DNA from: Escherichia coli
Lineage (GTDB): Bacteria > Pseudomonadota > Gammaproteobacteria > Enterobacterales > Enterobacteriaceae
Length of the DNA stretch: 64,000 nucleotides
Direction: 5' to 3' (one strand)
Assembly (NCBI GenBank): GCA_025336685.1
Contig: GCA_025336685.1_4717.1
Shown: piece after piece, positions 1-64,000 of the stretch
Layout of the letters: each line of letters begins with the position of its first letter
Position numbering within the stretch: the stretch's first letter is position 1
Program-made: the position numbers and the translations under genes
The notes under the pieces: model-generated
Databases searched by the model: none
Told to the model about the DNA's origin: nothing
The model's input: only the letters and a program-made list of their open reading frames with translations

Positions 1-61
1 TTCCAGTCTTTTACAACAGCAGGAAGTCGGCTATTGTAACCTTCAGGCAATCTCTCAATCA
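1..61 (-). CDS. hypothetical protein, 5' fragment (gene continues beyond window start)
   Basis: ATG at c(59..61) preceded by AGGAG about 9 nt upstream; reads MIERLPEGYNSRLPAVV... to the window edge; ATGA-type overlap with the stop of 55..492. Confidence 0.45.
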
Positions 62-492
62 TCGGTTTCTGCTCCTATATCACGTTTGAGGTCGGCCATC
101 AGTTTTTCATAATGGTCTTTTATCACGTTCGCAATAACGAATTGCACTTTTCTCACTAGCTGCTCATCGGCATCACTGAATGTAAAAAGCTCACACACAT
201 CAATCGGTTGTGATGCACCACCAATACGGTAGGTTTTAGTCGATGCGCGCTCAGCAATGACGGGGAGCGGTTCCACAGCGTTCAGTGCGGTACAGATTTC
301 CGTAACGAGTTCTTGAATGCTGCTTCTGCCTTCGATAATAACAGAACAGCGATAGACATCCACCTCGTTAAGCCGTTCAACGACATCCGCCCTGATTTTG
401 AAATTTCCAATAAGCGAGCTCACCAAAGTGCTATGCCAGTTGTTCACCACCCCGACCAACAGCGGATGATTCTCAAGATCTCTTCTATTCAT
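55..492 (-). CDS. hypothetical protein (145 aa)
   Basis: ORF with ATG start and GGAG RBS 7 nt upstream; no recognisable motif. Confidence 0.6.
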   Translation of the reverse strand: MNRRDLENHPLLVGVVNNWHSTLVSSLIGNFKIRADVVERLNEVDVYRCSVIIEGRSSIQELVTEICTALNAVEPLPVIAERASTKTYRIGGASQPIDVCELFTFSDADEQLVRKVQFVIANVIKDHYEKLMADLKRDIGAETDD

Positions 493-571
493 CAGTTAGC
501 TCCTAAATAGCGCTACAACTAATTTTTAATGGAAGGGAATATGTTTCCCTTCCTTGGGTTAGTTTAATGCG

Positions 572-847
572 TCATGCAGCTTTACAGCTCGCGTAACATA
601 CCAGTGTTCCGTTGTTGATTGCCTCAACAACATCCTGGGTCAGTTTGGTCGCAAGTTTATTATCCGCACTCGGTACGTAATAACCTTCTCCTGTTTCAGT
701 GACTAGGCGATAACGTACTAATCCTACCGCACGCTCGACGCGTAGCACCTTTTCAAGTTTGTGTTTGATGATCTTCGTCAGGCTGACGGCGTCTGATGCG
801 TAGATTGCTTTATAAACCTTGTTCTTTGCTGTCGGTTTCATCAACAT
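572..847 (-). CDS. hypothetical protein (about 91 aa)
   Basis: ORF track gives 572..910; internal ATG (M22) has AAGGAAA RBS and removes the overlap with 870..1703. Confidence 0.5.
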   Translation of the reverse strand: MLMKPTAKNKVYKAIYASDAVSLTKIIKHKLEKVLRVERAVGLVRYRLVTETGEGYYVPSADNKLATKLTQDVVEAINNGTLVCYASCKAA

Positions 848-869
848 GGTTTCTGTTTTCCTTGGTTTA

Positions 870-1703
870 TCACGATGCCAGGTCAGCGATATCCCAATGG
901 GTATAACCAACCTCGCGGATGAGCTCTGCTGTCTCTTCGAACAGTGGGGTAGGGCTAATAACCGGTAACCATTTCCCCTCTCGGGTTATCTTGACTTCGA
1001 CGGTCTGTAAGTTCGTGTTCCAACGAACATCATAAACCAGCGCATAGCCAAGAGGATGAACAAGTCCATCTTGGTTATATGTCTCCAAAAGACCTCGTAC
1101 GTCTTCTTCGTAGGATGTTTTCGACAAGACAGCACGTACTCGTCGCAGCCTCTTCGTGATAACCTTTCCCAGCTCGATGCTCTCCCAGCCTGTCATGACG
1201 CAAGGATTACCATCGCGACGAAGAGACCGAGAAATATAAATAGAATCGTTCGTGGTAAGGTGTACCCACCCAAGATCGCAGTATGCGACAGGTCGTGGTG
1301 ATTCTCCTTCGATAACCGTCGTTTCATCCAACATCGCCACAACACCGCAGTCTGCGAACTCCGGCGATACTTCATCCAGCATCTTAATACGGCTTTCTTG
1401 GCCGGTATGGTCAGGATCGACATGCGCGTAGTAGTAATTAGGCTCTATCGCACGGTATTGCGCAATGCTTCTACGGAAGTCGGTATCCTGCATTCCCAGC
1501 GGGTGGTGATACGCAAGCTGTTGCTTTATACCATCCTTGATTACCAACAGAAGATCTTCGCGATCTGATGCGGGATCCTCCACCACGATGTATTTAACAA
1601 TCGCTTTCAGGTTCTTAACGATGCTATCTGGAAGTTTCTCAATATCCCGCGCATCATAGACACGGTTAACTACAGTGTTTACAAGGTGTTTTGATAAGCT
1701 CAT
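870..1703 (-). CDS. hypothetical protein, paralogue family A (duplicated HPLG motif)
   Basis: 277-aa ORF, ATG start; shares YHHPLGMQD and LVHPLGY...VEVKI...W.P...HWDI.DL blocks with 1781..2638 and 2927..3709. Confidence 0.7.
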   Translation of the reverse strand: MSLSKHLVNTVVNRVYDARDIEKLPDSIVKNLKAIVKYIVVEDPASDREDLLLVIKDGIKQQLAYHHPLGMQDTDFRRSIAQYRAIEPNYYYAHVDPDHTGQESRIKMLDEVSPEFADCGVVAMLDETTVIEGESPRPVAYCDLGWVHLTTNDSIYISRSLRRDGNPCVMTGWESIELGKVITKRLRRVRAVLSKTSYEEDVRGLLETYNQDGLVHPLGYALVYDVRWNTNLQTVEVKITREGKWLPVISPTPLFEETAELIREVGYTHWDIADLAS

Positions 1704-1780
1704 CGATGATCTCTCTTTGTTATTTCTACCGATAACGCGGCATAAGGGGACAATGATGTCCCCGTGTTAGAATCAACTAC

Positions 1781-2638
1781 TTACGGCTTCAAATCCGAAA
1801 TATCCCATCGTACGTAACCTGTACGCTCAATTTCATGAACCAGTTCCTCGGTTTGTTTCTCAACACCGACAACGGGAACCCAATTCAACTGTTGGGTGCG
1901 TTTACCGATGTTAACCTCGACACGCTGCAGATCATCATTCCAACAAACCCCAGCCGGTTTCACAAAACCCAGCGGGTGGATAAAACTAAGATCGTCGCTG
2001 AAATCACGAAGAACGCGCAACGTATCGATGGTTGAAGGGTTATCACAGCGAACAAGGCGTACGCTTTGCAATTTATCGTATACCGCTCGAGCTACACGTT
2101 CATCGCGCCAGTTCGTCATGAATACCGGTTTTATACCACGTTTTAGAAGATGATCGATCTGGATTGCGATGTTATCGTGAACATACATGCAACCCTGTTC
2201 GGTTTCGGTGTTGCAGCCACCGTCCTCTAACCGGTTCGGATACGTCTGATGGTCTACCGTCACAGCAACTCCTTCAGCGAGCGTGGTCAACGGAAGAAGA
2301 CGTTGTAGACTCGTTATTGGATAATCAGGCGACATCCCAGGACGGATATGCGCCATCGTACCCCAACTGTCAGGGAATCCGTGTCGGTATGTGTATTGCC
2401 TGAATACCTCATCCTGCATCCCTAACGGATACCATCGTGCAAGCCGCTGTTGCTCGCCATCCTGAATAACAAAAAGCATTTCTTTGCGATTCGGCCATCG
2501 ATGATGTTCCACGGTCAAGCCATCAACAACCGGTCTTAAGTTGACTTTGATATGCTCGGGAAGTTTATCCACCTCTTCGCGACGGTAAAATCGATCGACG
2601 ACGATGATATCAACCTTCCCGTGATTGAACCAATTCAT
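1781..2638 (-). CDS. hypothetical protein, paralogue family A
   Basis: ORF track 1781..2671; M12 start (MNWFNHGKVDIIVVD) has GAGGGAG RBS, aligns with the paralogue N-terminus and abuts the stop of 2640..2930. Confidence 0.7.
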   Translation of the reverse strand: MNWFNHGKVDIIVVDRFYRREEVDKLPEHIKVNLRPVVDGLTVEHHRWPNRKEMLFVIQDGEQQRLARWYPLGMQDEVFRQYTYRHGFPDSWGTMAHIRPGMSPDYPITSLQRLLPLTTLAEGVAVTVDHQTYPNRLEDGGCNTETEQGCMYVHDNIAIQIDHLLKRGIKPVFMTNWRDERVARAVYDKLQSVRLVRCDNPSTIDTLRVLRDFSDDLSFIHPLGFVKPAGVCWNDDLQRVEVNIGKRTQQLNWVPVVGVEKQTEELVHEIERTGYVRWDISDLKP

Positions 2639-2639
2639 G

Positions 2640-2930
2640 TTAACTCCCTCTGTGGTGCGAAAACAAAACATCTAATTGCTCCCGTTGTTCTTTTAAGTAT
2701 GCGGGAAGCTGGTCTTCCCGTACCGTTCCGATTTCCAACGTGATATACCAGCGTTGTTCGGAAGCCTGCCATTGAAAACTGCTCTGTAACCGCAGGATGC
2801 TAGGATCGTGTACCTTGCTTGCACTGTAACGGTTGAACCAATTCAGGTATCCTGCTTTCCCTTCCTCATCAGCAACGTAACGCTGCACGCTGTTCTTCCC
2901 TTTGTTTTCGTATCCTGTTGCGTGTATCAT
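2640..2930 (-). CDS. hypothetical small protein
   Basis: ORF track 2640..2984; internal ATG (M19) with AGGAGA RBS gives ATGA overlap with the stop of 2927..3709. Confidence 0.5.
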   Translation of the reverse strand: MIHATGYENKGKNSVQRYVADEEGKAGYLNWFNRYSASKVHDPSILRLQSSFQWQASEQRWYITLEIGTVREDQLPAYLKEQREQLDVLFSHHRGS

Positions 2931-3709
2931 GCGAACGTTTCTCCTGTAACGTGTTGTGGGCGTTGTAGCATGGTAGCATCCCATTGTACGATCCGGCTCC
3001 GGCTTACCCGCATCATGACGGATTCATCGTCAAGCCCCGGTTGCGCAACCGGCAACCAACGTTCGTTAAGCACCTTCGCTTCAACCCGTTTCTTGCGTGG
3101 GTTGTAACGCACCTCGCTAACCCAAGCGAATCCAAGCGGATGCACAACCCGTGGATAATACGTGCGAAGCAATTGATGCATCCGATCCAGTACCTCCAAG
3201 CTCGCATCGGCCATGTATGGTTTCACCATGGTAAGCTTTTTGGTGTAATACGTCCCAACGGTATGGTTCGCCCACCCGGGAAGCACGTGATGGAATCCTA
3301 CCTGTAATTGTGTATTGCCGTTCACCTTCAGCCAACCGTATTGTCCAGCCGCACGTCCCTCGTCAGTATCGATCCATGTAAGTATATCGATGAACGCACG
3401 ATCGGTGATCTCGATGCGTTCCACCCGTTCATCCAACGCACCACGTACCACGAATCCGCTCGCGCTCACCCGCGCAGGATGCTGGCTGCGATGCGCGTAC
3501 CAATTCTTGTTGCCGGTAAGCAGGTAAGGGTACGTGTGAGCACCCCGCCAAACAACCGTTCCGTTCGTCCCATCAACACAGTGTACATACATCCCATCTT
3601 GACCGTTGTTGTAGCATGCTACCTTCACGCATTCGTTTTGAACATCGCTCGGTAACGCCAGGTATTCACCTTCGGTAAACATGGTATCAAAAATGATTTC
3701 TTCGTTCAT
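2927..3709 (-). CDS. hypothetical protein, paralogue family A
   Basis: 260-aa ORF, ATG with GAGGA RBS; C-terminal VVHPLGFAWV...VEAKV..RWLPV block shared with family A. Confidence 0.7.
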   Translation of the reverse strand: MNEEIIFDTMFTEGEYLALPSDVQNECVKVACYNNGQDGMYVHCVDGTNGTVVWRGAHTYPYLLTGNKNWYAHRSQHPARVSASGFVVRGALDERVERIEITDRAFIDILTWIDTDEGRAAGQYGWLKVNGNTQLQVGFHHVLPGWANHTVGTYYTKKLTMVKPYMADASLEVLDRMHQLLRTYYPRVVHPLGFAWVSEVRYNPRKKRVEAKVLNERWLPVAQPGLDDESVMMRVSRSRIVQWDATMLQRPQHVTGETFA

Positions 3710-4415
3710 CTAAAAAGATCCTCTGTTTTTCACGTTAATTAAACAACGTATTGATTTCTATTTAACGCAATACGAACATCGTACGTATGCATCATGAAGG
3801 TAATATAGTCGTGAAAGGATTTGCATTAAAGCAAGGGTAATTGTTTTGTTTTAAGAAGGGATGGATGATAGCGGTATCTGAAAGGAGAAGGATTTTAAGG
3901 AAGGTCTTGATTGAAGTAAGTGAAGAGGATGATTATTTCGGTTTAAGTAAGTAGGTAAGTTATCGTGTTATTGTTTTTTGTCTTAATGGTTTTATCGTTT
4001 TATCTGTTGTTTATATAAATCAAATTAAATTATAAAGTCAGTTAAGATGTTGGTTAACAACGTTCAACTCAAAAAACCATTTGTGATACTCTTCTTCACG
4101 TTGTTCATCAGAGTATCTCGTCTATACTCATTGCATTCGTATACGACATAACCGTTATACGCTAACGCTACGCTTATAGCTTGATAACTCTAAGGATAAA
4201 AACATAAACTCGCTTCGCTCGTTTAGTTTTTCTTTTTCTTAGAGTTATCCTGTTGCTCGTCTCTAAAGGACTTCGCTCCTCCCCCGTCCCCCGAAGGGGC
4301 CGAGGTCGTGGAAATTTTACTTTCCAAATACATTTACAACATCTGTAAACTTTTACTCCAGGTACTTAATCTTATCATTAGAAATTATAAAGAGAAGAAT
4401 AAACACAAACATAAA
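3710..4415. promoter_or_regulatory. 700-bp AT-rich non-coding region with short direct repeats
   Basis: No ORF of 60 aa or more; GTAAG/AAGG-type short repeats around 3880..3960; motif GGTAATATAGTCG (about 3798..3812) recurs near 40037; GC-rich inverted repeat around 4273..4312. Confidence 0.4.
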
Positions 4416-4447
4416 CCTTCCTCCAACCCAACAGGGAAGGAGGAAGG
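4416..4447 (-). terminator. conserved hairpin element, copy 1 (variant loop AACA)
   Basis: CCTTCCTCC-AA-CCC-AACA-GGG-AA-GGAGGAAGG immediately 3' of minus gene 4461..5354. Confidence 0.55.
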
Positions 4448-4460
4448 GATACAATGGTTA

Positions 4461-5354
4461 TTATTCGGAAACGTTGTAACCGAACACCGCTTTACCGTAG
4501 GTGTGAGTACCGTCAGCTAATGACAGCACCAGCACGTGGTTGTACGTAGCGTTAACACCCTTGTCGGTAGACTCGGTGGTAGCACCGTTGTAGACGAAAG
4601 TAGCCGTTTGCAGATTGGCTTTCAGCTCGGTGATGATCTCATCACCCACACCCGTCTGCTCTTTGATCAGCGTGGTCAGGTTACCCGCCAGGCTTTCATC
4701 GATCTTGGTTTCATCACTGGTAATAGCTTGTAAACCTGCGGTGTAGGTGCTGAAGTCTAACGGATAGGTTAACAGACGCGCTGAGGTCTTGGTACCATCG
4801 CCTTCATCAACGTAGGTTAACTTACCCAGGTTGGTAACCTTGATGATGTTAGCCAGATCCAGCGTGGTGTTATAAACTTTAACTTCAACGGAACCGTACC
4901 AAGCCAGCGAATCTTCTTTGGCCTGCAGGGTGATCGTCTGGATACCATGATCGTCGAAGGTAACCGGCGTAGCTAACGTATCGGCTTTGATGTCTTTCGT
5001 TTTATCTAAGAACTTCTCACCGGAAGGCGTGATCATACCGTAGCGTTGAGCTACAAGGTCAACCACGTCACCAATAGTGGTGTTAGCATTAACGTTAACG
5101 CGTACGGCGATCTTCTGGAACCACTTAGCCAGATCCAGACGATGATAGGTAACATCGCGGTCATTGAAGTAAGGTGTACCTTCACCAGGGCTAAGCGTTA
5201 AAGTTGCATCTGGAGCAGAATCGCTTTTGGATTTAAGAACGTATTTAAGGTCGGTGGGTTTGAAGTTGGCACCAGTGTCGGCGTTGAGTGTGTTAATCTC
5301 ATCAACGATAAGTTGCCAAGGTGTTTTTAAAGTAAGTGATACTTGAGCTGTCAT
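4461..5354 (-). CDS. hypothetical (probable virion) protein, paralogue family B
   Basis: 297-aa ORF, ATG with GAGGT RBS; shares the (Y/W)YxR(I/V/L)xLxxx aromatic block and overall size with 16415..17320, 18237..19088, 19099..20034. Confidence 0.7.
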   Translation of the reverse strand: MTAQVSLTLKTPWQLIVDEINTLNADTGANFKPTDLKYVLKSKSDSAPDATLTLSPGEGTPYFNDRDVTYHRLDLAKWFQKIAVRVNVNANTTIGDVVDLVAQRYGMITPSGEKFLDKTKDIKADTLATPVTFDDHGIQTITLQAKEDSLAWYGSVEVKVYNTTLDLANIIKVTNLGKLTYVDEGDGTKTSARLLTYPLDFSTYTAGLQAITSDETKIDESLAGNLTTLIKEQTGVGDEIITELKANLQTATFVYNGATTESTDKGVNATYNHVLVLSLADGTHTYGKAVFGYNVSE

Positions 5355-5497
5355 TTTCTACCTCTATGGTTGTTACATCACTCTCAAAAGATGTAAGTGT
5401 TTACAGAAATCAATATATTTTATATTAAATGTGAATATTATGGAGAACGACTCCGACTCTCCTTTTCGACCATCAAAAAATCAGAGGATACATAATC

Positions 5498-6040
5498 ATG
5501 GCCTTAGACTTTAACAAAGCAGCGAAATCCCTTCTGCTTGATCTGATCAACACCAAAGCAACCCGCGCACTGTCCGAAGAAGAACTGCAGTTCGGTACTC
5601 CGGCGGCATCTTCCGAAAATGCTAAGAACACCGTTATCCAGCTGAATGCTGCGGCTGAAGCAGAAAACCTGCAGGGTACTCAGCAGTTCTACTACGATCG
5701 TCTGGCTCTGTCTGACGTTTTCGCTGATGTAACCAGCGATGTTACTTTCGAACTGCCGCACGGTACTGACAGCATTAAGGCTTCTGAGCTGGTAAGCAAG
5801 CTGGTCACCAAGTTCGGTCTGGCTTCCCTGACCGGTGAAATCAATGAAGAAACCTTCCAGCTGTCCGCAGGTACTGTTGGTCAGGTAACCCTGACTGCGA
5901 TCGAGGGTGGTATGGTATATACCGGTACTCTGCAGGTTGCCCTGACCTACGCAGCAGCACCGAAAGACAATCTGGCAACCGTTCTGGCGGATAACGTAGC
6001 TGATGGCTTCGTGAAACCTGAAGTTGCTGTCGTTGGCTAA
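5498..6040 (+). CDS. Ala-rich small protein with strong codon bias (probable abundant structural or decoration protein)
   Basis: 180-aa ORF, ATG with AGAGGA RBS; near-exclusive use of preferred enteric codons (ctg, gaa, ggt, aac, ttc). Confidence 0.75.
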   Translation: MALDFNKAAKSLLLDLINTKATRALSEEELQFGTPAASSENAKNTVIQLNAAAEAENLQGTQQFYYDRLALSDVFADVTSDVTFELPHGTDSIKASELVSKLVTKFGLASLTGEINEETFQLSAGTVGQVTLTAIEGGMVYTGTLQVALTYAAAPKDNLATVLADNVADGFVKPEVAVVG

Positions 6041-6050
6041 TAAACACATA

Positions 6051-6100
6051 GAGCAATAGTATGGGTTTTGTACAGCTCGGCTATTGCTCTTCTACAATTT
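6051..6100 (+). terminator. putative hairpin terminator after 5498..6040
   Basis: 9-bp inverted repeat GAGCAATAG...CTATTGCTC followed by a T-rich stretch, just after the TAATAA stop. Confidence 0.35.
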
Positions 6101-6239
6101 GGTTGTAACAATCTGCGTGGTTGCACGCTTATCTTTCTCATTGAACGCTTCGTATGAAGCGTGGTGTTGAAAGGGTTGTGGATCTCCTCAAGCGGCCAGG
6201 GACCCAGACCAACCTGAATAAACACAAACACATGTTAAG

Positions 6240-6272
6240 CCCCTCCTCAGCCCTTATCGGGTTGGGGAGGGG
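6240..6272. terminator. conserved hairpin element, degenerate copy
   Basis: CCCCTCC-TCAG-CCC-TTATC-GGG-TTGG-GGAGGGG between convergent genes 5498..6040 and 6336..6971. Confidence 0.4.
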
Positions 6273-6335
6273 TCTTATACGTCTTTATACGTTTCGTTCG
6301 TTCTGGTGTGTTTTAGAACGGTTTACAGCAGGGTT

Positions 6336-6971
6336 TTATTCAACACTGAAACCGTTCAAACAGATGGCTTCGTAACGTTTACGTTCACGGCGTTTGCGTG
6401 CCTGCCAACCGTAAATGAACTTCTCGTCTTTCTCACGACGTTCCGCTAATTCGATGTAATAGGTGCTCTGCATGTCCAGCATTGCATCGATGAGATAATC
6501 CTTACCGGTTGCGCCACGCTTAGCGATGTAGGCATCAAGAGCCGCCAGTGTTTTGGGACCCATTGCGCCATCAGCGTCGATATTTTTCCAGTAAGTTTGG
6601 CGGTTGTTCATGACGTTCAGATAACGCTGAAGGTTCTTAACCGGTACGGTTTTGCCTGCGTTGATACCCAGGTCAAAGAGACGATCAGCCAAGAACACGG
6701 AACGTTTCATGACCTCATCAAGCTTCATCTTATCCCAGAAGTGGGTCTTGTAGATGAAGAACGCCATTTCCGTGGTAAGGTTACGCATATTACCGTCCCA
6801 CCCGAATTTCGTTTTCAGCGTGGTTTTGTACTGATCCGCAAGCGCTTTCGTAATGCCGTGGTTCGTGATCCCACCAGAGTCATCGGGATCGTCGACGTAA
6901 CCTGCTTCGATGCTAGTTTTATCACGAATGATAAATTCGCAAGTAAAATCTTTTTCAGTAATCTTGGCCAT
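6336..6971 (-). CDS. endolysin, GH108-type peptidoglycan hydrolase with probable C-terminal PG-binding domain
   Basis: 211-aa ORF, GAGGAG RBS; N-terminal EAGYVDDPDDSGGITNHGIT matches the GH108 EGGYxxDPxDxGGxTxxGIT signature. Confidence 0.75.
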   Translation of the reverse strand: MAKITEKDFTCEFIIRDKTSIEAGYVDDPDDSGGITNHGITKALADQYKTTLKTKFGWDGNMRNLTTEMAFFIYKTHFWDKMKLDEVMKRSVFLADRLFDLGINAGKTVPVKNLQRYLNVMNNRQTYWKNIDADGAMGPKTLAALDAYIAKRGATGKDYLIDAMLDMQSTYYIELAERREKDEKFIYGWQARKRRERKRYEAICLNGFSVE

Positions 6972-7097
6972 TAGAACTCCTCGTTGGAATAACGTTTTAG
7001 AGGAATAGGGAAGCCCTAGAACGCGATAAACGATTTAATCCAGGCAAACACCAGACTAAACTTTTCTAAGCGTTAGAACGCGTTCTAGAGCGCAATA

Positions 7098-9146
7098 TCA
7101 AATACCTTTGGTTCCCTTCACGTGATGTGCAATTTCTTCAACCATTGCACGCAACGCACGAAGCTGCTGGTCGTGTTCGTACCAACCGCCCAACAGAACC
7201 CCGCTATACACCATGGTGTCAAGACTTAACAGTCCTTTATCTGATACGTTGATCATTTCCGGGAACTGTTCTTGAACACGCTGTGCGATGACACCGATCT
7301 TCTCTACATCAGGATCGTAGTTGTGACGGAAACGGGCAAGCCCGCTGCGCGCCATTTCACGTAAACGTTCGCTAAGAGATTCTGGATGGTCTTTCAGGTA
7401 ACGGATGTCATGTTTACTACGCTCATCTGAACGGATGTAAGCGTTAGGAACATCGATGTTACTGTTGAAGTACAGTGCGCTACCACCACCTGCAGAGTTA
7501 CCCCAATAGAAGCGTGTGATCTCCCCACCGCCATTTTCCGTGATGATAACATGTTTACCTAAACGCGTGCCACCATTGCCGTCAACGAAGACCAGTTTGT
7601 TTCCGCTGTAAGAACCCCAGAACAAACGTGTGTCGATGATGTGCGTTGCAGCGAGACGAGCGTTACGCGGTGTAGAATACACGGTGTTAACATCTTGCTG
7701 CGCTTGCGCATCGGAAGCGATACCGTAGTTCTGTACGTTCCCTAAACCTACCTGCGCTTTCGTAACAGCATGTGGGTTATCTCGACGGTTAGCGTGAGCG
7801 TTAACCAGATCGCCCGCCAGTTTTTGAATAGCCCAGTTGGTAGACTGTGGTGTCATGTAACGGTTCGTTGCAGAACCACCTTGCGCCTCAGCTTGGTTAG
7901 CGGTTGGGTAGTTCTCAACGCTTCCTAACCCCACTTGTGCTTTAGACACTTGGTGTGGGTTGTTCTTGTCAGCGATGTGTGCATTAAGCGGAACTAACGC
8001 AAAGGTCTCAATGGACGCTTTGGTTGTGTTCGGTGCCATTAATCGGTTAGCTGCAACACCGGCACGCGCTTCATCCTCAGACGCCATTGGGTAGTCTTGT
8101 ACATTCCCTAACCCAACCTGCGCTTTGGTTACCCTGTGTGGGTTGTTGTAATCGGCTTTATGTGCGTTAAGCGGAATCAATGCGAACTGTTCAATCGCTG
8201 CAACGGTACGCAACGGCGTCATGAAACGGTTGTTCGCGGTTCCGCCCTTCGCCTCGCTATCCGAAGCGGTAGGGAAGTTATCAACGTTCCCAAGGTTAAC
8301 CTGCGCTTTGGTGACGCTATGCGGGTTATCTTTACGGTTAGCGTGAGCATCGACTAGGTCACCAGCCAGTTTAGCGATTGCCCATCCAACCGTTTGTGCG
8401 GTCATGTACCGATCAGGTGCGGTACCGGCTTCTGACTCCGCCTTGTTTGCGGTAGGGTAGTTCTGTACGTTACCTAGTCCAACTTGGGCTTTGGTGGTTT
8501 CGTGTGGGTTATCGGTACGGTTAGCATGCGCGTAATGCAGATCGGTAAGATTTTTATCCGCTGCTTGCATGTCTTTGCGTAACTGATCGATTGCTGCCCA
8601 GAGACGGTTATCGGACGCAGCGTCGCCGATAAGTATCGCGGCTTTCAGTGAATAGATCGCTAAGCAAAGATGTTCGGTACCGTAGATAGCACTAACGTGG
8701 TGGATGTGTGGTTCAGGCGGATAAAGTTCCGGTTTGTTCTTGATGTCGTCCCAGTTGATCGGACGATCGTCAAGTTTGAGTTCTTCGATAGCCTGATATA
8801 ACGCGTCAATAAGACTTACGTAAACACCACCGATGATACGATAGTCGTTAACTAACGTACCCTCGATGTCATCGTTGATGATGGCGATAGCCGCACAGAT
8901 TTCTTTACCGGCGTAAAGCGTAGCGTCCTGATACAAGAAGATGGGTTTGTAGTCCACGCCTCGCACCAGTGTCTTACCGGTAAGCTTTTCAGTGATGACC
9001 AGACTTTCGGTGAAGAACGGTCCGCCGTCGAGGGCGTAACATTTATTCTCGGTTCGTGGAACGGTGTGCTCTTCACCAACGATGTGGTTGCTATCGAGCG
9101 TGCCGGTCCAGTCCTCGGGGTACTTCAGGGTAATTGGTGTTGACAT
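7098..9146 (-). CDS. tail fibre protein with C-terminal intramolecular-chaperone (S74-like) autoprocessing domain
   Basis: 682 aa; at least 4 tandem repeats of about 40 aa (NPHxVTKAQVGLGNVxNY...); C-terminal SDERSKHDIRYL matches the SDxRxK chaperone motif; N-terminus paralogous to 12825..14978. Confidence 0.8.
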   Translation of the reverse strand: MSTPITLKYPEDWTGTLDSNHIVGEEHTVPRTENKCYALDGGPFFTESLVITEKLTGKTLVRGVDYKPIFLYQDATLYAGKEICAAIAIINDDIEGTLVNDYRIIGGVYVSLIDALYQAIEELKLDDRPINWDDIKNKPELYPPEPHIHHVSAIYGTEHLCLAIYSLKAAILIGDAASDNRLWAAIDQLRKDMQAADKNLTDLHYAHANRTDNPHETTKAQVGLGNVQNYPTANKAESEAGTAPDRYMTAQTVGWAIAKLAGDLVDAHANRKDNPHSVTKAQVNLGNVDNFPTASDSEAKGGTANNRFMTPLRTVAAIEQFALIPLNAHKADYNNPHRVTKAQVGLGNVQDYPMASEDEARAGVAANRLMAPNTTKASIETFALVPLNAHIADKNNPHQVSKAQVGLGSVENYPTANQAEAQGGSATNRYMTPQSTNWAIQKLAGDLVNAHANRRDNPHAVTKAQVGLGNVQNYGIASDAQAQQDVNTVYSTPRNARLAATHIIDTRLFWGSYSGNKLVFVDGNGGTRLGKHVIITENGGGEITRFYWGNSAGGGSALYFNSNIDVPNAYIRSDERSKHDIRYLKDHPESLSERLREMARSGLARFRHNYDPDVEKIGVIAQRVQEQFPEMINVSDKGLLSLDTMVYSGVLLGGWYEHDQQLRALRAMVEEIAHHVKGTKGI

Positions 9147-9159
9147 AACCTGGAGGTCC

Positions 9160-11754
9160 TTATAACGTGACTGTACCTAATTTGGTTGTCTTATTGAGAT
9201 TGATGACAGAGATCTGGGTATCGCTGGTCGTAATCGTTCCGATGTTAACGCGCTGCCCTTTATCATCTTCTTGCTTGTGGATGGTTAACTCCAATTCTAA
9301 CTGGTTACCGTTAGGAACAACGGAAACGTACCACGTTTTATTACCTGGCGAACTATTATAGTCTTTTAGGTTATAATGGCCTTTAGGTAAAGTCATGGCC
9401 TTACCAGCAAACAAGCAAGCGATGTCTTCGTTGATGTAGATATCGTAACCGGAAGCAGCAACGACCGTAGAAACCATGTAGACATGTTTGACGGTACCTG
9501 CGAGGTATTCGGCTACGCTTGGCCCATATGCTCTGAATACCTGTCCGCCATTGGATAAACGGTACGCTTCCCCAAGGTCGACGTACCCCAGACCCCATAC
9601 CGGATGGACGTTGTAACGACGTCCGCTGCTGGCCAAATACTCATAAAGGTCATCTACCGATAACCCAACCCACGCACCACTGGCGTTCTTAGCACCACGG
9701 AATTGAAAATCGTTTGCGTTTCCTGGAGTAGCAACGCGCACGGACATCGCCCCGGCGATTAACCAACCATCAGCGCATTTACGATACCCTAATGGTCCCC
9801 ACGCCCCCAGAGTGTTGTCAATGTTATTGATTTGGTCCCGAAGCGTGTAAGTTACCGTTGTGATGACCCCCGTTACGGTAATGTTCCCTTCCCGAGCGCT
9901 GGTCGTCACTTCAGACGTCATGATAGCCGCCTTCCTGGAGACAGGATCGTACACCGATATGAACATCAAGCAGGGGGCCCCTGTGGACGCTGGAGGAACC
10001 ACGATAGAGCCGCGTATAACGGAGTATCTCTCAAGCTTCGGCGACGTGTAGGTATCCCAACAAAGTTTGGCCGCTCTGTCGAGTTCTGCCTGCGTGATGC
10101 TTATCGATGCCCCCTTTAAGGCTAACGTATCAGGGTCGACCTCAACCCTGCTGCTTAATCTCCCTTCCTGTAGCCAGCTGCCAGTCACTATCGTCTGGTC
10201 GTCGCTCATGTGAATTGTCGCGAAACGTTCGCTCACTGAACCGCCTACGTGGACGCGACTGGTTGGCGGGAATCCCATCACATCGACCACGCTGTTCTTA
10301 TAGCGATAACTCAAATCCCAATCAGCGGTTATTAACCGCTTTTCGAAATTGCTCTGACCCCCTGGGATGCGGGATAAGACATAGACCTTGTTCTTCGCCG
10401 TGAAGCCAACGAAGCCGTGTGGACCACAGGACCCAACAACGCGGTCCTTGATGTTAATCCAGTTCCCCGCCTCGTACGCGGATATTGGGGTGAGTTTTGC
10501 AAGTTCGTCGAAGACATTACCAGCGTAGTCACCAATGCGATACGATCGAACCATCGGCGAGGCCAGGTTATCATTCACACAGCTGGTAACCAGACCGTCC
10601 TCGCGAATGACCATGTTCCCGGTAAGGTTGGCCCCACCCCATACCCAGAATCCGTCTTTATAATCACGGTCACGAGTTGACATCGTACAAGGGCCACGAA
10701 AGGACACCGAACCATCGGAGTTCACTTGTAATGACGGTGTTCCAGCATTGGGACTTAATGTCCATTGCTTCGTATCCAGGTTCAAATCGACGTACCAGAT
10801 CGTTGTCCCCTGATCGGCGATATTCACGGTACTGTTAGTGTACCATGCCGTCGTGCAGTAGATTCGCGCAATGTTACCTTTTACAACAGCGTAATTTCTA
10901 ACACCCGCACGAATAGGGACAAGCGTCGTTAATTGACTAGGGTACGCTGTATGGTTTAACACTTCCCAGAAAAGAATATGGTCGAGGTTGGTTTTCGTCG
11001 TTCCCTCAAAAATCTTTCCACTAAACCCGGTTTCTTTGGTGAACTGTACGGCCGCACCATTTTTAATGTCCGATAACATACAGGTATGTACATCGAGCCC
11101 GTTTTTCCCTTCATACGCCCACCAGACTAACAGGTACACTTTGTTTTTGTAGACGAACGTACTACAGCGCGCCATGCTGTCGGTAATACCCTCTACCGAC
11201 CCGGTACACATGGCGGCGACATGCTTCTCTACGTTGAATGTGCCGTTAGTCAGAACGATGTAGGGCTGTGTGTTCTCGTCGTTTGCGTCCATCGCGACAC
11301 CCATCATCACGCCGTGGTTATGACACCAGACTGATTGTGGGATTTTAGGTAGTGCTGTAGGGTTGTACTGGCGACTGGTACCTATGGCGGTATCGAGCAG
11401 CCCTTCACCATTGTTTTTACAGATAGCGTAATACACCCCGTTTTTCATGCTGTTGGATGCAGAGCGAAGGATGGAAACACTCCCGTCTGCTTCCTGACAG
11501 ATTCCGTAGGTACGACGTTCGGTCATGGCTATCGCGCCATCAGCTGACCCTTCGATGGCGAGAGGGAAGTAACTTTGATCGCCAATTTGTTCGATATCGG
11601 TTACGTCAATATCAATGTACTTTTCCATCTCGGTGTTGAACTCTGCGGTGCTGTACGCGCCGAGATCGCCAGCCTTTAACCCTGTTGGATTGCTTCGACT
11701 AGCGATACGTTCGGTAACGCTGGTCACCAGTTCGCTAAATTTTTTCATTGCCAT
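9160..11754 (-). CDS. large tail-associated structural protein (possible tailspike or receptor-binding protein)
   Basis: 864-aa ORF, ATG with GAGGTG RBS, placed between two tail-fibre genes; no catalytic motif recognised. Confidence 0.65.
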   Translation of the reverse strand: MAMKKFSELVTSVTERIASRSNPTGLKAGDLGAYSTAEFNTEMEKYIDIDVTDIEQIGDQSYFPLAIEGSADGAIAMTERRTYGICQEADGSVSILRSASNSMKNGVYYAICKNNGEGLLDTAIGTSRQYNPTALPKIPQSVWCHNHGVMMGVAMDANDENTQPYIVLTNGTFNVEKHVAAMCTGSVEGITDSMARCSTFVYKNKVYLLVWWAYEGKNGLDVHTCMLSDIKNGAAVQFTKETGFSGKIFEGTTKTNLDHILFWEVLNHTAYPSQLTTLVPIRAGVRNYAVVKGNIARIYCTTAWYTNSTVNIADQGTTIWYVDLNLDTKQWTLSPNAGTPSLQVNSDGSVSFRGPCTMSTRDRDYKDGFWVWGGANLTGNMVIREDGLVTSCVNDNLASPMVRSYRIGDYAGNVFDELAKLTPISAYEAGNWINIKDRVVGSCGPHGFVGFTAKNKVYVLSRIPGGQSNFEKRLITADWDLSYRYKNSVVDVMGFPPTSRVHVGGSVSERFATIHMSDDQTIVTGSWLQEGRLSSRVEVDPDTLALKGASISITQAELDRAAKLCWDTYTSPKLERYSVIRGSIVVPPASTGAPCLMFISVYDPVSRKAAIMTSEVTTSAREGNITVTGVITTVTYTLRDQINNIDNTLGAWGPLGYRKCADGWLIAGAMSVRVATPGNANDFQFRGAKNASGAWVGLSVDDLYEYLASSGRRYNVHPVWGLGYVDLGEAYRLSNGGQVFRAYGPSVAEYLAGTVKHVYMVSTVVAASGYDIYINEDIACLFAGKAMTLPKGHYNLKDYNSSPGNKTWYVSVVPNGNQLELELTIHKQEDDKGQRVNIGTITTSDTQISVINLNKTTKLGTVTL

Positions 11755-11766
11755 TATTCACCTCAG

Positions 11767-12252
11767 TTAAATCGGCGAATCAGGTAATTGGCCATCGACA
11801 ATCTCGATAGTGGCCACTTTACATGTCGCAGCGAGATGTGCTGTGCCCTGAACTTTGTTCCAGGTACCGATACGCATCACGTTTTTATAGCTGCTGTTAC
11901 TGTCGCTCAATGTGTAAACAAAACCGTTATCCGTGACAGCAAGATAGATCCAACCGGTTGATGCGCTAACACCAGAAACATCCAACGTGGTCGCGGGAAC
12001 CGTTCCTGTTATCGTGTTGTATTCCGCTTCACCTTGGCCGATGCTGATCCTCCCGTTGTTGTAGCTGGCTGCTGGAATTATTTTATTTCGGCTGAAGAAA
12101 AGGAACGGAAGATAACGTTGTGTAACAAGAGGCGTAAGTTTAGGAGCCACTTCTGTCTTAGCGTACACGTTTGTCTGCGTCGTTGTTACTGAATGAGGAT
12201 TCTTCTTGGCCAGGTAGGCTCCCCATTCAGAAAGCAATGTCGATAACTTCAT
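11767..12252 (-). CDS. hypothetical protein in tail-fibre cluster
   Basis: 161-aa ORF tightly packed between fibre-cluster genes. Confidence 0.6.
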   Translation of the reverse strand: MKLSTLLSEWGAYLAKKNPHSVTTTQTNVYAKTEVAPKLTPLVTQRYLPFLFFSRNKIIPAASYNNGRISIGQGEAEYNTITGTVPATTLDVSGVSASTGWIYLAVTDNGFVYTLSDSNSSYKNVMRIGTWNKVQGTAHLAATCKVATIEIVDGQLPDSPI

Positions 12253-12256
12253 ACGG

Positions 12257-12766
12257 CTACCCCATGTAACGTTTTTGGCCGAGGATAAAGACCTTGTTAA
12301 GGACCACCGAGGTAATGCCTGACGCGTCGCAACTCACCTGCCCAACACGAATCGCTGTTGATGAATCAGCCCCAGCACTACTGTTCCAACTCCACCCGAC
12401 CGACCCACCTTTCTGATGAATAAACAGATAGCCGGTTTTGTTCGCCCAGTCGGAAGTAAGACTTTTGATGTCTAACGTTCCTTTCGCCAGAATATAGTCG
12501 GTACCGGCGATCATGACGGGTATTTCAGGATACGAGATTACCGTACCGCTAGCGGTAACGTTGCTGATGCGATCATTACGGATATCAGTGCAATCACCGA
12601 AATACGCTACGGGGAGTATCCCCTTAGGTAGCTTTTTGTCGATTTTCGTATCGACCGTGCTTTTATCGGGCGCGTCGATTTGCGCTGCAGTGACTTGGTT
12701 AGGGTTATCCTTCCTTGCGTACCATGTCGTCATGCGAGCACCCAATTCACTCATTTTTGTGCCCAT
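12257..12766 (-). CDS. small fibre-related protein
   Basis: ORF track 12257..12772 starts at GTG; ATG two codons in has AGGA RBS; contains NPNQVTAAQI resembling the fibre repeat. Confidence 0.6.
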   Translation of the reverse strand: MGTKMSELGARMTTWYARKDNPNQVTAAQIDAPDKSTVDTKIDKKLPKGILPVAYFGDCTDIRNDRISNVTASGTVISYPEIPVMIAGTDYILAKGTLDIKSLTSDWANKTGYLFIHQKGGSVGWSWNSSAGADSSTAIRVGQVSCDASGITSVVLNKVFILGQKRYMG

Positions 12767-12780
12767 TTTCACGTCCTATC

Positions 12781-12820
12781 GAAAAAATAAAAAGATGGAA
12801 AGGTGGGCAGAACCCACCCA
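12781..12820 (-). terminator. rho-independent-type terminator after tail fibre 12825..14978
   Basis: Minus-strand hairpin GGGTGGG-TTCTG-CCCACC followed by TTTCCATCTTTTTATTTTTT. Confidence 0.5.
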
Positions 12821-12824
12821 TCCG

Positions 12825-14978
12825 TTATAACGTTTCGAAGTCTTTTGCCTTGATGACTGCGTTGAAGTTGGCAAGGAATTCCTTAAGTAATGCTTGGAAA
12901 ACATCGCGGAACGCCGCGTTCGTCTTCAAGCTGGTTAAATAATCGTTCTTAAGGTAATCGCTAAGCTTACCGATCTTCTGCATCGTCACGCCTTCATCGT
13001 TCTCTCCGGGTTCTTGGCTATTGATATTAGCCCACTTGATCCCTTCGAGATCACCATCAGCAAGGAAGTTAGCTGGCGTCTCATCATCGTTCAGGATTTT
13101 GATCGTATCGCTGGATTCAATACCGCCGTAAGCTTCCAGAAGCTGGTTGACGGTCAACTTATTGACGTTGATTGAACCATTAGCACCATCGATACCGAGT
13201 CCGGTACCCGTGATAGACGTTACTGAAAGATCGATTGGTCCGGTTAACTTACCCCCATTGATAGGGAGCGCGCCAACCTGTTCGGCTGTGTGTGTATGAT
13301 CGGCTAACGCGGCGAACGCTGCAATCGACTTGTAAGTCGAGTACGGTGTCATGTACGCTGTCTGGTTAGTCCTGTCGGCAGCTTGCACGTCGGTGGCGAC
13401 AGCAAAGTCCTGTACGTTCCCTAACCCCACTTGTACCTTGGTTACTTCATGCGGGTTACTCTTATCGACAACGTGTGCCGCAAAACCATCACCTGCTAAA
13501 GCGATGATCGCTGCTTTTGTCGCAGCCGGTGTCATATAGCGGTTGGTCGCTACACCGGTTTGTGCTTCCACATCAGAAGCAACAGGGTAGTTCTCAACAC
13601 TCCCCAACCCAACCTGGGTTTTCGTTACCCTGTGTGGGTTCTCGGTATTTGCGATGTGACTACTGAACCCTTGACCAGCCATTTGCTCGATCGCGTAACG
13701 AACAAGTATTGGTGTCATGTACTTGTTGTTAACCTGACCATCGATCGCTTCTTGGGTAGTAGCAACCCCGAAGTTCTGCACGCTTCCCAGCCCAACCTGG
13801 GCTTTGGTAACACCATGTGGGTTATTGGTGTTACCGATATGTTCGGTTACGGTTGGGGTGATTAGCGCTGCGATAGCGGCGGCTGTGGTCGCAGGCGTCA
13901 TGTATTTGTTGTTAGCAACACCCGCACCAGCTTCCCCATTAGACGCTACACCGTAGTTCTGTACGTCCCCCAGCCCTACCTGGGCTTTCGTAACAGCGTG
14001 AGGGTTGTTATTATCCTCGGTATGGGTTGTTAACGTAGCGTTGACATGATCGATGCGTGTACTTAAGCCGTCCGTGATTGCCTTGATTGCTGCTCGTACA
14101 CCCGCTGGAGTCGTGTACAGATTAGTGGCTGTACCGGTAACGGTTGTATTATCATCGGCTACACCATAGTTCTCAACGTCCCCGAGTCCCACCTGGGCTT
14201 TGGTCACCTTGTGTGGGTTGTTGCGGTTACTGATGTGTGCGGCAGCACTATCACCACTAAGGTTAGCGATCATCTTACGTGTCATCGCCAACGTCATGTA
14301 CAGATTTTCACCGACAGTTTCCAGATCGCTCTCGGTCGCTGTTGTGAAGTTCTGTACATTCCCCAACCCAACTTGGGCTTTCGTGACGCCATGGGGATTA
14401 TCACGTCGATTCTCGTGCTGCACTAACGCAGTCATTGCTTTATTGAACCCTTCTTCAAGCGGTCCTTTCAATGACTCGATTGCAGCCACCACATCGTCCC
14501 ACGTCATCGTGTCGGTTTCGACATTATGTTGGTGGTTGATTGGTGGGAATACGGAAGGAACGTCAGCAACCTTTTCCCAGAACGTAACGCGAGGGTCATA
14601 AAGGTTGTTGGCTAAAACGTTAAGAATTTGTTGTTGATCAAGTGTAAACTCACCCCCCAGTGAATAGTAGTTCAGTTGCAACTGTCCACTGAATGCGGTG
14701 TCCAACAGCATGATGGAACCGTATAATTCCAGGCCGGTCAGCGCAGCCATGGCACGGAAGGGGTGAGTGCATAAAAAGTCAACGCCTTCTTCCAGATACG
14801 CGTTTGTTTCAGGGTTGTAGATCTTTAACCCATTACGAAAATAGGGTGCGTATTTAGGAACGAGAAAGTTAAATCCGGTCCCCGTGGAAGGACGGACAGT
14901 GACGAGTTCTTCTGGAACCCATGCGCCATCCAAATTCCCCTGCGGGTTATACGGAAGGCGTTTAATTTCATCTGTCAT
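12825..14978 (-). CDS. tail fibre protein (paralogue of 7098..9146, no chaperone domain)
   Basis: 717 aa; at least 6 tandem NPHxVTKAQVGLG(N/D/S)V(Q/E)N(Y/F) repeats; N-terminal 200 aa alignable with 7098..9146. Confidence 0.8.
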   Translation of the reverse strand: MTDEIKRLPYNPQGNLDGAWVPEELVTVRPSTGTGFNFLVPKYAPYFRNGLKIYNPETNAYLEEGVDFLCTHPFRAMAALTGLELYGSIMLLDTAFSGQLQLNYYSLGGEFTLDQQQILNVLANNLYDPRVTFWEKVADVPSVFPPINHQHNVETDTMTWDDVVAAIESLKGPLEEGFNKAMTALVQHENRRDNPHGVTKAQVGLGNVQNFTTATESDLETVGENLYMTLAMTRKMIANLSGDSAAAHISNRNNPHKVTKAQVGLGDVENYGVADDNTTVTGTATNLYTTPAGVRAAIKAITDGLSTRIDHVNATLTTHTEDNNNPHAVTKAQVGLGDVQNYGVASNGEAGAGVANNKYMTPATTAAAIAALITPTVTEHIGNTNNPHGVTKAQVGLGSVQNFGVATTQEAIDGQVNNKYMTPILVRYAIEQMAGQGFSSHIANTENPHRVTKTQVGLGSVENYPVASDVEAQTGVATNRYMTPAATKAAIIALAGDGFAAHVVDKSNPHEVTKVQVGLGNVQDFAVATDVQAADRTNQTAYMTPYSTYKSIAAFAALADHTHTAEQVGALPINGGKLTGPIDLSVTSITGTGLGIDGANGSINVNKLTVNQLLEAYGGIESSDTIKILNDDETPANFLADGDLEGIKWANINSQEPGENDEGVTMQKIGKLSDYLKNDYLTSLKTNAAFRDVFQALLKEFLANFNAVIKAKDFETL

Positions 14979-15010
14979 GATGCGCCCTTTACAAGTTGTT
15001 AGTAAGTGTG

Positions 15011-15028
15011 GGATACCCTGGGGTATCC
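15011..15028. promoter_or_regulatory. inverted repeat upstream of 15083..16363
   Basis: GGATACC-CTGG-GGTATCC about 55 nt upstream of the start, followed by CTATAAAATAAG (TATAAATA-like). Confidence 0.3.
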
Positions 15029-15082
15029 TGTGTTAACAGCGGTAAAATATTACTGTAACTATAAAATAAGGGGGCCTCTCCC

Positions 15083-16363
15083 ATGTATACATTGGTAAAA
15101 ACTTACGGATTACCCGTAGGTTCTGGCACGGCCTGGACAGCACTTGAGGCGGGTGAAAGTGTCCTGAGTACGTTGTTCTCAGCGTATCAAAAACTCAAGA
15201 TCCAGGTTCATGAAAGCTATGCTGACCAGCAACAAGTTATTGATCTGTACACATTTCAATCCGAGCTTCAAAACAGCAATGACACGCTCAATGCGTGGTT
15301 GAAAGCGAAATCGGATGCACATACCAACCTTCGAGGACAGCCTGGTGAGCTGTCGATTAAAACCCACAAGCTTTATTGCCATGACGTTATTACCGTAGGC
15401 TTTCTCCCTAAAGTCGGTAATAGTGGTTATCATCCGAGCAATGCGATCCCTGAGTCGGAACGTACCGATATCCTGTTGACGAAAGCGAATACGAATTACG
15501 AAAATATCGGCAAACATTGCTTGTTCACCGTAGGCGGTTATATTCATCCTCATGTTTACGGTAAAGACGTTGGCGTCTATATCCAGGGTGGGTTCGAGAC
15601 AGCACAGCGTAGCCAAGAAAACGATATCGGCATGATTGATTTTAGCCGTATCGGGAGTTTGGAAATCCACGCCATCACAGAAGAGATGATTGCTGATTCC
15701 ACGAAGCTCTTGCCGTATAAGGACGAGATGTACTTACGGCTACCACGTAAGGTCGCCGAAGATGAAACCGTTGCGCTGGTGTTCGGGGGATATCTACACC
15801 TTCTTGACGATTGTTACACGATCGTTAGTGACACGACGGCAAAAATAAACTGCAGAAACATGTTTCTGTATGAAAGATACTTCCGCTCCCGCAAATACCT
15901 TGATTTAACGTCTCTTGGTATTCTGTTGAACGAAGAAGACCCGCAGTCCGATATTGTTGCCAATCGTTTACTGTCTGATAAGACTTTAAAAGCATGGGTG
16001 ACGCATCCCTGCAGTTTCTGGGTGTATATCAAAGCAACATCGATTCAGGTTACACAAGAACCTTTACCACGAAGTGGCGTACCAGGACAATATTTCTTAG
16101 GTAAGAAACCGGAAGGACTGATTCGAGCCGATCTCGGTGAGTTACCGGCCTACGTGCAGACCTATGAAAAACCGTTATGGGTACTTCACTCACGCTGGGG
16201 GCTTCGTAAGAACATGTTGTTTGAAAACACATTGTACAAACATACACGCGTTAAGCGGCTTAACGATACGCCTTATCTTCACCAGGTCTGGTTGAAAACG
16301 CATGCGACGTTGCAGACAGTACATAAGCTCGAATTGATCGATTCCAGTCAGAAAAACAAATAA
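15083..16363 (+). CDS. hypothetical protein (426 aa)
   Basis: ORF with ATG and AGGGGG RBS; plus-strand island inside a minus-strand block. Confidence 0.7.
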   Translation: MYTLVKTYGLPVGSGTAWTALEAGESVLSTLFSAYQKLKIQVHESYADQQQVIDLYTFQSELQNSNDTLNAWLKAKSDAHTNLRGQPGELSIKTHKLYCHDVITVGFLPKVGNSGYHPSNAIPESERTDILLTKANTNYENIGKHCLFTVGGYIHPHVYGKDVGVYIQGGFETAQRSQENDIGMIDFSRIGSLEIHAITEEMIADSTKLLPYKDEMYLRLPRKVAEDETVALVFGGYLHLLDDCYTIVSDTTAKINCRNMFLYERYFRSRKYLDLTSLGILLNEEDPQSDIVANRLLSDKTLKAWVTHPCSFWVYIKATSIQVTQEPLPRSGVPGQYFLGKKPEGLIRADLGELPAYVQTYEKPLWVLHSRWGLRKNMLFENTLYKHTRVKRLNDTPYLHQVWLKTHATLQTVHKLELIDSSQKNK

Positions 16364-16373
16364 ACAAACATAA

Positions 16374-16405
16374 CCCTCCTCCTTCCCTTACGGGTTGGAG
16401 GAGGG
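16374..16405. terminator. conserved hairpin element, copy
   Basis: CCCTCCTCC-TT-CCC-TTAC-GGG-TT-GGAGGAGGG between convergent genes 15083..16363 and 16415..17320. Confidence 0.6.
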
Positions 16406-16414
16406 AATATGCTG

Positions 16415-17320
16415 TTATGCCACGTATAACGTTAGATAACCGTCGATGAGCGTATTCATAACACTGAGTTGAAGTACAACAGCTTTACGAGCGTCTGTAC
16501 GTACACCAAATGGTAGTGTTTTGAAATGCTCTGGATCGGCTATTACTCTCGCATTCTGCAAGTTGAGCGGTCCAGGCGTTGCCGACAATACCCAGCGATC
16601 GTTGGCCGTAAGACCATCGATCTCTTCAGAGAGACCCAATTGCAGCATGTTCATTTCTGCAATTAGCGCCTCTGATTGCATATCACCTGAGGTTAACGTA
16701 TACCCATCAGTAAGTGACGCTAGAACATCATCAGACATGAACCAGTTGTACGAAACAATAGCGCCCGGGAGTTTATCACTATCTCGATCGATGAGATAAT
16801 TCAACCCAGCCAACATATTGTTGCGAATGAGGTTGTTGAGGTCGTTATGTCCTGAAGTTAACTCAACAAGTAATTGACCAACCCATACTTGGTTACCAGG
16901 TTTAGGTGTTATCGCAACATGTATCGGTGATTTGGATTTATCCAGATCCGCGTCGACAATCTCGGTTTTATTGAGAAGGATACCGTACGTTGATGCTAAG
17001 ACAGGTAATATCTCAGAGACCTTGGTTAGTGTATCTAAGGTTTCGATCTCGATGGGCCAGCGGTGCTGTCCGCCAGGCCAAATACCCAGTTTACCAAGAT
17101 CGACGCGGTTATAATAGATGTCGACAGAGTTCACCAGCCCTGAACCCGGTTGGGGATGCACGGTTAACTTGCTGTTACGCTTGTACCCTGTGCTTTCAGA
17201 AGCCTCACCGATAACCAGTTTATCCAGCGTTACGCCTCGAGCGTCGAAATCGCTATGCTTTCGAATCAGCCGAAAGAGGATTTCTTTCGATTCTAACCCT
17301 AGGATTTCACTGTACTCCAT
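16415..17320 (-). CDS. hypothetical (probable virion) protein, paralogue family B
   Basis: 301 aa, ATG with AGGGGTG RBS; YYNRVDLGKL block shared with family B. Confidence 0.7.
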   Translation of the reverse strand: MEYSEILGLESKEILFRLIRKHSDFDARGVTLDKLVIGEASESTGYKRNSKLTVHPQPGSGLVNSVDIYYNRVDLGKLGIWPGGQHRWPIEIETLDTLTKVSEILPVLASTYGILLNKTEIVDADLDKSKSPIHVAITPKPGNQVWVGQLLVELTSGHNDLNNLIRNNMLAGLNYLIDRDSDKLPGAIVSYNWFMSDDVLASLTDGYTLTSGDMQSEALIAEMNMLQLGLSEEIDGLTANDRWVLSATPGPLNLQNARVIADPEHFKTLPFGVRTDARKAVVLQLSVMNTLIDGYLTLYVA

Positions 17321-17335
17321 TTAACACCCCTTAGG

Positions 17336-17545
17336 TTACGGTAGGATTTCTGCGCCCGTCGGGCCTGCCTTACGAGCTTCCAACGCACCAAGGTCGTATT
17401 TCAACGTCAGCGTATCGTTGGTGGTAAATAGGTTGTGGTAAGTCGAAATCAGATCGGTAACCTGTGCGCCTACGATCTCGTTCATGTCGAAGGCAGAACC
17501 TTGACCATCATCAGCACGAACGATTTTGTCGCCAGCAGAGACCAT
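17336..17545 (-). CDS. small hypothetical protein
   Basis: 69-aa ORF filling a gap between two genes; weak evidence. Confidence 0.35.
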   Translation of the reverse strand: MVSAGDKIVRADDGQGSAFDMNEIVGAQVTDLISTYHNLFTTNDTLTLKYDLGALEARKAGPTGAEILP

Positions 17546-17614
17546 CCCAATTTCAGAAATAACCGCGCAGTACTCTTCAATTACCCGGAGAGTTTAGCCA
17601 CATTGAGATATTCG

Positions 17615-18220
17615 TTAATATCCTGATGGTGTCCAGACCAAAGAGACTCCAGCTATAATCGTAGTACTTCCGGTCGCTACCAGAATTCCTGTTGTTGGAA
17701 TATCCGGTCGGGGCGGGTTGAGGTTCTTGTCGGTCGGATGCCATTCGATAGTCTGAGCAACACCATCGATGTACTTGGTATATCGCATGGAGCGGACAAC
17801 GTTATCGAAATCGATGCGACGACCGTAATAACAGATGTACTTTTTACCGTTTTCCAGCGTCTCAATACGACGTAACCCAAATCTAGCACGTTCGTCCGTG
17901 GTCAAATCGTTACCAACTTCACGCATCACGAAAGGTTTGATTTTCCATGGTGAAAGATCGCTTGCTTCGTGAGCGATCGGCATCGAGGAAGGGATGCCGT
18001 TAGCGTTGCGGATGAATTCGTGACCTTGGTTGCCGATACAGAAGTAACGTACAGCAGGATTACCCTCGGGGTAAATCTTTGATTGAATCTGAAGCTTTTC
18101 GTTCAAGGTGCTGTGTTCTTCCCACGCATGAGGAAGACCGAGCGTAAGGTTCGTTTGTACTTGACCGCCGATAATCGTACGGACGATACGATCGGTAGCA
18201 CGGATTTGTGTAGAAGCCAT
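17615..18220 (-). CDS. hypothetical protein (201 aa)
   Basis: ORF with ATG and AGGAAAA RBS. Confidence 0.65.
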   Translation of the reverse strand: MASTQIRATDRIVRTIIGGQVQTNLTLGLPHAWEEHSTLNEKLQIQSKIYPEGNPAVRYFCIGNQGHEFIRNANGIPSSMPIAHEASDLSPWKIKPFVMREVGNDLTTDERARFGLRRIETLENGKKYICYYGRRIDFDNVVRSMRYTKYIDGVAQTIEWHPTDKNLNPPRPDIPTTGILVATGSTTIIAGVSLVWTPSGY

Positions 18221-18236
18221 GTCTTTTCCTATTTAA

Positions 18237-19088
18237 TCAGTTATATTGCATCAACAGGATACCGCCGTAGTTCGTGCAGTAATCTTGGCTAAGCGTAACG
18301 ATAACAGCGTTAGCGAACGCAGGGTTAACAGGATAACCCTGTGCGATAAGTTCTGTTGTTTTACCGGTTGCGAGTACGGTAGCCCCGTAAAGGTTGTTTT
18401 CGTCTTCACGACCGTTATAAACCCATGGGGTTGGCGCAACGTTGTTGAATAAGCTAACCATTGCGCTTAGGTTACCACCAACCTTTAACCCGGCAAGATC
18501 GGAACGGATTGCTGTGCAGTCTATAGCGTAACTGTAGACCAACGCTTGGATACGATTTGCGGTGTAGTACGGGAAATTGAGACCGGCCATCACCGTGGTC
18601 TTCATCATCCCCGCAATATCGCGCGCGCTATCGAGGAGGTAGAATGTAACACTTCCCGTCCAAGCCAATCCGGTTGTTTTCAATTCTACGACATGAGGGA
18701 ATGGGTATTCATTCCCTCGAACAATCGGAGAATCGACGCAGCTATCCCGATCGATAACGATTCCGTACGTCGATTGGATCAGAGGGATAAGATCGTGCGT
18801 TGTTTTAACCCCGGCGTCGATAGCAAGCTTCGGTTCCATTCCCAAGAAGAAGTCTTGGATAGGGATACGATCGTACCACACGTAGCTGCTTTCACGGTAT
18901 TGTGCTGGCGTTACTGTTGCCGAAGGCGATACCTTAGCGCGGGTGTTCCGTTTATACGCATGGTTTCCGTTTTCAGCAGCATCCGTGATCTCAAGCGCAT
19001 CGAAGTTAAAGTCGAAGTCAGGATTGGCAGCCTGAATAAGTTCGGCGACCAGTACTTTAGGACTTTTGTTTAACAATTTCTGACTCAT
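18237..19088 (-). CDS. hypothetical (probable virion) protein, paralogue family B
   Basis: 283 aa, ATG with AAGGAA RBS; WYDRIPIQDF block. Confidence 0.7.
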   Translation of the reverse strand: MSQKLLNKSPKVLVAELIQAANPDFDFNFDALEITDAAENGNHAYKRNTRAKVSPSATVTPAQYRESSYVWYDRIPIQDFFLGMEPKLAIDAGVKTTHDLIPLIQSTYGIVIDRDSCVDSPIVRGNEYPFPHVVELKTTGLAWTGSVTFYLLDSARDIAGMMKTTVMAGLNFPYYTANRIQALVYSYAIDCTAIRSDLAGLKVGGNLSAMVSLFNNVAPTPWVYNGREDENNLYGATVLATGKTTELIAQGYPVNPAFANAVIVTLSQDYCTNYGGILLMQYN

Positions 19089-19098
19089 TGTTTATTCC

Positions 19099-20034
19099 TT
19101 AGCCTTGTTCTTCTGGAGAACGACCCTGGAGGCTTGCGGTATGTCCGTCGACGTTGTAATAGAAAATCAATGGACCGCCGACAGCAGTACAGTAGTTTTC
19201 ATCCAGACTGATCTCGATACCGTATTGGTAACCTGCTCGTGCTGGAATACGTCCGCCTAACTCGCCGTTGAAAGCCACTTTAGCGTTATACAGGTTATAC
19301 GGTGCGATGTTGTCGTCTAATACCCAACGATCGGCGGTCATTTCAGCCAGAAGATCGGCGACCACCACATCGCTAATGACCGTACCTGTTACCAGCGAAG
19401 CCAGCAACTCACCGTAATCGGAAGTATCACGACTGTAGCTGTAGATTTCACCGCTAGCGCGTACGCCTTGTCCGAAGAACTTAAGACCATCAAGCTCTTT
19501 GATTGCGATAATATCATCAAGATTCGGTACACGCGATTTCATCAAGATACGAACACTTCCCGTCCAAGCCAGGCAATCAGATACGACACGGAGCAATTGT
19601 CCGTTAACGGTATCCCAGTTAAGTTCGTCGTTGACAATTTCTTCTGCGGTAAGGCCGAGACCGAAACGTTCTTTGATGATAGGCCAGATATCACGCATCT
19701 TGGTGGCATCTGGTGCATCGATAAGAATAGGTGCTACGTTACGTAGATACGCACCGATGTTAATACGATCGTAATACAGCGTCGTCGAACCTTCGTAATC
19801 GTCTAACTCGGTAAGCTTAGCGGTTGCCGTTGCCGTAATCTGGGTATCGCGCTCGTAGGCGCTTTGGTTGGTGGTTGGTGTCCCTAAAACCAATAATTCA
19901 GGGGTTAGAACATGTTCTCCGTTCTGAGGTGGGTTATCGTGGTTGATAAGACCATACACGAGATCGGATGAGGGTAAAGAGACGTCGACCGGGTAAAGTT
20001 CGGTGTCGTCAATAGTTGTTACCGTATCACTCAC
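19099..20034 (-). CDS. hypothetical (probable virion) protein, paralogue family B
   Basis: ORF track 19099..20046 (GTG); second GTG (V5) has GGAGG RBS 5 nt upstream; YYDRINIGAY block. Confidence 0.65.
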   Translation of the reverse strand: MSDTVTTIDDTELYPVDVSLPSSDLVYGLINHDNPPQNGEHVLTPELLVLGTPTTNQSAYERDTQITATATAKLTELDDYEGSTTLYYDRINIGAYLRNVAPILIDAPDATKMRDIWPIIKERFGLGLTAEEIVNDELNWDTVNGQLLRVVSDCLAWTGSVRILMKSRVPNLDDIIAIKELDGLKFFGQGVRASGEIYSYSRDTSDYGELLASLVTGTVISDVVVADLLAEMTADRWVLDDNIAPYNLYNAKVAFNGELGGRIPARAGYQYGIEISLDENYCTAVGGPLIFYYNVDGHTASLQGRSPEEQG

Positions 20035-20093
20035 GGTGACCTCCACGCCAGGAATTAATTAAAAAAGACTTTACGATTTGCTGCGCTATCACG

Positions 20094-22505
20094 TTAAGCG
20101 TCCTCGATAGGCAAAGGTTTAACAATCAAACGATTGAGCGGATTCGATAGACGCATACTGACAGGCTTATACGCAACATGATTCGTCTCACTTAGAACCG
20201 CTGACCTGAAACGACCATTCACCTGTTTGTAGATTGGATCTATCCAAAGACCTTGAAGGTCGCGCTTACGGAAACGTTGTTCGAACGGTTTGATCGGGTT
20301 TATGGTCAGCCCATGCAGCGACTCCGACAGTAAACGCTCACGAAGGTCGCGTGGTGCCCGACCCGGGAACGGTGCAAGCCACAAACCATCGAGTGGGTTT
20401 TTACGGAAACGTAACGAGATGGGATCACTGATGACTTGTGCCCAATATTGCGTACTGAATCGAACCGTTTGGGTATTCTCGTAACCGCTACAGTCACACC
20501 AGGTTGGTTTCGGAGGTGCTTCCAAACTTTCAACCACCGATTCGCGCCAGTTCGTCATCGGGTTGTTATCATGTACGAATTTGATAACTTCCGTAGCCTG
20601 GTTATCCGTATCATGAACGTTTGCCTGTGCCCAGTCTTCCCACAGTTCTTCACTACCACTTACTAAACTCGAACCAAGACGAACGGCGATTTTGTTTAGT
20701 GGTTTGATTGGATCACTGTTGATTGTCTGGATAAAATGGATGGTGTAACTACTCAATGTCTTAAGCAGCTGCAGCATTCCGTATTGAATATCCTTAAGAC
20801 TGGTGACATCTTCCAAATCTTGACCGGTGGCCTTTGTGAAGATATCGAGAGCCAGAATTCCCGCCTCTTCTTGACTGATTGCGTCAAGCTCCCAATCCAT
20901 CGCTAAGAACCATTCCTTGTAAAGCTGCCCAATACCGAAGTCGACACCAACATCCATGTAAAAGTTTTCAACGATGGCTTCAGCCATACCTCGAGCTTGA
21001 TAATGCTCTTGGAGCTGGTACATGAACTGATGACGACGCCAGCCCTGGTAGATCTCGGTAACGACGTTGAGAAACTCTTCAGTACTGACGACCGGACGCA
21101 ATGTTACTTGCTTATCCAAACACCACCAGATCAGTTTATCGGGAATGATAGCGGGATCGGTAATGCTACGGAGATGGTCGAATGTCGGTAGCGTTAACAC
21201 CCTGACATGGTTAGCATGGATCTTAGGTACTTCAATCAGCGTCATGCCCATCGAATAGTTCAGCAAATACAAGAACAGCTTGTATGCATCTTTCATCGAC
21301 ATCGTCATGGTATCACCCGTCACCGGGTTGGTTGTCGTTAACCGTGACTGGTACATGCCTATAGCGCTAAGATGAATCCATTCGTTCAGTAGGAAATCAT
21401 ACTTAGGATACAATTCACTGTCTGTAAGGTCTTCCGCTTCACTTTCCAACACCTTGGTCGTTAAGGTGTTGTTGTCATGCATCGACATTTTCTCTATCGT
21501 GCGGTTAAGCTCGGTATAATACTCCGCTTCGTTATCCCGCGCTAAAGGGAACTGTTGCTGCATCACGGTGGTGACCTTACGCCTTACCGTGCCGTTGCCG
21601 ACGATCTCTTGAAGGTTAAGTGGTTTACGCTCCATGTAAACGGTAGGTTTTAACGTCTGAGGTATCTCGGAAGCGTCTTGTTTGATCGAGAACGCACCGA
21701 TTGGAATTCCACGTTCGGTTAATACCTTTTGAATGAGCTTATCGTAGTTTTCCGTTCTGCCCATGTTTCTTTCAACGTAAGCAATGTTACGATAAAACCA
21801 GAGCATTTGAGATTCGGTCATGTATCGCTCGAATCGATCAAGACCTTGATGGCTTGCCAGATAACTCCAGATATGGAAGCTATGGGCATAATGGGTATGA
21901 CAGTTTTCCCAACGAATACCTTTTATCATCTCAGGTATTTGTGTGAATAGAATGGCGTATAACGCAGGCCAATGAAGCATATCGACGCTTTCATACGCCG
22001 GGTGTTCCCAACGTCTAAAGTAATCATCGATTTCTTGCTGTAAGCGTGGAATAAGATTGGCCTCGCGCGATTCAACCTCTCGTGTATCGTACCAGAGAAT
22101 CTCATGATTGCGTGCCGCAATTGCTTTCTCGATATCGATGGGGTTAAGGATACCCAAGATCAACATACGTTGTTCTGGATACCGCGCAATTAAACGATTG
22201 AAATAATCTCCGCCGTACGCGTATTCCCTTGCTGTCATGCGATGTCGTAACATGTTTTCCTTGGTGAACTCGATCTCTTCGAGCGTATCCAGGGAATTTA
22301 CGGTCATCATTGTCTGACAAGGATGATACTCGCCAGCGAGATTCATGTAGTATAACCACGTGCGTGGGTCGTCCCCGACGGCCATCTGGTAGACTTCGGA
22401 AACCTTGAGGTTTAACCGTTCTGCCGTGATGTCGCTTTTAATAATCAGGGTGTCCGTTAGACGCTGCACGCTTTCCGAATAAAGCTGATAGTCAGTGTTG
22501 GACAC
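20094..22505 (-). CDS. large hypothetical protein (about 803 aa)
   Basis: ORF track 20094..22574 begins at TTG without RBS; in-frame GTG at 22505 has GGAGGA RBS 6 nt upstream and removes the head-on overlap with 22533..25439. Confidence 0.65.
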   Translation of the reverse strand: MSNTDYQLYSESVQRLTDTLIIKSDITAERLNLKVSEVYQMAVGDDPRTWLYYMNLAGEYHPCQTMMTVNSLDTLEEIEFTKENMLRHRMTAREYAYGGDYFNRLIARYPEQRMLILGILNPIDIEKAIAARNHEILWYDTREVESREANLIPRLQQEIDDYFRRWEHPAYESVDMLHWPALYAILFTQIPEMIKGIRWENCHTHYAHSFHIWSYLASHQGLDRFERYMTESQMLWFYRNIAYVERNMGRTENYDKLIQKVLTERGIPIGAFSIKQDASEIPQTLKPTVYMERKPLNLQEIVGNGTVRRKVTTVMQQQFPLARDNEAEYYTELNRTIEKMSMHDNNTLTTKVLESEAEDLTDSELYPKYDFLLNEWIHLSAIGMYQSRLTTTNPVTGDTMTMSMKDAYKLFLYLLNYSMGMTLIEVPKIHANHVRVLTLPTFDHLRSITDPAIIPDKLIWWCLDKQVTLRPVVSTEEFLNVVTEIYQGWRRHQFMYQLQEHYQARGMAEAIVENFYMDVGVDFGIGQLYKEWFLAMDWELDAISQEEAGILALDIFTKATGQDLEDVTSLKDIQYGMLQLLKTLSSYTIHFIQTINSDPIKPLNKIAVRLGSSLVSGSEELWEDWAQANVHDTDNQATEVIKFVHDNNPMTNWRESVVESLEAPPKPTWCDCSGYENTQTVRFSTQYWAQVISDPISLRFRKNPLDGLWLAPFPGRAPRDLRERLLSESLHGLTINPIKPFEQRFRKRDLQGLWIDPIYKQVNGRFRSAVLSETNHVAYKPVSMRLSNPLNRLIVKPLPIEDA

Positions 22506-22532
22506 GATCGGTCCTCCAAGGAGCCAGTGTAA

Positions 22533-25439
22533 ATGAACGATATAAATAAAGGGCGCGTCGCCCTCGAACGTCAAATGAGCAATAATGACGTTGCGAAGGC
22601 ACTCATGAACAAATTTGTCGCTCCTGCTCCGCAGTCACGTCTTTATAATACACGTGATGCGGAAGGAGCGAGCGGTCGTTTCGGGTTAGTTGTTCCCGAC
22701 CAAATGACGATGAACACGGTTACGCGTGCGACCGCGACAAACATCGAGGATAATAAAAACATCCTCGAGTTGTTCCCTGAACTTAAACGCGTGATGCAGA
22801 TCTACGTTGCCGCGTTGACGAACCCTAACGATCTTAAGACGGTCGAGATGTTTATCGATAGCGAAGATTTCCCGGGTAGGGTCGCAGAAATCGTTCAGCC
22901 GATGATCGATACCATCGACACGCATTTTAAGAATATCTATAAAATAAAGACGCTTATCCCTCGTATCATCGAAGACGTCTTCTTTATCAAGGGCAGTTAT
23001 AACTTCGTTGTTCTGCCAGAAAGCACGCTCGACCGCGCTATTAATGGTAACGGTCAACTGAAACTTGAAGAATACGGGTTTAGAGACAACCATTTCGCAA
23101 GTTGGGGGCTTTTAGGTAACGACAGTCGCAAACGTCACGAAAATCAATTACCTTCGACGGTCTCGATGGAAGATTATTTCTCGGGCGTTAATGAAACCAT
23201 ACCGTACGATCCCGTTGTCCGTATAGACAGCATTAAGTTTACCAATACCCTGCTTCGTGATAAGGACGGTAAATTCATTGAAGCGAAGATCGATATTCCG
23301 GATATGGTTACGGTTGTCGATAACCCAGATATTCTCCGCATGCCTATTTTGCATCAACGTCGAGCAGCGACAGCGGTGCAACGCGCGTTACGCACGAACA
23401 CGTTAGGAGGTAGTGGTTTGGTAACACTGTCAGGTGATCCAACCCTAACCGCTAACCGACGTGAGCTGTCGCAAGAACAGGTTAACGAGATTTGGAATAA
23501 ACTCAACATCCAACGTCACACCAAGGTATCTCCCGTTTACGCGCTGGCAACCCCAGATACGCTTGATCGTCAAAGCGTTGGCCATCCTGGTGTGATGCAC
23601 GTACCACCTGAGGCATTAGAACCCGTACATGCACCAGGTGATCCGGAGAACCATATCGGGTATTTAGTTCAGTTGGATGAGTTTGGTTATCCGGTGCGTT
23701 TGGTTGAGGATGCTGCGTATTACAAGCAGTTGGAAGGTCGGTTGTCGAAGATCACCGCGGATATCGCGGGTACGTCAAGCAACGGCATGGCGAGCGAGAT
23801 GATCGGTGCGGCCAAGAACATGATCCAAGGTACGTCGTGTAATCAAGTAGACATGTCGGCCTTCGTGTCATCGTACGAATCATTGATGCAACGCTACATC
23901 GTTGAACGAATCGTCAACGGTTATCTTGGTAGTGCGGTGGAGATCGGTGCGACATCATCGTTTTACCTATCGATGCTTGCTCGCAGTCTCGCCCACAAGC
24001 AGACCCGTGTTTTGTTTATTCCTCGAGAGATGGTGACATACATCGCTTATGAATACAACAAATACGGTATTGGTCGTTCACTGCTTGAAAGTACGAAGAT
24101 GATCTCGTCGCAACGAGCCATGCTCATGGTTCAAGAACTGATGGCGAAAATCAAAAGTTCGTTGAACTATACGACGCTAAGTGTAATGCTTGAAGATACC
24201 GACAGAAACCCGGTCGATACCGTCGAACAGGCACTACATAGTTTCGCTCGCGTCTACCAGTCTGGTTTCCCGTTGGGTGAAACTAACCCAATGGACATCA
24301 TCAACGCATACGAACGAAGCTCGATTCGATTGAAGGTTGAGGGGAATAACCCACGCTTCCCGAAATTGAATACGGACGTCAGCGTTGAGCAGCGTAACTA
24401 TCAGTCTCCTGATAATGAATTGATGGATCGTTACCGTCGTGACCACTTCATGGGTTTGGGAGTTTCTCCAGAGATTATCGATACTTCCTACCAATCTGAA
24501 TTCGCGGCTTCTGTGATTACCGCTAACGCGATGCAAGAGAAGCAGTTCACGGTTTGTCGTGAGGTTATCACGAACGGATTAACTGATCACATCAAGAAGT
24601 ACACGGCTTACAGTCCTGTATTGTTGACGTCGCTACGAAACACGGTTCGTGCGAACATGTCTAAGCTCTCCCAAGCACAATTGAAACAGCTTTTTGGTAG
24701 CGATTTCGAAAACGGCGTTATTCGTAACGTTAATGCTTATCAGGAGATCGACGACCAGTCAGCAACAATGGACCTGGATTATTCTAAACCGGAAGTTCAG
24801 GAAGTTATTGCCGATGCTTATGTATCCATGTTCTTAAACAGTCTGCAGGTGCGTTTACCGAACAGCAATGCTCGCCGCCTTGAAGATCAGGTACGTGAAT
24901 ATAATCAGTACAAGGAAGCGATTACAGCGCAACTTGATGATTATTTAACGCCTGATTACGTCATGGGTCTGGGTGGGGTTGATGAAACAACACTGCAGAT
25001 GATCCGTGCATGCATTATTGGTACCGCGATGCGTACATGGGCAAAAGAGAACAACTTCAATCAGGAGCTGGCTGATCTCTTCAGTCTCGACGATAAGAAG
25101 AATGCCGTGCAAGATTGGAAACGTGCATCCATGGAACATATTGAAATCATGGGTAAATGCATGGGTGATTTTGCATTGTATATTCAGAATCTGACGAAGA
25201 AGATTGAAGAGAAGATGGGAGATCAAGCACAGGACGGCAGCGTTTCATCTGATGGTTCTTGGTCGTCTGATTCAAGTAGTGATACCGGTTCTTCTGATGA
25301 CTTTGGCGGTGATGATTTCGGGGATACCGATTTCGATACCGAAACGATGGAGGAAACCTCAACAGAGGAGACAACCACGTCTGAGGATACGACTACCGAT
25401 ACAACGTCAGAAGACGAGACTTCAGGTGATATTGTCTAA
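22533..25439 (+). CDS. large structural-type protein with S/D/T/E-rich acidic C-terminal tail (portal-like feature, speculative)
   Basis: 968-aa ORF, ATG with AAGGAG RBS 9 nt upstream; last 70 aa are low-complexity acidic (SSDGSWSSDSSSDTGSSDDFGGDDFGDTDFDTE...). Confidence 0.75.
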   Translation: MNDINKGRVALERQMSNNDVAKALMNKFVAPAPQSRLYNTRDAEGASGRFGLVVPDQMTMNTVTRATATNIEDNKNILELFPELKRVMQIYVAALTNPNDLKTVEMFIDSEDFPGRVAEIVQPMIDTIDTHFKNIYKIKTLIPRIIEDVFFIKGSYNFVVLPESTLDRAINGNGQLKLEEYGFRDNHFASWGLLGNDSRKRHENQLPSTVSMEDYFSGVNETIPYDPVVRIDSIKFTNTLLRDKDGKFIEAKIDIPDMVTVVDNPDILRMPILHQRRAATAVQRALRTNTLGGSGLVTLSGDPTLTANRRELSQEQVNEIWNKLNIQRHTKVSPVYALATPDTLDRQSVGHPGVMHVPPEALEPVHAPGDPENHIGYLVQLDEFGYPVRLVEDAAYYKQLEGRLSKITADIAGTSSNGMASEMIGAAKNMIQGTSCNQVDMSAFVSSYESLMQRYIVERIVNGYLGSAVEIGATSSFYLSMLARSLAHKQTRVLFIPREMVTYIAYEYNKYGIGRSLLESTKMISSQRAMLMVQELMAKIKSSLNYTTLSVMLEDTDRNPVDTVEQALHSFARVYQSGFPLGETNPMDIINAYERSSIRLKVEGNNPRFPKLNTDVSVEQRNYQSPDNELMDRYRRDHFMGLGVSPEIIDTSYQSEFAASVITANAMQEKQFTVCREVITNGLTDHIKKYTAYSPVLLTSLRNTVRANMSKLSQAQLKQLFGSDFENGVIRNVNAYQEIDDQSATMDLDYSKPEVQEVIADAYVSMFLNSLQVRLPNSNARRLEDQVREYNQYKEAITAQLDDYLTPDYVMGLGGVDETTLQMIRACIIGTAMRTWAKENNFNQELADLFSLDDKKNAVQDWKRASMEHIEIMGKCMGDFALYIQNLTKKIEEKMGDQAQDGSVSSDGSWSSDSSSDTGSSDDFGGDDFGDTDFDTETMEETSTEETTTSEDTTTDTTSEDETSGDIV

Positions 25440-25468
25440 ACGGACGTAAAAAAATAACACATAGTTAA

Positions 25469-25503
25469 CCTTCTCCCCAACCCGATGAGGGAAGGGGAGA
25501 AGG
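25469..25503. terminator. conserved hairpin element, variant copy (loop GATGA)
   Basis: CCTTCTCCCC-AA-CCC-GATGA-GGG-AA-GGGGAGAAGG between convergent genes 22533..25439 and 25516..25797. Confidence 0.55.
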
Positions 25504-25515
25504 GCTATGCGCTAT

Positions 25516-25797
25516 TTAATTATTTCGAGAGGTTAACCACGATTCAATTGCGGTGAGGTTGCATTTCAGTTCACGCCAACTAGGGTGTGGTGGGATCACA
25601 GCACCTTTGTCAATTACGGTTAGCTGAACCTGGTATTTCTGTTGCATACGTGCTACCGTATCGCTTACCGAGAGGAAAAGCTGGTAACGTTCGTACGCTG
25701 TCAGTTCGCGGTCCTGATAAACCGCGTAGGTGGCTAACGTAACTTCGCGTAAGTCCTTTGCGTCCACAGAGACGGTGATGAGTTTATATTGACTCAT
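25516..25797 (-). CDS. small hypothetical protein (93 aa)
   Basis: ATG with AAGGAA RBS. Confidence 0.55.
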   Translation of the reverse strand: MSQYKLITVSVDAKDLREVTLATYAVYQDRELTAYERYQLFLSVSDTVARMQQKYQVQLTVIDKGAVIPPHPSWRELKCNLTAIESWLTSRNN

Positions 25798-25859
25798 ACG
25801 GTTTCCTTATCGACTAGGGTATTGCAAACTACAATACCCGTCATCGGATGATAACTTAA

Positions 25860-28418
25860 TTACTGCTCTTCACGTTCCAACAGATACTCGGAAGCGGTAA
25901 TACCGTTTACCGTACGTACCGCTTTCAGACGAGTATCGTCACTCAGAATCACGGTAACAGACTGCAGACCTTTTACTTTGGTCTCGAAGGTCTTGAATAC
26001 CTGATCCAGCATACGAGCAATGCTTGGGTTGGTTGCAGCCGATGCGTGAGTGTAACCGTTCTGGTTCAGCTTCAGAATCTTGGCGTTGGTTGGTACACGA
26101 AGAACAACATGCGGACGCATTGCGAACACACTGTGGTTAAACCAGTAAGCATCGTTACTATCTTCGTCAGTGACGATGTCTGGATTAACACGCATGTCTT
26201 CGGTAGCCGCACCCGCCAAACGACGTTCGATTTCGTCAGCATCCAGAGAGCCGTCCTTCTCCAGTTCTGCACGATACTCACTCATGGCAACCAGATGACG
26301 TTCACGATTCGCTGCAGATTTTTCGTGAGCGGCTTTCAGGTAGTCATGCATGTTGTACAGTTCTGCCATGGAAAGACGAATGTTCCACTGACCTTCGCCG
26401 TCACGATTGCAGTAGAGACACTTCAGCATGTTGACCCAGGTGTAGTAGCAATTGGAGAACTCATCTTCAATGAACTTCTGATCCATTTTAAGATCGTGAA
26501 TCAGCCAACCGGACAGTTCTCCGATATCATCAACGAAGCTAGAAATGGTGGTTTCAGAGAAGTTCTTCGGTACGATACGTTTGATCAGCTTGTTAACGTC
26601 TTTGGTCATGCTATCATTCAGGAAATGCCAGATACGCAGAGGAATGACATCACGATACTGTTGCATGATCTGACGATAAGCTTTGATATCGTCGCTACGA
26701 CCTTTATCAATAGACAACGCGTCCAGGAATTCATGGATAGCATCCAGCTCTTTGTCGGTATAGGTTCCCAGATAGGAATTGACCGTGGCAAGGAATGCTA
26801 ATGCGTCGTTTTGGTTGACGTCGGTGTTGGTCTGCTGAATGATCGCTACTGCAGCTTTGGTTTCAGCATCCTCAACGCTTGACGCTGCGATTGCGTCGGT
26901 AACAGTAAACAGTTTCATTTCGCGCTGTTCGCCGACAACGATCGGTTCGCGTTGAACCGGTTTGTTAAGACTAACGCGAACAACTTCTGCTTGCGCGATA
27001 CGATCCAGTTTTACCATTTCCTGCTCCGCCATACGACGAGCGGTCGGATCTGATTCAAGTTCGATGTATTCCACTTCTTCCTCCGTGAGGGATGTAATGT
27101 CAACAATGGTTTCATGAAGAATTCCGTTTTCGTCGATACGTGCTCGACGAGCGAAGTGTCTGAAGTCATACAACGTTGGCCAGCGACAATTAGGCGCATA
27201 GTCTTTGGCCTTCAGACGCATCTGCATAAATTCTTCATGTTGAACAACACGACCGTAACGCTTAGCATCTTCGGTCGCATCAATTGGATTAACGGTCTTT
27301 GTTACCGTAGCAGAACGAGCCGTACGAATGGGTTCCGGTTTAGTCTGCACTGGTTCAGGTTGAACGGATTTCTGTTGTCCAGCCTTAACATGCCATTCGG
27401 GTTCTTCGTACCGTTCAGCAAATTGCTCGGCTGCTGCAAAGATATCATTGATACCACCAATATCTCCTTCTGGATTCGTCGAATATATCCGTGGTTGCGG
27501 TGCCTCGTAACGCGGCGCTGAGGTAGCAGATGCGTCGTTAACGACAGGATCGTCATCGCCAACATCATACAAACGGTTGAACGCACAATCCTTCGAATCG
27601 ATGTACGATGGAGTTTGTGGTTGGATAACCGTCGGTCGAGGCTGTGCGCCGTATCCCGGCATTGTTGGAGCCATACCACGCATAACTGCTGGGTTAGGTT
27701 GGTATTGTGGTTGTGGGTAGGTTCCGCCATACGTGGGATATGCAGGCTGTTGCGGTTGACCGTACCCACCACCAACCATCGCATTTGCTTGCGGTCCACG
27801 GTAAGTCATCCCCAGTTGCATCACCTGTTGCTTCAGACCGCGGGACTTCTGCGCTATTTGTGCTAGACTCCCACTTTTATTTAGCTGCGTGTACTTATTC
27901 GCGGCTTCCGGGTTAATGCGCGATAATTCAATCGCACGATAATACTCCGGGTATTGATTGGCTTCAAAGAGCCACGTTACAAGGTGATACAGCGCAACTG
28001 TGCTCACAGCAGCAGAGACGATCTGGTCGTTGGACGCATTCTGCGGCATCGGGTTGATGTAAGAGAATACGTTCCAGCAACAGTCTTCAACAAGCGATTC
28101 CATCATCATGTCGTTATTGGTGTAACGTGAGACGAACTCGGTTTGTATTTTATCCTGTTGGGCGAAGTCTTTCAGGACATTGAAGACAGCTTGACGGATT
28201 TTGACGATCGTCGCTTCTTGGGTGATGAAGTTATAGTTCTGCTGATATGATGGTTGCTGGTACTGTGGTGGTTGATAGGTGTTATTCGGGTATGCGCTGT
28301 ACTGCGGTTGCTGGTACTGTTGTTGGCGAACCTGTTCAGCCGCATAATTAATCGTACTCGCATAAGGGTTTTCGTTGTAGCCCATTTGCTGATACATGTT
28401 GTTACTGCCATTATACAT
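25860..28418 (-). CDS. hypothetical protein with two Q/Y/P-rich low-complexity (prion-like) regions
   Basis: 852 aa, ATG with AAGGA RBS; residues 1-65 (QQQYQQPQYSAYPNNTYQPPQYQQPSYQQNY) and about 205-270 (GGGYGQPQQPAYPTYGGTYPQPQYQPNP...). Confidence 0.75.
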   Translation of the reverse strand: MYNGSNNMYQQMGYNENPYASTINYAAEQVRQQQYQQPQYSAYPNNTYQPPQYQQPSYQQNYNFITQEATIVKIRQAVFNVLKDFAQQDKIQTEFVSRYTNNDMMMESLVEDCCWNVFSYINPMPQNASNDQIVSAAVSTVALYHLVTWLFEANQYPEYYRAIELSRINPEAANKYTQLNKSGSLAQIAQKSRGLKQQVMQLGMTYRGPQANAMVGGGYGQPQQPAYPTYGGTYPQPQYQPNPAVMRGMAPTMPGYGAQPRPTVIQPQTPSYIDSKDCAFNRLYDVGDDDPVVNDASATSAPRYEAPQPRIYSTNPEGDIGGINDIFAAAEQFAERYEEPEWHVKAGQQKSVQPEPVQTKPEPIRTARSATVTKTVNPIDATEDAKRYGRVVQHEEFMQMRLKAKDYAPNCRWPTLYDFRHFARRARIDENGILHETIVDITSLTEEEVEYIELESDPTARRMAEQEMVKLDRIAQAEVVRVSLNKPVQREPIVVGEQREMKLFTVTDAIAASSVEDAETKAAVAIIQQTNTDVNQNDALAFLATVNSYLGTYTDKELDAIHEFLDALSIDKGRSDDIKAYRQIMQQYRDVIPLRIWHFLNDSMTKDVNKLIKRIVPKNFSETTISSFVDDIGELSGWLIHDLKMDQKFIEDEFSNCYYTWVNMLKCLYCNRDGEGQWNIRLSMAELYNMHDYLKAAHEKSAANRERHLVAMSEYRAELEKDGSLDADEIERRLAGAATEDMRVNPDIVTDEDSNDAYWFNHSVFAMRPHVVLRVPTNAKILKLNQNGYTHASAATNPSIARMLDQVFKTFETKVKGLQSVTVILSDDTRLKAVRTVNGITASEYLLEREEQ

Positions 28419-28453
28419 TTCTTACGATCCTTTTTATTTTATTCGGTTATGTG

Positions 28454-30250
28454 TCAATCGATTATGTCACGATCGTTAATTTCTACAATTTCTTCATCGA
28501 ATCGACCGACGTCTTTCTTCAAGCCTGCATTTGTTGCTGCAACGTCATTTGCGATTTGTGGGGTAACGATTAACCGACCACGCTCATCGATAGGTGCGTA
28601 CATACTGAACTTCTGACGTCCGGTTGGTTCGGAGTGTGGAAGATTCAGATAGCTTGCACAGAACGGGATGGAACCACTAACCAAACGACTCTCGTCAGCC
28701 AATGCAGCACCGCCTGCGTTTTGGCTCTGGAGAACAACATGCGTGCTCACTTTGAACAGCATGCAATCACCAGGTGACTGAATCGATGTTGCCACTTTCT
28801 CACGTTTATCACGATTGCTCTGGATATTGAGAATCGCTTCCGTTGCAACTTGATTTCGCAACGCCTTCTGTACATCGCGATTGGTCATCTCTTTACGGTT
28901 GTTCTGTCGTTTACCACGTTCCGTGGTTTTAAGATGGAACCCCAGTTTAAAGATGCTTTTACGCACATCCTCCATGACATATTCCAACACCATCAATTCC
29001 TTACCGAACATCGTCGTGGTATCAACACGACTCATTTCGATAGTAACATTGTCAATCAGATACGCCATAAATTCGTAGAAGTCGTCGCAAGGAATATTTT
29101 CCTGTTTGAACTTCTTCTGTTGAATTTCGTCAACGTAAAGATCGAGACTGTCGATGTGGTGGTTTACATCACGCAACAAACGCGCATCCGCATTGTTGTT
29201 ATTAAAGATAATCAAACCGAGTAATGTACGCCAATGGTCTGGCGCATTCGCGAACTCTTCAACCGGATAGTCTTCCGGGAAACGATCGTAATAACGGTCG
29301 ATGAGATATAAGAACGCACCGACAAGGCCAAGAACAATACGTTCCGTACCTCCACGTCTTACAGCGATTTGAATATCAGGATGTTTATAACGTACAGCGT
29401 TAGCGCTACGGCTTTTACCGCTTTTGCTGATACTAAAGCCTTTAGGAATAACCCCCATGGTGCGATAGATTACCCATTGGTCGCGCGGAAAATCACGTTC
29501 AGCAAGGTTCCGTCCGGTTACGGCTTCGACACCTGCAAAACGTCGGAAACATTCACCCACCCCATACTTCGCAAAGAGATAATGACCCAGTGTGGTTACG
29601 CTGGTGTGGTTGATGTTGTCACCGTTCACTTTACTTTGTTTGGTAAGATGATAGATTTGCGACCAGGGTAACGACAGATAATGACGATAATCGATACCCG
29701 TTGGTGTATCATTGCTCAGGAACTGATACGGTGTACGTTTAACCGTGATTTTGTCACGCGGAAGCATGATGAACGCCATGTCTTTCGTGTAACTGATTAC
29801 AGGGTCAGCGAGCACCGCACTGAGAATGAAGTTCGCACCACGTAGACGCATTTTACCACCCTGACCTACTGCGGGCAATAGGAGAGGATGTCGGATAATG
29901 CAGTAGTCCTTTCCCGGCTCACGGCGGTCACCTGATTCCATCGCACCGTACCAGCGGAATTCTAGCATCACCATAAACACGTCGGAAGGTGCAAGGTCGA
30001 AGGTCAGCTTACCGCTATCCTTCCCTTTGGTTTTCTTTCCTCCGCTTAAGTAGTGGAACTGTTCGCGGGCCATACAACGACGTAGGCCATGATACACCAG
30101 ATCCTTAGGTAAACTATCTTTGCTGTTCCGCCAAAGACGATCAACATAGGACTCAACATCTTGCATCTTATCGACGACGATGTTGCGTGCTATCTTCTCG
30201 TTCATCTTCGGTGCAAGCTCAGCGACAGCTTTGCAGAATCTAGGATCCAT
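28454..30250 (-). CDS. hypothetical protein (598 aa)
   Basis: ATG with AGGAG RBS; no motif recognised. Confidence 0.75.
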   Translation of the reverse strand: MDPRFCKAVAELAPKMNEKIARNIVVDKMQDVESYVDRLWRNSKDSLPKDLVYHGLRRCMAREQFHYLSGGKKTKGKDSGKLTFDLAPSDVFMVMLEFRWYGAMESGDRREPGKDYCIIRHPLLLPAVGQGGKMRLRGANFILSAVLADPVISYTKDMAFIMLPRDKITVKRTPYQFLSNDTPTGIDYRHYLSLPWSQIYHLTKQSKVNGDNINHTSVTTLGHYLFAKYGVGECFRRFAGVEAVTGRNLAERDFPRDQWVIYRTMGVIPKGFSISKSGKSRSANAVRYKHPDIQIAVRRGGTERIVLGLVGAFLYLIDRYYDRFPEDYPVEEFANAPDHWRTLLGLIIFNNNNADARLLRDVNHHIDSLDLYVDEIQQKKFKQENIPCDDFYEFMAYLIDNVTIEMSRVDTTTMFGKELMVLEYVMEDVRKSIFKLGFHLKTTERGKRQNNRKEMTNRDVQKALRNQVATEAILNIQSNRDKREKVATSIQSPGDCMLFKVSTHVVLQSQNAGGAALADESRLVSGSIPFCASYLNLPHSEPTGRQKFSMYAPIDERGRLIVTPQIANDVAATNAGLKKDVGRFDEEIVEINDRDIID

Positions 30251-30289
30251 TACTCACTCCTTTCAGAAAGTTGCTTAAGCAGATTAAAG

Positions 30290-31723
30290 TTACTTTTTCG
30301 ATGACGCCTTCTCAAGAATCTTGAAAAAGGTCATACCTATACCGACAACAGCCGCGGTTATACTCGCAGCGGCTTTCCAAACATCGACGTTACGTTGACG
30401 TCGTGCTTCTTCCGCTTCACGTTGTCTTTTTGCCTCTTCATCACGTCGACGTATCTCAGCAGCAAACTCGTCATGCTTACGTTTGGCTTCTTCGTCTCGA
30501 CGACGAAGTTCAGCGACGAATTCTTCATGTTTGCGTTTAGCCTCATCATCACGACGTTTTAAATCAGCTTGATAATCTTCGTGTATTTGTCTACGTAGAT
30601 CATCTTGACGTTTCATTTCGGCTTGGTGTTGTTCCATCCTACGTTTTTGTTCGTCTTTAAGCTGATCGAGTTCGGCTTTATGTTGTTCGTCGCGCAGCTT
30701 TGCGTCGGCGCGATGCGCTTCATGCATCTGTGCGATAACTGCCTTGTGTTCATCCGCCATACGTCGCATTTCAGCCATCACCCCTTTAAGGGTTTCTTCT
30801 GACGACTTACGTTCGTAGCTGCGTTGGTCGAAATCATTTTTGTAGGCTTCTTTTTGGATGGGATCGCGCCAATGCAATGCCGATTCACGCGTCGGAAAAA
30901 CATTGTACTTCCACATCTCTTTTTCCAAATCTTCGACCGGTACGAAGATGGAGTCATTATTCCCGAAGGTAACCAACATACCTGGCGCGCCTGCTCCATT
31001 CGTTGGTTTTATTTCGAACGCTTTCCCCAGCACGTTAACCCATAGGCTATACGGATTATGAAAGTCGGGTGGCGTCCAGTGGATAGTGAGTTGCGTTCCG
31101 AGAATCCGGAAACCCTCTGTCTTTCCTGTTAAACTACGCGCACATGTTGCGATGTAGGGGTGATCAATCCCTTTCGTAACATGGTCTGCGCTTTTGTATT
31201 CTCCTTTAACTTTTACGATTGCCACGTTGATTTGCGCGACATAAATAGGTTGATTAAAGTTCAACGTGTTGAGGTCAATTTGACATATCTCGTCCAGCGT
31301 ATCGTACCAGTCTTGCTGGTCTAATAGACGCGGTATTTTCTCTGTGTTAACGATGCGACGGATATGCGGTTTCCTTATCGCGTAACCTGTACCATTTTTA
31401 ACACGGAGTATATCCCGACGTCTACCCGCGTAGACGAAGTTTCTGAATGCACCATTCGCATTAGATACGTCATGGCTGTCAACTATTACAGGACTACGAA
31501 ATTTTGAACGTCGTACGATCCTGAATGTATTACTGTCCTCAACTCTACCAGGAATGTACTGGAACATATTGTCGGAGGTGATAACCAACACGGTATGGCC
31601 GGATTCATTAATACATGCCCACCCTAATTCCAGGTCATACAACGGTTCAGCATAACCGTCAATGCGATATGCGTACCATCCCCACGGTTCGAACGCGGTA
31701 TCACATATTGGCATGGAGGGCAT
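30290..31723 (-). CDS. tail-anchored membrane protein: N-terminal globular domain, ER/K-rich helix, C-terminal TM segment
   Basis: 477 aa, ATG with GGAGGTG RBS; residues about 330-450 are E/R/K/D/Q/H repeats (EEAKRKHEEF..RRRDEEAKRKHDEF..); C-terminal AAASITAAVVGIGMTFFKIL then KASSKK. Confidence 0.75.
   Translation of the reverse strand: MPSMPICDTAFEPWGWYAYRIDGYAEPLYDLELGWACINESGHTVLVITSDNMFQYIPGRVEDSNTFRIVRRSKFRSPVIVDSHDVSNANGAFRNFVYAGRRRDILRVKNGTGYAIRKPHIRRIVNTEKIPRLLDQQDWYDTLDEICQIDLNTLNFNQPIYVAQINVAIVKVKGEYKSADHVTKGIDHPYIATCARSLTGKTEGFRILGTQLTIHWTPPDFHNPYSLWVNVLGKAFEIKPTNGAGAPGMLVTFGNNDSIFVPVEDLEKEMWKYNVFPTRESALHWRDPIQKEAYKNDFDQRSYERKSSEETLKGVMAEMRRMADEHKAVIAQMHEAHRADAKLRDEQHKAELDQLKDEQKRRMEQHQAEMKRQDDLRRQIHEDYQADLKRRDDEAKRKHEEFVAELRRRDEEAKRKHDEFAAEIRRRDEEAKRQREAEEARRQRNVDVWKAAASITAAVVGIGMTFFKILEKASSKK
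30380..30560 (-). repeat. imperfect tandem repeat of about 54 nt inside 30290..31723
   Basis: Repeated cttacgtttggcttcttcgtctcgacgacgaagttcagcgacgaattcttcatg-type units encoding the RRRDEEAKRKH(E/D)EF(V/A)AE(L/I) repeats. Confidence 0.5.
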
Positions 31724-31931
31724 CGCTCACCTCCATCAGATTGAAAATTATCATGCATAACGCATTTCCCTTTTCTTGTTCTTATCAAACTGACAGCCGA
31801 CGGTTTCCAGTATCGCCCCCAGCGCGAGAACGACCTTACGTGTTGTCTATGCCTTATTAATCGCAGGCTTCTGTCACCTAGGTAATGTAAGCGTCAAATT
31901 TTTTCTATTCGCAACGATAAACGGCATAAAT

Positions 31932-31960
31932 CTCCCCCAACCCTTACGGGCTGAGGGAGG
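31932..31960 (-). terminator. conserved hairpin element, degenerate copy, 3' of major structural gene
   Basis: CTCCCCC-AA-CCC-TTAC-GGG-CTGA-GGGAGG about 95 nt downstream of the stop of 32057..34279. Confidence 0.4.
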
Positions 31961-32056
31961 CTGACTTATGTATCACGGTGCCGGATGAATGTCCGCAATG
32001 AAACCATCCGCAACGTTGTCGTCAAGAATATCATCCAACGAAGCAGCTACGGTAGT

Positions 32057-34279
32057 TCAGTTAGTCTGAACAGGCAGCTTGATGTTTTCGGTGTAGACCT
32101 TACGCAGGTTCACAACGTTAATCAGACCCAGCAGCGGGCAGTTGTTAACGAAGCGGCAGCGAGGCTGAACCATGGTTTCTTTAGAAACCTGACCGTTACG
32201 GGTAACCTGAGCAACAGATACCAGTTCCGGTACGTACAGGAACATACCGAAGGTCAGCGGATCCGGAGAACCCTGGATACCACGAGACAGGGTCACGAAG
32301 ATCTTATCACGCAGCAGAACGTTCGGGTTATCTACAACCACGAAGTTGAAGCTTACACCAACGGTACGGAAATCACCATCGGTCTGCAGGAACTGCGGGA
32401 TGTAGTTGTCAGTTGCTACCACGCAACGCGGTTTCTCATCAGCGTTGGAAGACAGCAGCTGCAGAGCTGGCTGATAACCAGACTCGGAGTACATGCGATA
32501 TGCCATCTCACGAATCACGTTCATGATCGCAGCGGACACTTCAGCACGACGTTCTGCAGTGGTGGTGCCCTGAACAGATTTCGCCAGGTCCAGATTGATT
32601 TCTTCGAACCACGGACGGATCAGGTAACGACCGAAACCTTCGATCTGGATGTCACCGAACTGACGGAAGCGAGAGGTCGCAACCGCTTTCAGTGCATCTT
32701 TGTAGCTGAACAGTTTCTCAACCATCAGGTTGTCGAAACGTGCGTTAGCAGCTTGGATCAGAACGTCCAGGTCAGCAGCGTTTTCTTCCCAATCCAGCGG
32801 ACGAGGAATGGAGAACGGAGCCAGCAGGCCGATTGCATAACGCTCTTGCTTCATGTTGAAGTCAAGGTGTTTACCACGTTCACGACGGTTGCTGTTGTTA
32901 CGGCGAATACGCAGTTCGTAACCAACCAGTTTGAAGCTCAGGTCGTCAGCCAGGTCTTTAAATTCTTGGCTCTTACGCGGCTGTTCGATGTTGTCCTGAT
33001 CAACCAGGCGATACAGTTCAGCGTTAGCACCGTTAACACGCAGACCTGCTTTCTCTACGTTGGAAGAACCGTAAACTTCGATAGCCAGCTGAGCAGCAGA
33101 TTTCGCATCGATGATGTCCTGCAGCGCTTCGGCTTTCGCACCTTTAACGTCAACGGTGTTCTCATCAACGAAGATGGAGTGGGTGTCGAACGCCAGGGTC
33201 ATTTTGCGGAAGTCGCCTTCCAGGGATTTCTGGAAACCGTTGGTAATCAGACCGGATACGTCGAACGGAACGTAAGAGGTCTTGCTGTGCTTGGCTGATT
33301 TGATTTCCACCAGGATTTTGGTCAGCGTGATCTGAGCATCCAGCGCATCGGTGTTGTCGCTGTAACCGTTAGCCAGAATGCTATCGTCTTCAGCGATACC
33401 GATCATGTCGATCAGTTTATCAACAGCCAGGTAAGACGTTTTGTAAGTTACGCCTTTAATCTCGATGTCGCGCGGAGCAACGATAGTTTTGTCAACGAAG
33501 TACTGCGCGTTAGCATCGTCGGCACGATAGATCGGATGCAGATCGGTCACGTCGTTGGACAGAACGTCGTTGTACATGAACGCATCCAGCAGCGGACGAC
33601 GTACCCAATCAGCCGGAGTACCGTCAGCGTTACGACGCAGGTGGTTGAACACCAGCGGACGACGGAAAGATACGTCGTAACCGATCTGGTTCGGAGCCAG
33701 AACGATGGTGTTGTACAGTTCGTTACCCATGCGGCTCAGACGAGAAGCCTTCACGTTGAACACAACGGAGTACGGCATCATGTCACGCAGTTCTTTCTGG
33801 TCGTAGGACAGCTGAACCAGTTCTTCAGATTCGCAACCGCAGGAATCAGCAGCCATCATGACGAAGTTAGAGCTGTCAACTTCACGGCCAGACGGAGTGG
33901 TGCTGATGTTCATGGAACGTGCTTGTTTAGCATATTCTACCGGGTTGCCATGAGCCAGCATGATCAGTGCTGCTGCACGAGCCTGCTGTGCGTTCATGGT
34001 GAACAGCTGTTCTTCAATACGCTGCTTCTCTTCCGGAGTGGTGGTTTCGAAGCCCAGCATGGACAGAACCGGTTCTTCTGCTTTACGGATGTCGCTGCTG
34101 AAGCTCTTAACATCCATATCGTTAACCAGTTTGTCCATGGATTTGAAATCAACCTTAGAAGCAGATTCCATAGACAGGAAGGTGTTCTCCAGACCTTTGT
34201 CTGCTGGTTTGCTACCATTAGCGGTCAGGAACTGGCGAGTGGCCGCGACCTGTTGGCTAAGAAGGGTTTTATCATTCAT
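32057..34279 (-). CDS. major virion structural protein (major capsid protein or tail sheath; capsid favoured)
   Basis: 740 aa, ATG with AAAGGA RBS; strongest codon bias in the window; size typical of jumbo-phage capsid or sheath proteins; identity not verifiable without a search. Confidence 0.8.
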   Translation of the reverse strand: MNDKTLLSQQVAATRQFLTANGSKPADKGLENTFLSMESASKVDFKSMDKLVNDMDVKSFSSDIRKAEEPVLSMLGFETTTPEEKQRIEEQLFTMNAQQARAAALIMLAHGNPVEYAKQARSMNISTTPSGREVDSSNFVMMAADSCGCESEELVQLSYDQKELRDMMPYSVVFNVKASRLSRMGNELYNTIVLAPNQIGYDVSFRRPLVFNHLRRNADGTPADWVRRPLLDAFMYNDVLSNDVTDLHPIYRADDANAQYFVDKTIVAPRDIEIKGVTYKTSYLAVDKLIDMIGIAEDDSILANGYSDNTDALDAQITLTKILVEIKSAKHSKTSYVPFDVSGLITNGFQKSLEGDFRKMTLAFDTHSIFVDENTVDVKGAKAEALQDIIDAKSAAQLAIEVYGSSNVEKAGLRVNGANAELYRLVDQDNIEQPRKSQEFKDLADDLSFKLVGYELRIRRNNSNRRERGKHLDFNMKQERYAIGLLAPFSIPRPLDWEENAADLDVLIQAANARFDNLMVEKLFSYKDALKAVATSRFRQFGDIQIEGFGRYLIRPWFEEINLDLAKSVQGTTTAERRAEVSAAIMNVIREMAYRMYSESGYQPALQLLSSNADEKPRCVVATDNYIPQFLQTDGDFRTVGVSFNFVVVDNPNVLLRDKIFVTLSRGIQGSPDPLTFGMFLYVPELVSVAQVTRNGQVSKETMVQPRCRFVNNCPLLGLINVVNLRKVYTENIKLPVQTN

Positions 34280-34428
34280 TGAAAGTATCCTTTACAGAAT
34301 TAACTTATATAAGTCGGTCGATAGACCATAGCGTACACGCGTGCATGCGCCACTATAGTATCAGTAAACACTTACCGTTATTGAGGTCGTGATACAACAC
34401 TAAAAATGCCGCATAACTTTTCCCTACG

Positions 34429-34833
34429 TCACAAACGACGCAGGCGATAATGGATGGAACGATTGGTGCAATATGAACGGAACAGCGGCAATTGCGCAAC
34501 TTCCGCAAGACTCATATTAATTCGCAGGTGTTCAATAACGGCGCTGTAGTTATCAGCAATACGATCGCTCAATAACTCTTCTGCCAATAAAGGAAGACAA
34601 TCGACAACAATCGCGATCACATCCTCATTAACATAACGCACCCGAACACTCAACGGACGTTTGTCTGGGTTGTAAGTTGGATCCGCCAAACGACGTTCAA
34701 TATCACGCGGATAGCTCGTCAGTAAATGGTAATAACCATTGTCATAACGATTGATGTACTCACACAGCACACCAACGTTCTTCTCTGGCGGTAAACCTGT
34801 TTCGTCATAGTGGATACGCAAACATACCACCAA
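34429..34833 (-). CDS. hypothetical protein (start uncertain)
   Basis: 134-aa ORF without ATG near the 5' end (TTG/GTG only); protein-like composition. Confidence 0.4.
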   Translation of the reverse strand: MVVCLRIHYDETGLPPEKNVGVLCEYINRYDNGYYHLLTSYPRDIERRLADPTYNPDKRPLSVRVRYVNEDVIAIVVDCLPLLAEELLSDRIADNYSAVIEHLRINMSLAEVAQLPLFRSYCTNRSIHYRLRRL

Positions 34834-35050
34834 GCAGGTTGTTAAGATGGACCGCAGGGTTCGCTTGTTCGTGTTCTTTCGTGATGAAGAAAGGCACGTT
34901 CTGGGCCGCGAAATAAAAACCTACATCATTGGGCGATAGTATGCCGAAAAGACTTTTAGGATCCAATAACACCTGTAAGTCATCACGCGCATTTCGAATA
35001 ATCGCGTGTTCTACCCAATTCGGAACGACGAGATATCGGAGTTCCTTCAT
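34805..35050 (-). CDS. small hypothetical protein (81 aa)
   Basis: ATG with GAGG RBS 8 nt upstream. Confidence 0.5.
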   Translation of the reverse strand: MKELRYLVVPNWVEHAIIRNARDDLQVLLDPKSLFGILSPNDVGFYFAAQNVPFFITKEHEQANPAVHLNNLLGGMFAYPL

Positions 35051-35089
35051 TATGATTACCTCTTTGCAAGTATCGAAAGGATTGAGTCG

Positions 35090-36700
35090 ATGGACCCAAA
35101 ACAGATAGCCATTAAGATTATTACGTTACTGTTTCGTAACGCACAATTGAACCATCCCGATCCCAGTACGATCGACCATGTTAAATCCGTCTTAGATAAA
35201 GTCGAACCCCCGAAAAACCATCTCGCTACGGACATAGATAGAGAGGTTTTCAACAACCTGATGAATACCATTCATTGGATGTTGGAACAACCGTTATCGG
35301 AACCTTTCGACAAACAACAGTTGTTACAAAGGATACGTTTAGATTGCCTTGAGCAAAGCAATCTTTACGAGATTCTTGCCGACGGACTGTACGATATCGA
35401 AGACGATGCTCATATCAGTAAGGTCTGTTCGCTTTATTACAACGAATTGCGTAACCTGATTACCCGCCGTCGTGTTTTCGAAACCTTTAGAAACACGTAC
35501 ATGGATATCAGTAACGGGCGACTTGGGGATAAAGAATTTTTCGACGCGATGGCGAATTTGAAATTATCGCTTGACAGTATCGAAATGGATACCGAAAATC
35601 CCGAAGAGATGTCGTGTATGGTTGATGGCTTTATTGCTGACAGCGAAGACGATATCGAGAAAGTCGAACGTATGTTCGTTAAAGCGATGGAACGTAACAG
35701 TCCTGAAGGTGGGTTTGTAACCGGCTGGCAAGGTTTTAATAAAATGTTGGGGTCGGTCGGCGTTTTACGTCGCGGTACCTTAGGACTGATTGGTGCGATG
35801 CAGCACCGAAATAAATCGGGTGTGTTGTTAAAACTGTTCACGCATCTGGCATTGTACAACAAACCTCATTTCTTTTTTCCGGAGCGAGCAAAGAAAGCGT
35901 TACTGATTCATTTGTCAACAGAAAACGAAGTAGAAGAAAACACGCTTCAGATATACAAGAACATGCGAGAACAGGAAACAGGCGAATATGTCGATATTCG
36001 TAAGATTGACCCTCGCGAGGCATCACGTTATGTGTTGAAGGTGTTCAACGATGCGGGTTTCTCTGTTTGTATGCGTCGTGTTGACGGGATGAGTTACAAA
36101 CAACTCGCTAATCTCATCGACCATTTCGAACGCATGGGTTATGAGGTCATGGCGTTGTTCATTGACTATCTGAAAATGTTCTCATCGGAAGGGCTGGATA
36201 GAAATGGACCGACCGGCGCATGGCTCCAAGAACTCTTCAACAAAGTTCGTAACCTCTGCAGTGTTAAACGTATTTTAGGTATGACCGTACACCAGCTGTC
36301 ATCCGACGCGAAGATGCGTGCACGTGACGGTAACGATGAAGAGTTTGTTGACCAAGTCGCAGGCTTAAGTTACTGGGATGGTTGTAAAGGGATTGACCGT
36401 GAGATCGATCTTGAAGTGATTGTTGATATCGTTAAGGAGCCAGGTAAACGTCAAAGCTGGCAGGTCTTTGCGTTAGGGAAAGACCGTCAACCGGATAACG
36501 GTTCAACGAAACCTGAGGATAAACATTTCACAATGCCATTCCAAACCATCGGGATGCTTCCTGATGATTACGGTAAGAAAGCAGTATACTGTCGTAAGGT
36601 TGGTGGACAACCAGTCTCCGAGGGAGGTAAAGGTCCGTGGAACAAGTTCGATGAAAACGCAGCACCAAGTAATGAATTACAATTTGATTTAGAATTTTAA
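35090..36700 (+). CDS. hypothetical protein (about 536 aa)
   Basis: ORF track 35006..36700 starts at GTG; ATG at M29 has AAAGGA RBS and avoids overlap with divergent 34805..35050. Confidence 0.7.
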   Translation: MDPKQIAIKIITLLFRNAQLNHPDPSTIDHVKSVLDKVEPPKNHLATDIDREVFNNLMNTIHWMLEQPLSEPFDKQQLLQRIRLDCLEQSNLYEILADGLYDIEDDAHISKVCSLYYNELRNLITRRRVFETFRNTYMDISNGRLGDKEFFDAMANLKLSLDSIEMDTENPEEMSCMVDGFIADSEDDIEKVERMFVKAMERNSPEGGFVTGWQGFNKMLGSVGVLRRGTLGLIGAMQHRNKSGVLLKLFTHLALYNKPHFFFPERAKKALLIHLSTENEVEENTLQIYKNMREQETGEYVDIRKIDPREASRYVLKVFNDAGFSVCMRRVDGMSYKQLANLIDHFERMGYEVMALFIDYLKMFSSEGLDRNGPTGAWLQELFNKVRNLCSVKRILGMTVHQLSSDAKMRARDGNDEEFVDQVAGLSYWDGCKGIDREIDLEVIVDIVKEPGKRQSWQVFALGKDRQPDNGSTKPEDKHFTMPFQTIGMLPDDYGKKAVYCRKVGGQPVSEGGKGPWNKFDENAAPSNELQFDLEF

Positions 36701-36725
36701 ACGCAAAAAAAAAGATTGTACGGTT

Positions 36726-36757
36726 CCCTCCTCCAACCCGTAAGGGAAGGAGGAGGG
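36726..36757. terminator. conserved hairpin element, canonical copy
   Basis: CCCTCCTCC-AA-CCC-GTAA-GGG-AA-GGAGGAGGG between convergent genes 35090..36700 and 36773..37099; A9 tract just upstream. Confidence 0.6.
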
Positions 36758-36772
36758 TTATGACCGCGGTGG

Positions 36773-37099
36773 TTAACTTATTGTCATAAATTCGCTTGGT
36801 GAGAATTTCCAACCATTCTCATTGAGAAGTGTGTTGAGTTTCGCTGCGACAATAAGCCATGCATGCATAGCCGTTATGTCGTATTGGCGATTCACTCGAC
36901 GTTGGTTTTCGATATTGATTTGCTCCTGTTCAGTGATGTTTGGATAGAGTGAGATAGCGCTGGGCTTACCCAGCGCGCTAGCCATCACCGCAGTACATTC
37001 ACTGATAATGTTGTTTAAGTGGTAGTTGTATACCGTTCCGCGCATGACGCGATGACGGCATTCGATAATAGCGTCGTAAATGATTTCTCGAGTAATCAT
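36773..37099 (-). CDS. hypothetical protein (108 aa)
   Basis: ORF with ATG; weak RBS. Confidence 0.5.
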   Translation of the reverse strand: MITREIIYDAIIECRHRVMRGTVYNYHLNNIISECTAVMASALGKPSAISLYPNITEQEQINIENQRRVNRQYDITAMHAWLIVAAKLNTLLNENGWKFSPSEFMTIS

Positions 37100-37105
37100 G
37101 ATAAC

Positions 37106-37507
37106 TTAAAACATGCGTTCGTTTTTAGCACGGGCAGCCATTACCAGATCGTAGATACCTGCGGTTCGTAAACATTCGTCGTAGTAACGATGTGCGCCTT
37201 CCTCAGCCATCCATGATAACCCACGGCTATCCGCAACGATAACCAATTTGTTATTGTTGAATGCACACACCACACGGTAAGTCGCGTTGTTATTCGGATC
37301 GCGAGTGATCAGCTCATAGACACCGTTAACAGGTTTACTGAATTCGCCATTTAACGGGACGAGTTCGGTAGTACCTTCAGCAAACGTTACGTTGATCGGA
37401 GACGGATCTTTAGCGATAACAGTATATTCCACATTGTGTTCTTTACTGGTCATAATGCCGAAGTAAGAACTGATAGGGGAACGTGGTACACTAAGAATAT
37501 TAAACAT
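37106..37507 (-). CDS. hypothetical protein (133 aa)
   Basis: ATG with AGAGGA RBS. Confidence 0.6.
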   Translation of the reverse strand: MFNILSVPRSPISSYFGIMTSKEHNVEYTVIAKDPSPINVTFAEGTTELVPLNGEFSKPVNGVYELITRDPNNNATYRVVCAFNNNKLVIVADSRGLSWMAEEGAHRYYDECLRTAGIYDLVMAARAKNERMF

Positions 37508-37577
37508 GAGAGTTGTCCTCTTAATTGGATTTAGATTGTTGGATATGTAATCGGGAAATGAAAACGCTGTTTCGGTT

Positions 37578-38147
37578 TTAGACGATATGTGACCAGGTGG
37601 TAAGCACGCCGCTTGCGAATTCGAGCTTAAGACGTTTACCGATAAGTTGTTGTTGAATCATCTTTTCAGTGATACGTCGATCATGCTGAACAGCTTTATC
37701 AAACGCTTCTTTCGCTTCGGCTTGGTAGAAGTTCGTTTCTTCGTTGTCGTCGATATCTTCGAGAGCGTCATCGTCAACATCAGCAAGCTTTACTCGACCG
37801 TTTTCATCAGGTTGTTCTGCAGGTTCGTTGTCATAAGGCGTGTCTTTTGTTGGTGCGACACGATGATGCAACTCGACCTGTGTTAACATGATCTCCATCT
37901 CACCATCGATAGGGATGATTTCATCGGCGCAGCCGTTTTCGGTCAGCTCTCGACTTTCTAGCAATGTCGTGGTAACAGAGAACACCTCTTCAACAGGAAC
38001 CTCATCATCGTCGATAGTGTTAACCGTATTGCTGGTAACTTCGGCAACGACCATCAAATCAAATGCGTGAGGATCGCCTGGCATTTTGATTCCTGGGAGT
38101 TTGTTGAGATACCAAGGATCGAGAATCATGATTTCTGGATTAAACAT
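37578..38147 (-). CDS. acidic hypothetical protein (189 aa)
   Basis: ATG with AAAGGT RBS; D/E-rich central region. Confidence 0.6.
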   Translation of the reverse strand: MFNPEIMILDPWYLNKLPGIKMPGDPHAFDLMVVAEVTSNTVNTIDDDEVPVEEVFSVTTTLLESRELTENGCADEIIPIDGEMEIMLTQVELHHRVAPTKDTPYDNEPAEQPDENGRVKLADVDDDALEDIDDNEETNFYQAEAKEAFDKAVQHDRRITEKMIQQQLIGKRLKLEFASGVLTTWSHIV

Positions 38148-38214
38148 CGTTTTACCTTTCTATGTTAGGTGGATTGCGGATAGAAGAATCAATGCATAGA
38201 TTGATCGTTCTTTG

Positions 38215-39117
38215 TTAGAAATTATTGCCGAACCGGTTATGGTTGTATGGTTGGTAGTGTCCGTAATTGCCTGGGAAGCCACCATACGTCGTAGGCTCCG
38301 GTTTAGGGACTTCCATAATCGGATTTTTAGAATTGATCGCCATCACGTAAAGGGTTACGGGTGATGCTGCGTGGCCCATTTCGACGACCACACGGCGGAT
38401 ATAATCAATGTATGCTGTTATTGCAGGCGTCAGTTTGTCTCCTTCGGTAGTTATAACGGTGCCGTCGGAAAGAATCTCACGAACCGCGCACCATTTACCA
38501 AGATGAACTCCTTGCTGCGGCTTTACTCCAGCAGAGATAGAGAGATAGGTATCGTACGTCGTTTGATGATACGGATGACTATAAATAGATTCCGCTTTGT
38601 TTTCGTCTTTCCCTAAGTACTCGCCTTGCTTAGGAGTATGAGTTGATATCATATCGGTATTTTCCACGAATGTCTTTCCTTCGAGTTGTTTGATTAATCG
38701 TTTAACCGATTCAGTTATGTTGTTGTGTCTAGGGATCAGCTTTAAGTAAACAGTCGGTAACTGGATTGTTGACCCATCACTACTGCGCGGATAAGATAAT
38801 TTGTAAAACTGTTCAAAAATCCGCCGTAACGCTTCGTTGTCTGAAGTTGCCAATTTAACATAGGAGCATCGTCCTTTAGCATTGGGATTGTAGAGAAGGA
38901 GAATAACGTCTTCGTCAGTACGTGTATCCTGAGGATGACAAGCGATGTAGTGAATGGGAATAGCCGTATCTTTTTCGTCTCCCGGTTTGATAGACAATGA
39001 AAAATCATGAGTTTCTTTTAACGTTCGTAACGTGCAGGATGCGTCGTCACTATTAAGTAAGAACACACCGAAACGCACGCTTTCGTATGCTGACGGGTCG
39101 CGTATTAATAAGGTCAT
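38215..39117 (-). CDS. hypothetical protein, paralogue family C
   Basis: ORF track 38215..39195 (TTG); ATG at M27 has AAGGAG RBS; shares HxTTYDxYL(S/T)I(S/T)(A/G)GV...G(K/E)W..(V/I)REI..DG block with 39203..39976. Confidence 0.65.
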   Translation of the reverse strand: MTLLIRDPSAYESVRFGVFLLNSDDASCTLRTLKETHDFSLSIKPGDEKDTAIPIHYIACHPQDTRTDEDVILLLYNPNAKGRCSYVKLATSDNEALRRIFEQFYKLSYPRSSDGSTIQLPTVYLKLIPRHNNITESVKRLIKQLEGKTFVENTDMISTHTPKQGEYLGKDENKAESIYSHPYHQTTYDTYLSISAGVKPQQGVHLGKWCAVREILSDGTVITTEGDKLTPAITAYIDYIRRVVVEMGHAASPVTLYVMAINSKNPIMEVPKPEPTTYGGFPGNYGHYQPYNHNRFGNNF

Positions 39118-39202
39118 GTTCGGCTCCTTGATTACGATAAGGATGATTGCGGTTTTGTGGTGCTGGTAGGGCCCTAAACAAAGGAACCCTACCAATATTA
39201 GG

Positions 39203-39976
39203 TTATTCAGGATCGGCGTAGAAATGGTGAGGATAGCCGGAGTACGATCCTGCGTTACCGGCTATGGATTCTTTCTGGGAATCGACGACGAGCGCATAGA
39301 ACTGTCGGGAATTTGTTAGCGTTGAGAAATAAGCGGAAAGGACTTTTTCATTCAACGCATCGCAAGGTAGACAGGTGCGACCGCAAAACGTAACGATACG
39401 GCCGTCAGGATAGATCTCACGAATCATTCTCCACTCACCGATATCCACTGGTGATGGTGCTGCTACACCACCTGTTATCGTTAAGTAACGATCGTACGTG
39501 GTATGGCATTCAGGATGAATATAGATCGGCTTGTTCGTTTCGACAGGTTCCGAAGTGTCTCGACGACTAAGGAGTTCAACGACTTCAAGATAAATCGTTG
39601 GTAGATCGCGGAGAATACCGGTGTTACGACGTTTCTTTGTGATTCGCGGACGAATCTCGTTAAGAGCGTATTCGAGCTTACGTTCAGCTTCGTACGCATC
39701 GAGTTTTATTAGGTGGCCCGGTTCATCGGAATGATCCTGAGTTATGTAAACGAAATACGTGTTGTCTTTTGCAGCGCGAAAGATTCGAGCGACCTTAAAT
39801 GTTTCTACAGTGCGATAACCAAGGCGCGATTGATTTTCCACAGGAGAAAATATCCAATGTCGTCCTTCGTCCGCCCCAACAATTTCGTTGAAACTATCCG
39901 TTTGTTCTGGGACCTGGTAGTCAGCCATTAATGTATCAAGAGCGTCATCGGCCAGTTTGGTGTAAATATCTGTCAT
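39203..39976 (-). CDS. hypothetical protein, paralogue family C
   Basis: 257 aa, ATG with GAGGA RBS. Confidence 0.65.
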   Translation of the reverse strand: MTDIYTKLADDALDTLMADYQVPEQTDSFNEIVGADEGRHWIFSPVENQSRLGYRTVETFKVARIFRAAKDNTYFVYITQDHSDEPGHLIKLDAYEAERKLEYALNEIRPRITKKRRNTGILRDLPTIYLEVVELLSRRDTSEPVETNKPIYIHPECHTTYDRYLTITGGVAAPSPVDIGEWRMIREIYPDGRIVTFCGRTCLPCDALNEKVLSAYFSTLTNSRQFYALVVDSQKESIAGNAGSYSGYPHHFYADPE

Positions 39977-40090
39977 GTTTGTATCCTCGGTTGTTAAGAG
40001 AAATTTACAATGATAACAGTAACCGTTGCTATCACCTAGGTAATATAGTCGCGAAATAAACTGGAGTAATACGCTTAAGACAGTATAGAA

Positions 40091-40122
40091 CCCTCTCCCT
40101 TCCCTTACGGGTTGGGAGAGGG
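40091..40122 (-). terminator. conserved hairpin element, copy
   Basis: CCCTCTCCC-TT-CCC-TTAC-GGG-TT-GGGAGAGGG immediately 3' of minus gene 40127..41494 (GUAA loop in the minus-strand RNA). Confidence 0.6.
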
Positions 40123-40126
40123 AATA

Positions 40127-41494
40127 TTAAACGGTTGGGCGAACGGTATTGTCTTTTTCTGGTGCGATCCATAACGTGACCGTACCATGACATGTCCATT
40201 GTGGTTCACGTACAGAAGAACCTGCCATCGTCACAGCGCAATCGGTACGCATAATGACCCCGTATGCTTCGCAGAGATTGTTATCCTGCATCCACACAAC
40301 TTTAGCAGGCATGCCGGGATACAACAAGTCCATGTTTGCGTATTCCCACACCAACTGCATCGTTCTACCACGTAATCCGGCAGTATTGCTTAATTCACGC
40401 CATCGGTTATCGGTTACGCGTCCCATCCCTTTCGCCACCTTCACGTTATCGCTACGCTCTTCAGTTACGTACTCGCTAACGTTTACAGTACGGCTGATTA
40501 TTGTATCGCCCCCTTTTGATAATGTCATCCCCTGACTCATCTGACTTGCCGAAACAAAACGCCCACCCGCATTACCTAACAACGAAGCCGCGTTATTGAC
40601 GTCGCTTACCGACGCCCCTCTCGTACATGCAATTTCCACGTATTTGTCACGATTGATCCAGGTCTTGTCCATGCCTGGAAACATATCGGCAGGATAGTTG
40701 TAAAAGATCGCCGTGCGTCGACCGTCAGAGAAACGGGTTTCGTCGTAGAGAGGATAAATATACAGATACGGGGATTGATAATAACAACCGACATCTGCTG
40801 AATAAATACCGACCTGGTTCTGGATTTTATCTACAAGATCCATTGCGTTGGTACCGTGCGGAAGAATAAGCAACTTGAATGGGTTGTCGTTATTCGGTGC
40901 AACAATATCCACACCCTGCATTTTGAATCCGGTGTCAGCTTCAACCGCAGAAAGTATCTTGCTGAATTCAAGGCGCAACACATCCAGCACTTTCGATCCG
41001 GTATAGTTCTCACCGGTTTCCGATTGCATGAAGCTTTCAAGAACAGGATCGAACAGTTGAAATTGAAGGTCGACCATTTGTTCGTAGTCTTTCTTCGAAG
41101 AATCGGTTGCGGTACGTTCGTCGGTAGCAGACATACGACTGTCTACGGTTGTTAAACAGACCGCCCGGTAGACATAAGCCTGTGCGGCATCGTCTACGGT
41201 TTGGCGTTGTCCGCGCATCAGGCTGTACGCCTGCACGATGATGCGCATTTTAAGTTGTTGTTGGTACGGTAGAATGTATTTTCCGTAACTGCCTGGTGGG
41301 AACTTTACAGAGATATAAAGTTCATCCCCTGCGTTACGTTCATAGTCTCGATACGTGTGGACTTGAGTCACTAAAGGAACAGACACCGTCATTGACGGCG
41401 TGATTAGTTCCGCGGTGACTTTATACGCAACAGCAACAGCTTCCTGCGCAAACGTACCGATATACCGTCCTAACGGCGTCTGTTTGTAATCCAT
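40127..41494 (-). CDS. hypothetical protein (455 aa)
   Basis: ATG with GGGGT RBS. Confidence 0.7.
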   Translation of the reverse strand: MDYKQTPLGRYIGTFAQEAVAVAYKVTAELITPSMTVSVPLVTQVHTYRDYERNAGDELYISVKFPPGSYGKYILPYQQQLKMRIIVQAYSLMRGQRQTVDDAAQAYVYRAVCLTTVDSRMSATDERTATDSSKKDYEQMVDLQFQLFDPVLESFMQSETGENYTGSKVLDVLRLEFSKILSAVEADTGFKMQGVDIVAPNNDNPFKLLILPHGTNAMDLVDKIQNQVGIYSADVGCYYQSPYLYIYPLYDETRFSDGRRTAIFYNYPADMFPGMDKTWINRDKYVEIACTRGASVSDVNNAASLLGNAGGRFVSASQMSQGMTLSKGGDTIISRTVNVSEYVTEERSDNVKVAKGMGRVTDNRWRELSNTAGLRGRTMQLVWEYANMDLLYPGMPAKVVWMQDNNLCEAYGVIMRTDCAVTMAGSSVREPQWTCHGTVTLWIAPEKDNTVRPTV

Positions 41495-41496
41495 GT

Positions 41497-42102
41497 TTAA
41501 CGACCCCGTTGCTGTTGTTGAATGATGAATTCTTCGATCTTCGTGCCACGGAATTCGCTGTGACGAACTGCTTGCAGCTGTTCTTCAACGGTTGGACCAG
41601 CGTGGAGACCACCACGACGTGCGCGATTGATGCCAATACGACGACGTTGACCGATTTCACGCAAACGTGAAGATAATCCGCTCATTTCGGTTGGGTCTTT
41701 AATACGACCGCGTGCAACGTTCCACAGACCACCCATGAACTCTTCGAGAATACGGCTGGCTTCGAGAGACGGTACGCGTGCGTTAGGGTCGTTTTCGAGA
41801 TTGTATTTAACGTATTCCGTGTGTTCCAGAAGTAACATGAACATCTTCATGGCGTTCACGTCGGGATTTGCAATACGCATAGGGACACCACGAGAATGTT
41901 TTTCAGCAGCCTGCGGTACCGTGAGTTGTGCGGGCACCTCTTCGTTCATGGTCATATCGTCGATTTCTGCAACCCCTGAAGAGTAGACACCGCTGACCTC
42001 ATTGGTGTAGTTATCCACCATGAATTTACGGGGAATCCAGAATTCGAATTTACGTTCAAATAGACGTTTGGTTGGAGTATCTTTAACGTGTTGTAGACTC
42101 AT
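41497..42102 (-). CDS. hypothetical protein (201 aa)
   Basis: ATG with AGGAG RBS; start overlaps the stop of 42099..43415. Confidence 0.65.
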   Translation of the reverse strand: MSLQHVKDTPTKRLFERKFEFWIPRKFMVDNYTNEVSGVYSSGVAEIDDMTMNEEVPAQLTVPQAAEKHSRGVPMRIANPDVNAMKMFMLLLEHTEYVKYNLENDPNARVPSLEASRILEEFMGGLWNVARGRIKDPTEMSGLSSRLREIGQRRRIGINRARRGGLHAGPTVEEQLQAVRHSEFRGTKIEEFIIQQQQRGR

Positions 42103-43415
42103 GGTTCAATAGCTCCTGCTCGTAACAGCATAATAACGAACGGTGTGAAATAATAACGATCTAGCGGAGAAAGCAACGGTAACGCGTCAACCATCTGTTT
42201 CAATGCTGGATGACTGATCGCTTTCTCGTCGACCATATCACGCACCATACTCTCAATGATTGTCATTGGGGCTTGGTTGCGATAGAAAGCCTCTGTGAAA
42301 ACGTAGTACGGATCGTCTGCTACCGATGGAAATAGCGGAACGTCATCGTATTCCATCGATGTATGATTGGTCACCAACGGGTTCGTCGGTGGTGTGTTTT
42401 CAGGCACAGCCAACTCTTTACCTACGTCTTCACCGAGCGATGTGGCCGCAGGCCACATACAGAATCGCGCCCCGCTAAAACGAATCCCACCTGCAGCCGG
42501 GTACTGATAGAAACGCTTTGTTGACAACAGTGTGAATTTCACCGTCAGTCGCGCCTCGTCTTCCCGACGTCCGTCCATGACCCATTCAAAGACAGAAATC
42601 GCATTCGCTTCCTGGCTATCATCTACATTAAGACGTCCGAAGTTCCATGAGGGCTTTCCTTCAAGCGACGACCATAATTTCGTAAACGCGTTAACACACC
42701 AGGGATCGTAGGTTGCAGCATCCTGACCAGGAACAAGCAGTGTGTTTAATTCACGGCTGTAAAATTCGTGGTAATACGCATGACAAAGTCCCAGCGCACG
42801 ACGGAGATAATCATACTTGCGATTGTATTTCTCCGTTGCCATTACGGGGTGTTTTCCGTGCTTTAACTGGTCTTGGTCGTATAGTGTATCCTCAACGATT
42901 TTCGCTTCCAGTTCGATAAGCTGTTTTTCGTCAAGAATACGCTGGAAGGAAATGTCGCATTCGTAAGCCGGTGCTAAGCTGATGTTCTTCGGCGTGATTC
43001 TGGTGATAGTGTACACTGCGATACGATGATCGAGACCGGAGATTAACAGCATGTTACCTAAAAGCGGAACGGATACTGCCGGAAGTATACACGTACCCTC
43101 GGATTGAAAACGTGCGGTGCCGCTGTCGTACGAGGGTGTCAATGACGACATTAACTTGATAGGGTAATGTCTGATACGACGATACTGTTGTTCGGCAATA
43201 TCACGGTTAGCTTGAAAACTACTTTGTTCATCATCACGACCGAGAATCTGTTCGTAATAATCACATTCTACGGAATAACCGGATGCGTAATTCACCAGTC
43301 CGATTTGACTATTATATTGCTCATCCACCACCGCAGAACGATAAACATCGTCGCGAGCCTTCGCGGGCTGTTGGGGGTTGATGATGGGTTTCGCGGGCTT
43401 CTTAGCGAGCGCCAT
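42099..43415 (-). CDS. hypothetical protein (438 aa)
   Basis: ATG with AGGAGTG RBS. Confidence 0.7.
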   Translation of the reverse strand: MALAKKPAKPIINPQQPAKARDDVYRSAVVDEQYNSQIGLVNYASGYSVECDYYEQILGRDDEQSSFQANRDIAEQQYRRIRHYPIKLMSSLTPSYDSGTARFQSEGTCILPAVSVPLLGNMLLISGLDHRIAVYTITRITPKNISLAPAYECDISFQRILDEKQLIELEAKIVEDTLYDQDQLKHGKHPVMATEKYNRKYDYLRRALGLCHAYYHEFYSRELNTLLVPGQDAATYDPWCVNAFTKLWSSLEGKPSWNFGRLNVDDSQEANAISVFEWVMDGRREDEARLTVKFTLLSTKRFYQYPAAGGIRFSGARFCMWPAATSLGEDVGKELAVPENTPPTNPLVTNHTSMEYDDVPLFPSVADDPYYVFTEAFYRNQAPMTIIESMVRDMVDEKAISHPALKQMVDALPLLSPLDRYYFTPFVIMLLRAGAIEP

Positions 43416-44967
43416 AGCGTTTCACTCCTACGATGGTACCGACAAGAATTCTCGGTACGAATAAACTACGATGTTTGAACCATGAAGCGGTTGTTGGGAT
43501 ACGTTTGATGGCTTCGATAAGCCCGATTAGCGTATAACATCCCCGGCTGTTCTTCTTAGGCCAGTACTTTTTATCTAAACCTAATACTGCAAACAGTTCA
43601 TCCACCAGATTGGGATAACAACACAACGCTTCAAGCGTCTCAACCTGTAACTGACTTAAATCTAACAGTATCGCCAGACGAACGTGGTAATCACTCCGTA
43701 AGTCTAACGGATCTTTCGCTTCAAGATCACCAACATCGGTTAATGTCCATGCGTCTCTTGCGTAGCGGTATTTACCCTTCCAAACCTCAAGGAAAAAAGG
43801 AGATTGGTAATGACATTTTGACCATTCTGGGTACTCGCGGAACCACCGAACAAGATCGGGATGGAATTCACCTTCTTCAGCTAACGCGTCCAACGTCACC
43901 AACAGGTTAGGTTGTTCAGGATCGATAGCGAGCAGCGCGGTGAAAAGCGTGCTTGATGGAAGCTCGGTCTCCACGCTCGATGGAGGCAGCCATTCATCCA
44001 AATCGGGATACCGATACGCTTGAATCGATGCACCCTGTTCCGGCAAGAACGAATCACGAAGAATGTCCTGATACTGCACCACCATACCACCACGACGTGC
44101 ACGGGATTTATCGCGCACCGAGAGGCTCGGTTTGTAAAGGTACTCTTCGGGGAGTATCTGCTGGTGTACTTGAACCGGATACCGCGCTACGATGTGTGTT
44201 GGTGTGTCGTACGTGTAACGGTAAGAGAATGTAGCGTTGTACGAAGAACTGTTCTCATTCTTCTCTGGCTTCGGAGCGTCAGTGAAATCAAATTGACCAG
44301 AGATCTCTTCTTGCATTTCCCTGATAACCAATTTAACGCTCTTACCGTCACCTGCGACTGTCGTCATGGTGGTTGCACGGTTGTCGAACCCGTCTCTAAG
44401 GTATTCGCTGAACTTATCCTTGTAACCCGCTATTGCTTCTCGGTGTGTGTGAATAACTTTTAACAACATGAGAAACTGTGTTGGGATCGCATAGCTGTAT
44501 TCGGCGCTAAGAAAGGCGGCAACATGCTGACTTGTGAGCAACCGTTTCATGTCGTACCACCAACGTTCGGCGGTGACCTGATCCTCGAACCGTTTGGTGA
44601 TCTGCATGGTCGCAACCATCGTACTGTAGACAGGTACTAACGATACGCCAAGGTTACGGTCTTCAAATACTGGAAGACTGTTTCGTTTGTAAACGGTATC
44701 GTACATGGACGCCTGTTCTTCAGGAACAACGTTAAGCTCAATTTGGATAAACCCGTCAGCAGGCCCCTTTACATCCTGATCAACAACTTGCGGTGGTTGC
44801 TCGTTCGCAGCACTCATTTTAGCGTGAAGAGCTTCCCCTCGAAAAAGAATGTTCTCCCGATTATAATCCCACCCGCAAAGCTCGCTGATCTGCCGTAACA
44901 CCGCGATTGCAACTGGACGTGTTACCGTCGCGTATACGTCATTGATTTTTCGATCAAGTTTAGGCAT
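43402..44967 (-). CDS. hypothetical protein (about 521 aa)
   Basis: ORF track 43402..44994; ATG at M10 has GAGGA RBS 8 nt upstream. Confidence 0.7.
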   Translation of the reverse strand: MPKLDRKINDVYATVTRPVAIAVLRQISELCGWDYNRENILFRGEALHAKMSAANEQPPQVVDQDVKGPADGFIQIELNVVPEEQASMYDTVYKRNSLPVFEDRNLGVSLVPVYSTMVATMQITKRFEDQVTAERWWYDMKRLLTSQHVAAFLSAEYSYAIPTQFLMLLKVIHTHREAIAGYKDKFSEYLRDGFDNRATTMTTVAGDGKSVKLVIREMQEEISGQFDFTDAPKPEKNENSSSYNATFSYRYTYDTPTHIVARYPVQVHQQILPEEYLYKPSLSVRDKSRARRGGMVVQYQDILRDSFLPEQGASIQAYRYPDLDEWLPPSSVETELPSSTLFTALLAIDPEQPNLLVTLDALAEEGEFHPDLVRWFREYPEWSKCHYQSPFFLEVWKGKYRYARDAWTLTDVGDLEAKDPLDLRSDYHVRLAILLDLSQLQVETLEALCCYPNLVDELFAVLGLDKKYWPKKNSRGCYTLIGLIEAIKRIPTTASWFKHRSLFVPRILVGTIVGVKRYGAR

Positions 44968-45343
44968 CGGTGTCGTCCTCGCTAATTTCACCATATCCTT
45001 GTTGTCGATATCCGGTATAATGAATCAGACTGCTCTGTAGAAGCTCTTTAACGAGCCCTAGACGCGTTTTATCTGCTTCATTGGACGTTTCCATTAATGT
45101 TTCTATTTCGTTGTTTAAAACAGCGTATAGCGCTTCTAACGGCAATCCTTGGATGATTGGTTTGCTGGTGCCTTCTGGCAATGCCGCAACAGGAATCTGC
45201 ACGACGGTTTCACGCGCGGTATGCGGGTTAATACGACAAATGTACATACCTGGTACTGAATGTCGCGGACATACCGCTACCAAGCATGTCTGTTGTTGCG
45301 CACCGTTAAGTGCGAGGGGTAGAAATTTTGCTTCACGTGTCAT
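44960..45343 (-). CDS. hypothetical protein (127 aa)
   Basis: ATG with AGGAA RBS. Confidence 0.55.
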   Translation of the reverse strand: MTREAKFLPLALNGAQQQTCLVAVCPRHSVPGMYICRINPHTARETVVQIPVAALPEGTSKPIIQGLPLEALYAVLNNEIETLMETSNEADKTRLGLVKELLQSSLIHYTGYRQQGYGEISEDDTDA

Positions 45344-45431
45344 CGCAGATTCCTGTTTGAAAGATAAGATATCACATGATGGTCGACAGCATAAAGCCCA
45401 CCCCGAAGGGCGGGCTGTTTATGCGTACGGG

Positions 45432-48400
45432 TTACTTGTAGGCACCACAATGTGCTTTGATGAGGAAAAGCACCGCTTGCATCGGTTTATTGAACTGTTG
45501 CCATAACGTCAATGCCGGATGGAACAACCAATCTTCCAGGCCAAGAACAATACCGTAGTTAACGACATTATTAACATCGTTCTCAACGTTGAGTTCGCTA
45601 TCCAGGAATTTATCGATTGAACGCAGGGCCTGCATGGCGTTGTCGGCAATAAGCCACGCTTCATGCGCTTCACGAGCCGCACGCAGCAATGCTTCCAGTT
45701 CGCCGGTGCTGGCTACCGGTAACTCCTCACTGGTGAGGTCGTCAGAAACCGTAAACTGACGGTTGATACCAGTGTAGATCCACTGCATCAGTTTCGCTGC
45801 TTCCTCGTTCGGGTTGTTACGCGTTGTCGCATAGGTCGCGCTCATTTTCACGATATGCGTTTCACCAAGATACGCTTTGGACCCAACGCCTTTACGATCG
45901 CTGTCTTTCCACGGTTGTACGGTAGCGACCATGAGCTTATCCCATTTCTGAATAGGAATACGCTTCAGACCAACAACCGATCCGGCGGATGTTTCGGACT
46001 GGTTGCTCTTCCGCACTTCGCTGAGCTCACGATCGATAGCAACGATTAATTCACGCGTCATGTTACCAAGCATTTTGATTTCACCCAACGCAGCGATGAG
46101 CTTCTTCACATCGGTAATAGGTTCACCACCGATGGTAAGATGACGGATGAAACGTTTCAGAATAATCCGTTCTGCTGCTGGGTTACCACGACGCGCTTTA
46201 GCCAACGCTTGCTGTGTTTCGGCGAACAGCTTATCCCATGGAGCCGTAGCGGCGGTATAGTAACGGTGGTTGGTTTCAATCCAGTTACCGATACGGTTGA
46301 CCGCACTCTTAACGGTATCCATGAACCCTTCCATCGCAATTTCGGTGGCTTCGACGTTACCCTGGAAGTTATCAGGACCGATCTCGCGTGCCGCTACCAG
46401 AATACCTTCCACTGCACTCACCGCGTGACGACCGATAGCCAGATTTCGCTGCGCTTCTTCAGCACGCTCAACGAATTCCACTACCGCAGGATCGTCAACG
46501 ATTTCCGCCTCGGCAACAACACGTGTACCTGCATCGCCTTCCAGTGTCTCGATAGTGACAACCGGATCGTTTTCACCAGCAACATCCTGGTACTCTTCCT
46601 GTTTGAGTTCGCCGTTATCGGCCGCTGCGACAGCGGTGAGTATACGGACGGTAACATCACCGAGTTCTTTCGCAGCGAATCCGTAGACGGTACATGCTGT
46701 TGTCGCAAAGTTCATCAGTGTGCGTGTGCGTTTAACGATGTAGCCAACGCCGTAGTCACTACCGTTCTTATCGATGTCGCGGATTAACCGTTCAGCTGTC
46801 TCCTGAAGTTGTGTAGCTGCTTTCAGAAGGTCTTCGTCAAACAGTTTCGTTGACGCATCGATCAGCATATCGACGCTAACGTTAGACGGTACGGCATCAT
46901 CCTGCTGTTTCATGGCGCTAAGTTCATCACGGAACTTACGAATACCGTCTAAAGCGGCGTCGGCGCTATGTCCGAACGCGGCCACGCCAGACATTGTTGT
47001 TGCTGTCAGCATGTCCGTATCAGCGTTTGGACTTTCGCCTTCTTTAAGATCCTTCAGCTGGTCGAAGAACTTACGGGATGCTTCAGCGATACGTTTGCTG
47101 TCTTTTACCGCGTTTACGATTTTATCAACCGATTTAGCGTCGTTCGCAAGCAGCGTGTCGAGTTTGTTCCATTCGATGTCGACTTTCTTTTCATCCGAAG
47201 TATTACTCGGTGGAGGAAGCAGTTTCATCACTGGTGCTGTGCGTTGTTCTTTGGTGAGCTTACCAGCCTTCTCTTCGATTTTCTTTTTATTAACACCGAA
47301 AAGTTTTCTTAGGCGTGCCACGATTGCTTTTAAGAACTTCACAACCGCTTCGTAAACCGATTTCAGAATCTGTTTAAAGCGACCTGGCTGCTTTTCCCCG
47401 TCTTCCAGATTGAGATCGCTATTTAGTGCGATATCAAGCTGTTTGTACGATTCCATGATGTATTCGTCTTTGATTTCAGGACGAATCTCGAAGCTTTCCA
47501 TCGGACCCTCAGCCGGACGGAATTCCATTTTCAGTTCGCCTTGCAGAGTAGGGTCGACAATGGCGATAGCTTCACCCTGACCATCAGCGTTAAAGCGCTC
47601 AGCGTAACGAGTACGACGAACAATAACACTCTTATCCCCATCAAGACGACGTACCACCATGGTGCCAGGAATGTACGGTTGTTCTGTTTCAATGACGGTT
47701 ACATCTGTTTCACCTTCACCGAGAATAACAGAAGTGCGCTGTTCAACAACAGGAACATCTAATACACCGCGGGCTTCCAGCTCTTGATGAATTTCGAACG
47801 ACTCTTGTTTCAGATCTTCATCTTCTTCGTTTTCGTCGTCTTCATCGTCACCTTTGGTGGTTTTGGTGTCGGTAGCATCAGCATCCGTGTCTGCGTTGGT
47901 AGCTTCTTCGGACGCAGGTTCGGTGGTGCCGTCCTCGGTAGGCGTTTCATCAGCGTTATCGACGTCAACATCACCTTGCAGTTCTGTTTCCTGAGCAACT
48001 GCTTCGGCTTTCTGCTCACCGGTGTTACCGTCATTAGCGTCGACAGCAGGTTGTTCGTCAGCGACGGTATCTTCAACCTTTTCTACTTTCTCCACGACAC
48101 GTTTAATCACGGTGACTTTGATGGGTTCTTCCGTTGTTTTGGTTTCTGGTGTTGCGTCGGCTACCGCAGGTGCTGTTTCAACAACAGGTTCTGCTTTTTC
48201 CGGTTCGACGACACTACCTTTAACACCTTCGGTGGTTTCTGCAGGTTGCGCTGCCTGTTCGATTTGTGCCGGATTGGTCGGATCGATGGCATTAGCCGCA
48301 TCCTGAATCTTGTTCTTCAGGTTGTCACGGTCAGCGCTAACGGTCGGGTCATTGGTCACTTTCGGTGCCGGTGTTTCGGTCGGCGCGTTTGCCGGATACG

Positions 48401-48797
48401 GGTTCTTCGGCTCTTCACCAGGTGCGGTTGGTACCGCGATCAGAACGAACGGTTGAACATCGTTACCGTCTTCCATGGTCACGCCACCGTTGCTCGGCGT
48501 GAAACGGATTCGCAAGCTACCATCAATAGGACGGGTAACAATAACAGCACGTACGACATCCTCACCGTTTTCATCCGTGCTACGAATCACACGAACGGCG
48601 TCATCAACAGTAGCCCCTTCCTCGAGCGTATCTGATTCGATCGTCGCTTCGATGCTGTCTGGTCGTGCCGCTGTAGGTAATGCGATCACTTGCTCTTCTT
48701 TATCGGTAGAAAGCGTTGCTTTGACTTCGATAGGTGTATCGCCGCTTTCCAGGTTAAGATGCGACTTACGCATCAGATCAGCTAACGATTTTTTCAT
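45432..48797 (-). CDS. very large virion-type protein with acidic T/P/E/A-rich low-complexity N-terminal third
   Basis: 1121 aa, ATG with AGAGGA RBS; residues about 120-330 low complexity (PTETPAPKVTNDPTV..., ...GDDEDDENEEDEDL...). Confidence 0.8.
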   Translation of the reverse strand: MKKSLADLMRKSHLNLESGDTPIEVKATLSTDKEEQVIALPTAARPDSIEATIESDTLEEGATVDDAVRVIRSTDENGEDVVRAVIVTRPIDGSLRIRFTPSNGGVTMEDGNDVQPFVLIAVPTAPGEEPKNPYPANAPTETPAPKVTNDPTVSADRDNLKNKIQDAANAIDPTNPAQIEQAAQPAETTEGVKGSVVEPEKAEPVVETAPAVADATPETKTTEEPIKVTVIKRVVEKVEKVEDTVADEQPAVDANDGNTGEQKAEAVAQETELQGDVDVDNADETPTEDGTTEPASEEATNADTDADATDTKTTKGDDEDDENEEDEDLKQESFEIHQELEARGVLDVPVVEQRTSVILGEGETDVTVIETEQPYIPGTMVVRRLDGDKSVIVRRTRYAERFNADGQGEAIAIVDPTLQGELKMEFRPAEGPMESFEIRPEIKDEYIMESYKQLDIALNSDLNLEDGEKQPGRFKQILKSVYEAVVKFLKAIVARLRKLFGVNKKKIEEKAGKLTKEQRTAPVMKLLPPPSNTSDEKKVDIEWNKLDTLLANDAKSVDKIVNAVKDSKRIAEASRKFFDQLKDLKEGESPNADTDMLTATTMSGVAAFGHSADAALDGIRKFRDELSAMKQQDDAVPSNVSVDMLIDASTKLFDEDLLKAATQLQETAERLIRDIDKNGSDYGVGYIVKRTRTLMNFATTACTVYGFAAKELGDVTVRILTAVAAADNGELKQEEYQDVAGENDPVVTIETLEGDAGTRVVAEAEIVDDPAVVEFVERAEEAQRNLAIGRHAVSAVEGILVAAREIGPDNFQGNVEATEIAMEGFMDTVKSAVNRIGNWIETNHRYYTAATAPWDKLFAETQQALAKARRGNPAAERIILKRFIRHLTIGGEPITDVKKLIAALGEIKMLGNMTRELIVAIDRELSEVRKSNQSETSAGSVVGLKRIPIQKWDKLMVATVQPWKDSDRKGVGSKAYLGETHIVKMSATYATTRNNPNEEAAKLMQWIYTGINRQFTVSDDLTSEELPVASTGELEALLRAAREAHEAWLIADNAMQALRSIDKFLDSELNVENDVNNVVNYGIVLGLEDWLFHPALTLWQQFNKPMQAVLFLIKAHCGAYK

Positions 48798-48812
48798 AAA
48801 GCGTTATTCCTC

Positions 48813-49919
48813 TTAAAAGTAATATTTCAGCGCCTCGCGAGAGACATCAAGCATAGCCGCCGTTGAATTCGTAAAGAACTCGGCATAGCCCACAAGCGGC
48901 ACCTTGATCCACGCGGTATACGCTGTAAGGTATCGAGAAAGGGCTACCATAGCATCATCAGAAGCAGTAGTAACTGACAACTGACCTTGTTGACGATAAA
49001 CGTCGTTAAGTTTCGCTTGTAGATTCCCTGCAATTTCGAGTAACTCGTTGGCGTACTTTTTACGATGGTAACTAACCAGCAAATCAACGCCCGTATTCAC
49101 AGACTCGAGCAACACACCAACTTGTTCTAATGTTGGCATTGTAACCACCATATCCCGTTCAATGGACGGCACATCCTGGACTTCAAACCGTGCGGATTGA
49201 ATAGCGAGGGATTGTTGAATTGAACCAGAACCTGAGGTGGTAACCTGATCGAGTCGTAGCGTACGGTTGCCCAGTAACGTTACGTTGACAAGTCTCGATT
49301 CGTTCAGCGTACTGTAGACTTTATGCAATAACGTATACGCATCACGATTAATCACATCGATTAATGCGGTATCCGTCTGTTTTAAGATAATGTCGAGTGC
49401 TCTATCTAACGTATTAGCGAACTGCTTGAAATCATCACGGAATGACGAAGACAAGAGATATTCGGCGATTGCCAAATTCTGTTTGTATAGCGTATTCCCG
49501 GTTGTGAAATCGAACCCAAAACTGTTCCCATACCGTAGGTGCGGAGCCAACGTCGACGTAGCTTCGAAGCTTTGCGCGATAGGTTTACGACCAACGGCTT
49601 TTGTGTAGTGACGGCGGATGTTACTGAGTTCGAGTTGTAGTGCGCGACTACGATCGATAAACCGTGCGATAAACGCAGTAATGTTCCGCAACGTTGTCCA
49701 GATTGCATCGATGATAGCTTTGATGATTTTCATCGCAAGCTGATTGTACGATTCCATCGTGAGGAGATCAGCACTTTCTGTGGTATAACCGGTCGTCGGA
49801 ATACCGCCCGCTTGCTGATAAATAAGCTGATGAATTTGTCGTTGCGTTGCTGTCTCTGGCACAGGTAATGTCTTTAACAAGCTTAACGCTTGAATCTGTC
49901 CGTCATAGGTCTGCGGCAT
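48813..49919 (-). CDS. head internal (inner-body-like) protein candidate, paralogue family D
   Basis: ORF track 48813..49970; ATG at M18 has GAGGAA RBS; shares central helix-rich block with 49903..55396 paralogues. Confidence 0.65.
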   Translation of the reverse strand: MPQTYDGQIQALSLLKTLPVPETATQRQIHQLIYQQAGGIPTTGYTTESADLLTMESYNQLAMKIIKAIIDAIWTTLRNITAFIARFIDRSRALQLELSNIRRHYTKAVGRKPIAQSFEATSTLAPHLRYGNSFGFDFTTGNTLYKQNLAIAEYLLSSSFRDDFKQFANTLDRALDIILKQTDTALIDVINRDAYTLLHKVYSTLNESRLVNVTLLGNRTLRLDQVTTSGSGSIQQSLAIQSARFEVQDVPSIERDMVVTMPTLEQVGVLLESVNTGVDLLVSYHRKKYANELLEIAGNLQAKLNDVYRQQGQLSVTTASDDAMVALSRYLTAYTAWIKVPLVGYAEFFTNSTAAMLDVSREALKYYF

Positions 49920-51204
49920 TGCTGGTTTCCTCAAGTTCGAGATGCGCATCAAGATAATCATTAAGACCATCGATGACGTCGCAGACAGTTAACAGGAATC
50001 GGGCAAAAGCGACCGCCTGGAAGCCGACGACGTTACGCGCGATACCTACACGTTGAACGATAGCGGATGATGCGGTATCGTTGTTATCCATCTGTTGTAG
50101 TAAACGCTCGTAAGGTTGAATCCATTCGTCCTGGTCGGCAAGGCTTGCTTCAAGACAACGTTTAAATTCCAACTGTCGTAGCGTAGACCATAATGTACTT
50201 AATGCGTTGATGATCGCGTTGGTTCCGTCGATAACATCGTTTAACGGTAAGAAACGGAATCCGTCTTTTGCTGATTGGAAAGGTACAGCTTCCCACACAA
50301 CGCTGAACTGCGTTCCTGATGTGTCTTCGATGTTGTGTAATTTAAGGTAGGAAGCACCAACAGGAACGTCAACGACCAGATCGTCTGTTCCGGTAGGTGT
50401 TAACGGCTTCTCGCATAACGCATCGTTGATGACCTCGAGAATATTCTCCCAACAGGCTTCGTTTTCTGCAGCGATACCTTCTTTGTTATCCACTGATGGT
50501 GCTTTTAGTAGCTGCATTAATAACGGATCGAGTTGACGATGCCATGTTGCGAGTATCCCTGTGTTCGTTACGATGTTTTCTGCGGTTTGTTGTAAATCAG
50601 CAATACTGCTTACCGCACCGCCTTTCGGATGAAGATATCGCCAATTGTAAGGAAAGTTCTCCCAGAATGCGTTATCTTCATTAACATCGTATTCAGAAAT
50701 AGTTTTCAACGCAGCCGCTTTCTTTAATAACGGCTTCACCTGACGAACGAATCGACGATAACAGCGATTGCAGATATCGATCGCGTAGCGGTATAACTCG
50801 TTCATGTAAAGCCATAATGCACGGGTTGCTTCTTTTGCGGTCTTGTCAAAACTTTCCATGTTCAAGCTCATCCCGCTGGAAGTTTCCTCTTCCATACCTT
50901 CGATGATGTGGTTTGGATCCATCCCCATCCCGGCTGCTGCGGTCGATGCGATATGTTTGATCGTGCTGATATCGCGTTCTTCAGCCTCAGTCATATCTGG
51001 GATAATATCCAACCTGAGTTTATTTAATGTTTGAAGGTGTTGTTCACCTTCTTTCATCACCATGTTTGTTTCGTCGATTGAGTGAAACTGGTTCTCAATA
51101 TTACTGGCATCGAGAATATTGCCAGCGATACCGAACGATTCTACAGGTTCATCATCAATCCCTTGAAACAACGATGTCATGGGTTGTTGCAACACGTTTT
51201 CCAT
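49903..51204 (-). CDS. head internal (inner-body-like) protein candidate, paralogue family D
   Basis: 433 aa, ATG with AGGAG RBS; DISTIKHIASTAAAGMGMDP block. Confidence 0.7.
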   Translation of the reverse strand: MENVLQQPMTSLFQGIDDEPVESFGIAGNILDASNIENQFHSIDETNMVMKEGEQHLQTLNKLRLDIIPDMTEAEERDISTIKHIASTAAAGMGMDPNHIIEGMEEETSSGMSLNMESFDKTAKEATRALWLYMNELYRYAIDICNRCYRRFVRQVKPLLKKAAALKTISEYDVNEDNAFWENFPYNWRYLHPKGGAVSSIADLQQTAENIVTNTGILATWHRQLDPLLMQLLKAPSVDNKEGIAAENEACWENILEVINDALCEKPLTPTGTDDLVVDVPVGASYLKLHNIEDTSGTQFSVVWEAVPFQSAKDGFRFLPLNDVIDGTNAIINALSTLWSTLRQLEFKRCLEASLADQDEWIQPYERLLQQMDNNDTASSAIVQRVGIARNVVGFQAVAFARFLLTVCDVIDGLNDYLDAHLELEETSNAADL

Positions 51205-51310
51205 TTGGGACTCCTACGTAGGGAAATCTTGGCGGGTGATCATGTCCGCCATTTACCTTCTGAACCGTTGATTCAGAAGTCAAAAGATAACCGGATACCG
51301 GCGTCATAAA

Positions 51311-51342
51311 CCTTCCTCCTTCCCTTACGGGTTGGAGGAAGG
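51311..51342 (-). terminator. conserved hairpin element, copy
   Basis: CCTTCCTCC-TT-CCC-TTAC-GGG-TT-GGAGGAAGG 3' of minus gene 51353..52642. Confidence 0.6.
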
Positions 51343-51352
51343 GATAGGGTGA

Positions 51353-52642
51353 TTATGCTTTTTCGGTCGCTGCGTTGAAGTATTTCGCAGCAGCAAATAC
51401 AGCATCCGCATACTGACGTACAGAGGCACGGAGGATCTTAGTTCCTAATACAGAGCTTAAACGAGCCATTTCTGTTACAGCTGTGATATAAGGACGTACG
51501 GTTTCACGATCAGCCTCAGGTAACTTGTCGAGCATTTCGCCCCACTTCGTTTTGATCTGCATTCCGTTGAGTTTAGCGTCTCGTCCTACAGAGCGCGCCA
51601 AACTTTCAACTTTATGCAAATACGTCGGTTCCACCATACGGAATGCCTTCAGATATGCAGTCAATGCGCTTTTCAGCTCATTCCCATCGTGGAAAATATT
51701 CGCATTTTCGATTTTATCTGTTACGGTGTCAACAACTTCAATATGAACATCCTTCACCAAAGCACATGCTTTAACGACATCCTTCTCTTTTTCTAGCGCA
51801 TCCAACCCTTTAACGACATATTGTTTTCCACCACTTTCTGGAAGTCTGAACGCCCTCAGTGCGGCTTTAGTGGCCTGAAGATACTCGTCTAGGACACGAT
51901 CAAGCGTTGTTAAATCAGTTAGGACATTAATGTCGTAGTTGATATCGCCGATCTTAGTAAATAAGAAATCTGATATCGTCGCACTTGCAGCCAGTTGTTC
52001 GATATGTTTGCTAACGGATGCCGCATCAACAGATTTTGCGTTCGGGAACATATTAACCATATTCCCGGTAGGCTTCTCTAGTTGTTTGATCTGACGTTCC
52101 CCTTTATTGACTTCGGATGCAATTTTGGTGATCTCAGCATAAGCCAGAACGAGATTCTTGAACAACATCTGGAACAGTTTGAACAGTTGCTCAGCAATAT
52201 TTGCAATGATTACCCAAACTGCGTATAACGCTTGTGCTGCGCGTTCTTTAAAGCCTTCCAGTACGATAGCCTGTCCTTCCACTAATTTATCATTAGCCTG
52301 GAACATGTCTTCATCAGACATCCCCAGGTTTGCTGCTGATGTCGAAGCGATCTGACGGATAAGTGCGACGTCGCTCACACGTGCTTCCGAGATCGTTGGT
52401 GCGATCATGTACGCTGTATCTTCCAGCGTTGCTGAGGTACGCACTGCAATTTCAGCCAGTTCGCTGGATTCATCGATTGTCTCGTCGGTATGTCGAATCA
52501 CCAACTCAACTTCACCCTCTTCAATTTCTGCGTTAGGATCGTGTTGCTCCGTCGGAATCGTCGCGAGAAGATCTTCGGCGCTGAGCAATGCGAGTTCGAA
52601 TGCGTTTTTATTGACGTTGTCAAAAAGAGAAATACGTGCCAT
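51353..52642 (-). CDS. head internal (inner-body-like) protein candidate, paralogue family D
   Basis: 429 aa, ATG with AAGGAA RBS; SDVALIRQIASTSAANLGMSDEDMF block; acidic N-terminus with repeated (A/L)xE. Confidence 0.75.
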   Translation of the reverse strand: MARISLFDNVNKNAFELALLSAEDLLATIPTEQHDPNAEIEEGEVELVIRHTDETIDESSELAEIAVRTSATLEDTAYMIAPTISEARVSDVALIRQIASTSAANLGMSDEDMFQANDKLVEGQAIVLEGFKERAAQALYAVWVIIANIAEQLFKLFQMLFKNLVLAYAEITKIASEVNKGERQIKQLEKPTGNMVNMFPNAKSVDAASVSKHIEQLAASATISDFLFTKIGDINYDINVLTDLTTLDRVLDEYLQATKAALRAFRLPESGGKQYVVKGLDALEKEKDVVKACALVKDVHIEVVDTVTDKIENANIFHDGNELKSALTAYLKAFRMVEPTYLHKVESLARSVGRDAKLNGMQIKTKWGEMLDKLPEADRETVRPYITAVTEMARLSSVLGTKILRASVRQYADAVFAAAKYFNAATEKA

Positions 52643-52651
52643 GTTAGTTCC

Positions 52652-53968
52652 TTAACCTTTGGTATAGGCTTTAACGAGAGTGTTGATAAATGAAGTCAGT
52701 GCGCGAAGATACTGGTACGCGAACTGGTTTTCAATACGGTTCTCTTTACCGCAAAGCAGAATCGCGCGCTTAACGAGCTTAGGATAGATCTCGATGTACG
52801 GTTGGTAGCTTGCATCAAAATTCTGCTCGTTGAAGCGTTTCATGGTGATTTCCTGGATACGCTCCATGGTGCGAATTTTATTGCGAGAGAATATCTCAGA
52901 GAAAGCACGTCCGCGTTTTGTTACCATCAACAGATCTTTCGCGAACGTCAGTTGTCGAACGCTACGCAAATCGTCAGGTGTTGGTAGGACGTACGTTTCT
53001 GGATCGTTATCCCATTCAACATCTTCAACGACAATATCCAAGTCGAGGTAACGTTTAACAGCATCGATGATATTGTCTTTTGACGCATCGAATTCTTTCA
53101 AGAAGACTGCGCCGTTGATGTAGCGGATACGTTTTCCGGAAACCGTTGGGGTGATAACGTCAGCACCTTCCACAGAACCACGATTTTCCAGCGTCGATTT
53201 GACAGCGTTCAAGAAAGTCAGATAATCAACGGGAAGTTTTTCAACCTTATCTAAATGGAAGTCGATGATGTTTAATCCTAACCCATCAATAACTGAATAA
53301 CCGTCCGATTTAAGGAACATCTGATTGAAGGTATCGATGTTGCTTTTCAGCGTGTCTACACCACCAACGTTGTTACGGTTAGGGAAAAGTGTTCGCCACT
53401 CTGCTTTAAACGCGACCTCTTTATTTTCCGTGTATTTGCCTTTGGGCATTTGTTCGAGGGCTGCAATAGCTTTCTGAAAATTGCGTGTCTCGTCATAAAC
53501 AAGATGGGTAAGCTTCTCGAAGGCTGCTGCCAGAGTCAGGGCAATATCAACGATGATATCCCAGATCTTTTTCATGGCTTTTACAACGGTGTCTTTAAAC
53601 CCTTCAACAACCAAAGCTTCTCCAATCTCAACACGGTCGGTTGGAGTCAGCAATGCTTCGGAGGGCAAGCCCAAAGCAATCGATGCGGATTCTTGAATGT
53701 TACGAACCAACGCAACATCACTGTAGTTAGCCGATTCGATAGTCGGGGCAACATCAAAACTGATTTCCCGCAGTGCTTCAACAGCAGGGAAAGCACGATC
53801 AAGTGCATCTTCATGTTCGTCGATTGTCGCCAAACGTAACTCAACACCATCAGCATCGATGACTTCAGCGGTAGGCTCCACAGCAAGCGCTTCAGCAACA
53901 ATAGGATCTTTTTCAAACGCTTCGAGGCTGATATCGCCTTGGGTCGCAAATAGCGGTATGTGTACCAT
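52652..53968 (-). CDS. head internal (inner-body-like) protein candidate, paralogue family D
   Basis: ORF track 52652..53992 (TTG); ATG at M9 has GGAGA RBS; SDVALVRNIQESASIALGLPSEALL block. Confidence 0.7.
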   Translation of the reverse strand: MVHIPLFATQGDISLEAFEKDPIVAEALAVEPTAEVIDADGVELRLATIDEHEDALDRAFPAVEALREISFDVAPTIESANYSDVALVRNIQESASIALGLPSEALLTPTDRVEIGEALVVEGFKDTVVKAMKKIWDIIVDIALTLAAAFEKLTHLVYDETRNFQKAIAALEQMPKGKYTENKEVAFKAEWRTLFPNRNNVGGVDTLKSNIDTFNQMFLKSDGYSVIDGLGLNIIDFHLDKVEKLPVDYLTFLNAVKSTLENRGSVEGADVITPTVSGKRIRYINGAVFLKEFDASKDNIIDAVKRYLDLDIVVEDVEWDNDPETYVLPTPDDLRSVRQLTFAKDLLMVTKRGRAFSEIFSRNKIRTMERIQEITMKRFNEQNFDASYQPYIEIYPKLVKRAILLCGKENRIENQFAYQYLRALTSFINTLVKAYTKG

Positions 53969-54016
53969 GTGTTGTCTCCAGTAATGATTCAAAAGATAAA
54001 CCTGAGCGGCATAGAA

Positions 54017-54048
54017 CCCTCTCCCAACCCGTAAGGGAAGGGAGAGGG
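54017..54048 (-). terminator. conserved hairpin element, copy
   Basis: CCCTCTCCC-AA-CCC-GTAA-GGG-AA-GGGAGAGGG 3' of minus gene 54071..55396. Confidence 0.6.
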
Positions 54049-54070
54049 AATATGTCAGTTTATTAACTGA

Positions 54071-55396
54071 TTACTGCTGTGCTGCGTCAGCCGGTTTCTC
54101 GGCCGCCTGGCCGCCGTACTCTTTCAGCATTTTAGCAGCGCCATCCAGGACAGCGTTACCTGCCTGAACACCGTATTTCATCAGACCAGTCTGTGGGTTC
54201 ACGTAGCAGGAACGTGCGTCTTTCAGTGCAGACAGTACAGCTTGAACACGCTGTTTTTCCTGAGCGGAAACTTCGCCTTTCTTAGACAGATCAGCTTCCA
54301 TTGCGTCGCCGAATTTAACAGCGTCTTTGAAGCCCTGGGATTTCTTACCGATGTTGCCTTTCAGCGCCAGCAGTTTGTCAGCCAGTACTTCAACACCGCT
54401 AACCGCAGCGGCCAGCTGATTCAGGGACAGGACGGTAGCTTCAACTTCTTTTGCTTCACCGGAGCGTTCCCAGGTTACTTTACCATCGTTGGCTTTGAAA
54501 CCCCAGCCCGCAGGACCAGCAACGTCAGCAATCGCCGGAGCGTTCAGTTTATCGGCGTACTCGGTGTGAGATTTAGCAACAACAGTGTTGACGAATTTAT
54601 CAGCACGATCGTCAGCAGCCTTCATTGCTTTCTCGAAGGTGTCGGCGATTTTGGTCGCACCGGTAACCAGATCGTCGCCACCGATGTAACCTGAAATGCC
54701 ACTACCCAGGGTAACTTTGGCATTTTTAGCAGCGCCTTTACGCTTGGCGATCATTTCTTTCAGTTTAGCAGCGCGTGCTTTCAGTTTGGTCGCGCCGTCG
54801 AAGATGCGATCCATGAACTTCACGAAGGTTTCCCAGGAAGTTTTCAGGAAGTTCTTGATGGTTGCCCACAGTTTCTGCCACCATTTTTGTTCTTCCAGGA
54901 AGATCATGTTGGTTGCATCGTAACGGGAAGCAGAACCACCGAAGCTTTCGAAGGACGGCATGGTTTCCGGCAGTTTGAAACCGATAGTACCACACAGGCG
55001 TTTCAGGTTACGCATGTGTTCCTGAGCGGTTTGTGCAGACATACCACCGTCTTTCAGGTAGCTTTCGGTTGCAACAACGGTTTCCGTCAGTTCATCCATG
55101 GCTTCATCCATGGCTTCTGCGGTTTCGTCGTCTTTTGCAATTTCGATAACAACAGCGTCAACCTGCTCGATATCGCCACGAACTTCGATAGCCAGTTCGG
55201 TTTCAGCTGCAGTATCTTCAGCGATTTCAGCGCGTTCGGTCAGTTCAGCTACAACGGTTTCATCTGCTGCTGCTGCGGCATCAGCTGCCGGTTCTGCTTC
55301 AACGGTTGCCGCTGCATCCGGATCGATCTCAGCAGCCAGTTGAACCAGCTGTGCGTTAGATGGATTTGCGACAAGACGATCAAAAATAGAAGGCAT
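54071..55396 (-). CDS. abundant Ala/Glu-rich head protein candidate (family D-like; scaffold or internal protein)
   Basis: 441 aa, ATG with AAAGGAA RBS; strong codon bias; N-terminal 100 aa acidic with many AxE motifs. Confidence 0.75.
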   Translation of the reverse strand: MPSIFDRLVANPSNAQLVQLAAEIDPDAAATVEAEPAADAAAAADETVVAELTERAEIAEDTAAETELAIEVRGDIEQVDAVVIEIAKDDETAEAMDEAMDELTETVVATESYLKDGGMSAQTAQEHMRNLKRLCGTIGFKLPETMPSFESFGGSASRYDATNMIFLEEQKWWQKLWATIKNFLKTSWETFVKFMDRIFDGATKLKARAAKLKEMIAKRKGAAKNAKVTLGSGISGYIGGDDLVTGATKIADTFEKAMKAADDRADKFVNTVVAKSHTEYADKLNAPAIADVAGPAGWGFKANDGKVTWERSGEAKEVEATVLSLNQLAAAVSGVEVLADKLLALKGNIGKKSQGFKDAVKFGDAMEADLSKKGEVSAQEKQRVQAVLSALKDARSCYVNPQTGLMKYGVQAGNAVLDGAAKMLKEYGGQAAEKPADAAQQ

Positions 55397-55420
55397 AATT
55401 TGTTTCCTTTACAATAAATT

Positions 55421-55436
55421 GCACATTAGCTAATGT
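55421..55436. promoter_or_regulatory. perfect 16-bp palindrome upstream of 54071..55396
   Basis: CACATTAGCTAATGTG about 25 nt upstream of the start codon, adjacent to a second imperfect hairpin (GCTTAAGTG...CACTTAAAAGC). Confidence 0.35.
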
Positions 55437-55460
55437 GGCTTAAGTGAGCCATTAGCCCAC

Positions 55461-55991
55461 TTAAAAGCCCTTAAAACCCGGTGCCATAGGTTGCCCAAAC
55501 ACCGCATTCAAAGTACATATGATGTCCTGGATGCCATTGTCCCAATGGAGCCAAGTACGCACCATCTCTTCGTCTGACAACGTGATATAACTCATAAGTT
55601 TACCGCTGCTTTCCAGACGTTGGTGCGAACTTAGCGACTGACGATCTGACCAGTTATCAATCAGTTGACCAGCGATCTGAACGTTCGTGTCTCGTCTACC
55701 TGTGTGAATGAACCGCAGTGTATCACGGATAAACTCCAGACTGGTGAAGTTCAGATTTGGGTTATGGCTGTTCATTTCCACCCAGTCGGTAATGGGGTAC
55801 ATCAAACGATAAAGGGTAGAAAGAACCTGACGCTCGTATTTCCAGTCATCGAGAGGAGTACCGTCGACCAGACGCTGATACAAACTAACAACGTCGCGAT
55901 CGTAGTTCTCCTGACGTTTTACGCCGTTAACCGGAAATCCGAAGAATCCGGTACCGTATAACGTTAAAGGGACGTCACGAAGTGCACTCAT
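55461..55991 (-). CDS. hypothetical protein (about 176 aa)
   Basis: ORF track 55461..56123; ATG at M45 forms ATGA overlap with the stop of the upstream ORF; sequence before it overlaps 55988..56464 out of frame. Confidence 0.6.
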   Translation of the reverse strand: MSALRDVPLTLYGTGFFGFPVNGVKRQENYDRDVVSLYQRLVDGTPLDDWKYERQVLSTLYRLMYPITDWVEMNSHNPNLNFTSLEFIRDTLRFIHTGRRDTNVQIAGQLIDNWSDRQSLSSHQRLESSGKLMSYITLSDEEMVRTWLHWDNGIQDIICTLNAVFGQPMAPGFKGF

Positions 55992-56464
55992 ACAGCCGCC
56001 TCTTCTTTTCGTTTGATGTCGTAACGAAGTTTCTTCAGTCGCTCTTCGTGATATTCGATCTGCTGCTGGATTTTTGGATCGTTGCCCGCATTCTGTTGCT
56101 TTTGCTTCAGTGACAAAATCCAATACTCCAACGCTTGGGCTTCTTCTTTGGCTGCTTGTAACGACGCTTCTTCACGTTCGCTGCGCCAGATGCGATAACG
56201 GTAAATAAGCGTGTTGGTCATTTGAGTGTCGGACCATGAACCCATGCGCATCGGGTCAGTATTACCCGCGTTGTACAACCCATTACCAACACCGTCTTCA
56301 TCAGAAACCACAACATCCGGGATTTTATCCAACCCAGCAAGGATCTGTTGTTTCTGTCCACACAGCACCTCGGTGGCAATGGCGAAACCGTACATGTTGG
56401 CGGTCAGGTAAGCAATCTCGTTTTTGGTGAAGAACTCACCAAGTGCTTTATCACCACCTGGCAT
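55988..56464 (-). CDS. hypothetical protein, 3' segment of a possibly interrupted gene
   Basis: 158 aa from the first ATG; the same frame stays open and strongly codon-optimised for 66 more codons upstream (to in-frame TAG at about 56663) with no canonical start. Confidence 0.5.
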   Translation of the reverse strand: MPGGDKALGEFFTKNEIAYLTANMYGFAIATEVLCGQKQQILAGLDKIPDVVVSDEDGVGNGLYNAGNTDPMRMGSWSDTQMTNTLIYRYRIWRSEREEASLQAAKEEAQALEYWILSLKQKQQNAGNDPKIQQQIEYHEERLKKLRYDIKRKEEAAV

Positions 56465-56662
56465 GCTTTCGCAGATGACTGTCGCACGAAGCAGCGTACG
56501 AGCGTAGCTAACGTAGAAGCCCAGGGACTCAACAAGACGTACCAGAGCGGCTTCTTTGAAACTCAGACCGTCGGCAGCAACATCGATTTCCAGGTTTTTG
56601 TTAACACGTTTAACAATTTCTGGAATCAGATCAACAGCATTACGTAGCGCTATGAACGTTTT

Positions 56663-57132
56663 CTACCCAGCTTCCAGAGCGAACGCGGGTTAAACGCTGA
56701 TGCAGATCCTTGTCAGCGAGTTTCCATAAGGCGCTTTCCCTTTTGGAGAAGCGGAGCGGATGTCTCGTAGGCGGAATCGCGGTGTTGTTGATTTCGTCAC
56801 GGATCGATTCAAGTGCGTCAGCAACACCGGCAGGTTTAAAAGCGGCTTCAAACTGCGAATGAATTCTTTAAAATCAATTGCCATGAGTGAGCAATTCCGC
56901 GCTATTTCGAACAGGTTACGTGTGTTAACGAATCTGTGGGACGTTTCCGGTACGGAGGCCTGGAGGATCGTCAGAAGATCAACCCGAGGTTGACGAACTG
57001 TTGATTTTTCCAGCTGTTTGAAGCTTACTGTGGTCCCTTGATCCAAGCTGTGGAAATAGAAGGTCACCATCTCTTCAGCTTGTCGATGATGATCAACTGC
57101 ATTGCAAGGGCTTCAGCCATGACTTTCACGTG
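56663..57132 (-). other. 470-bp interval interrupting coding sequence (frame-disrupted gene, intervening sequence, or recoding region)
   Basis: Lies between the TAA stop of 57133..58020 and the in-frame TAG preceding the optimised 55988..56662 frame; contains a 126-aa ORF (56690..57070) with poor codons and a second open frame entered by -1 shift at T_TTA_AAC (about 56834..56840). Confidence 0.4.
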
Positions 57133-58020
57133 TTATAGCCGACAAACGACGTCCGATTCATGCCTGATGGCTTCCTGGTTAGCCTTAGAGATGATATAGG
57201 TGGAGGCGATTGCTCCAGAAGAAGGGATCTTTGTGCTCGCTGCAGCTTTTGCGGCATTGATGCGCGCAGCATTAACAGCCTTGCGGATACCCTCTTTATC
57301 CATACGTGAGATTCGTTTGTGTTCACGAACCAGGTCACTAAGCAGGATCATGTCGCTCCAGAAAGACAGCTCACCCGCCATCATGCGATGCCAACGTGCT
57401 CGCCAGGTGTTCTGTGGGCCGCCGATCGCTAAAATCGACGCAAGCACTTCCGCTGGTGAACTTGCAATACGCATGCTGATGTTCAATGGCATTTTCATCG
57501 TTGCCTGACCATCGGTCAGCGTCACGGTTAAGAACTTGCCGGTGACCGCGTTTGCATCTTTGTTCAGCAATTCGATCGCTGCGTCGCTGGCCCCAACATC
57601 GAGGCTATTTTTTTGTTTCCCCAGCAGGTTGAATCCTTTGTCATCAAGGAAAACAAGGCTTTTGCTATCCGCACTTTCCAGTGCTAATTTAACAGCCTTA
57701 TCCATCATGTTAGCGTTACGGTTTGGATTCACACGACCCAGCGTTTTATCGACACTGATATTACCCACCTGCATGATGGTGTTCAACGCCAGTAAATAGA
57801 ACCCGGTATACATATTTTCAGCGGTGCGCATGCAGTTGCCTAACGCATTGCGTGCGTCGCTATAATACAACTCACGTTCAAAGATCAACGGCGCGATAAC
57901 GCGTGAAGGTTGTGAGAGTTCAACCAGCGAACCTGGCTGGATAAGTTTATTAACTTCGTAGACTTTAGCGATACCGGACGCAACAACGTTAACAGCGTCG
58001 GCAATTTCTGATGCTACCAT
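57133..58020 (-). CDS. hypothetical protein (295 aa), possible 5' part of an interrupted gene
   Basis: ATG with AAGGA RBS; good codon usage. Confidence 0.7.
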   Translation of the reverse strand: MVASEIADAVNVVASGIAKVYEVNKLIQPGSLVELSQPSRVIAPLIFERELYYSDARNALGNCMRTAENMYTGFYLLALNTIMQVGNISVDKTLGRVNPNRNANMMDKAVKLALESADSKSLVFLDDKGFNLLGKQKNSLDVGASDAAIELLNKDANAVTGKFLTVTLTDGQATMKMPLNISMRIASSPAEVLASILAIGGPQNTWRARWHRMMAGELSFWSDMILLSDLVREHKRISRMDKEGIRKAVNAARINAAKAAASTKIPSSGAIASTYIISKANQEAIRHESDVVCRL

Positions 58021-58054
58021 ATTGAAATCCTTATTTACAAATAAAGGAAAGAAA

Positions 58055-58264
58055 ATGTCTAATTACTACGACCAAGCTATTCAAACCATTCAGGAAGATA
58101 ATGCGTCGTTAACACCCGAAGCTGTGGAGGCAGCGGGCAATGCGGTGTTATTCACTGATTCAGATTGGGCAATGGCGCGGAAGAATATTCGTACCAGTGT
58201 CGGTCAAGGGACATACGGACAGTATCGCCAGACGGTATCGGAATGTGTCACCTATTCCGGGTAA
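58055..58264 (+). CDS. small ORF (about 69 aa), possible N-terminal part of a frameshift fusion with 58140..59258
   Basis: ORF track 58022..58264; ATG at M12 has AAAGGAAAG RBS; good codon usage; ends GGG TAA. Confidence 0.5.
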   Translation: MSNYYDQAIQTIQEDNASLTPEAVEAAGNAVLFTDSDWAMARKNIRTSVGQGTYGQYRQTVSECVTYSG

Positions 58265-59258
58265 CAGTCCGATTCCGATTAACCGCGATCATGCCGGTAT
58301 TACCTTCTTCACACGACCTAATTTACATCTTACCGACGCGAACTTAAAACGAGATCGACGTTTGTGGTCGTTACGTACGGATAACCCTAACAGTATTCAG
58401 GCTGTTGTCCGTGACTACTTGGACCCTGTGGGTGCCAGAAAGCGGAACCATCGAGGACGTGCCATCGTCGATGAGCGCAATCCATTCATAAGTATACTGA
58501 CGGACAACCTGACGGATATCAGCGGTTTCAATGACATGGAAATGCAGGTCTATCAGGGTAAACCGGGATTACGCCAAGAAACCGTTGTGATGGCTGACGG
58601 TTCAGTGGATATGTTTCAACCCTATAACCTGAACGCGACGTTCAAGAACATCATGGGTAACCCCATCATGTTCCTTCATTATATTTGGTTGATTTACATC
58701 GCTGGTGTGCATAATGGTGAACTGACGCCAAGCCCTCAGGCCATCATCGACAATGAAATGGATTACTGGACAAGATGTTATCGTATCATCCTGGATCCGA
58801 CTGGGATGTATGTTCGTTATATCTTCGCACCGACCGCGATGTTTCCTGTCGGGTTACCGACTGGTAATATGGCTAACTACAGCATCGATAAACCCTTCAC
58901 GCAAGATAACGAACGTATCACTATTCCATACCAAGCGGTTGGTAACAACGCATTCGATGAAATTCTGAAGGATGAATTCAATCGACTTGTCCTGATGTTC
59001 TATTACGGTGAGAACGATACCCGTACGTTCCTTGAAGATGAGGAGTTGGTACCTATTTCACCCTACGAGCGTCGAATCATGTCGTATCGTGTCGATATGT
59101 ATCCATTTATTCATCCGTTGACCTCAGAGCTTCTTTGGTTCGTACCCGCTGATGCTTACAACGAATTCTATCTGGATCTTGAGCCATCGGCGTTACCACC
59201 GGATACGTTCAGTCGCGATCTTGTCCGTACCACCATTCCGCAAAATTACGAGGGATAA
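58140..59258 (+). CDS. hypothetical protein (start ambiguous)
   Basis: 372-aa ORF; ATG at 58140 has GGAGG RBS, but codons 1-35 are rare-codon-rich and overlap 58055..58264; clearly coding only from about 58265 onward. Confidence 0.65.
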   Translation: MRCYSLIQIGQWRGRIFVPVSVKGHTDSIARRYRNVSPIPGNSPIPINRDHAGITFFTRPNLHLTDANLKRDRRLWSLRTDNPNSIQAVVRDYLDPVGARKRNHRGRAIVDERNPFISILTDNLTDISGFNDMEMQVYQGKPGLRQETVVMADGSVDMFQPYNLNATFKNIMGNPIMFLHYIWLIYIAGVHNGELTPSPQAIIDNEMDYWTRCYRIILDPTGMYVRYIFAPTAMFPVGLPTGNMANYSIDKPFTQDNERITIPYQAVGNNAFDEILKDEFNRLVLMFYYGENDTRTFLEDEELVPISPYERRIMSYRVDMYPFIHPLTSELLWFVPADAYNEFYLDLEPSALPPDTFSRDLVRTTIPQNYEG

Positions 59259-59261
59259 TAA

Positions 59262-60377
59262 ATGAGCGTAACCAACAAAGATCTTGCTGAACAGCTCAAT
59301 CGCTATATGCTTTCACCCATTGAAATGCAGGCTGTTGCAAGCGATATGATCCGTTTGGCTTCCGATGGTGAGTTAACCCTGGTTGACCCCAGCTGTCCGT
59401 TTGTTTATCTGCTGGAGGTTGCAACGGCGACGGCTGCGAACCAGAACGCGCGGGATGAATCCCGTGTTCGCGAACTGTATCCGAAACTTGCAACCAACTG
59501 GAGCCAGCTCTATCGTTGGATGTATGACGAGTCGTACGTCGGACGTTTCGCAATGCCGGGTAAAACGGAAATCATTTATTCGTTAGGGTATCAGGAAATC
59601 CTCGATCGTGCTGTAGAGATTCCAAACACCGCCGCATCCGATGATTTAAGCCGTTCTTACAGCCGTAAGTTAGTGATACCACGTACGACGGTGTTTACGG
59701 TAGCCGGAATGGATTTCGGGCTGCATTATCCCATCGAAATCCAAGTGCAGGCGCACGACCAGATACGCGTTGTTTATAACACTGATAACATCAGCCCGCT
59801 GCAAACCTTGGAGAGTAACCAAGTTGAGTATGGTGTTGTTCGTGTAAAAGCGGGTAAAGTGTTGGTGATGCGTATCCCACTGTTCCAGTTTAAAACGCTG
59901 GTAAAAGATGTGCCGTTTAACAGCGTTCACGGGATGAACAGCAGCATTACCTTCGAAGATCAGTTTTACCATTGTCGTGCGTACATGTCGTCGGATAACG
60001 ATACCTGGACGGAGATAGCGACAACCCACAGCCAGCAGATCTACGATCCGTTAACACCGACCATCGCGTTACAAGTAGAAGGGAACAAACTTAACTGGCG
60101 TGTTCCTGAAATTTATTTGTCTCAAGGTACGATGGATAAAAGCACCATTCGACTCGAGGTGTTGACGACGAAAGGGAAAATCAGCGTCGACCCGTCTGAT
60201 TACGACGTGACTGATTGGAAAGATAATTACATCGATCTGTCACCAAAAGCCGAACAGAAATACAGTGCGCCGCTAAGTGCGTTCAACATTAAAGGGATTT
60301 ATAGTGAAGGGGCGTTGTCGGGTGGACGATCTGCGTTAACATTCGAGGAACAACGTGAACGCGTTATGGCGAAGTGA
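59262..60377 (+). CDS. hypothetical protein (371 aa)
   Basis: ATG with GAGGGA RBS. Confidence 0.75.
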   Translation: MSVTNKDLAEQLNRYMLSPIEMQAVASDMIRLASDGELTLVDPSCPFVYLLEVATATAANQNARDESRVRELYPKLATNWSQLYRWMYDESYVGRFAMPGKTEIIYSLGYQEILDRAVEIPNTAASDDLSRSYSRKLVIPRTTVFTVAGMDFGLHYPIEIQVQAHDQIRVVYNTDNISPLQTLESNQVEYGVVRVKAGKVLVMRIPLFQFKTLVKDVPFNSVHGMNSSITFEDQFYHCRAYMSSDNDTWTEIATTHSQQIYDPLTPTIALQVEGNKLNWRVPEIYLSQGTMDKSTIRLEVLTTKGKISVDPSDYDVTDWKDNYIDLSPKAEQKYSAPLSAFNIKGIYSEGALSGGRSALTFEEQRERVMAK

Positions 60378-61711
60378 ACAAAACCGGAGTACCGATCACG
60401 GGAACACAGGTAGAGCTGGTGCTTCAAGATGCGGGTTATGGGATGGTAACCACTATCGACAACGTAACCAATCGTTCGTTCCTGGCAACCCGAGATTTAC
60501 CGCAATTGAGCGACAGCGTGCCGCAAGCCGGTTCGTTGATGGGGTCTTTCTATACTTCAGCCGCAGCGTTGGTGAAAAGTAAGTTTGTCGCCGATAACGG
60601 CGATCGTATCACGATTAAACCGGACTGTCTGTATCGCGACAGTAACGGAAGTATCGCACTGTTGTCGGACGATGAAATTGACCGTATTAATGCAGGTAAC
60701 TCTGATGCGAAGTTGAACGCGGTAAACAACGCCATGTTGTTTTACAGCCCGTTTCATTACGTGTTGGATGCGACAAGCGATTTCGACATTCATGCTTATT
60801 ACCTGGATGCTCCTAAGATCGGCACACAAGCATTCCTCGACGCGAACGAGACAATCCCGTTAACCGCTATGGTGACCGGATACCGTCTGGATCGTATCGC
60901 TGAAGGATATCGTCTAAGCCTCATTGTAGAAGGTAACGACGCATGGAAGGCGCTCGACGATAAAAACGTGCACGTGCAGCTGGGGTTCAATCCGCGGGGT
61001 GAGGGTGATTATGCGACGATGTTAGCATCACCGACAACCGATGAACAAGGTCGTCGTTTGTTCACCTTCGATATCACCACGAATTATGATTTCACGCGAA
61101 TCCTGGCCGATGATTCCACGGCGTATGAACCATATATCGCATTGACCTCTTTCTCGATGTATGAATCGACACCGCGGGATTACTGGGCATCACTGCAGCA
61201 GTATTTGGAAATCTTCCATGTGGTGACGGATTATGCGCCGGAAGATGTCGACGGTATTTTACACAGTGCTTCCGATAATTACCTGGTTAAGAAACTTACG
61301 CTTCAAAATGGGTATTGTTTCTACCGTGAACGTCTCACCGCAACCTTTGGTTATGATCTGGATGGTCTTTGGATGCGCTCTCGTACGGTAGCCTCGGAGA
61401 TTACGTATAAACGTTACACCGAGAACATTCCGTGGGTGTATGAAGAAGATATTCCAGCGACGGATGAGACCGGTTCGGTTATCATTGAACAAGGTGATGA
61501 CGGTACGCTGTCAGTTAAATACCTGCATCGTAAAGGTGACCCGAAATTAAACAGTGATGGAAGCCAAGCCTATCGTTATCTGAAAGGCGACATCATGAAA
61601 GATAATTACGGTAATCCGATCCTGTCGATGAACGTGAAGTTCTGCGTAGCCTGGACATGTTCTTTATTGATGCGTCGTATCTGCTTTAGCGAACGATACG
61701 GACGTGATTGA
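60374..61711 (+). CDS. hypothetical protein (445 aa)
   Basis: GTG start overlapping the upstream TGA stop (GTGA). Confidence 0.65.
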   Translation: MNKTGVPITGTQVELVLQDAGYGMVTTIDNVTNRSFLATRDLPQLSDSVPQAGSLMGSFYTSAAALVKSKFVADNGDRITIKPDCLYRDSNGSIALLSDDEIDRINAGNSDAKLNAVNNAMLFYSPFHYVLDATSDFDIHAYYLDAPKIGTQAFLDANETIPLTAMVTGYRLDRIAEGYRLSLIVEGNDAWKALDDKNVHVQLGFNPRGEGDYATMLASPTTDEQGRRLFTFDITTNYDFTRILADDSTAYEPYIALTSFSMYESTPRDYWASLQQYLEIFHVVTDYAPEDVDGILHSASDNYLVKKLTLQNGYCFYRERLTATFGYDLDGLWMRSRTVASEITYKRYTENIPWVYEEDIPATDETGSVIIEQGDDGTLSVKYLHRKGDPKLNSDGSQAYRYLKGDIMKDNYGNPILSMNVKFCVAWTCSLLMRRICFSERYGRD

Positions 61712-62256
61712 GTATCGTAACACGATTCCTACGCAGCTTATCGGAGTGGATCAAGAACGATATCATCACATTCAGGAATTTCTGTTATGAGGAAACAGAG
61801 ATTTCACTGTATCCTAAACAATCGTTGGGGTATGTGGATGTTATTGTCGAAAACGGATTGGAAACAACGCTTCCTGCCGCTCTATCGTTCAACGTGACGC
61901 TTTACTTACCAGCTAAGCAATACGCGGATTTGGATCTCCGTCAAGTCCTTCAAGCGATGGTATCGAAAGTCATCAACGAATGCTTAACGTCCCGTACGGT
62001 GGCTAAAGCAGAAATGATCGCGATGATTCGTGAGGAGGGTGGTGACGACATCCTTAACGTTGAAATCGATGATTTTGGACCAGGTAAGAACCTCAGTGTT
62101 TATACTGCGAAGAACGATGGTGTTCGCTGCGCGGTGAAGAAAGAGCTTTATGTGAAAGCGGATGGTATCTTGTCCGTACGTGAAGCGATCGATGTAAGTT
62201 TTGTGAAACATGCACAAAGCAACAGTTCGGCATTAGCGCAAGGCCTTCGTGTCTAA
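61708..62256 (+). CDS. hypothetical protein (start uncertain)
   Basis: 182-aa ORF starting at TTG overlapping the upstream stop; first 40 codons rare-codon-rich; an RBS-preceded ATG exists in the +1 frame near 61787. Confidence 0.5.
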   Translation: MSIVTRFLRSLSEWIKNDIITFRNFCYEETEISLYPKQSLGYVDVIVENGLETTLPAALSFNVTLYLPAKQYADLDLRQVLQAMVSKVINECLTSRTVAKAEMIAMIREEGGDDILNVEIDDFGPGKNLSVYTAKNDGVRCAVKKELYVKADGILSVREAIDVSFVKHAQSNSSALAQGLRV

Positions 62257-62277
62257 AACAAAATAGCATGAGCATAA

Positions 62278-62309
62278 CCCTCCTCCAACCCGTAAGGGAA
62301 GGAGGAGGG
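62278..62309. terminator. conserved hairpin element, canonical copy
   Basis: CCCTCCTCC-AA-CCC-GTAA-GGG-AA-GGAGGAGGG between convergent genes 61708..62256 and 62319..63980. Confidence 0.6.
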
Positions 62310-62318
62310 AATATGTTG

Positions 62319-63980
62319 TTATCTTACGTTGCTGCTATTCTGCTGTTCGCTGAACCAACAGTACACCTTGAGATCGGTACCGTATTTCAATGCGATATAC
62401 GCATTCAGTGCGGCACAGAACAAAGACGCGAATGCCCATATCAGTGAAGGATCAACATCTTCCGTTACCACCCGGGGAGTATTATCCGGTTCCCATGATG
62501 GAGAACTGTCCATGAACGTCGTGTACCATTCCCGCCGTTGTTCTTCAGTGGTAAAGTCACTATGAGGCTCCAGCGCTTCTTTTGCCAGACGTCGATATTC
62601 GAACACATACGTTGCGAAAGCCGATGAGTTACCAGATTCGCCTTCATAGTTCGGATCCACCGCACAACAGAGTTCTGTGGAATTTAACAAAGCAATCGCT
62701 TGTATGATGCTGTCGGCAGTGCCTGCACTATAGAGCTCGATAGACCGCGAAAGCTTTTCACAGAACGTATTTAACGCGGTAGGATTGGACACCTGAAGGT
62801 CGAGGCCTAATGTCCACGGATAGTTACTGAACACACCCGTAAACCGCGGCATAACACCCAACAGATGTTGTCCGATTACGGCACGGTTATAAACAGCCCG
62901 GTTATAGACTTGAAACGCAGCCTCCAAGGCTTGGTTATAATGACGACGAAGTTCATCACGCGAGTTGCGGAATCTGTTTGCCGCAAGACTTGTGGCTGCG
63001 ACGCTACAAACATCGTAATCGGTGGACGAGAGCACGGTTTCGTTAAGATCGAACGCTTCCTGTTTCAATGTTCCGCTAACCGCTGTCGCTTCGCTGTTTG
63101 CTTTATCGACAACAGTACTCAAAGCGTTGATGTAACGTTTAGCTCGGACCTCCAACCATTGTGCGATGCCGAGAATATCCACCGCAGCTTTAGCAAGATC
63201 GCGGGCGTTCACGATTTCGTTCTTCAACGCACCTAAACCTTTATTCTCAGGCGAAGAGGCTTGTTGACGAATCATGCTGTTCAACATGGTAAGCAGATTA
63301 TCCAACTCATGCCCACTGACCTTGTTACGCGCATCGGTAACTGGTCCTTGCAGGAATTTACGGCAACCGTCGTTGTATCGAATCAGTTTATCCACATCGA
63401 TAGATTCGTTCGTGGATTCCTTGAACTGATCCTTCAATTCTTCACGGTAGTCATGGATTTCACTTGCGAGATTATCGATAGTGATGCCGTTATGTCCAAG
63501 AAGAACTTTATTGAAGTTACCTTTCTCGAATGCAAGAGCAAGACCTTCACGAATCTTAGCGAGTTTATCCTGATCGAGTTCGCGACCGTTCGATAGCTCT
63601 TTCACTTCCGAGCTGATTAGTGCCGCAACGTTACCCAGATTGTCGGTAACCCCTTTGAACGCTCCCGACCAGATCGTTCCTGCTCCAGCGTATTTCGCAA
63701 TGGTCTGAATACCGACGGTGTGCAACGACGCTAAACGTTTCTTTGTGCCTTCGGTAAGCAGAGCGTCTTTAGCTCGCGTAAGTTGACTGTTATTCGCTTC
63801 CGCCTGCTGAATCGCTGCTTTCGCACTTCCATTACGCCAGCTCTTAACCAGCCAATCAACCAAACGTTTTAGGATATTGACGGTGTATTCCATTGTCCGC
63901 CGTAACGTTTCCCACGCGCTTTCTGCGGTATAGATGCCGTACCCTTCCATCTTCGTTGGGTCAAAGAAACCTTCCTGCAC
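62319..63980 (-). CDS. hypothetical protein (at least 553 aa; may extend past window end)
   Basis: ORF begins at GTG without RBS; the frame stays open to the window edge, so the true start may lie beyond 64000. Confidence 0.6.
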   Translation of the reverse strand: MQEGFFDPTKMEGYGIYTAESAWETLRRTMEYTVNILKRLVDWLVKSWRNGSAKAAIQQAEANNSQLTRAKDALLTEGTKKRLASLHTVGIQTIAKYAGAGTIWSGAFKGVTDNLGNVAALISSEVKELSNGRELDQDKLAKIREGLALAFEKGNFNKVLLGHNGITIDNLASEIHDYREELKDQFKESTNESIDVDKLIRYNDGCRKFLQGPVTDARNKVSGHELDNLLTMLNSMIRQQASSPENKGLGALKNEIVNARDLAKAAVDILGIAQWLEVRAKRYINALSTVVDKANSEATAVSGTLKQEAFDLNETVLSSTDYDVCSVAATSLAANRFRNSRDELRRHYNQALEAAFQVYNRAVYNRAVIGQHLLGVMPRFTGVFSNYPWTLGLDLQVSNPTALNTFCEKLSRSIELYSAGTADSIIQAIALLNSTELCCAVDPNYEGESGNSSAFATYVFEYRRLAKEALEPHSDFTTEEQRREWYTTFMDSSPSWEPDNTPRVVTEDVDPSLIWAFASLFCAALNAYIALKYGTDLKVYCWFSEQQNSSNVR

Positions 63981-64000
63981 GAGATCAGTACGTGTGTAGC

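What the first reader, a model, noticed from the sequence alone, without database searches (positions are those of the whole stretch)
4461..20034. Dispersed four-member paralogue family of 300-aa proteins around the tail-fibre and lysis cluster
4461..5354, 16415..17320, 18237..19088 and 19099..20034 are similar in size and share an aromatic (Y/W)YxR(I/V/L)xLxxx motif about 70 aa from the N-terminus and a similar C-terminal profile. One copy lies 11 kb from the other three and is followed by a hairpin-element copy. They may be diversified receptor-binding or baseplate accessory proteins.
Basis: seen in the sequence. Interest (0 to 1): 0.45.

Follow-up and report, generated by a model that had tools for sequence, protein, structure and literature searches.

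The report
Known DUF7941 virion-fibre paralogues of Goslar-like phage
The four similar 300-residue genes are real relatives of one another, but they are the already described DUF7941 virion proteins of a close cousin of E. coli jumbo phage Goslar, proposed in 2026 to chain into long filaments at the edge of the baseplate, so the finding is correct but not new.

Summary
The four minus-strand ORFs are true, distant paralogues: 22-25% pairwise identity, and BLASTP E 1e-7 to 1e-18 against the window's 64 largest ORFs. Each matches Pfam PF25613 (DUF7941) end to end (E 1e-47 to 1e-63).

The window is 92-94% identical in DNA to Escherichia phage Goslar. The four genes are orthologues of Goslar gp22, gp31, gp33 and gp34 (91-99% aa identity). 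A fifth member was missed: 5498-6040 (+), the gp23 orthologue, which has only the N-terminal domain and linker. Goslar has five more outside the window.

The "hairpin element" is a transcription terminator. Novelty: already known.

Side result: several natural Goslar-like phages carry the same 92-codon in-frame deletion in gp22, between two 14-nt direct repeats.

The parts
4461..5354 (-). gp22 orthologue: full-length DUF7941 protein (N-terminal domain, linker, C-terminal domain), 297 aa. In Goslar it is an abundant virion protein that forms filaments.
   Evidence: PF25613 E 2e-51. 90.6% aa identity to Goslar gp22. AF2 model with mean pLDDT 85, two domains and a low-confidence linker. Goslar gp22 is at about 580 copies per virion and forms filaments in negative-stain EM (preprint).
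It is transcribed divergently from the gp22 orthologue.
   Evidence: Window-family HMM E 2.4e-11 over positions 7-173. PF25613 E 2e-20. 88.9% identity to Goslar gp23. About 2140 copies per Goslar virion.
16415..17320 (-). gp31 orthologue: full-length DUF7941 protein, 301 aa, last gene of the gp35-gp31 run.
   Evidence: PF25613 E 4e-53. 93.0% identity to Goslar gp31. About 8 copies per Goslar virion (Table S4).
18237..19088 (-). gp33 orthologue: full-length DUF7941 protein, 283 aa.
   Evidence: PF25613 E 4e-47. 96.5% identity to Goslar gp33. About 112 copies per Goslar virion.
19099..20034 (-). gp34 orthologue: full-length DUF7941 protein, 311 aa (GTG start), next to the wedge gene.
   Evidence: PF25613 E 4e-63. 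99.0% identity to Goslar gp34. About 27 copies per Goslar virion. SD GGAGG lies upstream of the GTG at 20034.
17336..18220 (-). gp32 orthologue (phiKZ gp139-like baseplate spoke/band protein), encoded between the DUF7941 genes. It is not a family member. In this sequence its frame is broken by a cluster of small indels, giving pieces of 201 aa and 69 aa.
   Evidence: Alignment to Goslar gp32. 36% identity to phiKZ gp139. Role as a spoke of five dimers: preprint and phiKZ atlas.
20094..22505 (-). gp35 orthologue, an upper baseplate wedge protein (phiKZ gp128 homologue), first gene of the run that ends with the gp31 orthologue.
   Evidence: 97.9% identity to Goslar gp35. 35% identity over 619 aa to phiKZ gp128. 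Wedge assignment from the preprint.
4416..4447 (-). The "hairpin element" after the gp22 orthologue: a 9-bp G+C-rich stem with an inner 3-bp stem, followed by a U-rich tail. It is an intrinsic-terminator-type hairpin.
   Evidence: Fold -28.4 kcal/mol, z -6.7. Pattern search.
16375..16404 (-). The same hairpin element after the gp31 orthologue, ending the gp35-gp31 transcription unit.
   Evidence: Fold -31 kcal/mol, z -5.5. The equivalent Goslar site is annotated as a putative terminator. Six copies in the window, all at ends of gene runs.
4849..4862 (-). Downstream copy of an exact 14-nt direct repeat CTGGATCTGGCTAA inside the gp22 orthologue (codons L165-D-L-A-N, start of the linker).
5125..5138 (-). 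Upstream copy of the same 14-nt repeat (codons L73-D-L-A-K, directly after the Y-x-R motif). It lies 276 nt from the other copy. Natural variants have lost exactly the interval between the two.

Best explanation
The window comes from a chimallivirus (nucleus-forming jumbo phage) closely related to Escherichia phage Goslar. The four ORFs, plus a fifth truncated one at 5498-6040, are orthologues of Goslar gp22, gp31, gp33, gp34 and gp23. They are members of the DUF7941 (PF25613) family of virion proteins.

The most likely mechanism is the one proposed for Goslar. The linker (with the C-terminal domain) of one protomer docks on the N-terminal domain of the next. The proteins therefore chain head to tail into flexible homo- and hetero-filaments. 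These are anchored at the peripheral baseplate, at the outer end of the gp32 spokes, and extend outwards to increase first contact with host cells.

I infer a division of labour. The low-copy, slowly evolving members encoded beside the wedge and spoke genes (gp34, gp33, gp31) are the baseplate-proximal adaptors. The very abundant, faster-evolving divergent pair gp22/gp23 builds the bulk filament.

Shown here: homology, family membership, domain layout, orthology and purifying selection. Shown by others for the orthologues: presence and copy number in virions, gp22 filaments in vitro, and phiKZ gp127 at the baseplate edge. Inferred: filaments on the virion, anchoring in Goslar-like phages, the role in host recognition, and the adaptor versus bulk split.
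For: Homology:
- Pairwise BLASTP.
- PF25613 full-length hits at E 1e-47 to 1e-63, and gp23h at E 2e-20.
- A large family: 2452 cluster representatives at E<=1e-3.

Orthology:
- 92-94% DNA identity to Goslar with the same gene order.
- 89-99% aa identity.

Structure:
- AF2 model with pLDDT 85, two domains, and a linker dip at residues 171-190.

Location: in phiKZ a band of five gp139 dimers ends at gp127 (PMC13250141). Here the gp139 homologue is encoded between the DUF7941 genes.

Goslar preprint 10.64898/2026.04.21.720040:
- Ten DUF7941 proteins in virions.
- Copy numbers of about 8 (gp31), 27 (gp34), 112 (gp33), 580 (gp22) and 2140 (gp23).
- gp22 filaments by negative-stain EM.
- AF3 head-to-tail dimers.

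Independent support for a linker-mediated interface: among 60 gp22 orthologues the most conserved stretch is the linker, residues 166-200. The linker motif D-L-x-x-h-h-x-x-x-x-L-x-G-L is shared by all five paralogues, including the truncated one.

Support for linear chaining: family members exist with 2 or 3 N-terminal modules fused in tandem, or with two C-terminal modules.

Selection: dN/dS is 0.055 (gp34h) and 0.086 (gp33h), like neighbouring baseplate genes. It is 0.18 (gp31h), 0.20 (gp22h) and 0.35 (gp23h), higher than the neighbourhood median of about 0.06 but still purifying.
Against: - No density for any DUF7941 protein was seen in the Goslar baseplate maps. Attachment to the virion rests on mass spectrometry of CsCl-purified particles, and self-assembling filaments could co-purify with those.
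- The head-to-tail interface is a prediction. I could not run multimer predictions.
- The fibre cloud and its role in adsorption are explicitly called speculative by the authors.
- gp31 evolves relatively fast (dN/dS 0.18) although it is low-copy, which fits the adaptor versus bulk split imperfectly.
- Natural phages that lack residues 73-164 of gp22 show that more than half of its N-terminal domain is dispensable, or that gp22 is not essential.
- phiKZ gp143, counted as a DUF7941 protein by the preprint, has an experimentally shown lysis-timing role.
- The preprint's statement that the domain is exclusive to chimalliviruses conflicts with a report of DUF7941 in Spiroplasma Spaid-like proteins (PMC13375240).
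Confidence: 0.6

Rival explanations
1. The proteins are ordinary fixed building blocks of the peripheral baseplate, caps or cross-links at the ends of the spokes as modelled for phiKZ gp127. They do not form long filaments on the virion. On this view the high mass-spectrometry copy numbers and the in-vitro filaments reflect self-aggregation or co-purifying polymer.
For: The only experimental placement of a family member is one gp127 per star-lobe complex in phiKZ (six lobes per baseplate), in a compact position. No filament density was seen in Goslar maps. gp31h, gp33h and gp34h are encoded with wedge and spoke genes. gp33h and gp34h are as conserved as baseplate proteins.
Against: About 580 and 2140 copies of gp22 and gp23 per virion far exceed any six- or twelve-fold baseplate site. 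Purified gp22 forms filaments hundreds of nm long. Natural tandem fusions of the N-terminal module and the strongly conserved linker fit a chain better than a cap.
Confidence: 0.22
2. The short members are themselves receptor-binding proteins that have diversified to recognise different host surface structures.
For: They sit among tail-fibre-like genes: the gp25h and gp29h paralogues, one with a Peptidase_S74 chaperone domain, and a strongly diverged gp26h. gp22h, gp23h and gp31h evolve 3-6 times faster at non-synonymous sites than the local median. The most variable patches of the gp22 orthologues are surface-type loops at 121-135 and 205-225.
Against: There is no binding-domain signature in Pfam and no fold match to any receptor-binding protein. 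dN/dS is well below 1 in all five. In Goslar the recognisable carbohydrate-binding, glycosidase and LRR domains are carried by other, longer family members outside this window. The paralogues are ancient (22-25% identity) and each is conserved across Goslar-like phages, which indicates fixed distinct structural roles rather than recent diversification.
Confidence: 0.1
3. For the truncated member only (5498-6040, beside the endolysin gene): it is a cytoplasmic regulator of lysis timing acting on the holin, as shown for phiKZ gp143. It may do this in addition to, or instead of, being a virion subunit.
For: phiKZ gp143 is 177 aa and lies directly upstream of the endolysin gp144. It advances holin triggering by 10-15 min and can block a truncated holin (PMC12894885). 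It is dispensable in TnSeq. The Goslar preprint counts gp143 as a DUF7941 protein. It carries a TYRRLDF motif like the TYHRLDL of gp22h. The gp23 orthologue has the same size and architecture and also neighbours the endolysin (GH108 + PG_binding_3).
Against: gp143 reaches only 18.3 bits on PF25613, against a cut-off of 27. BLASTP of gp23h against gp143 is not significant (E 4.5). No gp142 homologue and no ORF with a transmembrane segment lies near gp23h in the window. gp23h is on the opposite strand from the endolysin. Goslar gp23 is the most abundant unmodelled virion protein.
Confidence: 0.08

Closest known systems
Goslar gp22, gp23, gp31, gp33, gp34 (DUF7941 proteins; bioRxiv 10.64898/2026.04.21.720040)
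   Same: Direct orthologues with 89-99% aa identity, the same lengths, the same gene order and strands, and the same terminators.
   Different: There are only allelic differences; gp22h and gp23h are the most diverged (about 10%). The neighbouring spoke gene is frame-broken in this sequence, and the gp26 orthologue is only 52% identical.
phiKZ gp127 (PDB 9xqd chain 0; outer peripheral baseplate) and its partner gp126
   Different: Only about 20-23% identity. phiKZ has about three members against ten in Goslar. In phiKZ the spoke gene gp139 is not interleaved with them. Only residues 1-150 of gp127 are modelled experimentally.
phiKZ gp143, holin-specific lysis regulator (PMC12894885)
   Same: About 180 aa, two small globular lobes, a Y-R-R-L-D-F motif, and a position next to the endolysin gene. 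In size and position it resembles the gp23 orthologue.
   Different: It is below the Pfam threshold, has no significant pairwise similarity to gp23h, and there is no adjacent holin in the window. The function demonstrated for it is cytoplasmic, not structural.
phiKZ gp131-gp135 paralogous fibre proteins (shared N-terminal domain, different C-termini)
   Same: The same design principle: a set of paralogues at the baseplate periphery that share an attachment module. PHROG hits of the N-terminal half to 500-730-aa families suggest similar modular fusions.
   Different: I did not test homology to gp131-135. Those form a hetero-hexameric fibre docked on the star lobes, not a head-to-tail polymer.

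Membership tests
DUF7941 (Pfam PF25613) chimallivirus virion proteins | Match to the PF25613 profile above the gathering score (27 bits) | tested here: met
   175, 181, 162 and 214 bits over profile positions about 3-275 of 276 for the four ORFs. 73.9 bits over positions 4-173 for 5498-6040.
DUF7941 (Pfam PF25613) chimallivirus virion proteins | N-terminal globular domain, flexible linker, C-terminal globular domain | tested here: met
   AF2 model of the gp22 orthologue has mean pLDDT 85, confident blocks at 11-170 and 191-297, and a dip to 55-63 at 171-190. Only this one of the four was modelled.
DUF7941 (Pfam PF25613) chimallivirus virion proteins | Fold of the N-terminal domain as in the solved member phiKZ gp127 | tested here: met
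DUF7941 (Pfam PF25613) chimallivirus virion proteins | Conserved aromatic-Y-x-R-h-x-h motif in the N-terminal domain | tested here: met
   Y and R are invariant in alignments A1 and A3. They are present in 93% and 98% of 101 family sequences.
DUF7941 (Pfam PF25613) chimallivirus virion proteins | Encoded by a chimallivirus | tested here: met
   92-94% DNA identity and collinear gene order with Goslar over the tested stretches.
DUF7941 (Pfam PF25613) chimallivirus virion proteins | Present in purified virions / associated with the peripheral baseplate | not testable with these tools
   Known only for the Goslar orthologues (mass spectrometry) and for phiKZ gp127 (cryo-EM).
DUF7941 (Pfam PF25613) chimallivirus virion proteins | Head-to-tail self-assembly into filaments | not testable with these tools
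   No multimer prediction was available. The indirect evidence is the linker being the most conserved segment and natural tandem-module fusions. Experimental evidence exists only for Goslar gp22.
phiKZ gp143-type holin regulator (considered for 5498-6040 only) | Significant sequence similarity to phiKZ gp143 | tested here: not met
   BLASTP E 4.5. gp143 itself reaches only 18.3 bits on PF25613.
phiKZ gp143-type holin regulator (considered for 5498-6040 only) | Placed in a lysis cassette next to a class III holin with a long cytoplasmic N-terminus | tested here: not met
   There is no gp142 homologue in the window. No hydrophobic segment occurs in the neighbouring small ORFs or in gp27h/gp28h; the highest 19-residue Kyte-Doolittle mean is 1.37. 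Only the endolysin is adjacent.
Classical tail fibre / receptor-binding proteins | Recognisable fibre or receptor-binding domain (beta-helix, collagen or coiled-coil shaft, carbohydrate-binding module, Peptidase_S74 chaperone) | tested here: not met
   There is no such Pfam domain in the four ORFs and no structural match to such proteins. By contrast the neighbour at 7098-9146 has Peptidase_S74.

The most novel reading that the evidence does not exclude
The two exact 14-nt direct repeats inside the gp22 orthologue act as a recurrent in-frame deletion hotspot. The deletion repeatedly produces viable Goslar-like phages whose second most abundant filament subunit lacks residues 73-164, more than half of the N-terminal domain. 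If this short form is selected rather than merely tolerated, it would be a heritable way of remodelling the proposed fibre cloud, changing filament length, branching or capping, and hence adsorption behaviour.

Shown: the exact deletion occurs in four sequence clusters, each closest to a different full-length allele. One lies in a 243-kb contig at the syntenic locus with a single hybrid repeat.

Not shown: any phenotype or selection. The repeat is imperfect in more distant orthologues, which argues for accident rather than design.
Probability: 0.12. Interest if true: 0.45.

Novelty: already known. Interest (0 to 1): 0.15.

Why it matters
For this window it matters little. The family has a Pfam entry (PF25613), and its members in the nearest relative, Goslar, were described gene by gene in 2026, with virion copy numbers, in-vitro filaments and a working model.

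The genes are still useful as annotation. They mark the peripheral-baseplate and host-recognition module of a Goslar-like phage. Together with the strongly diverged gp26 orthologue, they show where host-range differences between Goslar-like phages are likely to lie.

The function of the family remains a hypothesis. The small additions made here give cheap handles for testing the filament model:
- the linker is the most constrained segment;
- natural tandem fusions of the N-terminal module exist;
- the low-copy gp33/gp34 orthologues evolve more slowly than the abundant gp22/gp23 orthologues (gp31 does not fit this split);
- natural gp22 deletion variants recur.

Tried and rejected
- **Chance or composition-only similarity:** rejected.
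- **More members inside the window:** an exhaustive HMM search of all 696 stop-to-stop ORFs of at least 40 aa found only the five. The Goslar genes gp86, gp91-93 and gp161 lie beyond the window end.
- **The split ORFs 17336-17545 and 17615-18220 as a disrupted fifth paralogue:** rejected. They are the gp32 (spoke) orthologue, which is not DUF7941.
- **RNA genes in the 750-nt non-coding gap below the gp22 orthologue:** no Rfam family over the whole window and no tRNA. I did not look further.
- **Simple terminator scan:** it missed the hairpin element because the loop exceeds 8 nt. Folding and pattern search recovered it.
- **NCBIfam:** no names for any of the five.
- **Pfam on neighbours:** nothing beyond Peptidase_S74 and the endolysin domains.
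- **Profile search in the word-indexed protein collection:** swamped by gp22 orthologues, so it added little diversity. The exhaustive representative search was used instead.
- **My 4-sequence HMM on phiKZ gp143:** it does not detect gp143 (E 0.04-0.1), so I do not transfer the lysis-regulator function.
- **A DNA-level conserved switch at the 14-nt repeat:** rejected. Three more distant orthologues each have two mismatches between the copies, and 34 of 61 orthologues have Ser instead of Ala at the second site.
- **Diversifying selection:** not supported. All dN/dS values are below 0.35, though this is a single pairwise comparison.

Full report
**1. The observation**

The four ORFs are present exactly as described, all on the minus strand: 4461-5354 (297 aa), 16415-17320 (301 aa), 18237-19088 (283 aa) and 19099-20034 (311 aa). 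The last starts at a GTG preceded by GGAGG.

They are real but distant paralogues. Pairwise BLASTP gives 22-25% identity and 41-75 bits. Against the 64 largest stop-to-stop ORFs of the window they hit only one another, at E 1e-7 to 1e-18.

Each matches Pfam PF25613 (DUF7941) over essentially the whole 276-position profile, at E 2e-51, 4e-53, 4e-47 and 4e-63 against a gathering score of 27 bits. Each also matches phrog_1037, "virion structural protein".

It is genuine:
- Y and R are invariant in a 25-sequence alignment.
- In 101 diverse family members R is present in 98% and Y in 93%, which puts both among the four most informative columns.

**2.

An HMM built from the four, run against every stop-to-stop ORF of at least 40 aa in the window, finds one more member. 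It is 5498-6040 on the plus strand (180 aa), covering only the N-terminal domain and linker (E 2.4e-11; PF25613 E 2e-20). It is transcribed divergently from the 4461-5354 gene.

The ORF pair 17336-17545 and 17615-18220 lies between two of the paralogues but is not a member. It is a different gene whose frame is broken.

**3. Identity of the window**

The window is 92% identical over 4000-21000, and 94% identical over 40000-64000, to Escherichia phage vB_EcoM_Goslar, a chimallivirus. The gene order is the same.

The five genes are orthologues of Goslar gp22, gp23, gp31, gp33 and gp34. Their aa identities are 90.6, 88.9, 93.0, 96.5 and 99.0%.

The window corresponds to roughly 11-74 kb of Goslar. 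The other Goslar family members (gp86, gp91, gp92, gp93, gp161) therefore lie outside it.

**4. What is already known**

A bioRxiv preprint of 22 April 2026 (10.64898/2026.04.21.720040) reports the cryo-EM structure and proteome of the Goslar virion and describes this family. It reports the following:
- There are ten DUF7941 proteins, all detected in virions.
- Estimated copies per virion are gp31 about 8, gp34 about 27, gp33 about 112, gp22 about 580 and gp23 about 2140.
- AlphaFold 3 predicts head-to-tail oligomers, with the linker of one protomer docking on the N-terminal domain of the next.
- Purified gp22 forms filaments and bundles hundreds of nm long in negative stain.

The authors propose a "fibre cloud" anchored on the peripheral baseplate that aids first contact with the host. 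The longer members would carry the carbohydrate-binding, glycosidase and LRR domains. They call this model speculative, and they saw no DUF7941 density in their Goslar maps.

The structural atlas of phiKZ (PMC13250141) places the homologue gp127 at the outer end of a band of five gp139 dimers in the outer peripheral baseplate. The Goslar gp139 homologue is gp32, which forms the baseplate spokes, and gp35 is an upper wedge protein. In this window the gene order gp35h-gp34h-gp33h-gp32h-gp31h, closed by a terminator, therefore interleaves three DUF7941 genes with the wedge and spoke genes.

**5. Independent checks made here**

*Solved structures.* A profile of the five window proteins finds one solved relative, phiKZ gp127 (9xqd chain 0), at E 4e-16 over the full length.

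*Family size and architecture.* The exhaustive search of 1.84 billion cluster representatives finds 2452 members at E<=1e-3 and 982 at E<=1e-10. The best 146 were classified with sub-profiles:
- 96 have an N-terminal and a C-terminal module;
- 25 have the N-terminal module alone (six of these also scored on the linker sub-profile);
- 12 have two N-terminal modules in tandem;
- 6 have three N-terminal modules in tandem;
- 5 have one N-terminal and two C-terminal modules;
- 2 have two N-terminal modules and one C-terminal module;
- several of the above also carry long C-terminal extensions (up to 1970 aa).

Tandem fusions of the N-terminal module are what a module that naturally strings into linear arrays would be expected to produce.

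*Conservation along gp22.* Among 60 gp22 orthologues the most conserved segment is the "disordered" linker, residues 166-200. The most variable segments are 121-135 and 205-225. A motif D-L-x-x-h-h-x-x-x-x-L-x-G-L at the start of the linker is shared by all five paralogues. Strong constraint on a segment with no confident fold of its own fits an intermolecular docking element.

*Selection.* Pairwise Nei-Gojobori dN/dS against Goslar:

| Gene | dN/dS |
|---|---|
| gp34h | 0.055 |
| gp33h | 0.086 |
| gp31h | 0.18 |
| gp22h | 0.20 |
| gp23h | 0.35 |
| Median of the 37 genes compared | about 0.08 (most baseplate and capsid genes 0.02-0.09) |

All five are under purifying selection, so they are functional genes. 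The two abundant members evolve faster. There is no sign of diversifying selection, though one pairwise comparison is a blunt test.

**6. Mechanism and confidence**

Membership of DUF7941 and orthology to the Goslar genes are near certain.

The head-to-tail filament model anchored at the spoke ends is the best available explanation. It is consistent with everything I could test. It still rests on predictions, on in-vitro filaments of one member, and on mass spectrometry. I put it at about 0.6.

My own inference is a division of labour. The low-copy members encoded beside the wedge and spoke genes would be baseplate-proximal adaptors, analogous to phiKZ gp127 and gp126 next to gp128. gp22 and gp23 would be the bulk polymer. 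The relatively fast evolution of gp31h does not fit this neatly.

**7. Rivals**

(a) *Fixed baseplate caps, with no long filaments on the virion.* This is supported by the single compact gp127 site in phiKZ and by the absence of density in Goslar. It is contradicted by copy numbers in the hundreds to thousands and by the in-vitro filaments.

(b) *The short members are receptor-binding proteins themselves.* There is no binding domain, no fold match, and dN/dS is well below 1.

(c) *For the gp23 orthologue only: a lysis-timing regulator.*
- In favour: phiKZ gp143 is 177 aa, lies directly before the endolysin, and was shown experimentally to be a holin-specific lysis regulator (PMC12894885). It is dispensable in TnSeq. 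The Goslar preprint counts it as a DUF7941 protein.
- Against: gp143 reaches only 18.3 bits on PF25613 and has no significant similarity to the gp23 orthologue (E 4.5). The window has no gp142 homologue and no transmembrane ORF near the endolysin.
- The endolysin itself (6336-6971, GH108 plus PG_binding_3) is the only lysis gene I can recognise in the "lysis cluster".

**8. The hairpin element**

The hairpin after 4461-5354 lies at 4416-4447. It has a stem CCTTCCTCC/GGAGGAAGG with an inner 3-bp stem and a tail UUUAUGUUUGUGUUU. It folds at -28.4 kcal/mol (z -6.7).

The same element follows 16415-17320 at 16375-16404 (-31 kcal/mol, z -5.5). Goslar's record annotates that second site as a putative terminator.

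The window has six copies: 4416-4447, 6242-6270, 16375-16404, 36727-36756, 51311-51342 and 62279-62308. Each sits at the end of a gene run, and 0.3 copies are expected by chance. It is a terminator family and is not specifically tied to the paralogues.

**9. Side result: a recurrent deletion in gp22**

The gp22 orthologue contains an exact 14-nt direct repeat, CTGGATCTGGCTAA, at 5125-5138 and 4849-4862, 276 nt apart. The copies encode L-D-L-A directly after the Y-x-R motif and again at the start of the linker. Goslar and two IMG/VR relatives have the same two copies.

Four protein clusters of 205-207 aa (P0060, P0061, P0062, P0065) lack exactly residues 73-164. One of them lies at the syntenic locus of a 243-kb contig (62x coverage), with a single hybrid repeat copy at the junction.

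Over the 205 shared columns each short variant is closest to a different full-length allele (98.0, 93.7, 95.1 and 93.2%). The variants are only 84-91% identical to one another. The deletion has therefore arisen, or been transferred, several times.

An AF2 model of the short form keeps the secondary structure of the first 72 residues at lower confidence, and keeps a confident C-terminal domain.

In more distant orthologues the repeat has two mismatches, and 34 of 61 orthologues have Ser for Ala at the second site. I therefore read this as an accidental recombination hotspot whose product is tolerated, not as a conserved switch. [quoted passage not shown]

**10. Verdict**

The finding is already known. 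Interest is low.

Noticed in passing
window 4849-4862 and 5125-5138 (within 4461-5354, minus strand); L004 6001-6624: An exact 14-nt direct repeat lies 276 nt apart inside the gp22 orthologue. Natural Goslar-like phages carry the precise 92-codon in-frame deletion between the copies (P0060, P0061, P0062, P0065). Each deleted allele is closest to a different full-length allele, so the deletion is recurrent. The repeat is imperfect in more distant orthologues.
   Followed up: partly
window 17336-18220 (minus): The gp32 orthologue (baseplate spoke protein, phiKZ gp139-like) is split into 201-aa and 69-aa ORFs. The cause is a cluster of small indels (-1, -2, +1, +2) within about 100 nt of an otherwise 96%-identical gene, with stops in both affected frames. 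This may be sequencing error or a real pseudogene; an essential spoke gene makes error more likely.
   Followed up: partly
window 34432-35050, 56957-58020, 58055-59255, 59262-62253: The orthologues of Goslar gp42, gp61, gp62 and gp63 align in two or three tblastn pieces in different frames. The window therefore carries several more frame breaks relative to Goslar, consistent with a draft-quality sequence.
   Followed up: no
window 9160-11754 (minus), also 11767-12252: The gp26 orthologue is only 52% identical in protein to Goslar gp26 (dS saturated), inside a region that is otherwise about 90-99% identical. The adjacent gp27 orthologue is 84% identical with dS 1.3. This is a replaced or strongly diverged module among the fibre-like genes and a likely host-range determinant. 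It has no Pfam domain.
   Followed up: partly
window 7098-9146 and 12825-14978 (minus): The gp25 and gp29 orthologues are paralogues of each other (38% identity over 484 aa). The first carries a Peptidase_S74 intramolecular chaperone domain, so they are fibre or spike-like proteins.
   Followed up: partly
window 870-1703, 1781-2671, 2927-3709 (minus): This is a second family of about 260-300-aa paralogues (31-33% identity), unrelated to DUF7941 and without Pfam hits. Only the third has a Goslar counterpart (gp21). The other two lie in about 1.8 kb that has no Goslar counterpart in the tblastn comparison.
   Followed up: partly
window 38215-39195 and 39203-39976 (minus): Two ORFs (326 and 257 aa, sharing a 55-residue similar stretch) occupy about 1.7 kb between the gp46 and gp48 orthologues, where Goslar has only the 62-aa gp47. 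This is an insertion relative to Goslar. No Pfam domain.
   Followed up: partly
window 3710-4460: This 750-nt stretch between the gp21 and gp22 orthologues has no ORF of 60 aa or more spanning it. It contains several further inverted repeats, for example GATAACTCTAAG...CTTAGAGTTATC around 4180-4250 and a CCCC-TTCG-GGGG hairpin near 4290. It diverges from Goslar below about 4066. No Rfam or tRNA hit.
   Followed up: partly
window 4416-4447, 6242-6270, 16375-16404, 36727-36756, 51311-51342, 62279-62308: Six copies of a conserved two-tier hairpin (CCTCCTCC..CCC-GTAA-GGG..GGAGGAGG) lie at the ends of gene runs, against 0.3 expected by chance. They are terminator-type elements, and three of the equivalent Goslar sites checked are annotated as terminators.
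   Followed up: partly
window 51356-52642 and 55991-56884 (minus): The gp56 orthologue (a PF12699-type inner-body paralogue in Goslar) is only 75.5% identical. The gp60 orthologue is 79% identical with dN/dS about 0.6, the highest in the window. Both are outliers against neighbours at 95-100%.
   Followed up: no
literature: The Goslar preprint states that DUF7941 is exclusive to chimalliviruses. PMC13375240 reports the domain (via InterPro) in Spaid-like secreted proteins of Spiroplasma. The two statements conflict, and I did not test either.
   Followed up: no

What the first reader, a model, noticed from the sequence alone, without database searches (positions are those of the whole stretch)
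7098..14978. Tail-fibre cluster with two paralogous repeat-built fibres, only one with a C-terminal chaperone domain
7098..9146 and 12825..14978 share an N-terminal domain and tandem 40-aa repeats (NPHxVTKAQVGLGNVxNY/F) that are also near-identical at the DNA level (gggtt..ccacac..aaagc.caggt-type units), giving substrates for recombination and repeat-number change. Only the first ends in an SDERSK (SDxRxK) intramolecular-chaperone motif, which implies self-cleavage after trimerisation. The second fibre has an unrelated C-terminus and is followed by a small NPNQVTAAQI-containing protein (12257..12766) that could be a separately encoded tip or adaptor. The 864-aa protein between them may be the receptor-binding spike.
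Basis: partly seen in the sequence, partly recalled or inferred. Interest (0 to 1): 0.6.

Follow-up and report, generated by a model that had tools for sequence, protein, structure and literature searches.

The report
Jumbo-phage peripheral tail-fibre gene cluster
This is the tail-fibre gene cluster of a Goslar-like jumbo phage: two related repeat-built fibres plus three smaller "headless" partner proteins. It is a new member of a fibre family already known from phage phiKZ, not a new kind of system.

Summary
The ORFs are real and the cluster is a tail-fibre module, but two details of the observation are wrong. The window is about 90% identical to Escherichia phage Goslar (gp024-gp030). The two fibres (682 and 717 aa) share a deeply diverged N-terminal domain and a tandem repeat. 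The repeat period is 61 aa, not 40, with 5 and 6 copies. The units are not near-identical in DNA: mean 52% identity, longest exact match 17 nt. Copy number is the same in four relatives.

Only the 682-aa fibre has a Peptidase_S74 chaperone domain (26.1 bits, cut-off 22; Ser573/Lys578). Both fibres are homologues of phiKZ gp131/133/134/135, and the divergent neighbour is the gp130 docking protein.

New here: three proteins, not one, start with a shared ~55-aa half-repeat module and lack the anchoring domain (169, 161 and 864 aa). The two small ones are paralogues, and the 169-aa one models as a receptor-binding-protein "shoulder" fold. The 864-aa protein carries a sialidase/lectin-like beta-propeller and is a mosaic against Goslar: ends 82-100% identical, centre 22-62%. 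It is the likely specificity cassette.

How the parts assemble is inferred, not shown.

The parts
15083..16363 (+). 426-aa homologue of phiKZ gp130, the peripheral-baseplate protein under which the fibres dock; transcribed divergently from fibre f2 (Goslar gp030)
   Evidence: BLASTP against the KTN4 gp130 orthologue gives E 3e-26. It matches phrog_3337 at E 4.6e-83. It is 98% identical to Goslar gp030. The same divergent position is seen in KTN4, pEa_SNUABM_54 and PCH45. The role of gp130 comes from PMC13250141.
12825..14978 (-). Fibre f2, 717 aa (Goslar gp029). It has a gp131-like N-domain (14442..14978), six 61-aa repeats (13317..14441) and a 163-aa C-terminal region without S74 (12828..13316).
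   Evidence: It matches KTN4 gp131 at E 6e-44. The N-domain alone finds 287 jumbo-phage records. There is no Pfam hit even at E<=10 and no PDB sequence match for the C-terminus. Goslar gp029 is in virions at about 75 copies.
12782..12823 (-). Hairpin (12797..12823) followed by a T-rich run, between the f2 stop codon and the first headless gene; a possible attenuator
   Evidence: RNA fold gives -19.2 kcal/mol, z -3.77, and 0 of 200 shuffles fold as well. It is conserved in Goslar and L004. L003 has a different hairpin at the equivalent place. Its function is inferred only.
12257..12766 (-). p169 (Goslar gp028): N-module (12602..12766) plus a beta-sandwich; headless, meaning it has no gp131-like N-domain
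   Evidence: hhalign against the p169 family gives 97.4%, E 1.2e-11, over 128 columns. BLASTP against p169 gives E 2e-5. Goslar gp027 is in virions at about 14 copies.
9160..11754 (-). p864 (Goslar gp026): N-module (11590..11754), a variable beta-propeller and beta-sandwich cassette (9487..11514), and a conserved C-terminal 108 aa (9163..9486)
7098..9146 (-). Fibre f1, 682 aa (Goslar gp025). It has a gp131-like N-domain (8577..9146), five 61-aa repeats (7638..8552), a Gly-rich tip (7431..7637) and a Peptidase_S74 chaperone domain (7101..7430) with Ser573 and Lys578.
   Evidence: It aligns to the S16 gp37 tip and chaperone region in 6F45, including SDxRxK. The C-terminal part hits long-tail-fibre distal-subunit PHROGs. 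It is 98% identical to Goslar gp025, which is in virions at about 87 copies.

Best explanation
The region is the peripheral tail-fibre module of a Goslar-like, nucleus-forming jumbo phage (Chimalliviridae). It is orthologous to the phiKZ gp130-gp135 module.

Shown here:
- f2 and f1 are old paralogues. Each has a gp131-like N-terminal domain, a W..I...P..FPP..H.H linker, and a shaft of six or five 61-aa repeats.
- f1 ends in a small glycine-rich tip followed by an S74 intramolecular chaperone with the Ser-Lys dyad. f2 ends in an unrelated 163-aa domain.
- p169, p161 and p864 are paralogues that lack the anchoring domain. Each begins with a ~55-aa module (helix, NPxxVTxxQ, xYxKxExD helix). That module matches the last half-repeat before the distal domain in phiKZ gp131/133/134/135.
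- p169 and p161 add a beta-sandwich with a receptor-binding-protein shoulder / TssK-like fold (modelled for p169, inferred for p161 from homology). p864 carries a large sialidase/lectin-like beta-propeller cassette between conserved ends.

Inferred:
- f1 and f2 trimerise and dock beneath the gp130 homologue at the outer baseplate.
- The S74 domain of f1 drives trimer folding and then cuts itself off at Ser573 (74.8 kDa to 62.1 + 12.7 kDa).
- The three headless proteins join the fibre complex through their shared N-module.
- The p864 propeller reads the host surface glycan and sets host specificity by cassette exchange. Goslar needs the LPS outer core.
For: Identity of the locus:
- It is 89.6% identical in DNA to Goslar with the same gene order.

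Family:
- f2 matches the KTN4 gp131 orthologue at E 6e-44, and f1 matches gp135 and gp131 at E 2e-30 and 2e-28.
- p426 matches gp130 at E 3e-26.
- The layout is conserved: gp130-like gene, fibre, small headless protein, large headless protein, second fibre, lysin. It is seen in Erwinia pEa_SNUABM_54 and Serratia PCH45.

S74:
- Pfam scores 26.1 bits against a cut-off of 22.
- S573-D-E-R-S-K578 aligns with the same motif in S16 gp37.

Headless trio:
- hhalign gives 97.3% and 97.4%.
- The trio N-module profile matches gp131 residues 306-340 at E 1.4e-8.
- The trio is conserved in the distant relative L003.

Folds.

Specificity:
- p864 is a mosaic against Goslar.
- The f1 tip is swapped in L003.

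Literature:
- All five Goslar orthologues are in purified virions. gp25 is at about 87 copies and gp29 at about 75. gp26, gp27 and gp28 are at about 13-14 each and gp30 at about 18, all +/-50%.
- phiKZ has 12 fibres docked under gp130, with six gp131-like N-domains per site.
- phiKZ gp131-135 tolerate no transposon insertions.
- Goslar needs LPS outer-core GlcII.
Against: - No structure or interaction data exist for how f1, f2 and the trio join. The Goslar cryo-EM could not resolve the fibres.
- Virion abundance is about 6:1 (fibres to trio), which fits no simple 1:1 end-to-end model.
- The N-module is more conserved across genera than the f2 C-terminus. This argues against the trio docking on that C-terminus.
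- The p864 propeller matches are generic (4-11% identity). No catalytic or sugar-binding residues were identified, and phiKZ gp131C was not among the top matches.
- The S74 score is only 4 bits above the cut-off, and cleavage has not been observed.
Confidence: 0.75

Rival explanations
1. p169 and p161 are tail-fibre assembly chaperones of the Tfa or gp38 type for f2, which has no chaperone domain of its own. On this view they are not structural adaptors.
For: They are small ORFs directly downstream of a fibre that has no S74 domain. Some known chaperones stay bound to the fibre tip (own knowledge: S16 gp38, Mu Tfa).
Against: - They have no Pfam, NCBIfam or PHROG chaperone match, even at lenient thresholds.
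- The p169 model resembles receptor-binding-protein shoulder and TssK domains, not Tfa.
- Their N-module is a fibre-shaft half-repeat that they share with the 864-aa protein.
- The Goslar orthologues are in virions, equimolar with gp26.
- In L003 the f1-like gene lies between f2 and these genes.
Confidence: 0.1
2. The repeats are a contingency device. Recombination between near-identical units within and between the two fibre genes changes repeat number and fibre length.
For: Across the whole family the copy number ranges from about 4 to 29 per protein, so repeat number has changed over long evolutionary times.
Against: - Units are 52% identical in DNA on average, and the longest exact match is 17 nt.
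- Tandem Repeats Finder finds no array.
- Protein lengths are 682 and 717 aa in Goslar and L007, and 681 and 717 aa in L004.
- L003 still has 5 and 6 copies at 55-64% protein identity.
Confidence: 0.03
3. The three headless ORFs are decaying fragments of former full-length fibre genes, left behind after deletions of the 5' halves, and have no function now.
For: Their N-module corresponds to the last half-repeat of full-length phiKZ-type fibres. Some PHROG families fuse a fibre N-terminus to a p864-like body.
Against: - The ORFs are intact, with ribosome-binding sites and tight spacing.
- They are conserved in the same order across genera.
- The models are confident.
- The Goslar orthologues are detected in virions with 5-21 peptides each.
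Confidence: 0.02

Closest known systems
Escherichia phage vB_EcoM_Goslar gp024-gp030 (NC_048170)
   Same: The gene order and protein lengths are the same. Protein identities are f1 98%, f2 93%, p169 88% and p161 84%. gp025 is already annotated with Peptidase_S74. gp25 and gp29 are already labelled tail fibre in the 2026 cryo-EM preprint, and all are detected in virions.
   Different: p864 is only 52% identical overall. Its central ~680 aa have been replaced while both ends are kept. The Goslar literature has not described the 61-aa repeat, the shared N-module of gp26/27/28, or their folds.
phiKZ peripheral fibre module gp130-gp135 (PMC13250141; Sycheva et al. 2012 for gp131)
   Same: It has the same gp131-like N-domain, the same NPH-type repeats, the same terminal half-repeat before the distal domain, and a divergent gp130 neighbour. 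There are several paralogues in one cluster.
   Different: - phiKZ fibres have only 1-3 repeats and keep the distal domain on the same polypeptide.
- Here the shafts have 5-6 repeats.
- Three distal-type proteins are encoded separately, without the anchoring domain.
- One fibre has an S74 chaperone, which none of the gp131-135 orthologues compared here showed.
Endosialidase-type C-terminal intramolecular chaperone (Peptidase_S74; K1F endoNF, T5 pb1, S16 gp37)
   Same: It is a C-terminal ~110-aa domain that starts with S-D-x-R-x-K and follows a trimeric fibre tip. It has a profile match and aligns to S16 gp37.
   Different: The score is only just above the cut-off. The upstream tip is a ~70-aa Gly-rich segment rather than a triple beta-helix of known structure. 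Cleavage has not been shown.
Lactococcal phage p2 / 1358 receptor-binding-protein shoulder domain and T6SS TssK N-domain
   Different: Identity is 6-14%, and p169 has no neck or head domain. The match rests on a monomer model, and the oligomeric state and partner are unknown.

Membership tests
Peptidase_S74 intramolecular chaperone (f1) | Profile match above the curated threshold | tested here: met
   PF13884 matches aa 573-631, covering profile positions 1-56 of 58, at E 1.1e-5 and 26.1 bits against a cut-off of 22.
Peptidase_S74 intramolecular chaperone (f1) | Ser-Lys dyad in an S-D-x-R-x-K motif at the start of the domain | tested here: met
   S573-D-E-R-S-K578. It aligns with SSDRRIKKDI of S16 gp37 in 6F45. 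f2 has no such motif.
Peptidase_S74 intramolecular chaperone (f1) | Autoproteolytic release after trimerisation | not testable with these tools
   The predicted products are 62.1 and 12.7 kDa. The virion mass-spectrometry table gives no peptide positions.
phiKZ gp131-like peripheral fibre family (f1, f2) | gp131-like N-terminal domain | tested here: met
   The f2 N-domain alone gives tblastn E 4e-21 to the phiKZ-type gp131. Full-length BLASTP gives E 6e-44 for f2 and 2e-28 for f1.
phiKZ gp131-like peripheral fibre family (f1, f2) | Encoded next to a divergently transcribed gp130 homologue | tested here: met
   p426 matches gp130 at E 3e-26 and has the same divergent orientation.
phiKZ gp131-like peripheral fibre family (f1, f2) | Docked as six N-domains per site beneath gp130 | not testable with these tools
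   The Goslar peripheral baseplate is unresolved. Only monomer prediction was available.
phiKZ gp131 proper | C-terminal seven-bladed propeller on the same chain | tested here: not met
   The f1 and f2 C-termini are an S74 tip and an unrelated 163-aa domain. A propeller occurs on the separate p864, but phiKZ gp131C was not among its top structural matches.
Tail-fibre assembly chaperone (p169, p161) | Profile or fold match to Tfa / gp38-type chaperones | tested here: not met
Glycoside hydrolase / sialidase beta-propeller (p864) | Beta-propeller fold | tested here: met
Glycoside hydrolase / sialidase beta-propeller (p864) | Conserved catalytic residues or a family profile match | tested here: inconclusive
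   There is no Pfam or NCBIfam hit. Identity to the matches is 4-11%, and active-site residues were not mapped. It could be a lectin rather than an enzyme.
Recombining / phase-variable tandem repeat | Near-identical DNA units and copy-number polymorphism among close relatives | tested here: not met
   Mean DNA identity is 52% and the longest exact match is 17 nt. Copy number is the same in four relatives.

The most novel reading that the evidence does not exclude
p864, p161 and p169 are three paralogues that share an N-module and a beta-sandwich. They may co-fold 1:1:1 into a pseudo-symmetric heterotrimer, one per fibre site and about 12 per virion. That heterotrimer would carry a single glycan-binding propeller and would plug into the f1/f2 hexameric fibre base. 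This would be an asymmetric, separately encoded receptor-binding tip, parallel to the single-copy gp133/gp134/gp135 proposed for phiKZ.

What fits:
- The three Goslar orthologues are almost exactly equimolar in virions (12.8, 13.8 and 14.3 copies).
- They are close in number to the gp130 homologue, which is at 18 copies in Goslar against 12 in the phiKZ structure.

What does not fit well:
- Two other genera have only one small and one large headless protein.
- Six homotrimers of each protein would also fit the abundances within the stated error.
Probability: 0.25. Interest if true: 0.6.

Novelty: new member of a known kind. Interest (0 to 1): 0.3.

Why it matters
The tail fibres are the one part of chimallivirus virions that neither the Goslar nor the phiKZ cryo-EM studies could build, so host recognition in these phages remains open.

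This analysis provides:
- a parts list with domain boundaries;
- a correction of the repeat unit to 61 aa;
- evidence that the repeat is widespread but unmodelled, with 16,505 cluster representatives, no Pfam family and no solved structure;
- a specific, swappable cassette (p864 residues 81-756) as the likely specificity determinant.

That is useful for fitting models into the unresolved density and for host-range engineering. It does not reveal a new kind of system.

Tried and rejected
- Tandem Repeats Finder on the region found no array.
- The sigma-70 promoter and terminator scan gave no enrichment over shuffles and missed the hairpin after f2.
- NCBIfam gave no hits for any of the six proteins.
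- Pfam at E<=10 gave nothing credible for f2, p169, p161 or p864.
- PDB sequence searches for f2, p864 and the f2 C-terminus gave only chance-level hits, such as ribosomal L18e and a sorting nexin.
- I looked for gel-band or peptide evidence of f1 cleavage in the supplements of the Goslar genome paper. Nothing is held there.
- The first homologue search with p169 alone reached only close relatives. It had to be repeated with an alignment seeded from three other phages.
- Loci fetched by accession (L005, L006) were not visible to the Python sandbox. I passed them in through an alignment instead.
- I expected p864 to match the phiKZ gp131 C-terminal propeller. It did not appear among the top structural matches.
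- I considered and rejected an inversion or shufflon-type tip exchange. All genes are on one strand and no long repeats flank them.
Full report
**What the window is.** The stretch 7098..14978 matches Escherichia phage vB_EcoM_Goslar at 89.6% DNA identity over 74% of its length. Goslar is a nucleus-forming jumbo phage of the Chimalliviridae. Gene order and protein lengths are those of Goslar gp024-gp030. Protein identities to Goslar are listed below.
- f1 (682 aa): 98%
- f2 (717 aa): 93%
- p169: 88%
- p161: 84%
- endolysin: 95%
- p864: only 52%

An identical p864 lies on a 236-kb contig deposited as a Salmonella Enteritidis assembly, GCA_014829495.1. That contig is probably the source of the window.

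**Checking the observation.** All five ORFs lie on the minus strand at the stated coordinates. Transcription order is f2 (14978..12825), p169 (12766..12257), p161 (12252..11767), p864 (11754..9160), then f1 (9146..7098).
- The two fibres align at E 6e-87. Their N-terminal domains alone are 24% identical over 131 aa, E 3e-11. Their C-termini are unrelated.
- The repeat is real. A profile built from the units scores every copy at E 1e-27 to 1e-32.
- The period is 61 aa / 183 nt, not 40 aa. There are five copies in f1 and six in f2.
- The claim of near-identical DNA fails. Whole units average 52% nucleotide identity (maximum 64%). Third-position identity at conserved codons is 46%. The longest exact match between the two genes is 17 nt. 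Tandem Repeats Finder sees no array.
- Copy number is 5 and 6 in Goslar, L004, L007 and the distant relative L003, whose fibres are only 55-64% identical. The repeats are therefore old and stable in this lineage.
- Across the whole family the number varies from about 4 to 29 per protein. The repeat occurs in 16,505 cluster representatives.
- The repeat has no Pfam model and no sequence match in the PDB.

**The chaperone domain.** f1 matches Pfam Peptidase_S74 at residues 573-631, with E 1.1e-5 and 26.1 bits against a curated cut-off of 22. The domain begins with S573-D-E-R-S-K578. This aligns with the same motif in the Salmonella phage S16 gp37 tip and chaperone region, 6F45. The C-terminal 179 aa also hit several long-tail-fibre distal-subunit PHROGs. 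f2 has no such motif or match. If cleavage occurs at Ser573, the 74.8-kDa protein would give 62.1 and 12.7 kDa products. That step is inferred from established knowledge of the family, not shown here. The Goslar record already annotates this domain on gp025.

**Family assignment.** The N-domain of f2 finds 287 jumbo-phage records. In the phiKZ-type phage KTN4 the hit is the gp131 orthologue.
- f2 matches gp131 at E 6e-44.
- f1 matches gp135 at E 2e-30, gp131 at 2e-28, gp134 at 2e-22 and gp133 at 6e-20.
- The divergently transcribed p426 (15083..16363) matches gp130 at E 3e-26.

In the 2026 phiKZ structural atlas, twelve peripheral fibres dock beneath gp130. Each site holds six gp131-like N-domains, proposed as gp131x3 plus gp133, gp134 and gp135 (PMC13250141). 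gp131-135 tolerate no transposon insertions (PMC12676376). The cluster is therefore the Goslar-lineage version of a known fibre module. The Goslar cryo-EM preprint could not resolve the fibres but lists gp25 and gp29 as likely fibre components (10.64898/2026.04.21.720040).

**The three headless proteins.** In fact p169, p161 and p864 all begin with a homologous ~55-aa module.
- p161 against p169 gives E 2e-5, and p169 against p864 gives E 0.001.
- Profile-profile comparison of the p169 family with the p864 family gives 97.3%, E 2.2e-11, over residues 1-59.
- p161 is a paralogue of p169 over 128 columns: 97.4%, E 1.2e-11.
- The module matches only the first third of the 61-aa repeat.
- It matches best the last half-unit that precedes the distal domain in phiKZ gp131/133/134/135. 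One example is gp131 residues 306-340 at E 1.4e-8.
- None of the three has the gp131-like N-domain.

The same arrangement occurs in Erwinia phage pEa_SNUABM_54 and Serratia phage PCH45: gp130-like gene, fibre, small headless protein, large headless protein, second fibre, lysin. Those phages have only one small protein. The trio is conserved in L003.

**Folds.**
- The p169 model (pLDDT 82.8; beta domain above 85) is helix, loop with the NP motif, helix, then a beta-sandwich.
- The p864 model (pLDDT 72.6) has N-terminal helices, a beta-propeller at about residues 83-480 and beta-sandwich domains.
- No profile match or catalytic residues support enzyme activity, so a lectin role is equally possible.
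- The C-terminal ~85 aa of p864 are related to the p169 beta domain through phrog_3573.

**Where specificity lies.** Against Goslar gp026, p864 residues 1-80 are 82-90% identical, residues 81-756 are 22-62%, and residues 757-864 are 90-100%. The neighbouring genes are uniformly similar. This is the signature of cassette exchange between conserved flanks. In L003 the f1 orthologue keeps the N-domain and five repeats but has a different C-terminus without S74, so the f1 tip is also exchangeable. Genome-wide screens assign Goslar to the LPS outer core, GlcII (10.64898/2026.04.02.716166, supplement). That fits a glycan-reading tip.

- gp25: 87 copies
- gp29: 75
- gp26: 12.8
- gp27: 13.8
- gp28: 14.3
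- gp30: 18

The two fibres are about equimolar. The trio is almost exactly equimolar, roughly six-fold rarer than the fibres, and close to the gp130 homologue, which has 12 copies in phiKZ. This is compatible with one copy of each trio protein per fibre site, that is, a heterotrimer. Six homotrimers of each also fit within the error. A conserved hairpin with a T-run directly after the f2 stop (-19.2 kcal/mol, z -3.8) could lower expression of the trio. f1 lies further downstream yet is abundant, so it would need its own promoter. None was identified.

**Mechanism.**
- Shown: the domain architecture, the homologies, the predicted folds, the mosaic pattern and virion presence (the last from the literature).
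- Inferred: f1 and f2 trimerise and dock under the gp130 homologue. The S74 domain folds the f1 tip and then releases itself. The trio joins through its N-modules and presents the p864 propeller to LPS.
- Open: where the trio attaches. Its N-module is more conserved across genera than the f2 C-terminus, which argues against simple docking on that C-terminus.

**Rivals.**
- A chaperone role for p169 and p161 is unlikely, given their fold, their shared fibre module and their presence in virions.
- The recombination and copy-number idea is not supported.
- Gene decay is excluded by conservation and expression.

**Verdict.** This is a correct call of a tail-fibre cluster, with two factual errors in the details. 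It is a new member of a known kind, the phiKZ gp131-type peripheral fibre module, and its closest relative is already annotated. The added value is the corrected repeat, the recognition of the three-paralogue headless set, and the p864 specificity cassette. Interest is modest.

Noticed in passing
4461..5354 (-), 5498..6040 (+), 16415..17320 (-): Three DUF7941 paralogues flank the fibre cluster (Pfam E 2e-51, 2e-20 and 4e-53). Their Goslar orthologues gp22, gp23 and gp31 belong to the family proposed to form a filament cloud for host recognition. The whole ~4-17 kb stretch therefore looks like a host-recognition island.
   Followed up: partly
6336..6971 (-): A GH108 + PG_binding_3 endolysin lies directly downstream of f1. 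The Goslar orthologue gp024 is found in purified virions at an estimated 51-120 copies, which is unusual for a lysis enzyme and suggests a virion-associated role.
   Followed up: partly
12782..12823 (-): A stable hairpin with a T-rich run follows the f2 stop codon directly (-19.2 kcal/mol, z -3.8). It is conserved in Goslar and L004. L003 has a different hairpin at the equivalent place, before its trio. It may attenuate transcription of the three headless genes, which are about six-fold rarer in virions.
   Followed up: partly
L007 (GCA_014829495.1, contig VNCB01000001.1, 236,335 bp): An identical copy of this cluster sits on a phage-sized contig deposited as Salmonella enterica serovar Enteritidis. 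Related p864 and p169 alleles also carry Salmonella labels (Enteritidis, Panama). Goslar-like phages seem to travel with Salmonella isolates, whether as a carrier state, a host or contamination.
   Followed up: partly
L003 7014..8948 and gene order 4821..12595: In a distant relative the f1-like gene follows f2 directly, not after the 864-aa gene. It ends in an unrelated 135-aa C-terminus without S74. This shows both a gene rearrangement and a tip swap.
   Followed up: yes
Alignment A5; L005 5005..7689 and 7692..8282: Many p169 homologues, and both headless proteins of Erwinia phage pEa_SNUABM_54, end in a conserved tail resembling YRLSxxxxGGAIPVSTGxPxxxGxFxW (the 894-aa Erwinia protein carries a divergent form). 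The window's proteins lack it. Its role is unknown.
   Followed up: no
7638..8552 and 13317..14441 (-): The 61-aa fibre-shaft repeat is very widespread: 16,505 cluster representatives at E<=1e-3, with up to 29 copies per protein. It has no Pfam family and no solved structure by sequence.
   Followed up: partly
L002 11302..11634 (KTN4 orthologue of phiKZ gp132): phiKZ gp132 (110 aa) consists of little more than a single copy of the 61-aa repeat (E 9e-17 to the repeat profile). It is another free-standing shaft piece whose place in the fibre is unexplained.
   Followed up: no

What the first reader, a model, noticed from the sequence alone, without database searches (positions are those of the whole stretch)
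22505..22533. Head-to-head genes with back-to-back ribosome-binding sites and almost no intergenic space
The two large genes 20094..22505 (minus) and 22533..25439 (plus) start 27 nt apart, with their RBSs forming one composite sequence TCCTCCAAGGAG (GGAGGA on the minus strand, AAGGAG on the plus strand). A second divergent pair (57133..58020 and 58055..58264) is 34 nt apart. Promoters for both pairs must therefore lie inside coding sequence, or the genes are transcribed from distant promoters as long antisense-overlapping RNAs.
Basis: seen in the sequence. Interest (0 to 1): 0.45.

Follow-up and report, generated by a model that had tools for sequence, protein, structure and literature searches.

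The report
Promoter-less gap between two phage genes
Two large virion genes of a Goslar-like jumbo phage (the portal gene and its neighbour) start 27 bases apart on opposite strands, so their promoters must sit inside each other's coding sequence, an arrangement shared by the whole phiKZ-like family and therefore real but not new in kind.

Summary
The window is a Goslar-like nucleus-forming jumbo phage, about 95% identical to Escherichia phage Goslar.

**Pair 1.** The genes are the homologue of Goslar gp35 / phiKZ gp128 (20094..22505, minus) and the portal, gp36 / phiKZ gp129 (22533..25439, plus). The 27-nt spacer holds only two abutting ribosome-binding sites and no promoter motif.

**Family-wide layout.** The head-to-head arrangement is conserved across Chimalliviridae. 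Spacers are 11–35 nt in 9 of 10 lineages examined.

**Promoter evidence.**
- In phiKZ, published 5'-end mapping puts the portal start site 70 nt inside gp128.
- Published Goslar RNA-seq shows both pairs are late genes that depend on the phage nucleus.
- The junction sits in the longest invariant stretch of the window, 22246–22648 (403 nt). Synonymous sites there are almost frozen (p = 8e-12).
- Six phiKZ-clade genomes show the same pattern around their mapped start site.

**Open point.** No TATG late-promoter core lies within about 630 nt on either side, so the exact start sites remain unknown.

**Pair 2.** The start codons and the 34-nt spacer are right. The stated gene ends are artefacts of frameshifting indels in this assembly.

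**Verdict.** This is a real, conserved case of promoters embedded in coding sequence. The kind is known, and interest is modest.

The parts
20094..22505 (-). Virion structural gene, homologue of Goslar gp35 / phiKZ gp128 (803 aa, GTG start). It is the first gene of a minus-strand run of five virion genes.
   Evidence: ORF list. 97.8% identical to Goslar gp035. phrog_3222. PDB chains 11lx_Bh and 36za_sR, and phiKZ PHIKZ128 9xqs_C.
22506..22532 (.). 27-nt spacer GATCGGTCCTCCAAGGAGCCAGTGTAA. It holds only the two ribosome-binding sites and their spacings.
   Evidence: Identical in Goslar and in two IMG/VR relatives.
22512..22517 (-). Ribosome-binding site GGAGGA of the gp35 homologue, 6 nt before its GTG.
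   Evidence: The hexamer is 5.9x enriched in Goslar intergenic DNA.
22518..22523 (+). Ribosome-binding site AAGGAG of the portal gene, 9 nt before its ATG.
   Evidence: The hexamer is 5.7x enriched in Goslar intergenic DNA.
22533..25439 (+). Portal protein gene (968 aa), homologue of Goslar gp36 / phiKZ gp129. It is a lone plus-strand gene between minus-strand genes.
   Evidence: PDB 11ed_J 'Portal Protein gp36' and 9xpe_M PHIKZ129. phrog_3004, head and packaging..
22246..22648 (.). Invariant block. No variable site in four genomes that differ at 6.7% of columns elsewhere. Only two variable sites out to 22804. This is the inferred location of the two embedded promoters and the overlapping 5' leaders.
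   Evidence: It is the longest identical run between the window and Goslar in 57 kb. Third-codon positions vary at 3/180 in the first 90 codons of both genes against 299/1593 elsewhere, p=8e-12.
22549..22565 (-). G+C-rich hairpin GAGGGCG-acg-CGCCCTT followed by TATTTATATC on the minus strand. It lies inside portal codons 6-11, 44 nt upstream of the gp35-homologue start. Its role is unknown; it is a candidate leader or start element.
   Evidence: first entry in the terminator-like list.
22617..22675 (.). Long imperfect hairpin inside the portal 5' coding region. The 22480-22810 stretch that contains it is unusually structured on both strands.
   Evidence: Fold z-scores of -3.9 (minus strand) and -3.3 (plus strand). 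Sliding-window scan.
25469..25503 (.). Bidirectional terminator hairpin after the portal gene. A TATG follows it on both strands (plus 25506-25509, minus 25463-25460).
   Evidence: z = -5.6 and -6.1. phiKZ has the equivalent terminators T059/T060.
57133..58020 (-). Pair 2: N-terminal 295 codons of the Goslar gp061 / phiKZ gp089 homologue. The gene is cut short in this assembly by indels.
58021..58054 (.). Pair 2 spacer, 34 nt, with TCCTT and AAGGA ribosome-binding sites 10 nt apart.
   Evidence: It lies inside a 281-nt run identical to Goslar (57815-58095).
58055..59258 (+). Pair 2: homologue of Goslar gp062 / phiKZ gp088 (Pfam Phage_TTP_15). The reading frame is broken by a 2-nt deletion at 58216.
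58212..58215 (-). Minus-strand TATG 192 nt upstream of the gp061-homologue start, inside the gp062-homologue coding sequence. It is a candidate late promoter placed much like phiKZ P046.
35051..35089 (.). It has a TATG at 35051-35054, and a TATGCCG at 34940 inside the gp042 homologue.

Best explanation
The junction is the conserved divergent boundary between the portal gene and the gp35/gp128-type virion gene of a Goslar-like chimallivirus. The 27-nt spacer is purely translational: two Shine-Dalgarno sequences set back to back.

Both genes are late genes transcribed inside the phage nucleus by the phage's own non-virion RNA polymerase. In phiKZ that polymerase's promoter is a four-base TATG at the start site and has no upstream -35/-10 architecture, so it can sit inside coding sequence.

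On this reading, each gene's start site lies within the first few hundred bases of the partner's coding sequence. The two mRNAs therefore carry 5' leaders that are antisense to each other's 5' coding region. Each base near the junction then serves two purposes, which freezes synonymous sites.

What is shown and what is inferred:
- Shown here: the anatomy, conservation of the arrangement across the family, the absence of promoter motifs in the spacer, and the nucleotide-level constraint.
- Shown in the literature: late, nucleus-dependent expression in Goslar, and an intragenic portal start site in phiKZ.
- Inferred: that this phage's start sites lie inside the invariant block.
For: - **Anatomy and start codons:**
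- **Family-wide arrangement:** spacers are phiKZ 35, PhiPA3 35, Special G 32, RP12 about 34, an SPN3US-like phage 11, Halocynthia phage 13, and IMG/VR relatives 27 and about 31. Only a Vibrio phage has 116.
- **phiKZ ONT-cappable-seq** (bioRxiv 10.1101/2023.10.13.562163, supplement): portal unit TU100 starts at 130258 (P070, late promoter). This is inside gp128 (128154..130328) and 106 nt before the portal ATG at 130364. P046 at 88779 is inside gp088 and serves gp089.
- **Promoter size:** the nvRNAP promoter is a four-base TATG at the start site (PMC4666361; PMC12809450).
- **Goslar RNA-seq** (bioRxiv 10.1101/2023.09.20.558163, Supplementary Table 2): gp035, gp036, gp061 and gp062 fall by log2 -5.4 to -7.6 when the nuclear shell is knocked down. 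The upstream gene gp037 is unchanged.
- **Constraint in this clade:** the 403-nt invariant block is the longest identical run in 57 kb of window-versus-Goslar alignment. Third-position variation is 3/180 against 299/1593, p=8e-12.
- **Independent replicate:** in six phiKZ-clade genomes the longest invariant run (130099-130407, 309 nt) spans the junction and contains the mapped P070 start site.
- **No alternative coding explanation:** no overlapping ORF explains the block, and no Rfam family matches it.
Against: - No TATG occurs on either strand within about 630-690 nt of the junction. Yet TATG is 2.3x enriched in Goslar upstream regions and is essential for phiKZ nvRNAP in vitro. The proximal promoters, if present, are therefore non-canonical.
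- The position homologous to phiKZ P070 reads TTTTAATAATC here, not TATG.
- The phiKZ map found no start site at all for gp128 or gp088. One gene of each pair therefore has no experimental precedent.
- Reduced synonymous variation near 5' ends also occurs in some ordinary genes of the window, for example the gp034 homologue at 0/40.
- The third tight pair shows no such constraint.
Confidence: 0.6

Rival explanations
1. The promoters are distal, and the genes are read as long RNAs antisense to the neighbour. The portal would be transcribed from the TATG cluster at 21872-21899, giving a leader of about 640 nt. The gp35 homologue would be transcribed from the minus-strand TATG at 23198, or from the TATG that follows the terminator hairpin at 25460, giving a 2.9-kb leader antisense to the whole portal gene.
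For: - These are the nearest canonical TATG cores.
- The 21872-21899 cluster (three TATG on plus, one on minus) is invariant in four genomes.
- Hairpin-plus-TATG units are the commonest promoter-like element in Goslar and phiKZ.
- phiKZ has the same hairpin-TATG on the minus strand downstream of its portal gene (T059).
Against: - Sequence between 21900 and 22245 varies at the normal rate, so conservation does not extend back to the distal cluster.
- The context scores of these TATGs are no better than those of TATGs in coding background.
- phiKZ 5'-end mapping found no minus-strand start at the homologous hairpin, and it placed the portal start only 106 nt upstream of the ATG.
- In phiKZ, reads of the equivalent unit (gp130) end at or just past terminator T059.
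Confidence: 0.22
2. Transcription starts inside the short spacers, giving very short leaders that contain little more than the ribosome-binding site.
For: The phage polymerase needs only a few bases at the start site. The third tight pair does have a TATG in its 39-nt spacer, 36 nt before the ATG.
Against: - The pair-1 spacer contains no TATG or early motif on either strand.
- A start upstream of each ribosome-binding site would have to fall within 12 nt of the partner's start codon.
- The pair-2 spacer's only TATG is the gp061-homologue start codon itself.
- The phiKZ homologues start 106 and 215 nt upstream, not in their 35- and 39-nt spacers.
Confidence: 0.05
3. The tight spacing is an annotation artefact. 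One or both genes would really start at a downstream codon, for example portal Met15 at 22575 or Met25 at 22605.
For: In-frame ATGs exist at 22575 and 22605. The minus-strand gene uses the rarer GTG start.
Against: - Strong ribosome-binding sites at ideal spacing precede only the proposed starts.
- Protein homology to phiKZ and other family members begins within the first 4-8 residues of both proteins.
- PDB entries use the full-length sequences.
- Independent lineages show the same tight geometry.
Confidence: 0.03
4. The invariant block reflects something other than transcription control. Possibilities are a recently exchanged recombination tract or a DNA-level element such as a protein-binding or packaging-related site.
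For: Phage genomes are mosaics, and long identical runs occur elsewhere in the window. The block's right-hand part is unusually structured on both strands.
Against: The same junction-centred invariant block appears independently in the phiKZ clade, where it encloses a mapped start site. Four Goslar-like genomes all share it while varying independently on both flanks.
Confidence: 0.1

Closest known systems
phiKZ gp128/gp129 (portal) divergent junction with late promoter P070
   Same: - The two proteins are homologous.
- The orientation is the same head-to-head one, with a 35-nt spacer against 27 nt here.
- A bidirectional terminator follows the portal gene in both.
- Both have a junction-centred invariant block.
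   Different: phiKZ has a canonical TATG start site 70 nt inside gp128. This phage has no TATG within about 630 nt, and its start sites have not been mapped.
phiKZ gp088/gp089 junction with start site P046
   Same: It is homologous to pair 2, with a 39-nt spacer against 34 nt here. The start site for gp089 lies 175 nt inside gp088. The window has a minus-strand TATG at a similar place, 192 nt upstream of the gp061-homologue start.
   Different: The orientation in the record is mirrored. In this assembly both genes carry frameshifting indels.
phiKZ-type non-virion RNA polymerase late promoters (TATG at the start site)
   Same: Expression is late and depends on the phage nucleus. TATG is enriched in Goslar upstream regions, and hairpin-TTATGC units occur as in phiKZ.
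   Different: The defining TATG is absent near pair 1.
Overlapping divergent promoters in phiKZ (P072/P073 between gp130 and gp131)
   Same: These are divergent late genes whose start sites (134420 plus, 134428 minus) give 5' ends that overlap by 9 nt.
   Different: There both start sites fit in a 97-nt spacer. Here the spacer is too short, so any overlap must extend into coding sequence.

Membership tests
Chimalliviridae portal / gp128-type divergent core gene pair | The plus-strand gene encodes the portal protein. | tested here: met
   PDB 11ed_J 'Portal Protein gp36' covers residues 1-968. phiKZ PHIKZ129 9xpe_M matches at E=2.6e-75. phrog_3004, head and packaging.
Chimalliviridae portal / gp128-type divergent core gene pair | The minus-strand gene is the gp128-type virion protein. 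| tested here: met
   PHIKZ128 9xqs_C matches at E=9.5e-111. The Goslar chain covers residues 1-803. phrog_3222. 290 phage records hold a homologue.
Chimalliviridae portal / gp128-type divergent core gene pair | Head-to-head orientation with a short spacer, conserved across lineages. | tested here: met
   Nine of 10 lineages have spacers of 11-35 nt, read directly from the sequences. Two annotated starts (PhiPA3, Halocynthia phage) had to be corrected by homology.
phiKZ-type nvRNAP late promoter | A TATG core with the G as the start site, upstream of the gene. | tested here: not met
   None in the 27-nt spacer. The nearest are at 21875-21899 (plus strand) and 23198 (minus strand), 634-693 nt away.
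phiKZ-type nvRNAP late promoter | Expression depends on the phage nucleus and nvRNAP (the late class). | tested here: met
   Taken from the literature, not from sequence. Goslar gp035 and gp036 reads fall about 50-100-fold in the ChmA knockdown, while gp037 is unchanged.
phiKZ-type nvRNAP late promoter | A mapped primary 5' end at the motif. | not testable with these tools
   No 5'-end data for Goslar-like phages were found.
Chimallivirus early (virion RNA polymerase) promoter | The TTTCACGGC-TATATTAC-YTANGTGA consensus upstream of the gene. | tested here: not met
   Eight intergenic copies in Goslar and two in the window (3807, 40047), none near either pair. There are only partial look-alikes: TATAACCACGTG at about 22351 and TATAATAC at 22644 and 57861. 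The genes are not early.
Host sigma-70 promoter | -35 and -10 hexamers with 16-18 nt spacing near the gene starts. | tested here: not met
   Nine weak matches in 13 kb against 20.0 ± 4.4 expected in shuffles, and none at the junction. The family transcribes independently of the host polymerase (PMC4666361).

The most novel reading that the evidence does not exclude
The ~400-560-nt invariant block would be a dedicated bidirectional control module embedded in two coding sequences. It would use a class of non-virion-polymerase start sites that lacks TATG. It would produce portal and gp35 mRNAs with mutually antisense 5' leaders, and their pairing or transcriptional interference would set the ratio of two proteins that sit in the same portal-vertex assembly. 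Conservation of the tight junction across the family would then reflect selection for this coupling rather than mere genome compaction.
Probability: 0.15. Interest if true: 0.55.

Novelty: new member of a known kind. Interest (0 to 1): 0.3.

Why it matters
The finding shows how far a phage with its own minimal-promoter polymerase can compress divergent genes: the space between them holds only ribosome-binding sites, and control sequence is written into codons.

There are three practical consequences:
- Anyone recoding, deleting or tagging the 5' ends of the portal or gp35 genes in Goslar-like or phiKZ-like phages is likely to disturb the neighbour's expression.
- The invariant blocks mark where to look for the still-unmapped promoters of gp128-type and gp088-type genes.
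- The absence of TATG near pair 1 suggests the late-promoter rule taken from phiKZ is incomplete for this clade.

Tried and rejected
- **TGATG as an alternative start-site core.** It is seen near candidate positions and in phiKZ P073, but it is not enriched in Goslar upstream regions (0.72x). Dropped.
- **A weight matrix of TATG context.** Trained on intergenic against coding TATGs, it separates the classes poorly and picked out no candidate near pair 1.
- **Early-promoter look-alikes.** TATAACCACGTG at about 22351 and TATAATAC at 22644 and 57861 were found post hoc. Their counts are near chance, and the genes are not early. They are kept only as weak leads.
- **A hidden overlapping gene.** No ORF longer than 39 aa lies within the block apart from a 71-aa ORF that mostly lies outside it.
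- **Known RNA families.** None at gathering threshold in the whole window. One sub-threshold CRISPR-repeat match is noise.
- **An anti-SD/SD hairpin in TCCTCCAAGGAG.** The loop would be only 2 nt, which is sterically impossible.
- **Supplementary tables.** None were held for the published phiKZ or 201phi2-1 papers. The bioRxiv version supplied the phiKZ tables.
- **Technical failures.** One literature search failed on term length, and one folding scan timed out.
Full report
**Identity of the window.** Window 20000-26000 is 95% identical to Escherichia phage vB_EcoM_Goslar, a nucleus-forming jumbo phage of the phiKZ-like family Chimalliviridae. Two IMG/VR contigs are equally close. The window matches none of them exactly, so it is a distinct Goslar-like genome.

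**Observation, pair 1.** The sequence reads ...CAC(22503-22505) GATCGG TCCTCC AAGGAG CCAGTGTAA ATG(22533)....
- The minus-strand gene starts with GTG at 22505. GGAGGA lies 6 nt upstream of it.
- The plus-strand gene starts with ATG at 22533. AAGGAG lies 9 nt upstream of it.
- The 27-nt spacer is completely used by these elements.
- Goslar is annotated identically, as gp035 31466..33877 (minus) and gp036 33905..36814 (plus).

Both starts are well supported:
- tblastn matches to the minus-strand protein begin at residues 1-6 in many phages.
- The N-termini of both proteins align with their phiKZ counterparts from about residue 4-8 (sequences).
- PDB entries contain the full-length chains: 'Portal Protein gp36' covering 1-968, and a virion structural protein covering 1-803. 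Twelve portal and six gp35 chains occur in one entry. phiKZ PHIKZ129 and PHIKZ128 are the next hits.

The plus-strand gene is therefore the portal. The minus-strand gene is the gp128-type virion protein.

**Observation, pair 2.** CAT at 58018-58020 and ATG at 58055 are 34 nt apart, as in Goslar gp061/gp062. Relative to Goslar, the window has a 2-nt deletion at 58216 and a cluster of 1-4 nt indels between 56650 and 57157. So '58055..58264' is the N-terminal fragment of a 401-aa gene (Pfam Phage_TTP_15), and '57133..58020' is the first 295 codons of a 368-aa gene.

**Is the spacing unusual?** I rebuilt the Goslar genome with its 247 annotated genes. It has 20 divergent pairs, with spacers of 27, 31, 34, 39, 54, 64, 96 ... 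254 nt. The four tight pairs form the low tail of this distribution.

Pair 1 is head-to-head throughout the family. The spacers, read directly from the sequences, are:

| Lineage | Spacer (nt) |
|---|---|
| phiKZ | 35 |
| PhiPA3 (annotated start is too far downstream) | 35 |
| Special G | 32 |
| RP12 | about 34 |
| SPN3US-like Salmonella phage | 11 |
| Halocynthia phage JM-2012 | 13 |
| IMG/VR relative L014 | 27 |
| IMG/VR relative L016 | about 31 |
| Vibrio phage Yong MS31 | 116 |

The pair-2 homologues in phiKZ (gp088/gp089) are 39 nt apart. They are adjacent and divergent in several other genera.

**What promoters look like in this phage.** K-mer enrichment in Goslar upstream regions recovers two motifs.
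- TTTCACGGC-TATATTAC-YTANGTGA is the phiKZ-type early promoter. It has eight intergenic copies.
- A G+C-rich hairpin followed directly by (T)TTATGC[CT]G(T) contains the phiKZ late start-site core TATG.

TATG is 2.3-fold enriched upstream of genes. In phiKZ the late promoter is just TATG, with the G as the start site, and it is recognised by the beta-like subunit (PMC4666361; PMC12809450). Promoters this small can be written into codons.

**Where are the promoters of the tight pairs?**
- The pair-1 spacer has no TATG and no early motif.
- No TATG occurs on either strand within 634 nt (plus) or 693 nt (minus) of the starts.
- Sigma-70-like matches are fewer than expected by chance, and none lies at the junction.

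*Direct evidence from the homologous loci in phiKZ.* ONT-cappable-seq (bioRxiv 10.1101/2023.10.13.562163, supplement) gives the following.
- Portal unit TU100 starts at 130258 (P070, classed as a late promoter, ...AAATTTTATGA). gp128 occupies 128154..130328, so the start is 70 nt inside gp128. It is 106 nt before the portal ATG at 130364.
- gp089 is read from P046 at 88779, 175 nt inside gp088.
- No start site was reported for gp128 or gp088.

*Evidence from Goslar itself.* Published RNA-seq shows that gp035, gp036, gp061 and gp062 drop by log2 -5.4 to -7.6 when the nuclear shell protein is knocked down. gp037, the gene immediately upstream on the minus strand, is unchanged (bioRxiv 10.1101/2023.09.20.558163, Supplementary Table 2). 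Both pairs are therefore late, nucleus-dependent genes. gp035 is not simply read through from gp037.

**Footprint of embedded control sequence.**
- Among four Goslar-like genomes that differ at 6.7% of aligned columns, positions 22246-22648 (403 nt) contain no variable site. Only two variable sites occur out to 22804.
- This is the longest identical run between the window and Goslar in 57 kb of alignment. The pair-2 junction lies in the seventh longest run, 57815-58095.
- Third-codon positions vary at 3/180 in the first 90 codons of the two genes, against 299/1593 in the rest (Fisher p = 8e-12).
- No overlapping ORF and no Rfam family explains this.

As an independent test I aligned six phiKZ-clade genomes. 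Their longest invariant run in 4.6 kb is 130099-130407 (309 nt). It is again centred on the junction, and it contains the mapped P070 start site. The geometry is the same in both clades: about 230-260 nt of the gp128-type gene and about 45-115 nt of the portal gene.

**Other features near the junction.**
- A G+C-rich hairpin followed by TATTTATATC lies on the minus strand at 22565-22549, inside portal codons 6-11.
- A long hairpin lies at about 22617-22675 and a perfect 9-bp inverted repeat at 22744-22768. Together they make 22480-22810 unusually structured on both strands, with z = -3.9 and -3.3.
- The portal gene ends at a bidirectional terminator hairpin (25469-25503). A TATG follows it on each strand, as in phiKZ T059/T060.

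**Conclusion.** The spacer is translational only. The promoters are embedded in coding sequence, most likely within the invariant block, and they give divergent mRNAs with mutually antisense leaders.

The main weakness is the missing TATG. Either this clade's late polymerase accepts other start sites here, or the genes are read from distal TATGs: the 21872-21899 cluster, 23198, or the post-terminator TATG at 25460. Sequence between the distal plus-strand cluster and the block varies normally, and the phiKZ map shows a proximal start. Both points favour the proximal model, but only 5'-end mapping can settle it.

The phenomenon is a conserved instance of a known kind, intragenic promoters in phiKZ-like phages. 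It is not a new mechanism.

Noticed in passing
window 1745(-), 31929(-), 45394(-), 54015(-), 25469-25512 (both strands); about 20 sites in Goslar: G+C-rich hairpins are followed immediately by (T)TTATGC[CT]G(T). The same layout occurs in phiKZ terminators T057, T059 and T060 and in late promoter P049. Terminator and TATG start site seem to form one unit. Alternatively, the TATG is part of the termination signal, because it appears even where no gene follows.
   Followed up: partly
window 3807(-) and 40047(-): Two copies of the early-promoter consensus (TTTCACGAC-TATATTAC-CT...) match the eight intergenic copies found in Goslar, all of which are on the minus strand.
   Followed up: partly
window 38245-39971: About 1.7 kb is absent from Goslar. 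It carries two ORFs (38215..39195 and 39203..39976, minus strand) with no Pfam match, and it sits just downstream of the early-promoter-like motif at 40047.
   Followed up: partly
window 56650-57160 and 58216: A cluster of 1-4 nt indels relative to Goslar breaks the reading frames of the gp060, gp061 and gp062 homologues. These are probably assembly errors but could be pseudogenes. The 58216 deletion lies directly next to the minus-strand TATG at 58212-58215.
   Followed up: partly
window 35048-35092 and 34940-34946: A third head-to-head pair (gp042 and the gp043 helicase homologue) is 39 nt apart. A TATG abuts the minus-strand gene's start codon (35051-35054). A TATGCCG lies inside the gp042-homologue coding sequence, 147 nt before the helicase ATG.
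   Followed up: partly
window 21872-21899: Four TATG motifs (three on the plus strand, one on the minus strand) fall within 28 nt inside the gp35-homologue coding sequence. The cluster is invariant in four genomes.
   Followed up: partly
window 22617-22675 and 22744-22768: A long imperfect hairpin and a perfect 9-bp inverted repeat lie inside the first 80 codons of the portal gene. This stretch folds much better than shuffled sequence on both strands.
   Followed up: partly
L009 (phiKZ 130099-130407); phiKZ supplement tables: In phiKZ no start site has been reported for gp128 or gp088, the partners of the two genes whose start sites were mapped inside them. How these genes are transcribed appears to be open even in the model phage.
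   Followed up: partly
L018 (PhiPA3) and L023 (Halocynthia phage JM-2012): The annotated starts of the PhiPA3 portal gene and of the JM-2012 gp128-type gene are probably too far downstream. Homology and ribosome-binding sites place the starts 35 and 13 nt from the partner gene, not 254 and 172 nt.
   Followed up: partly
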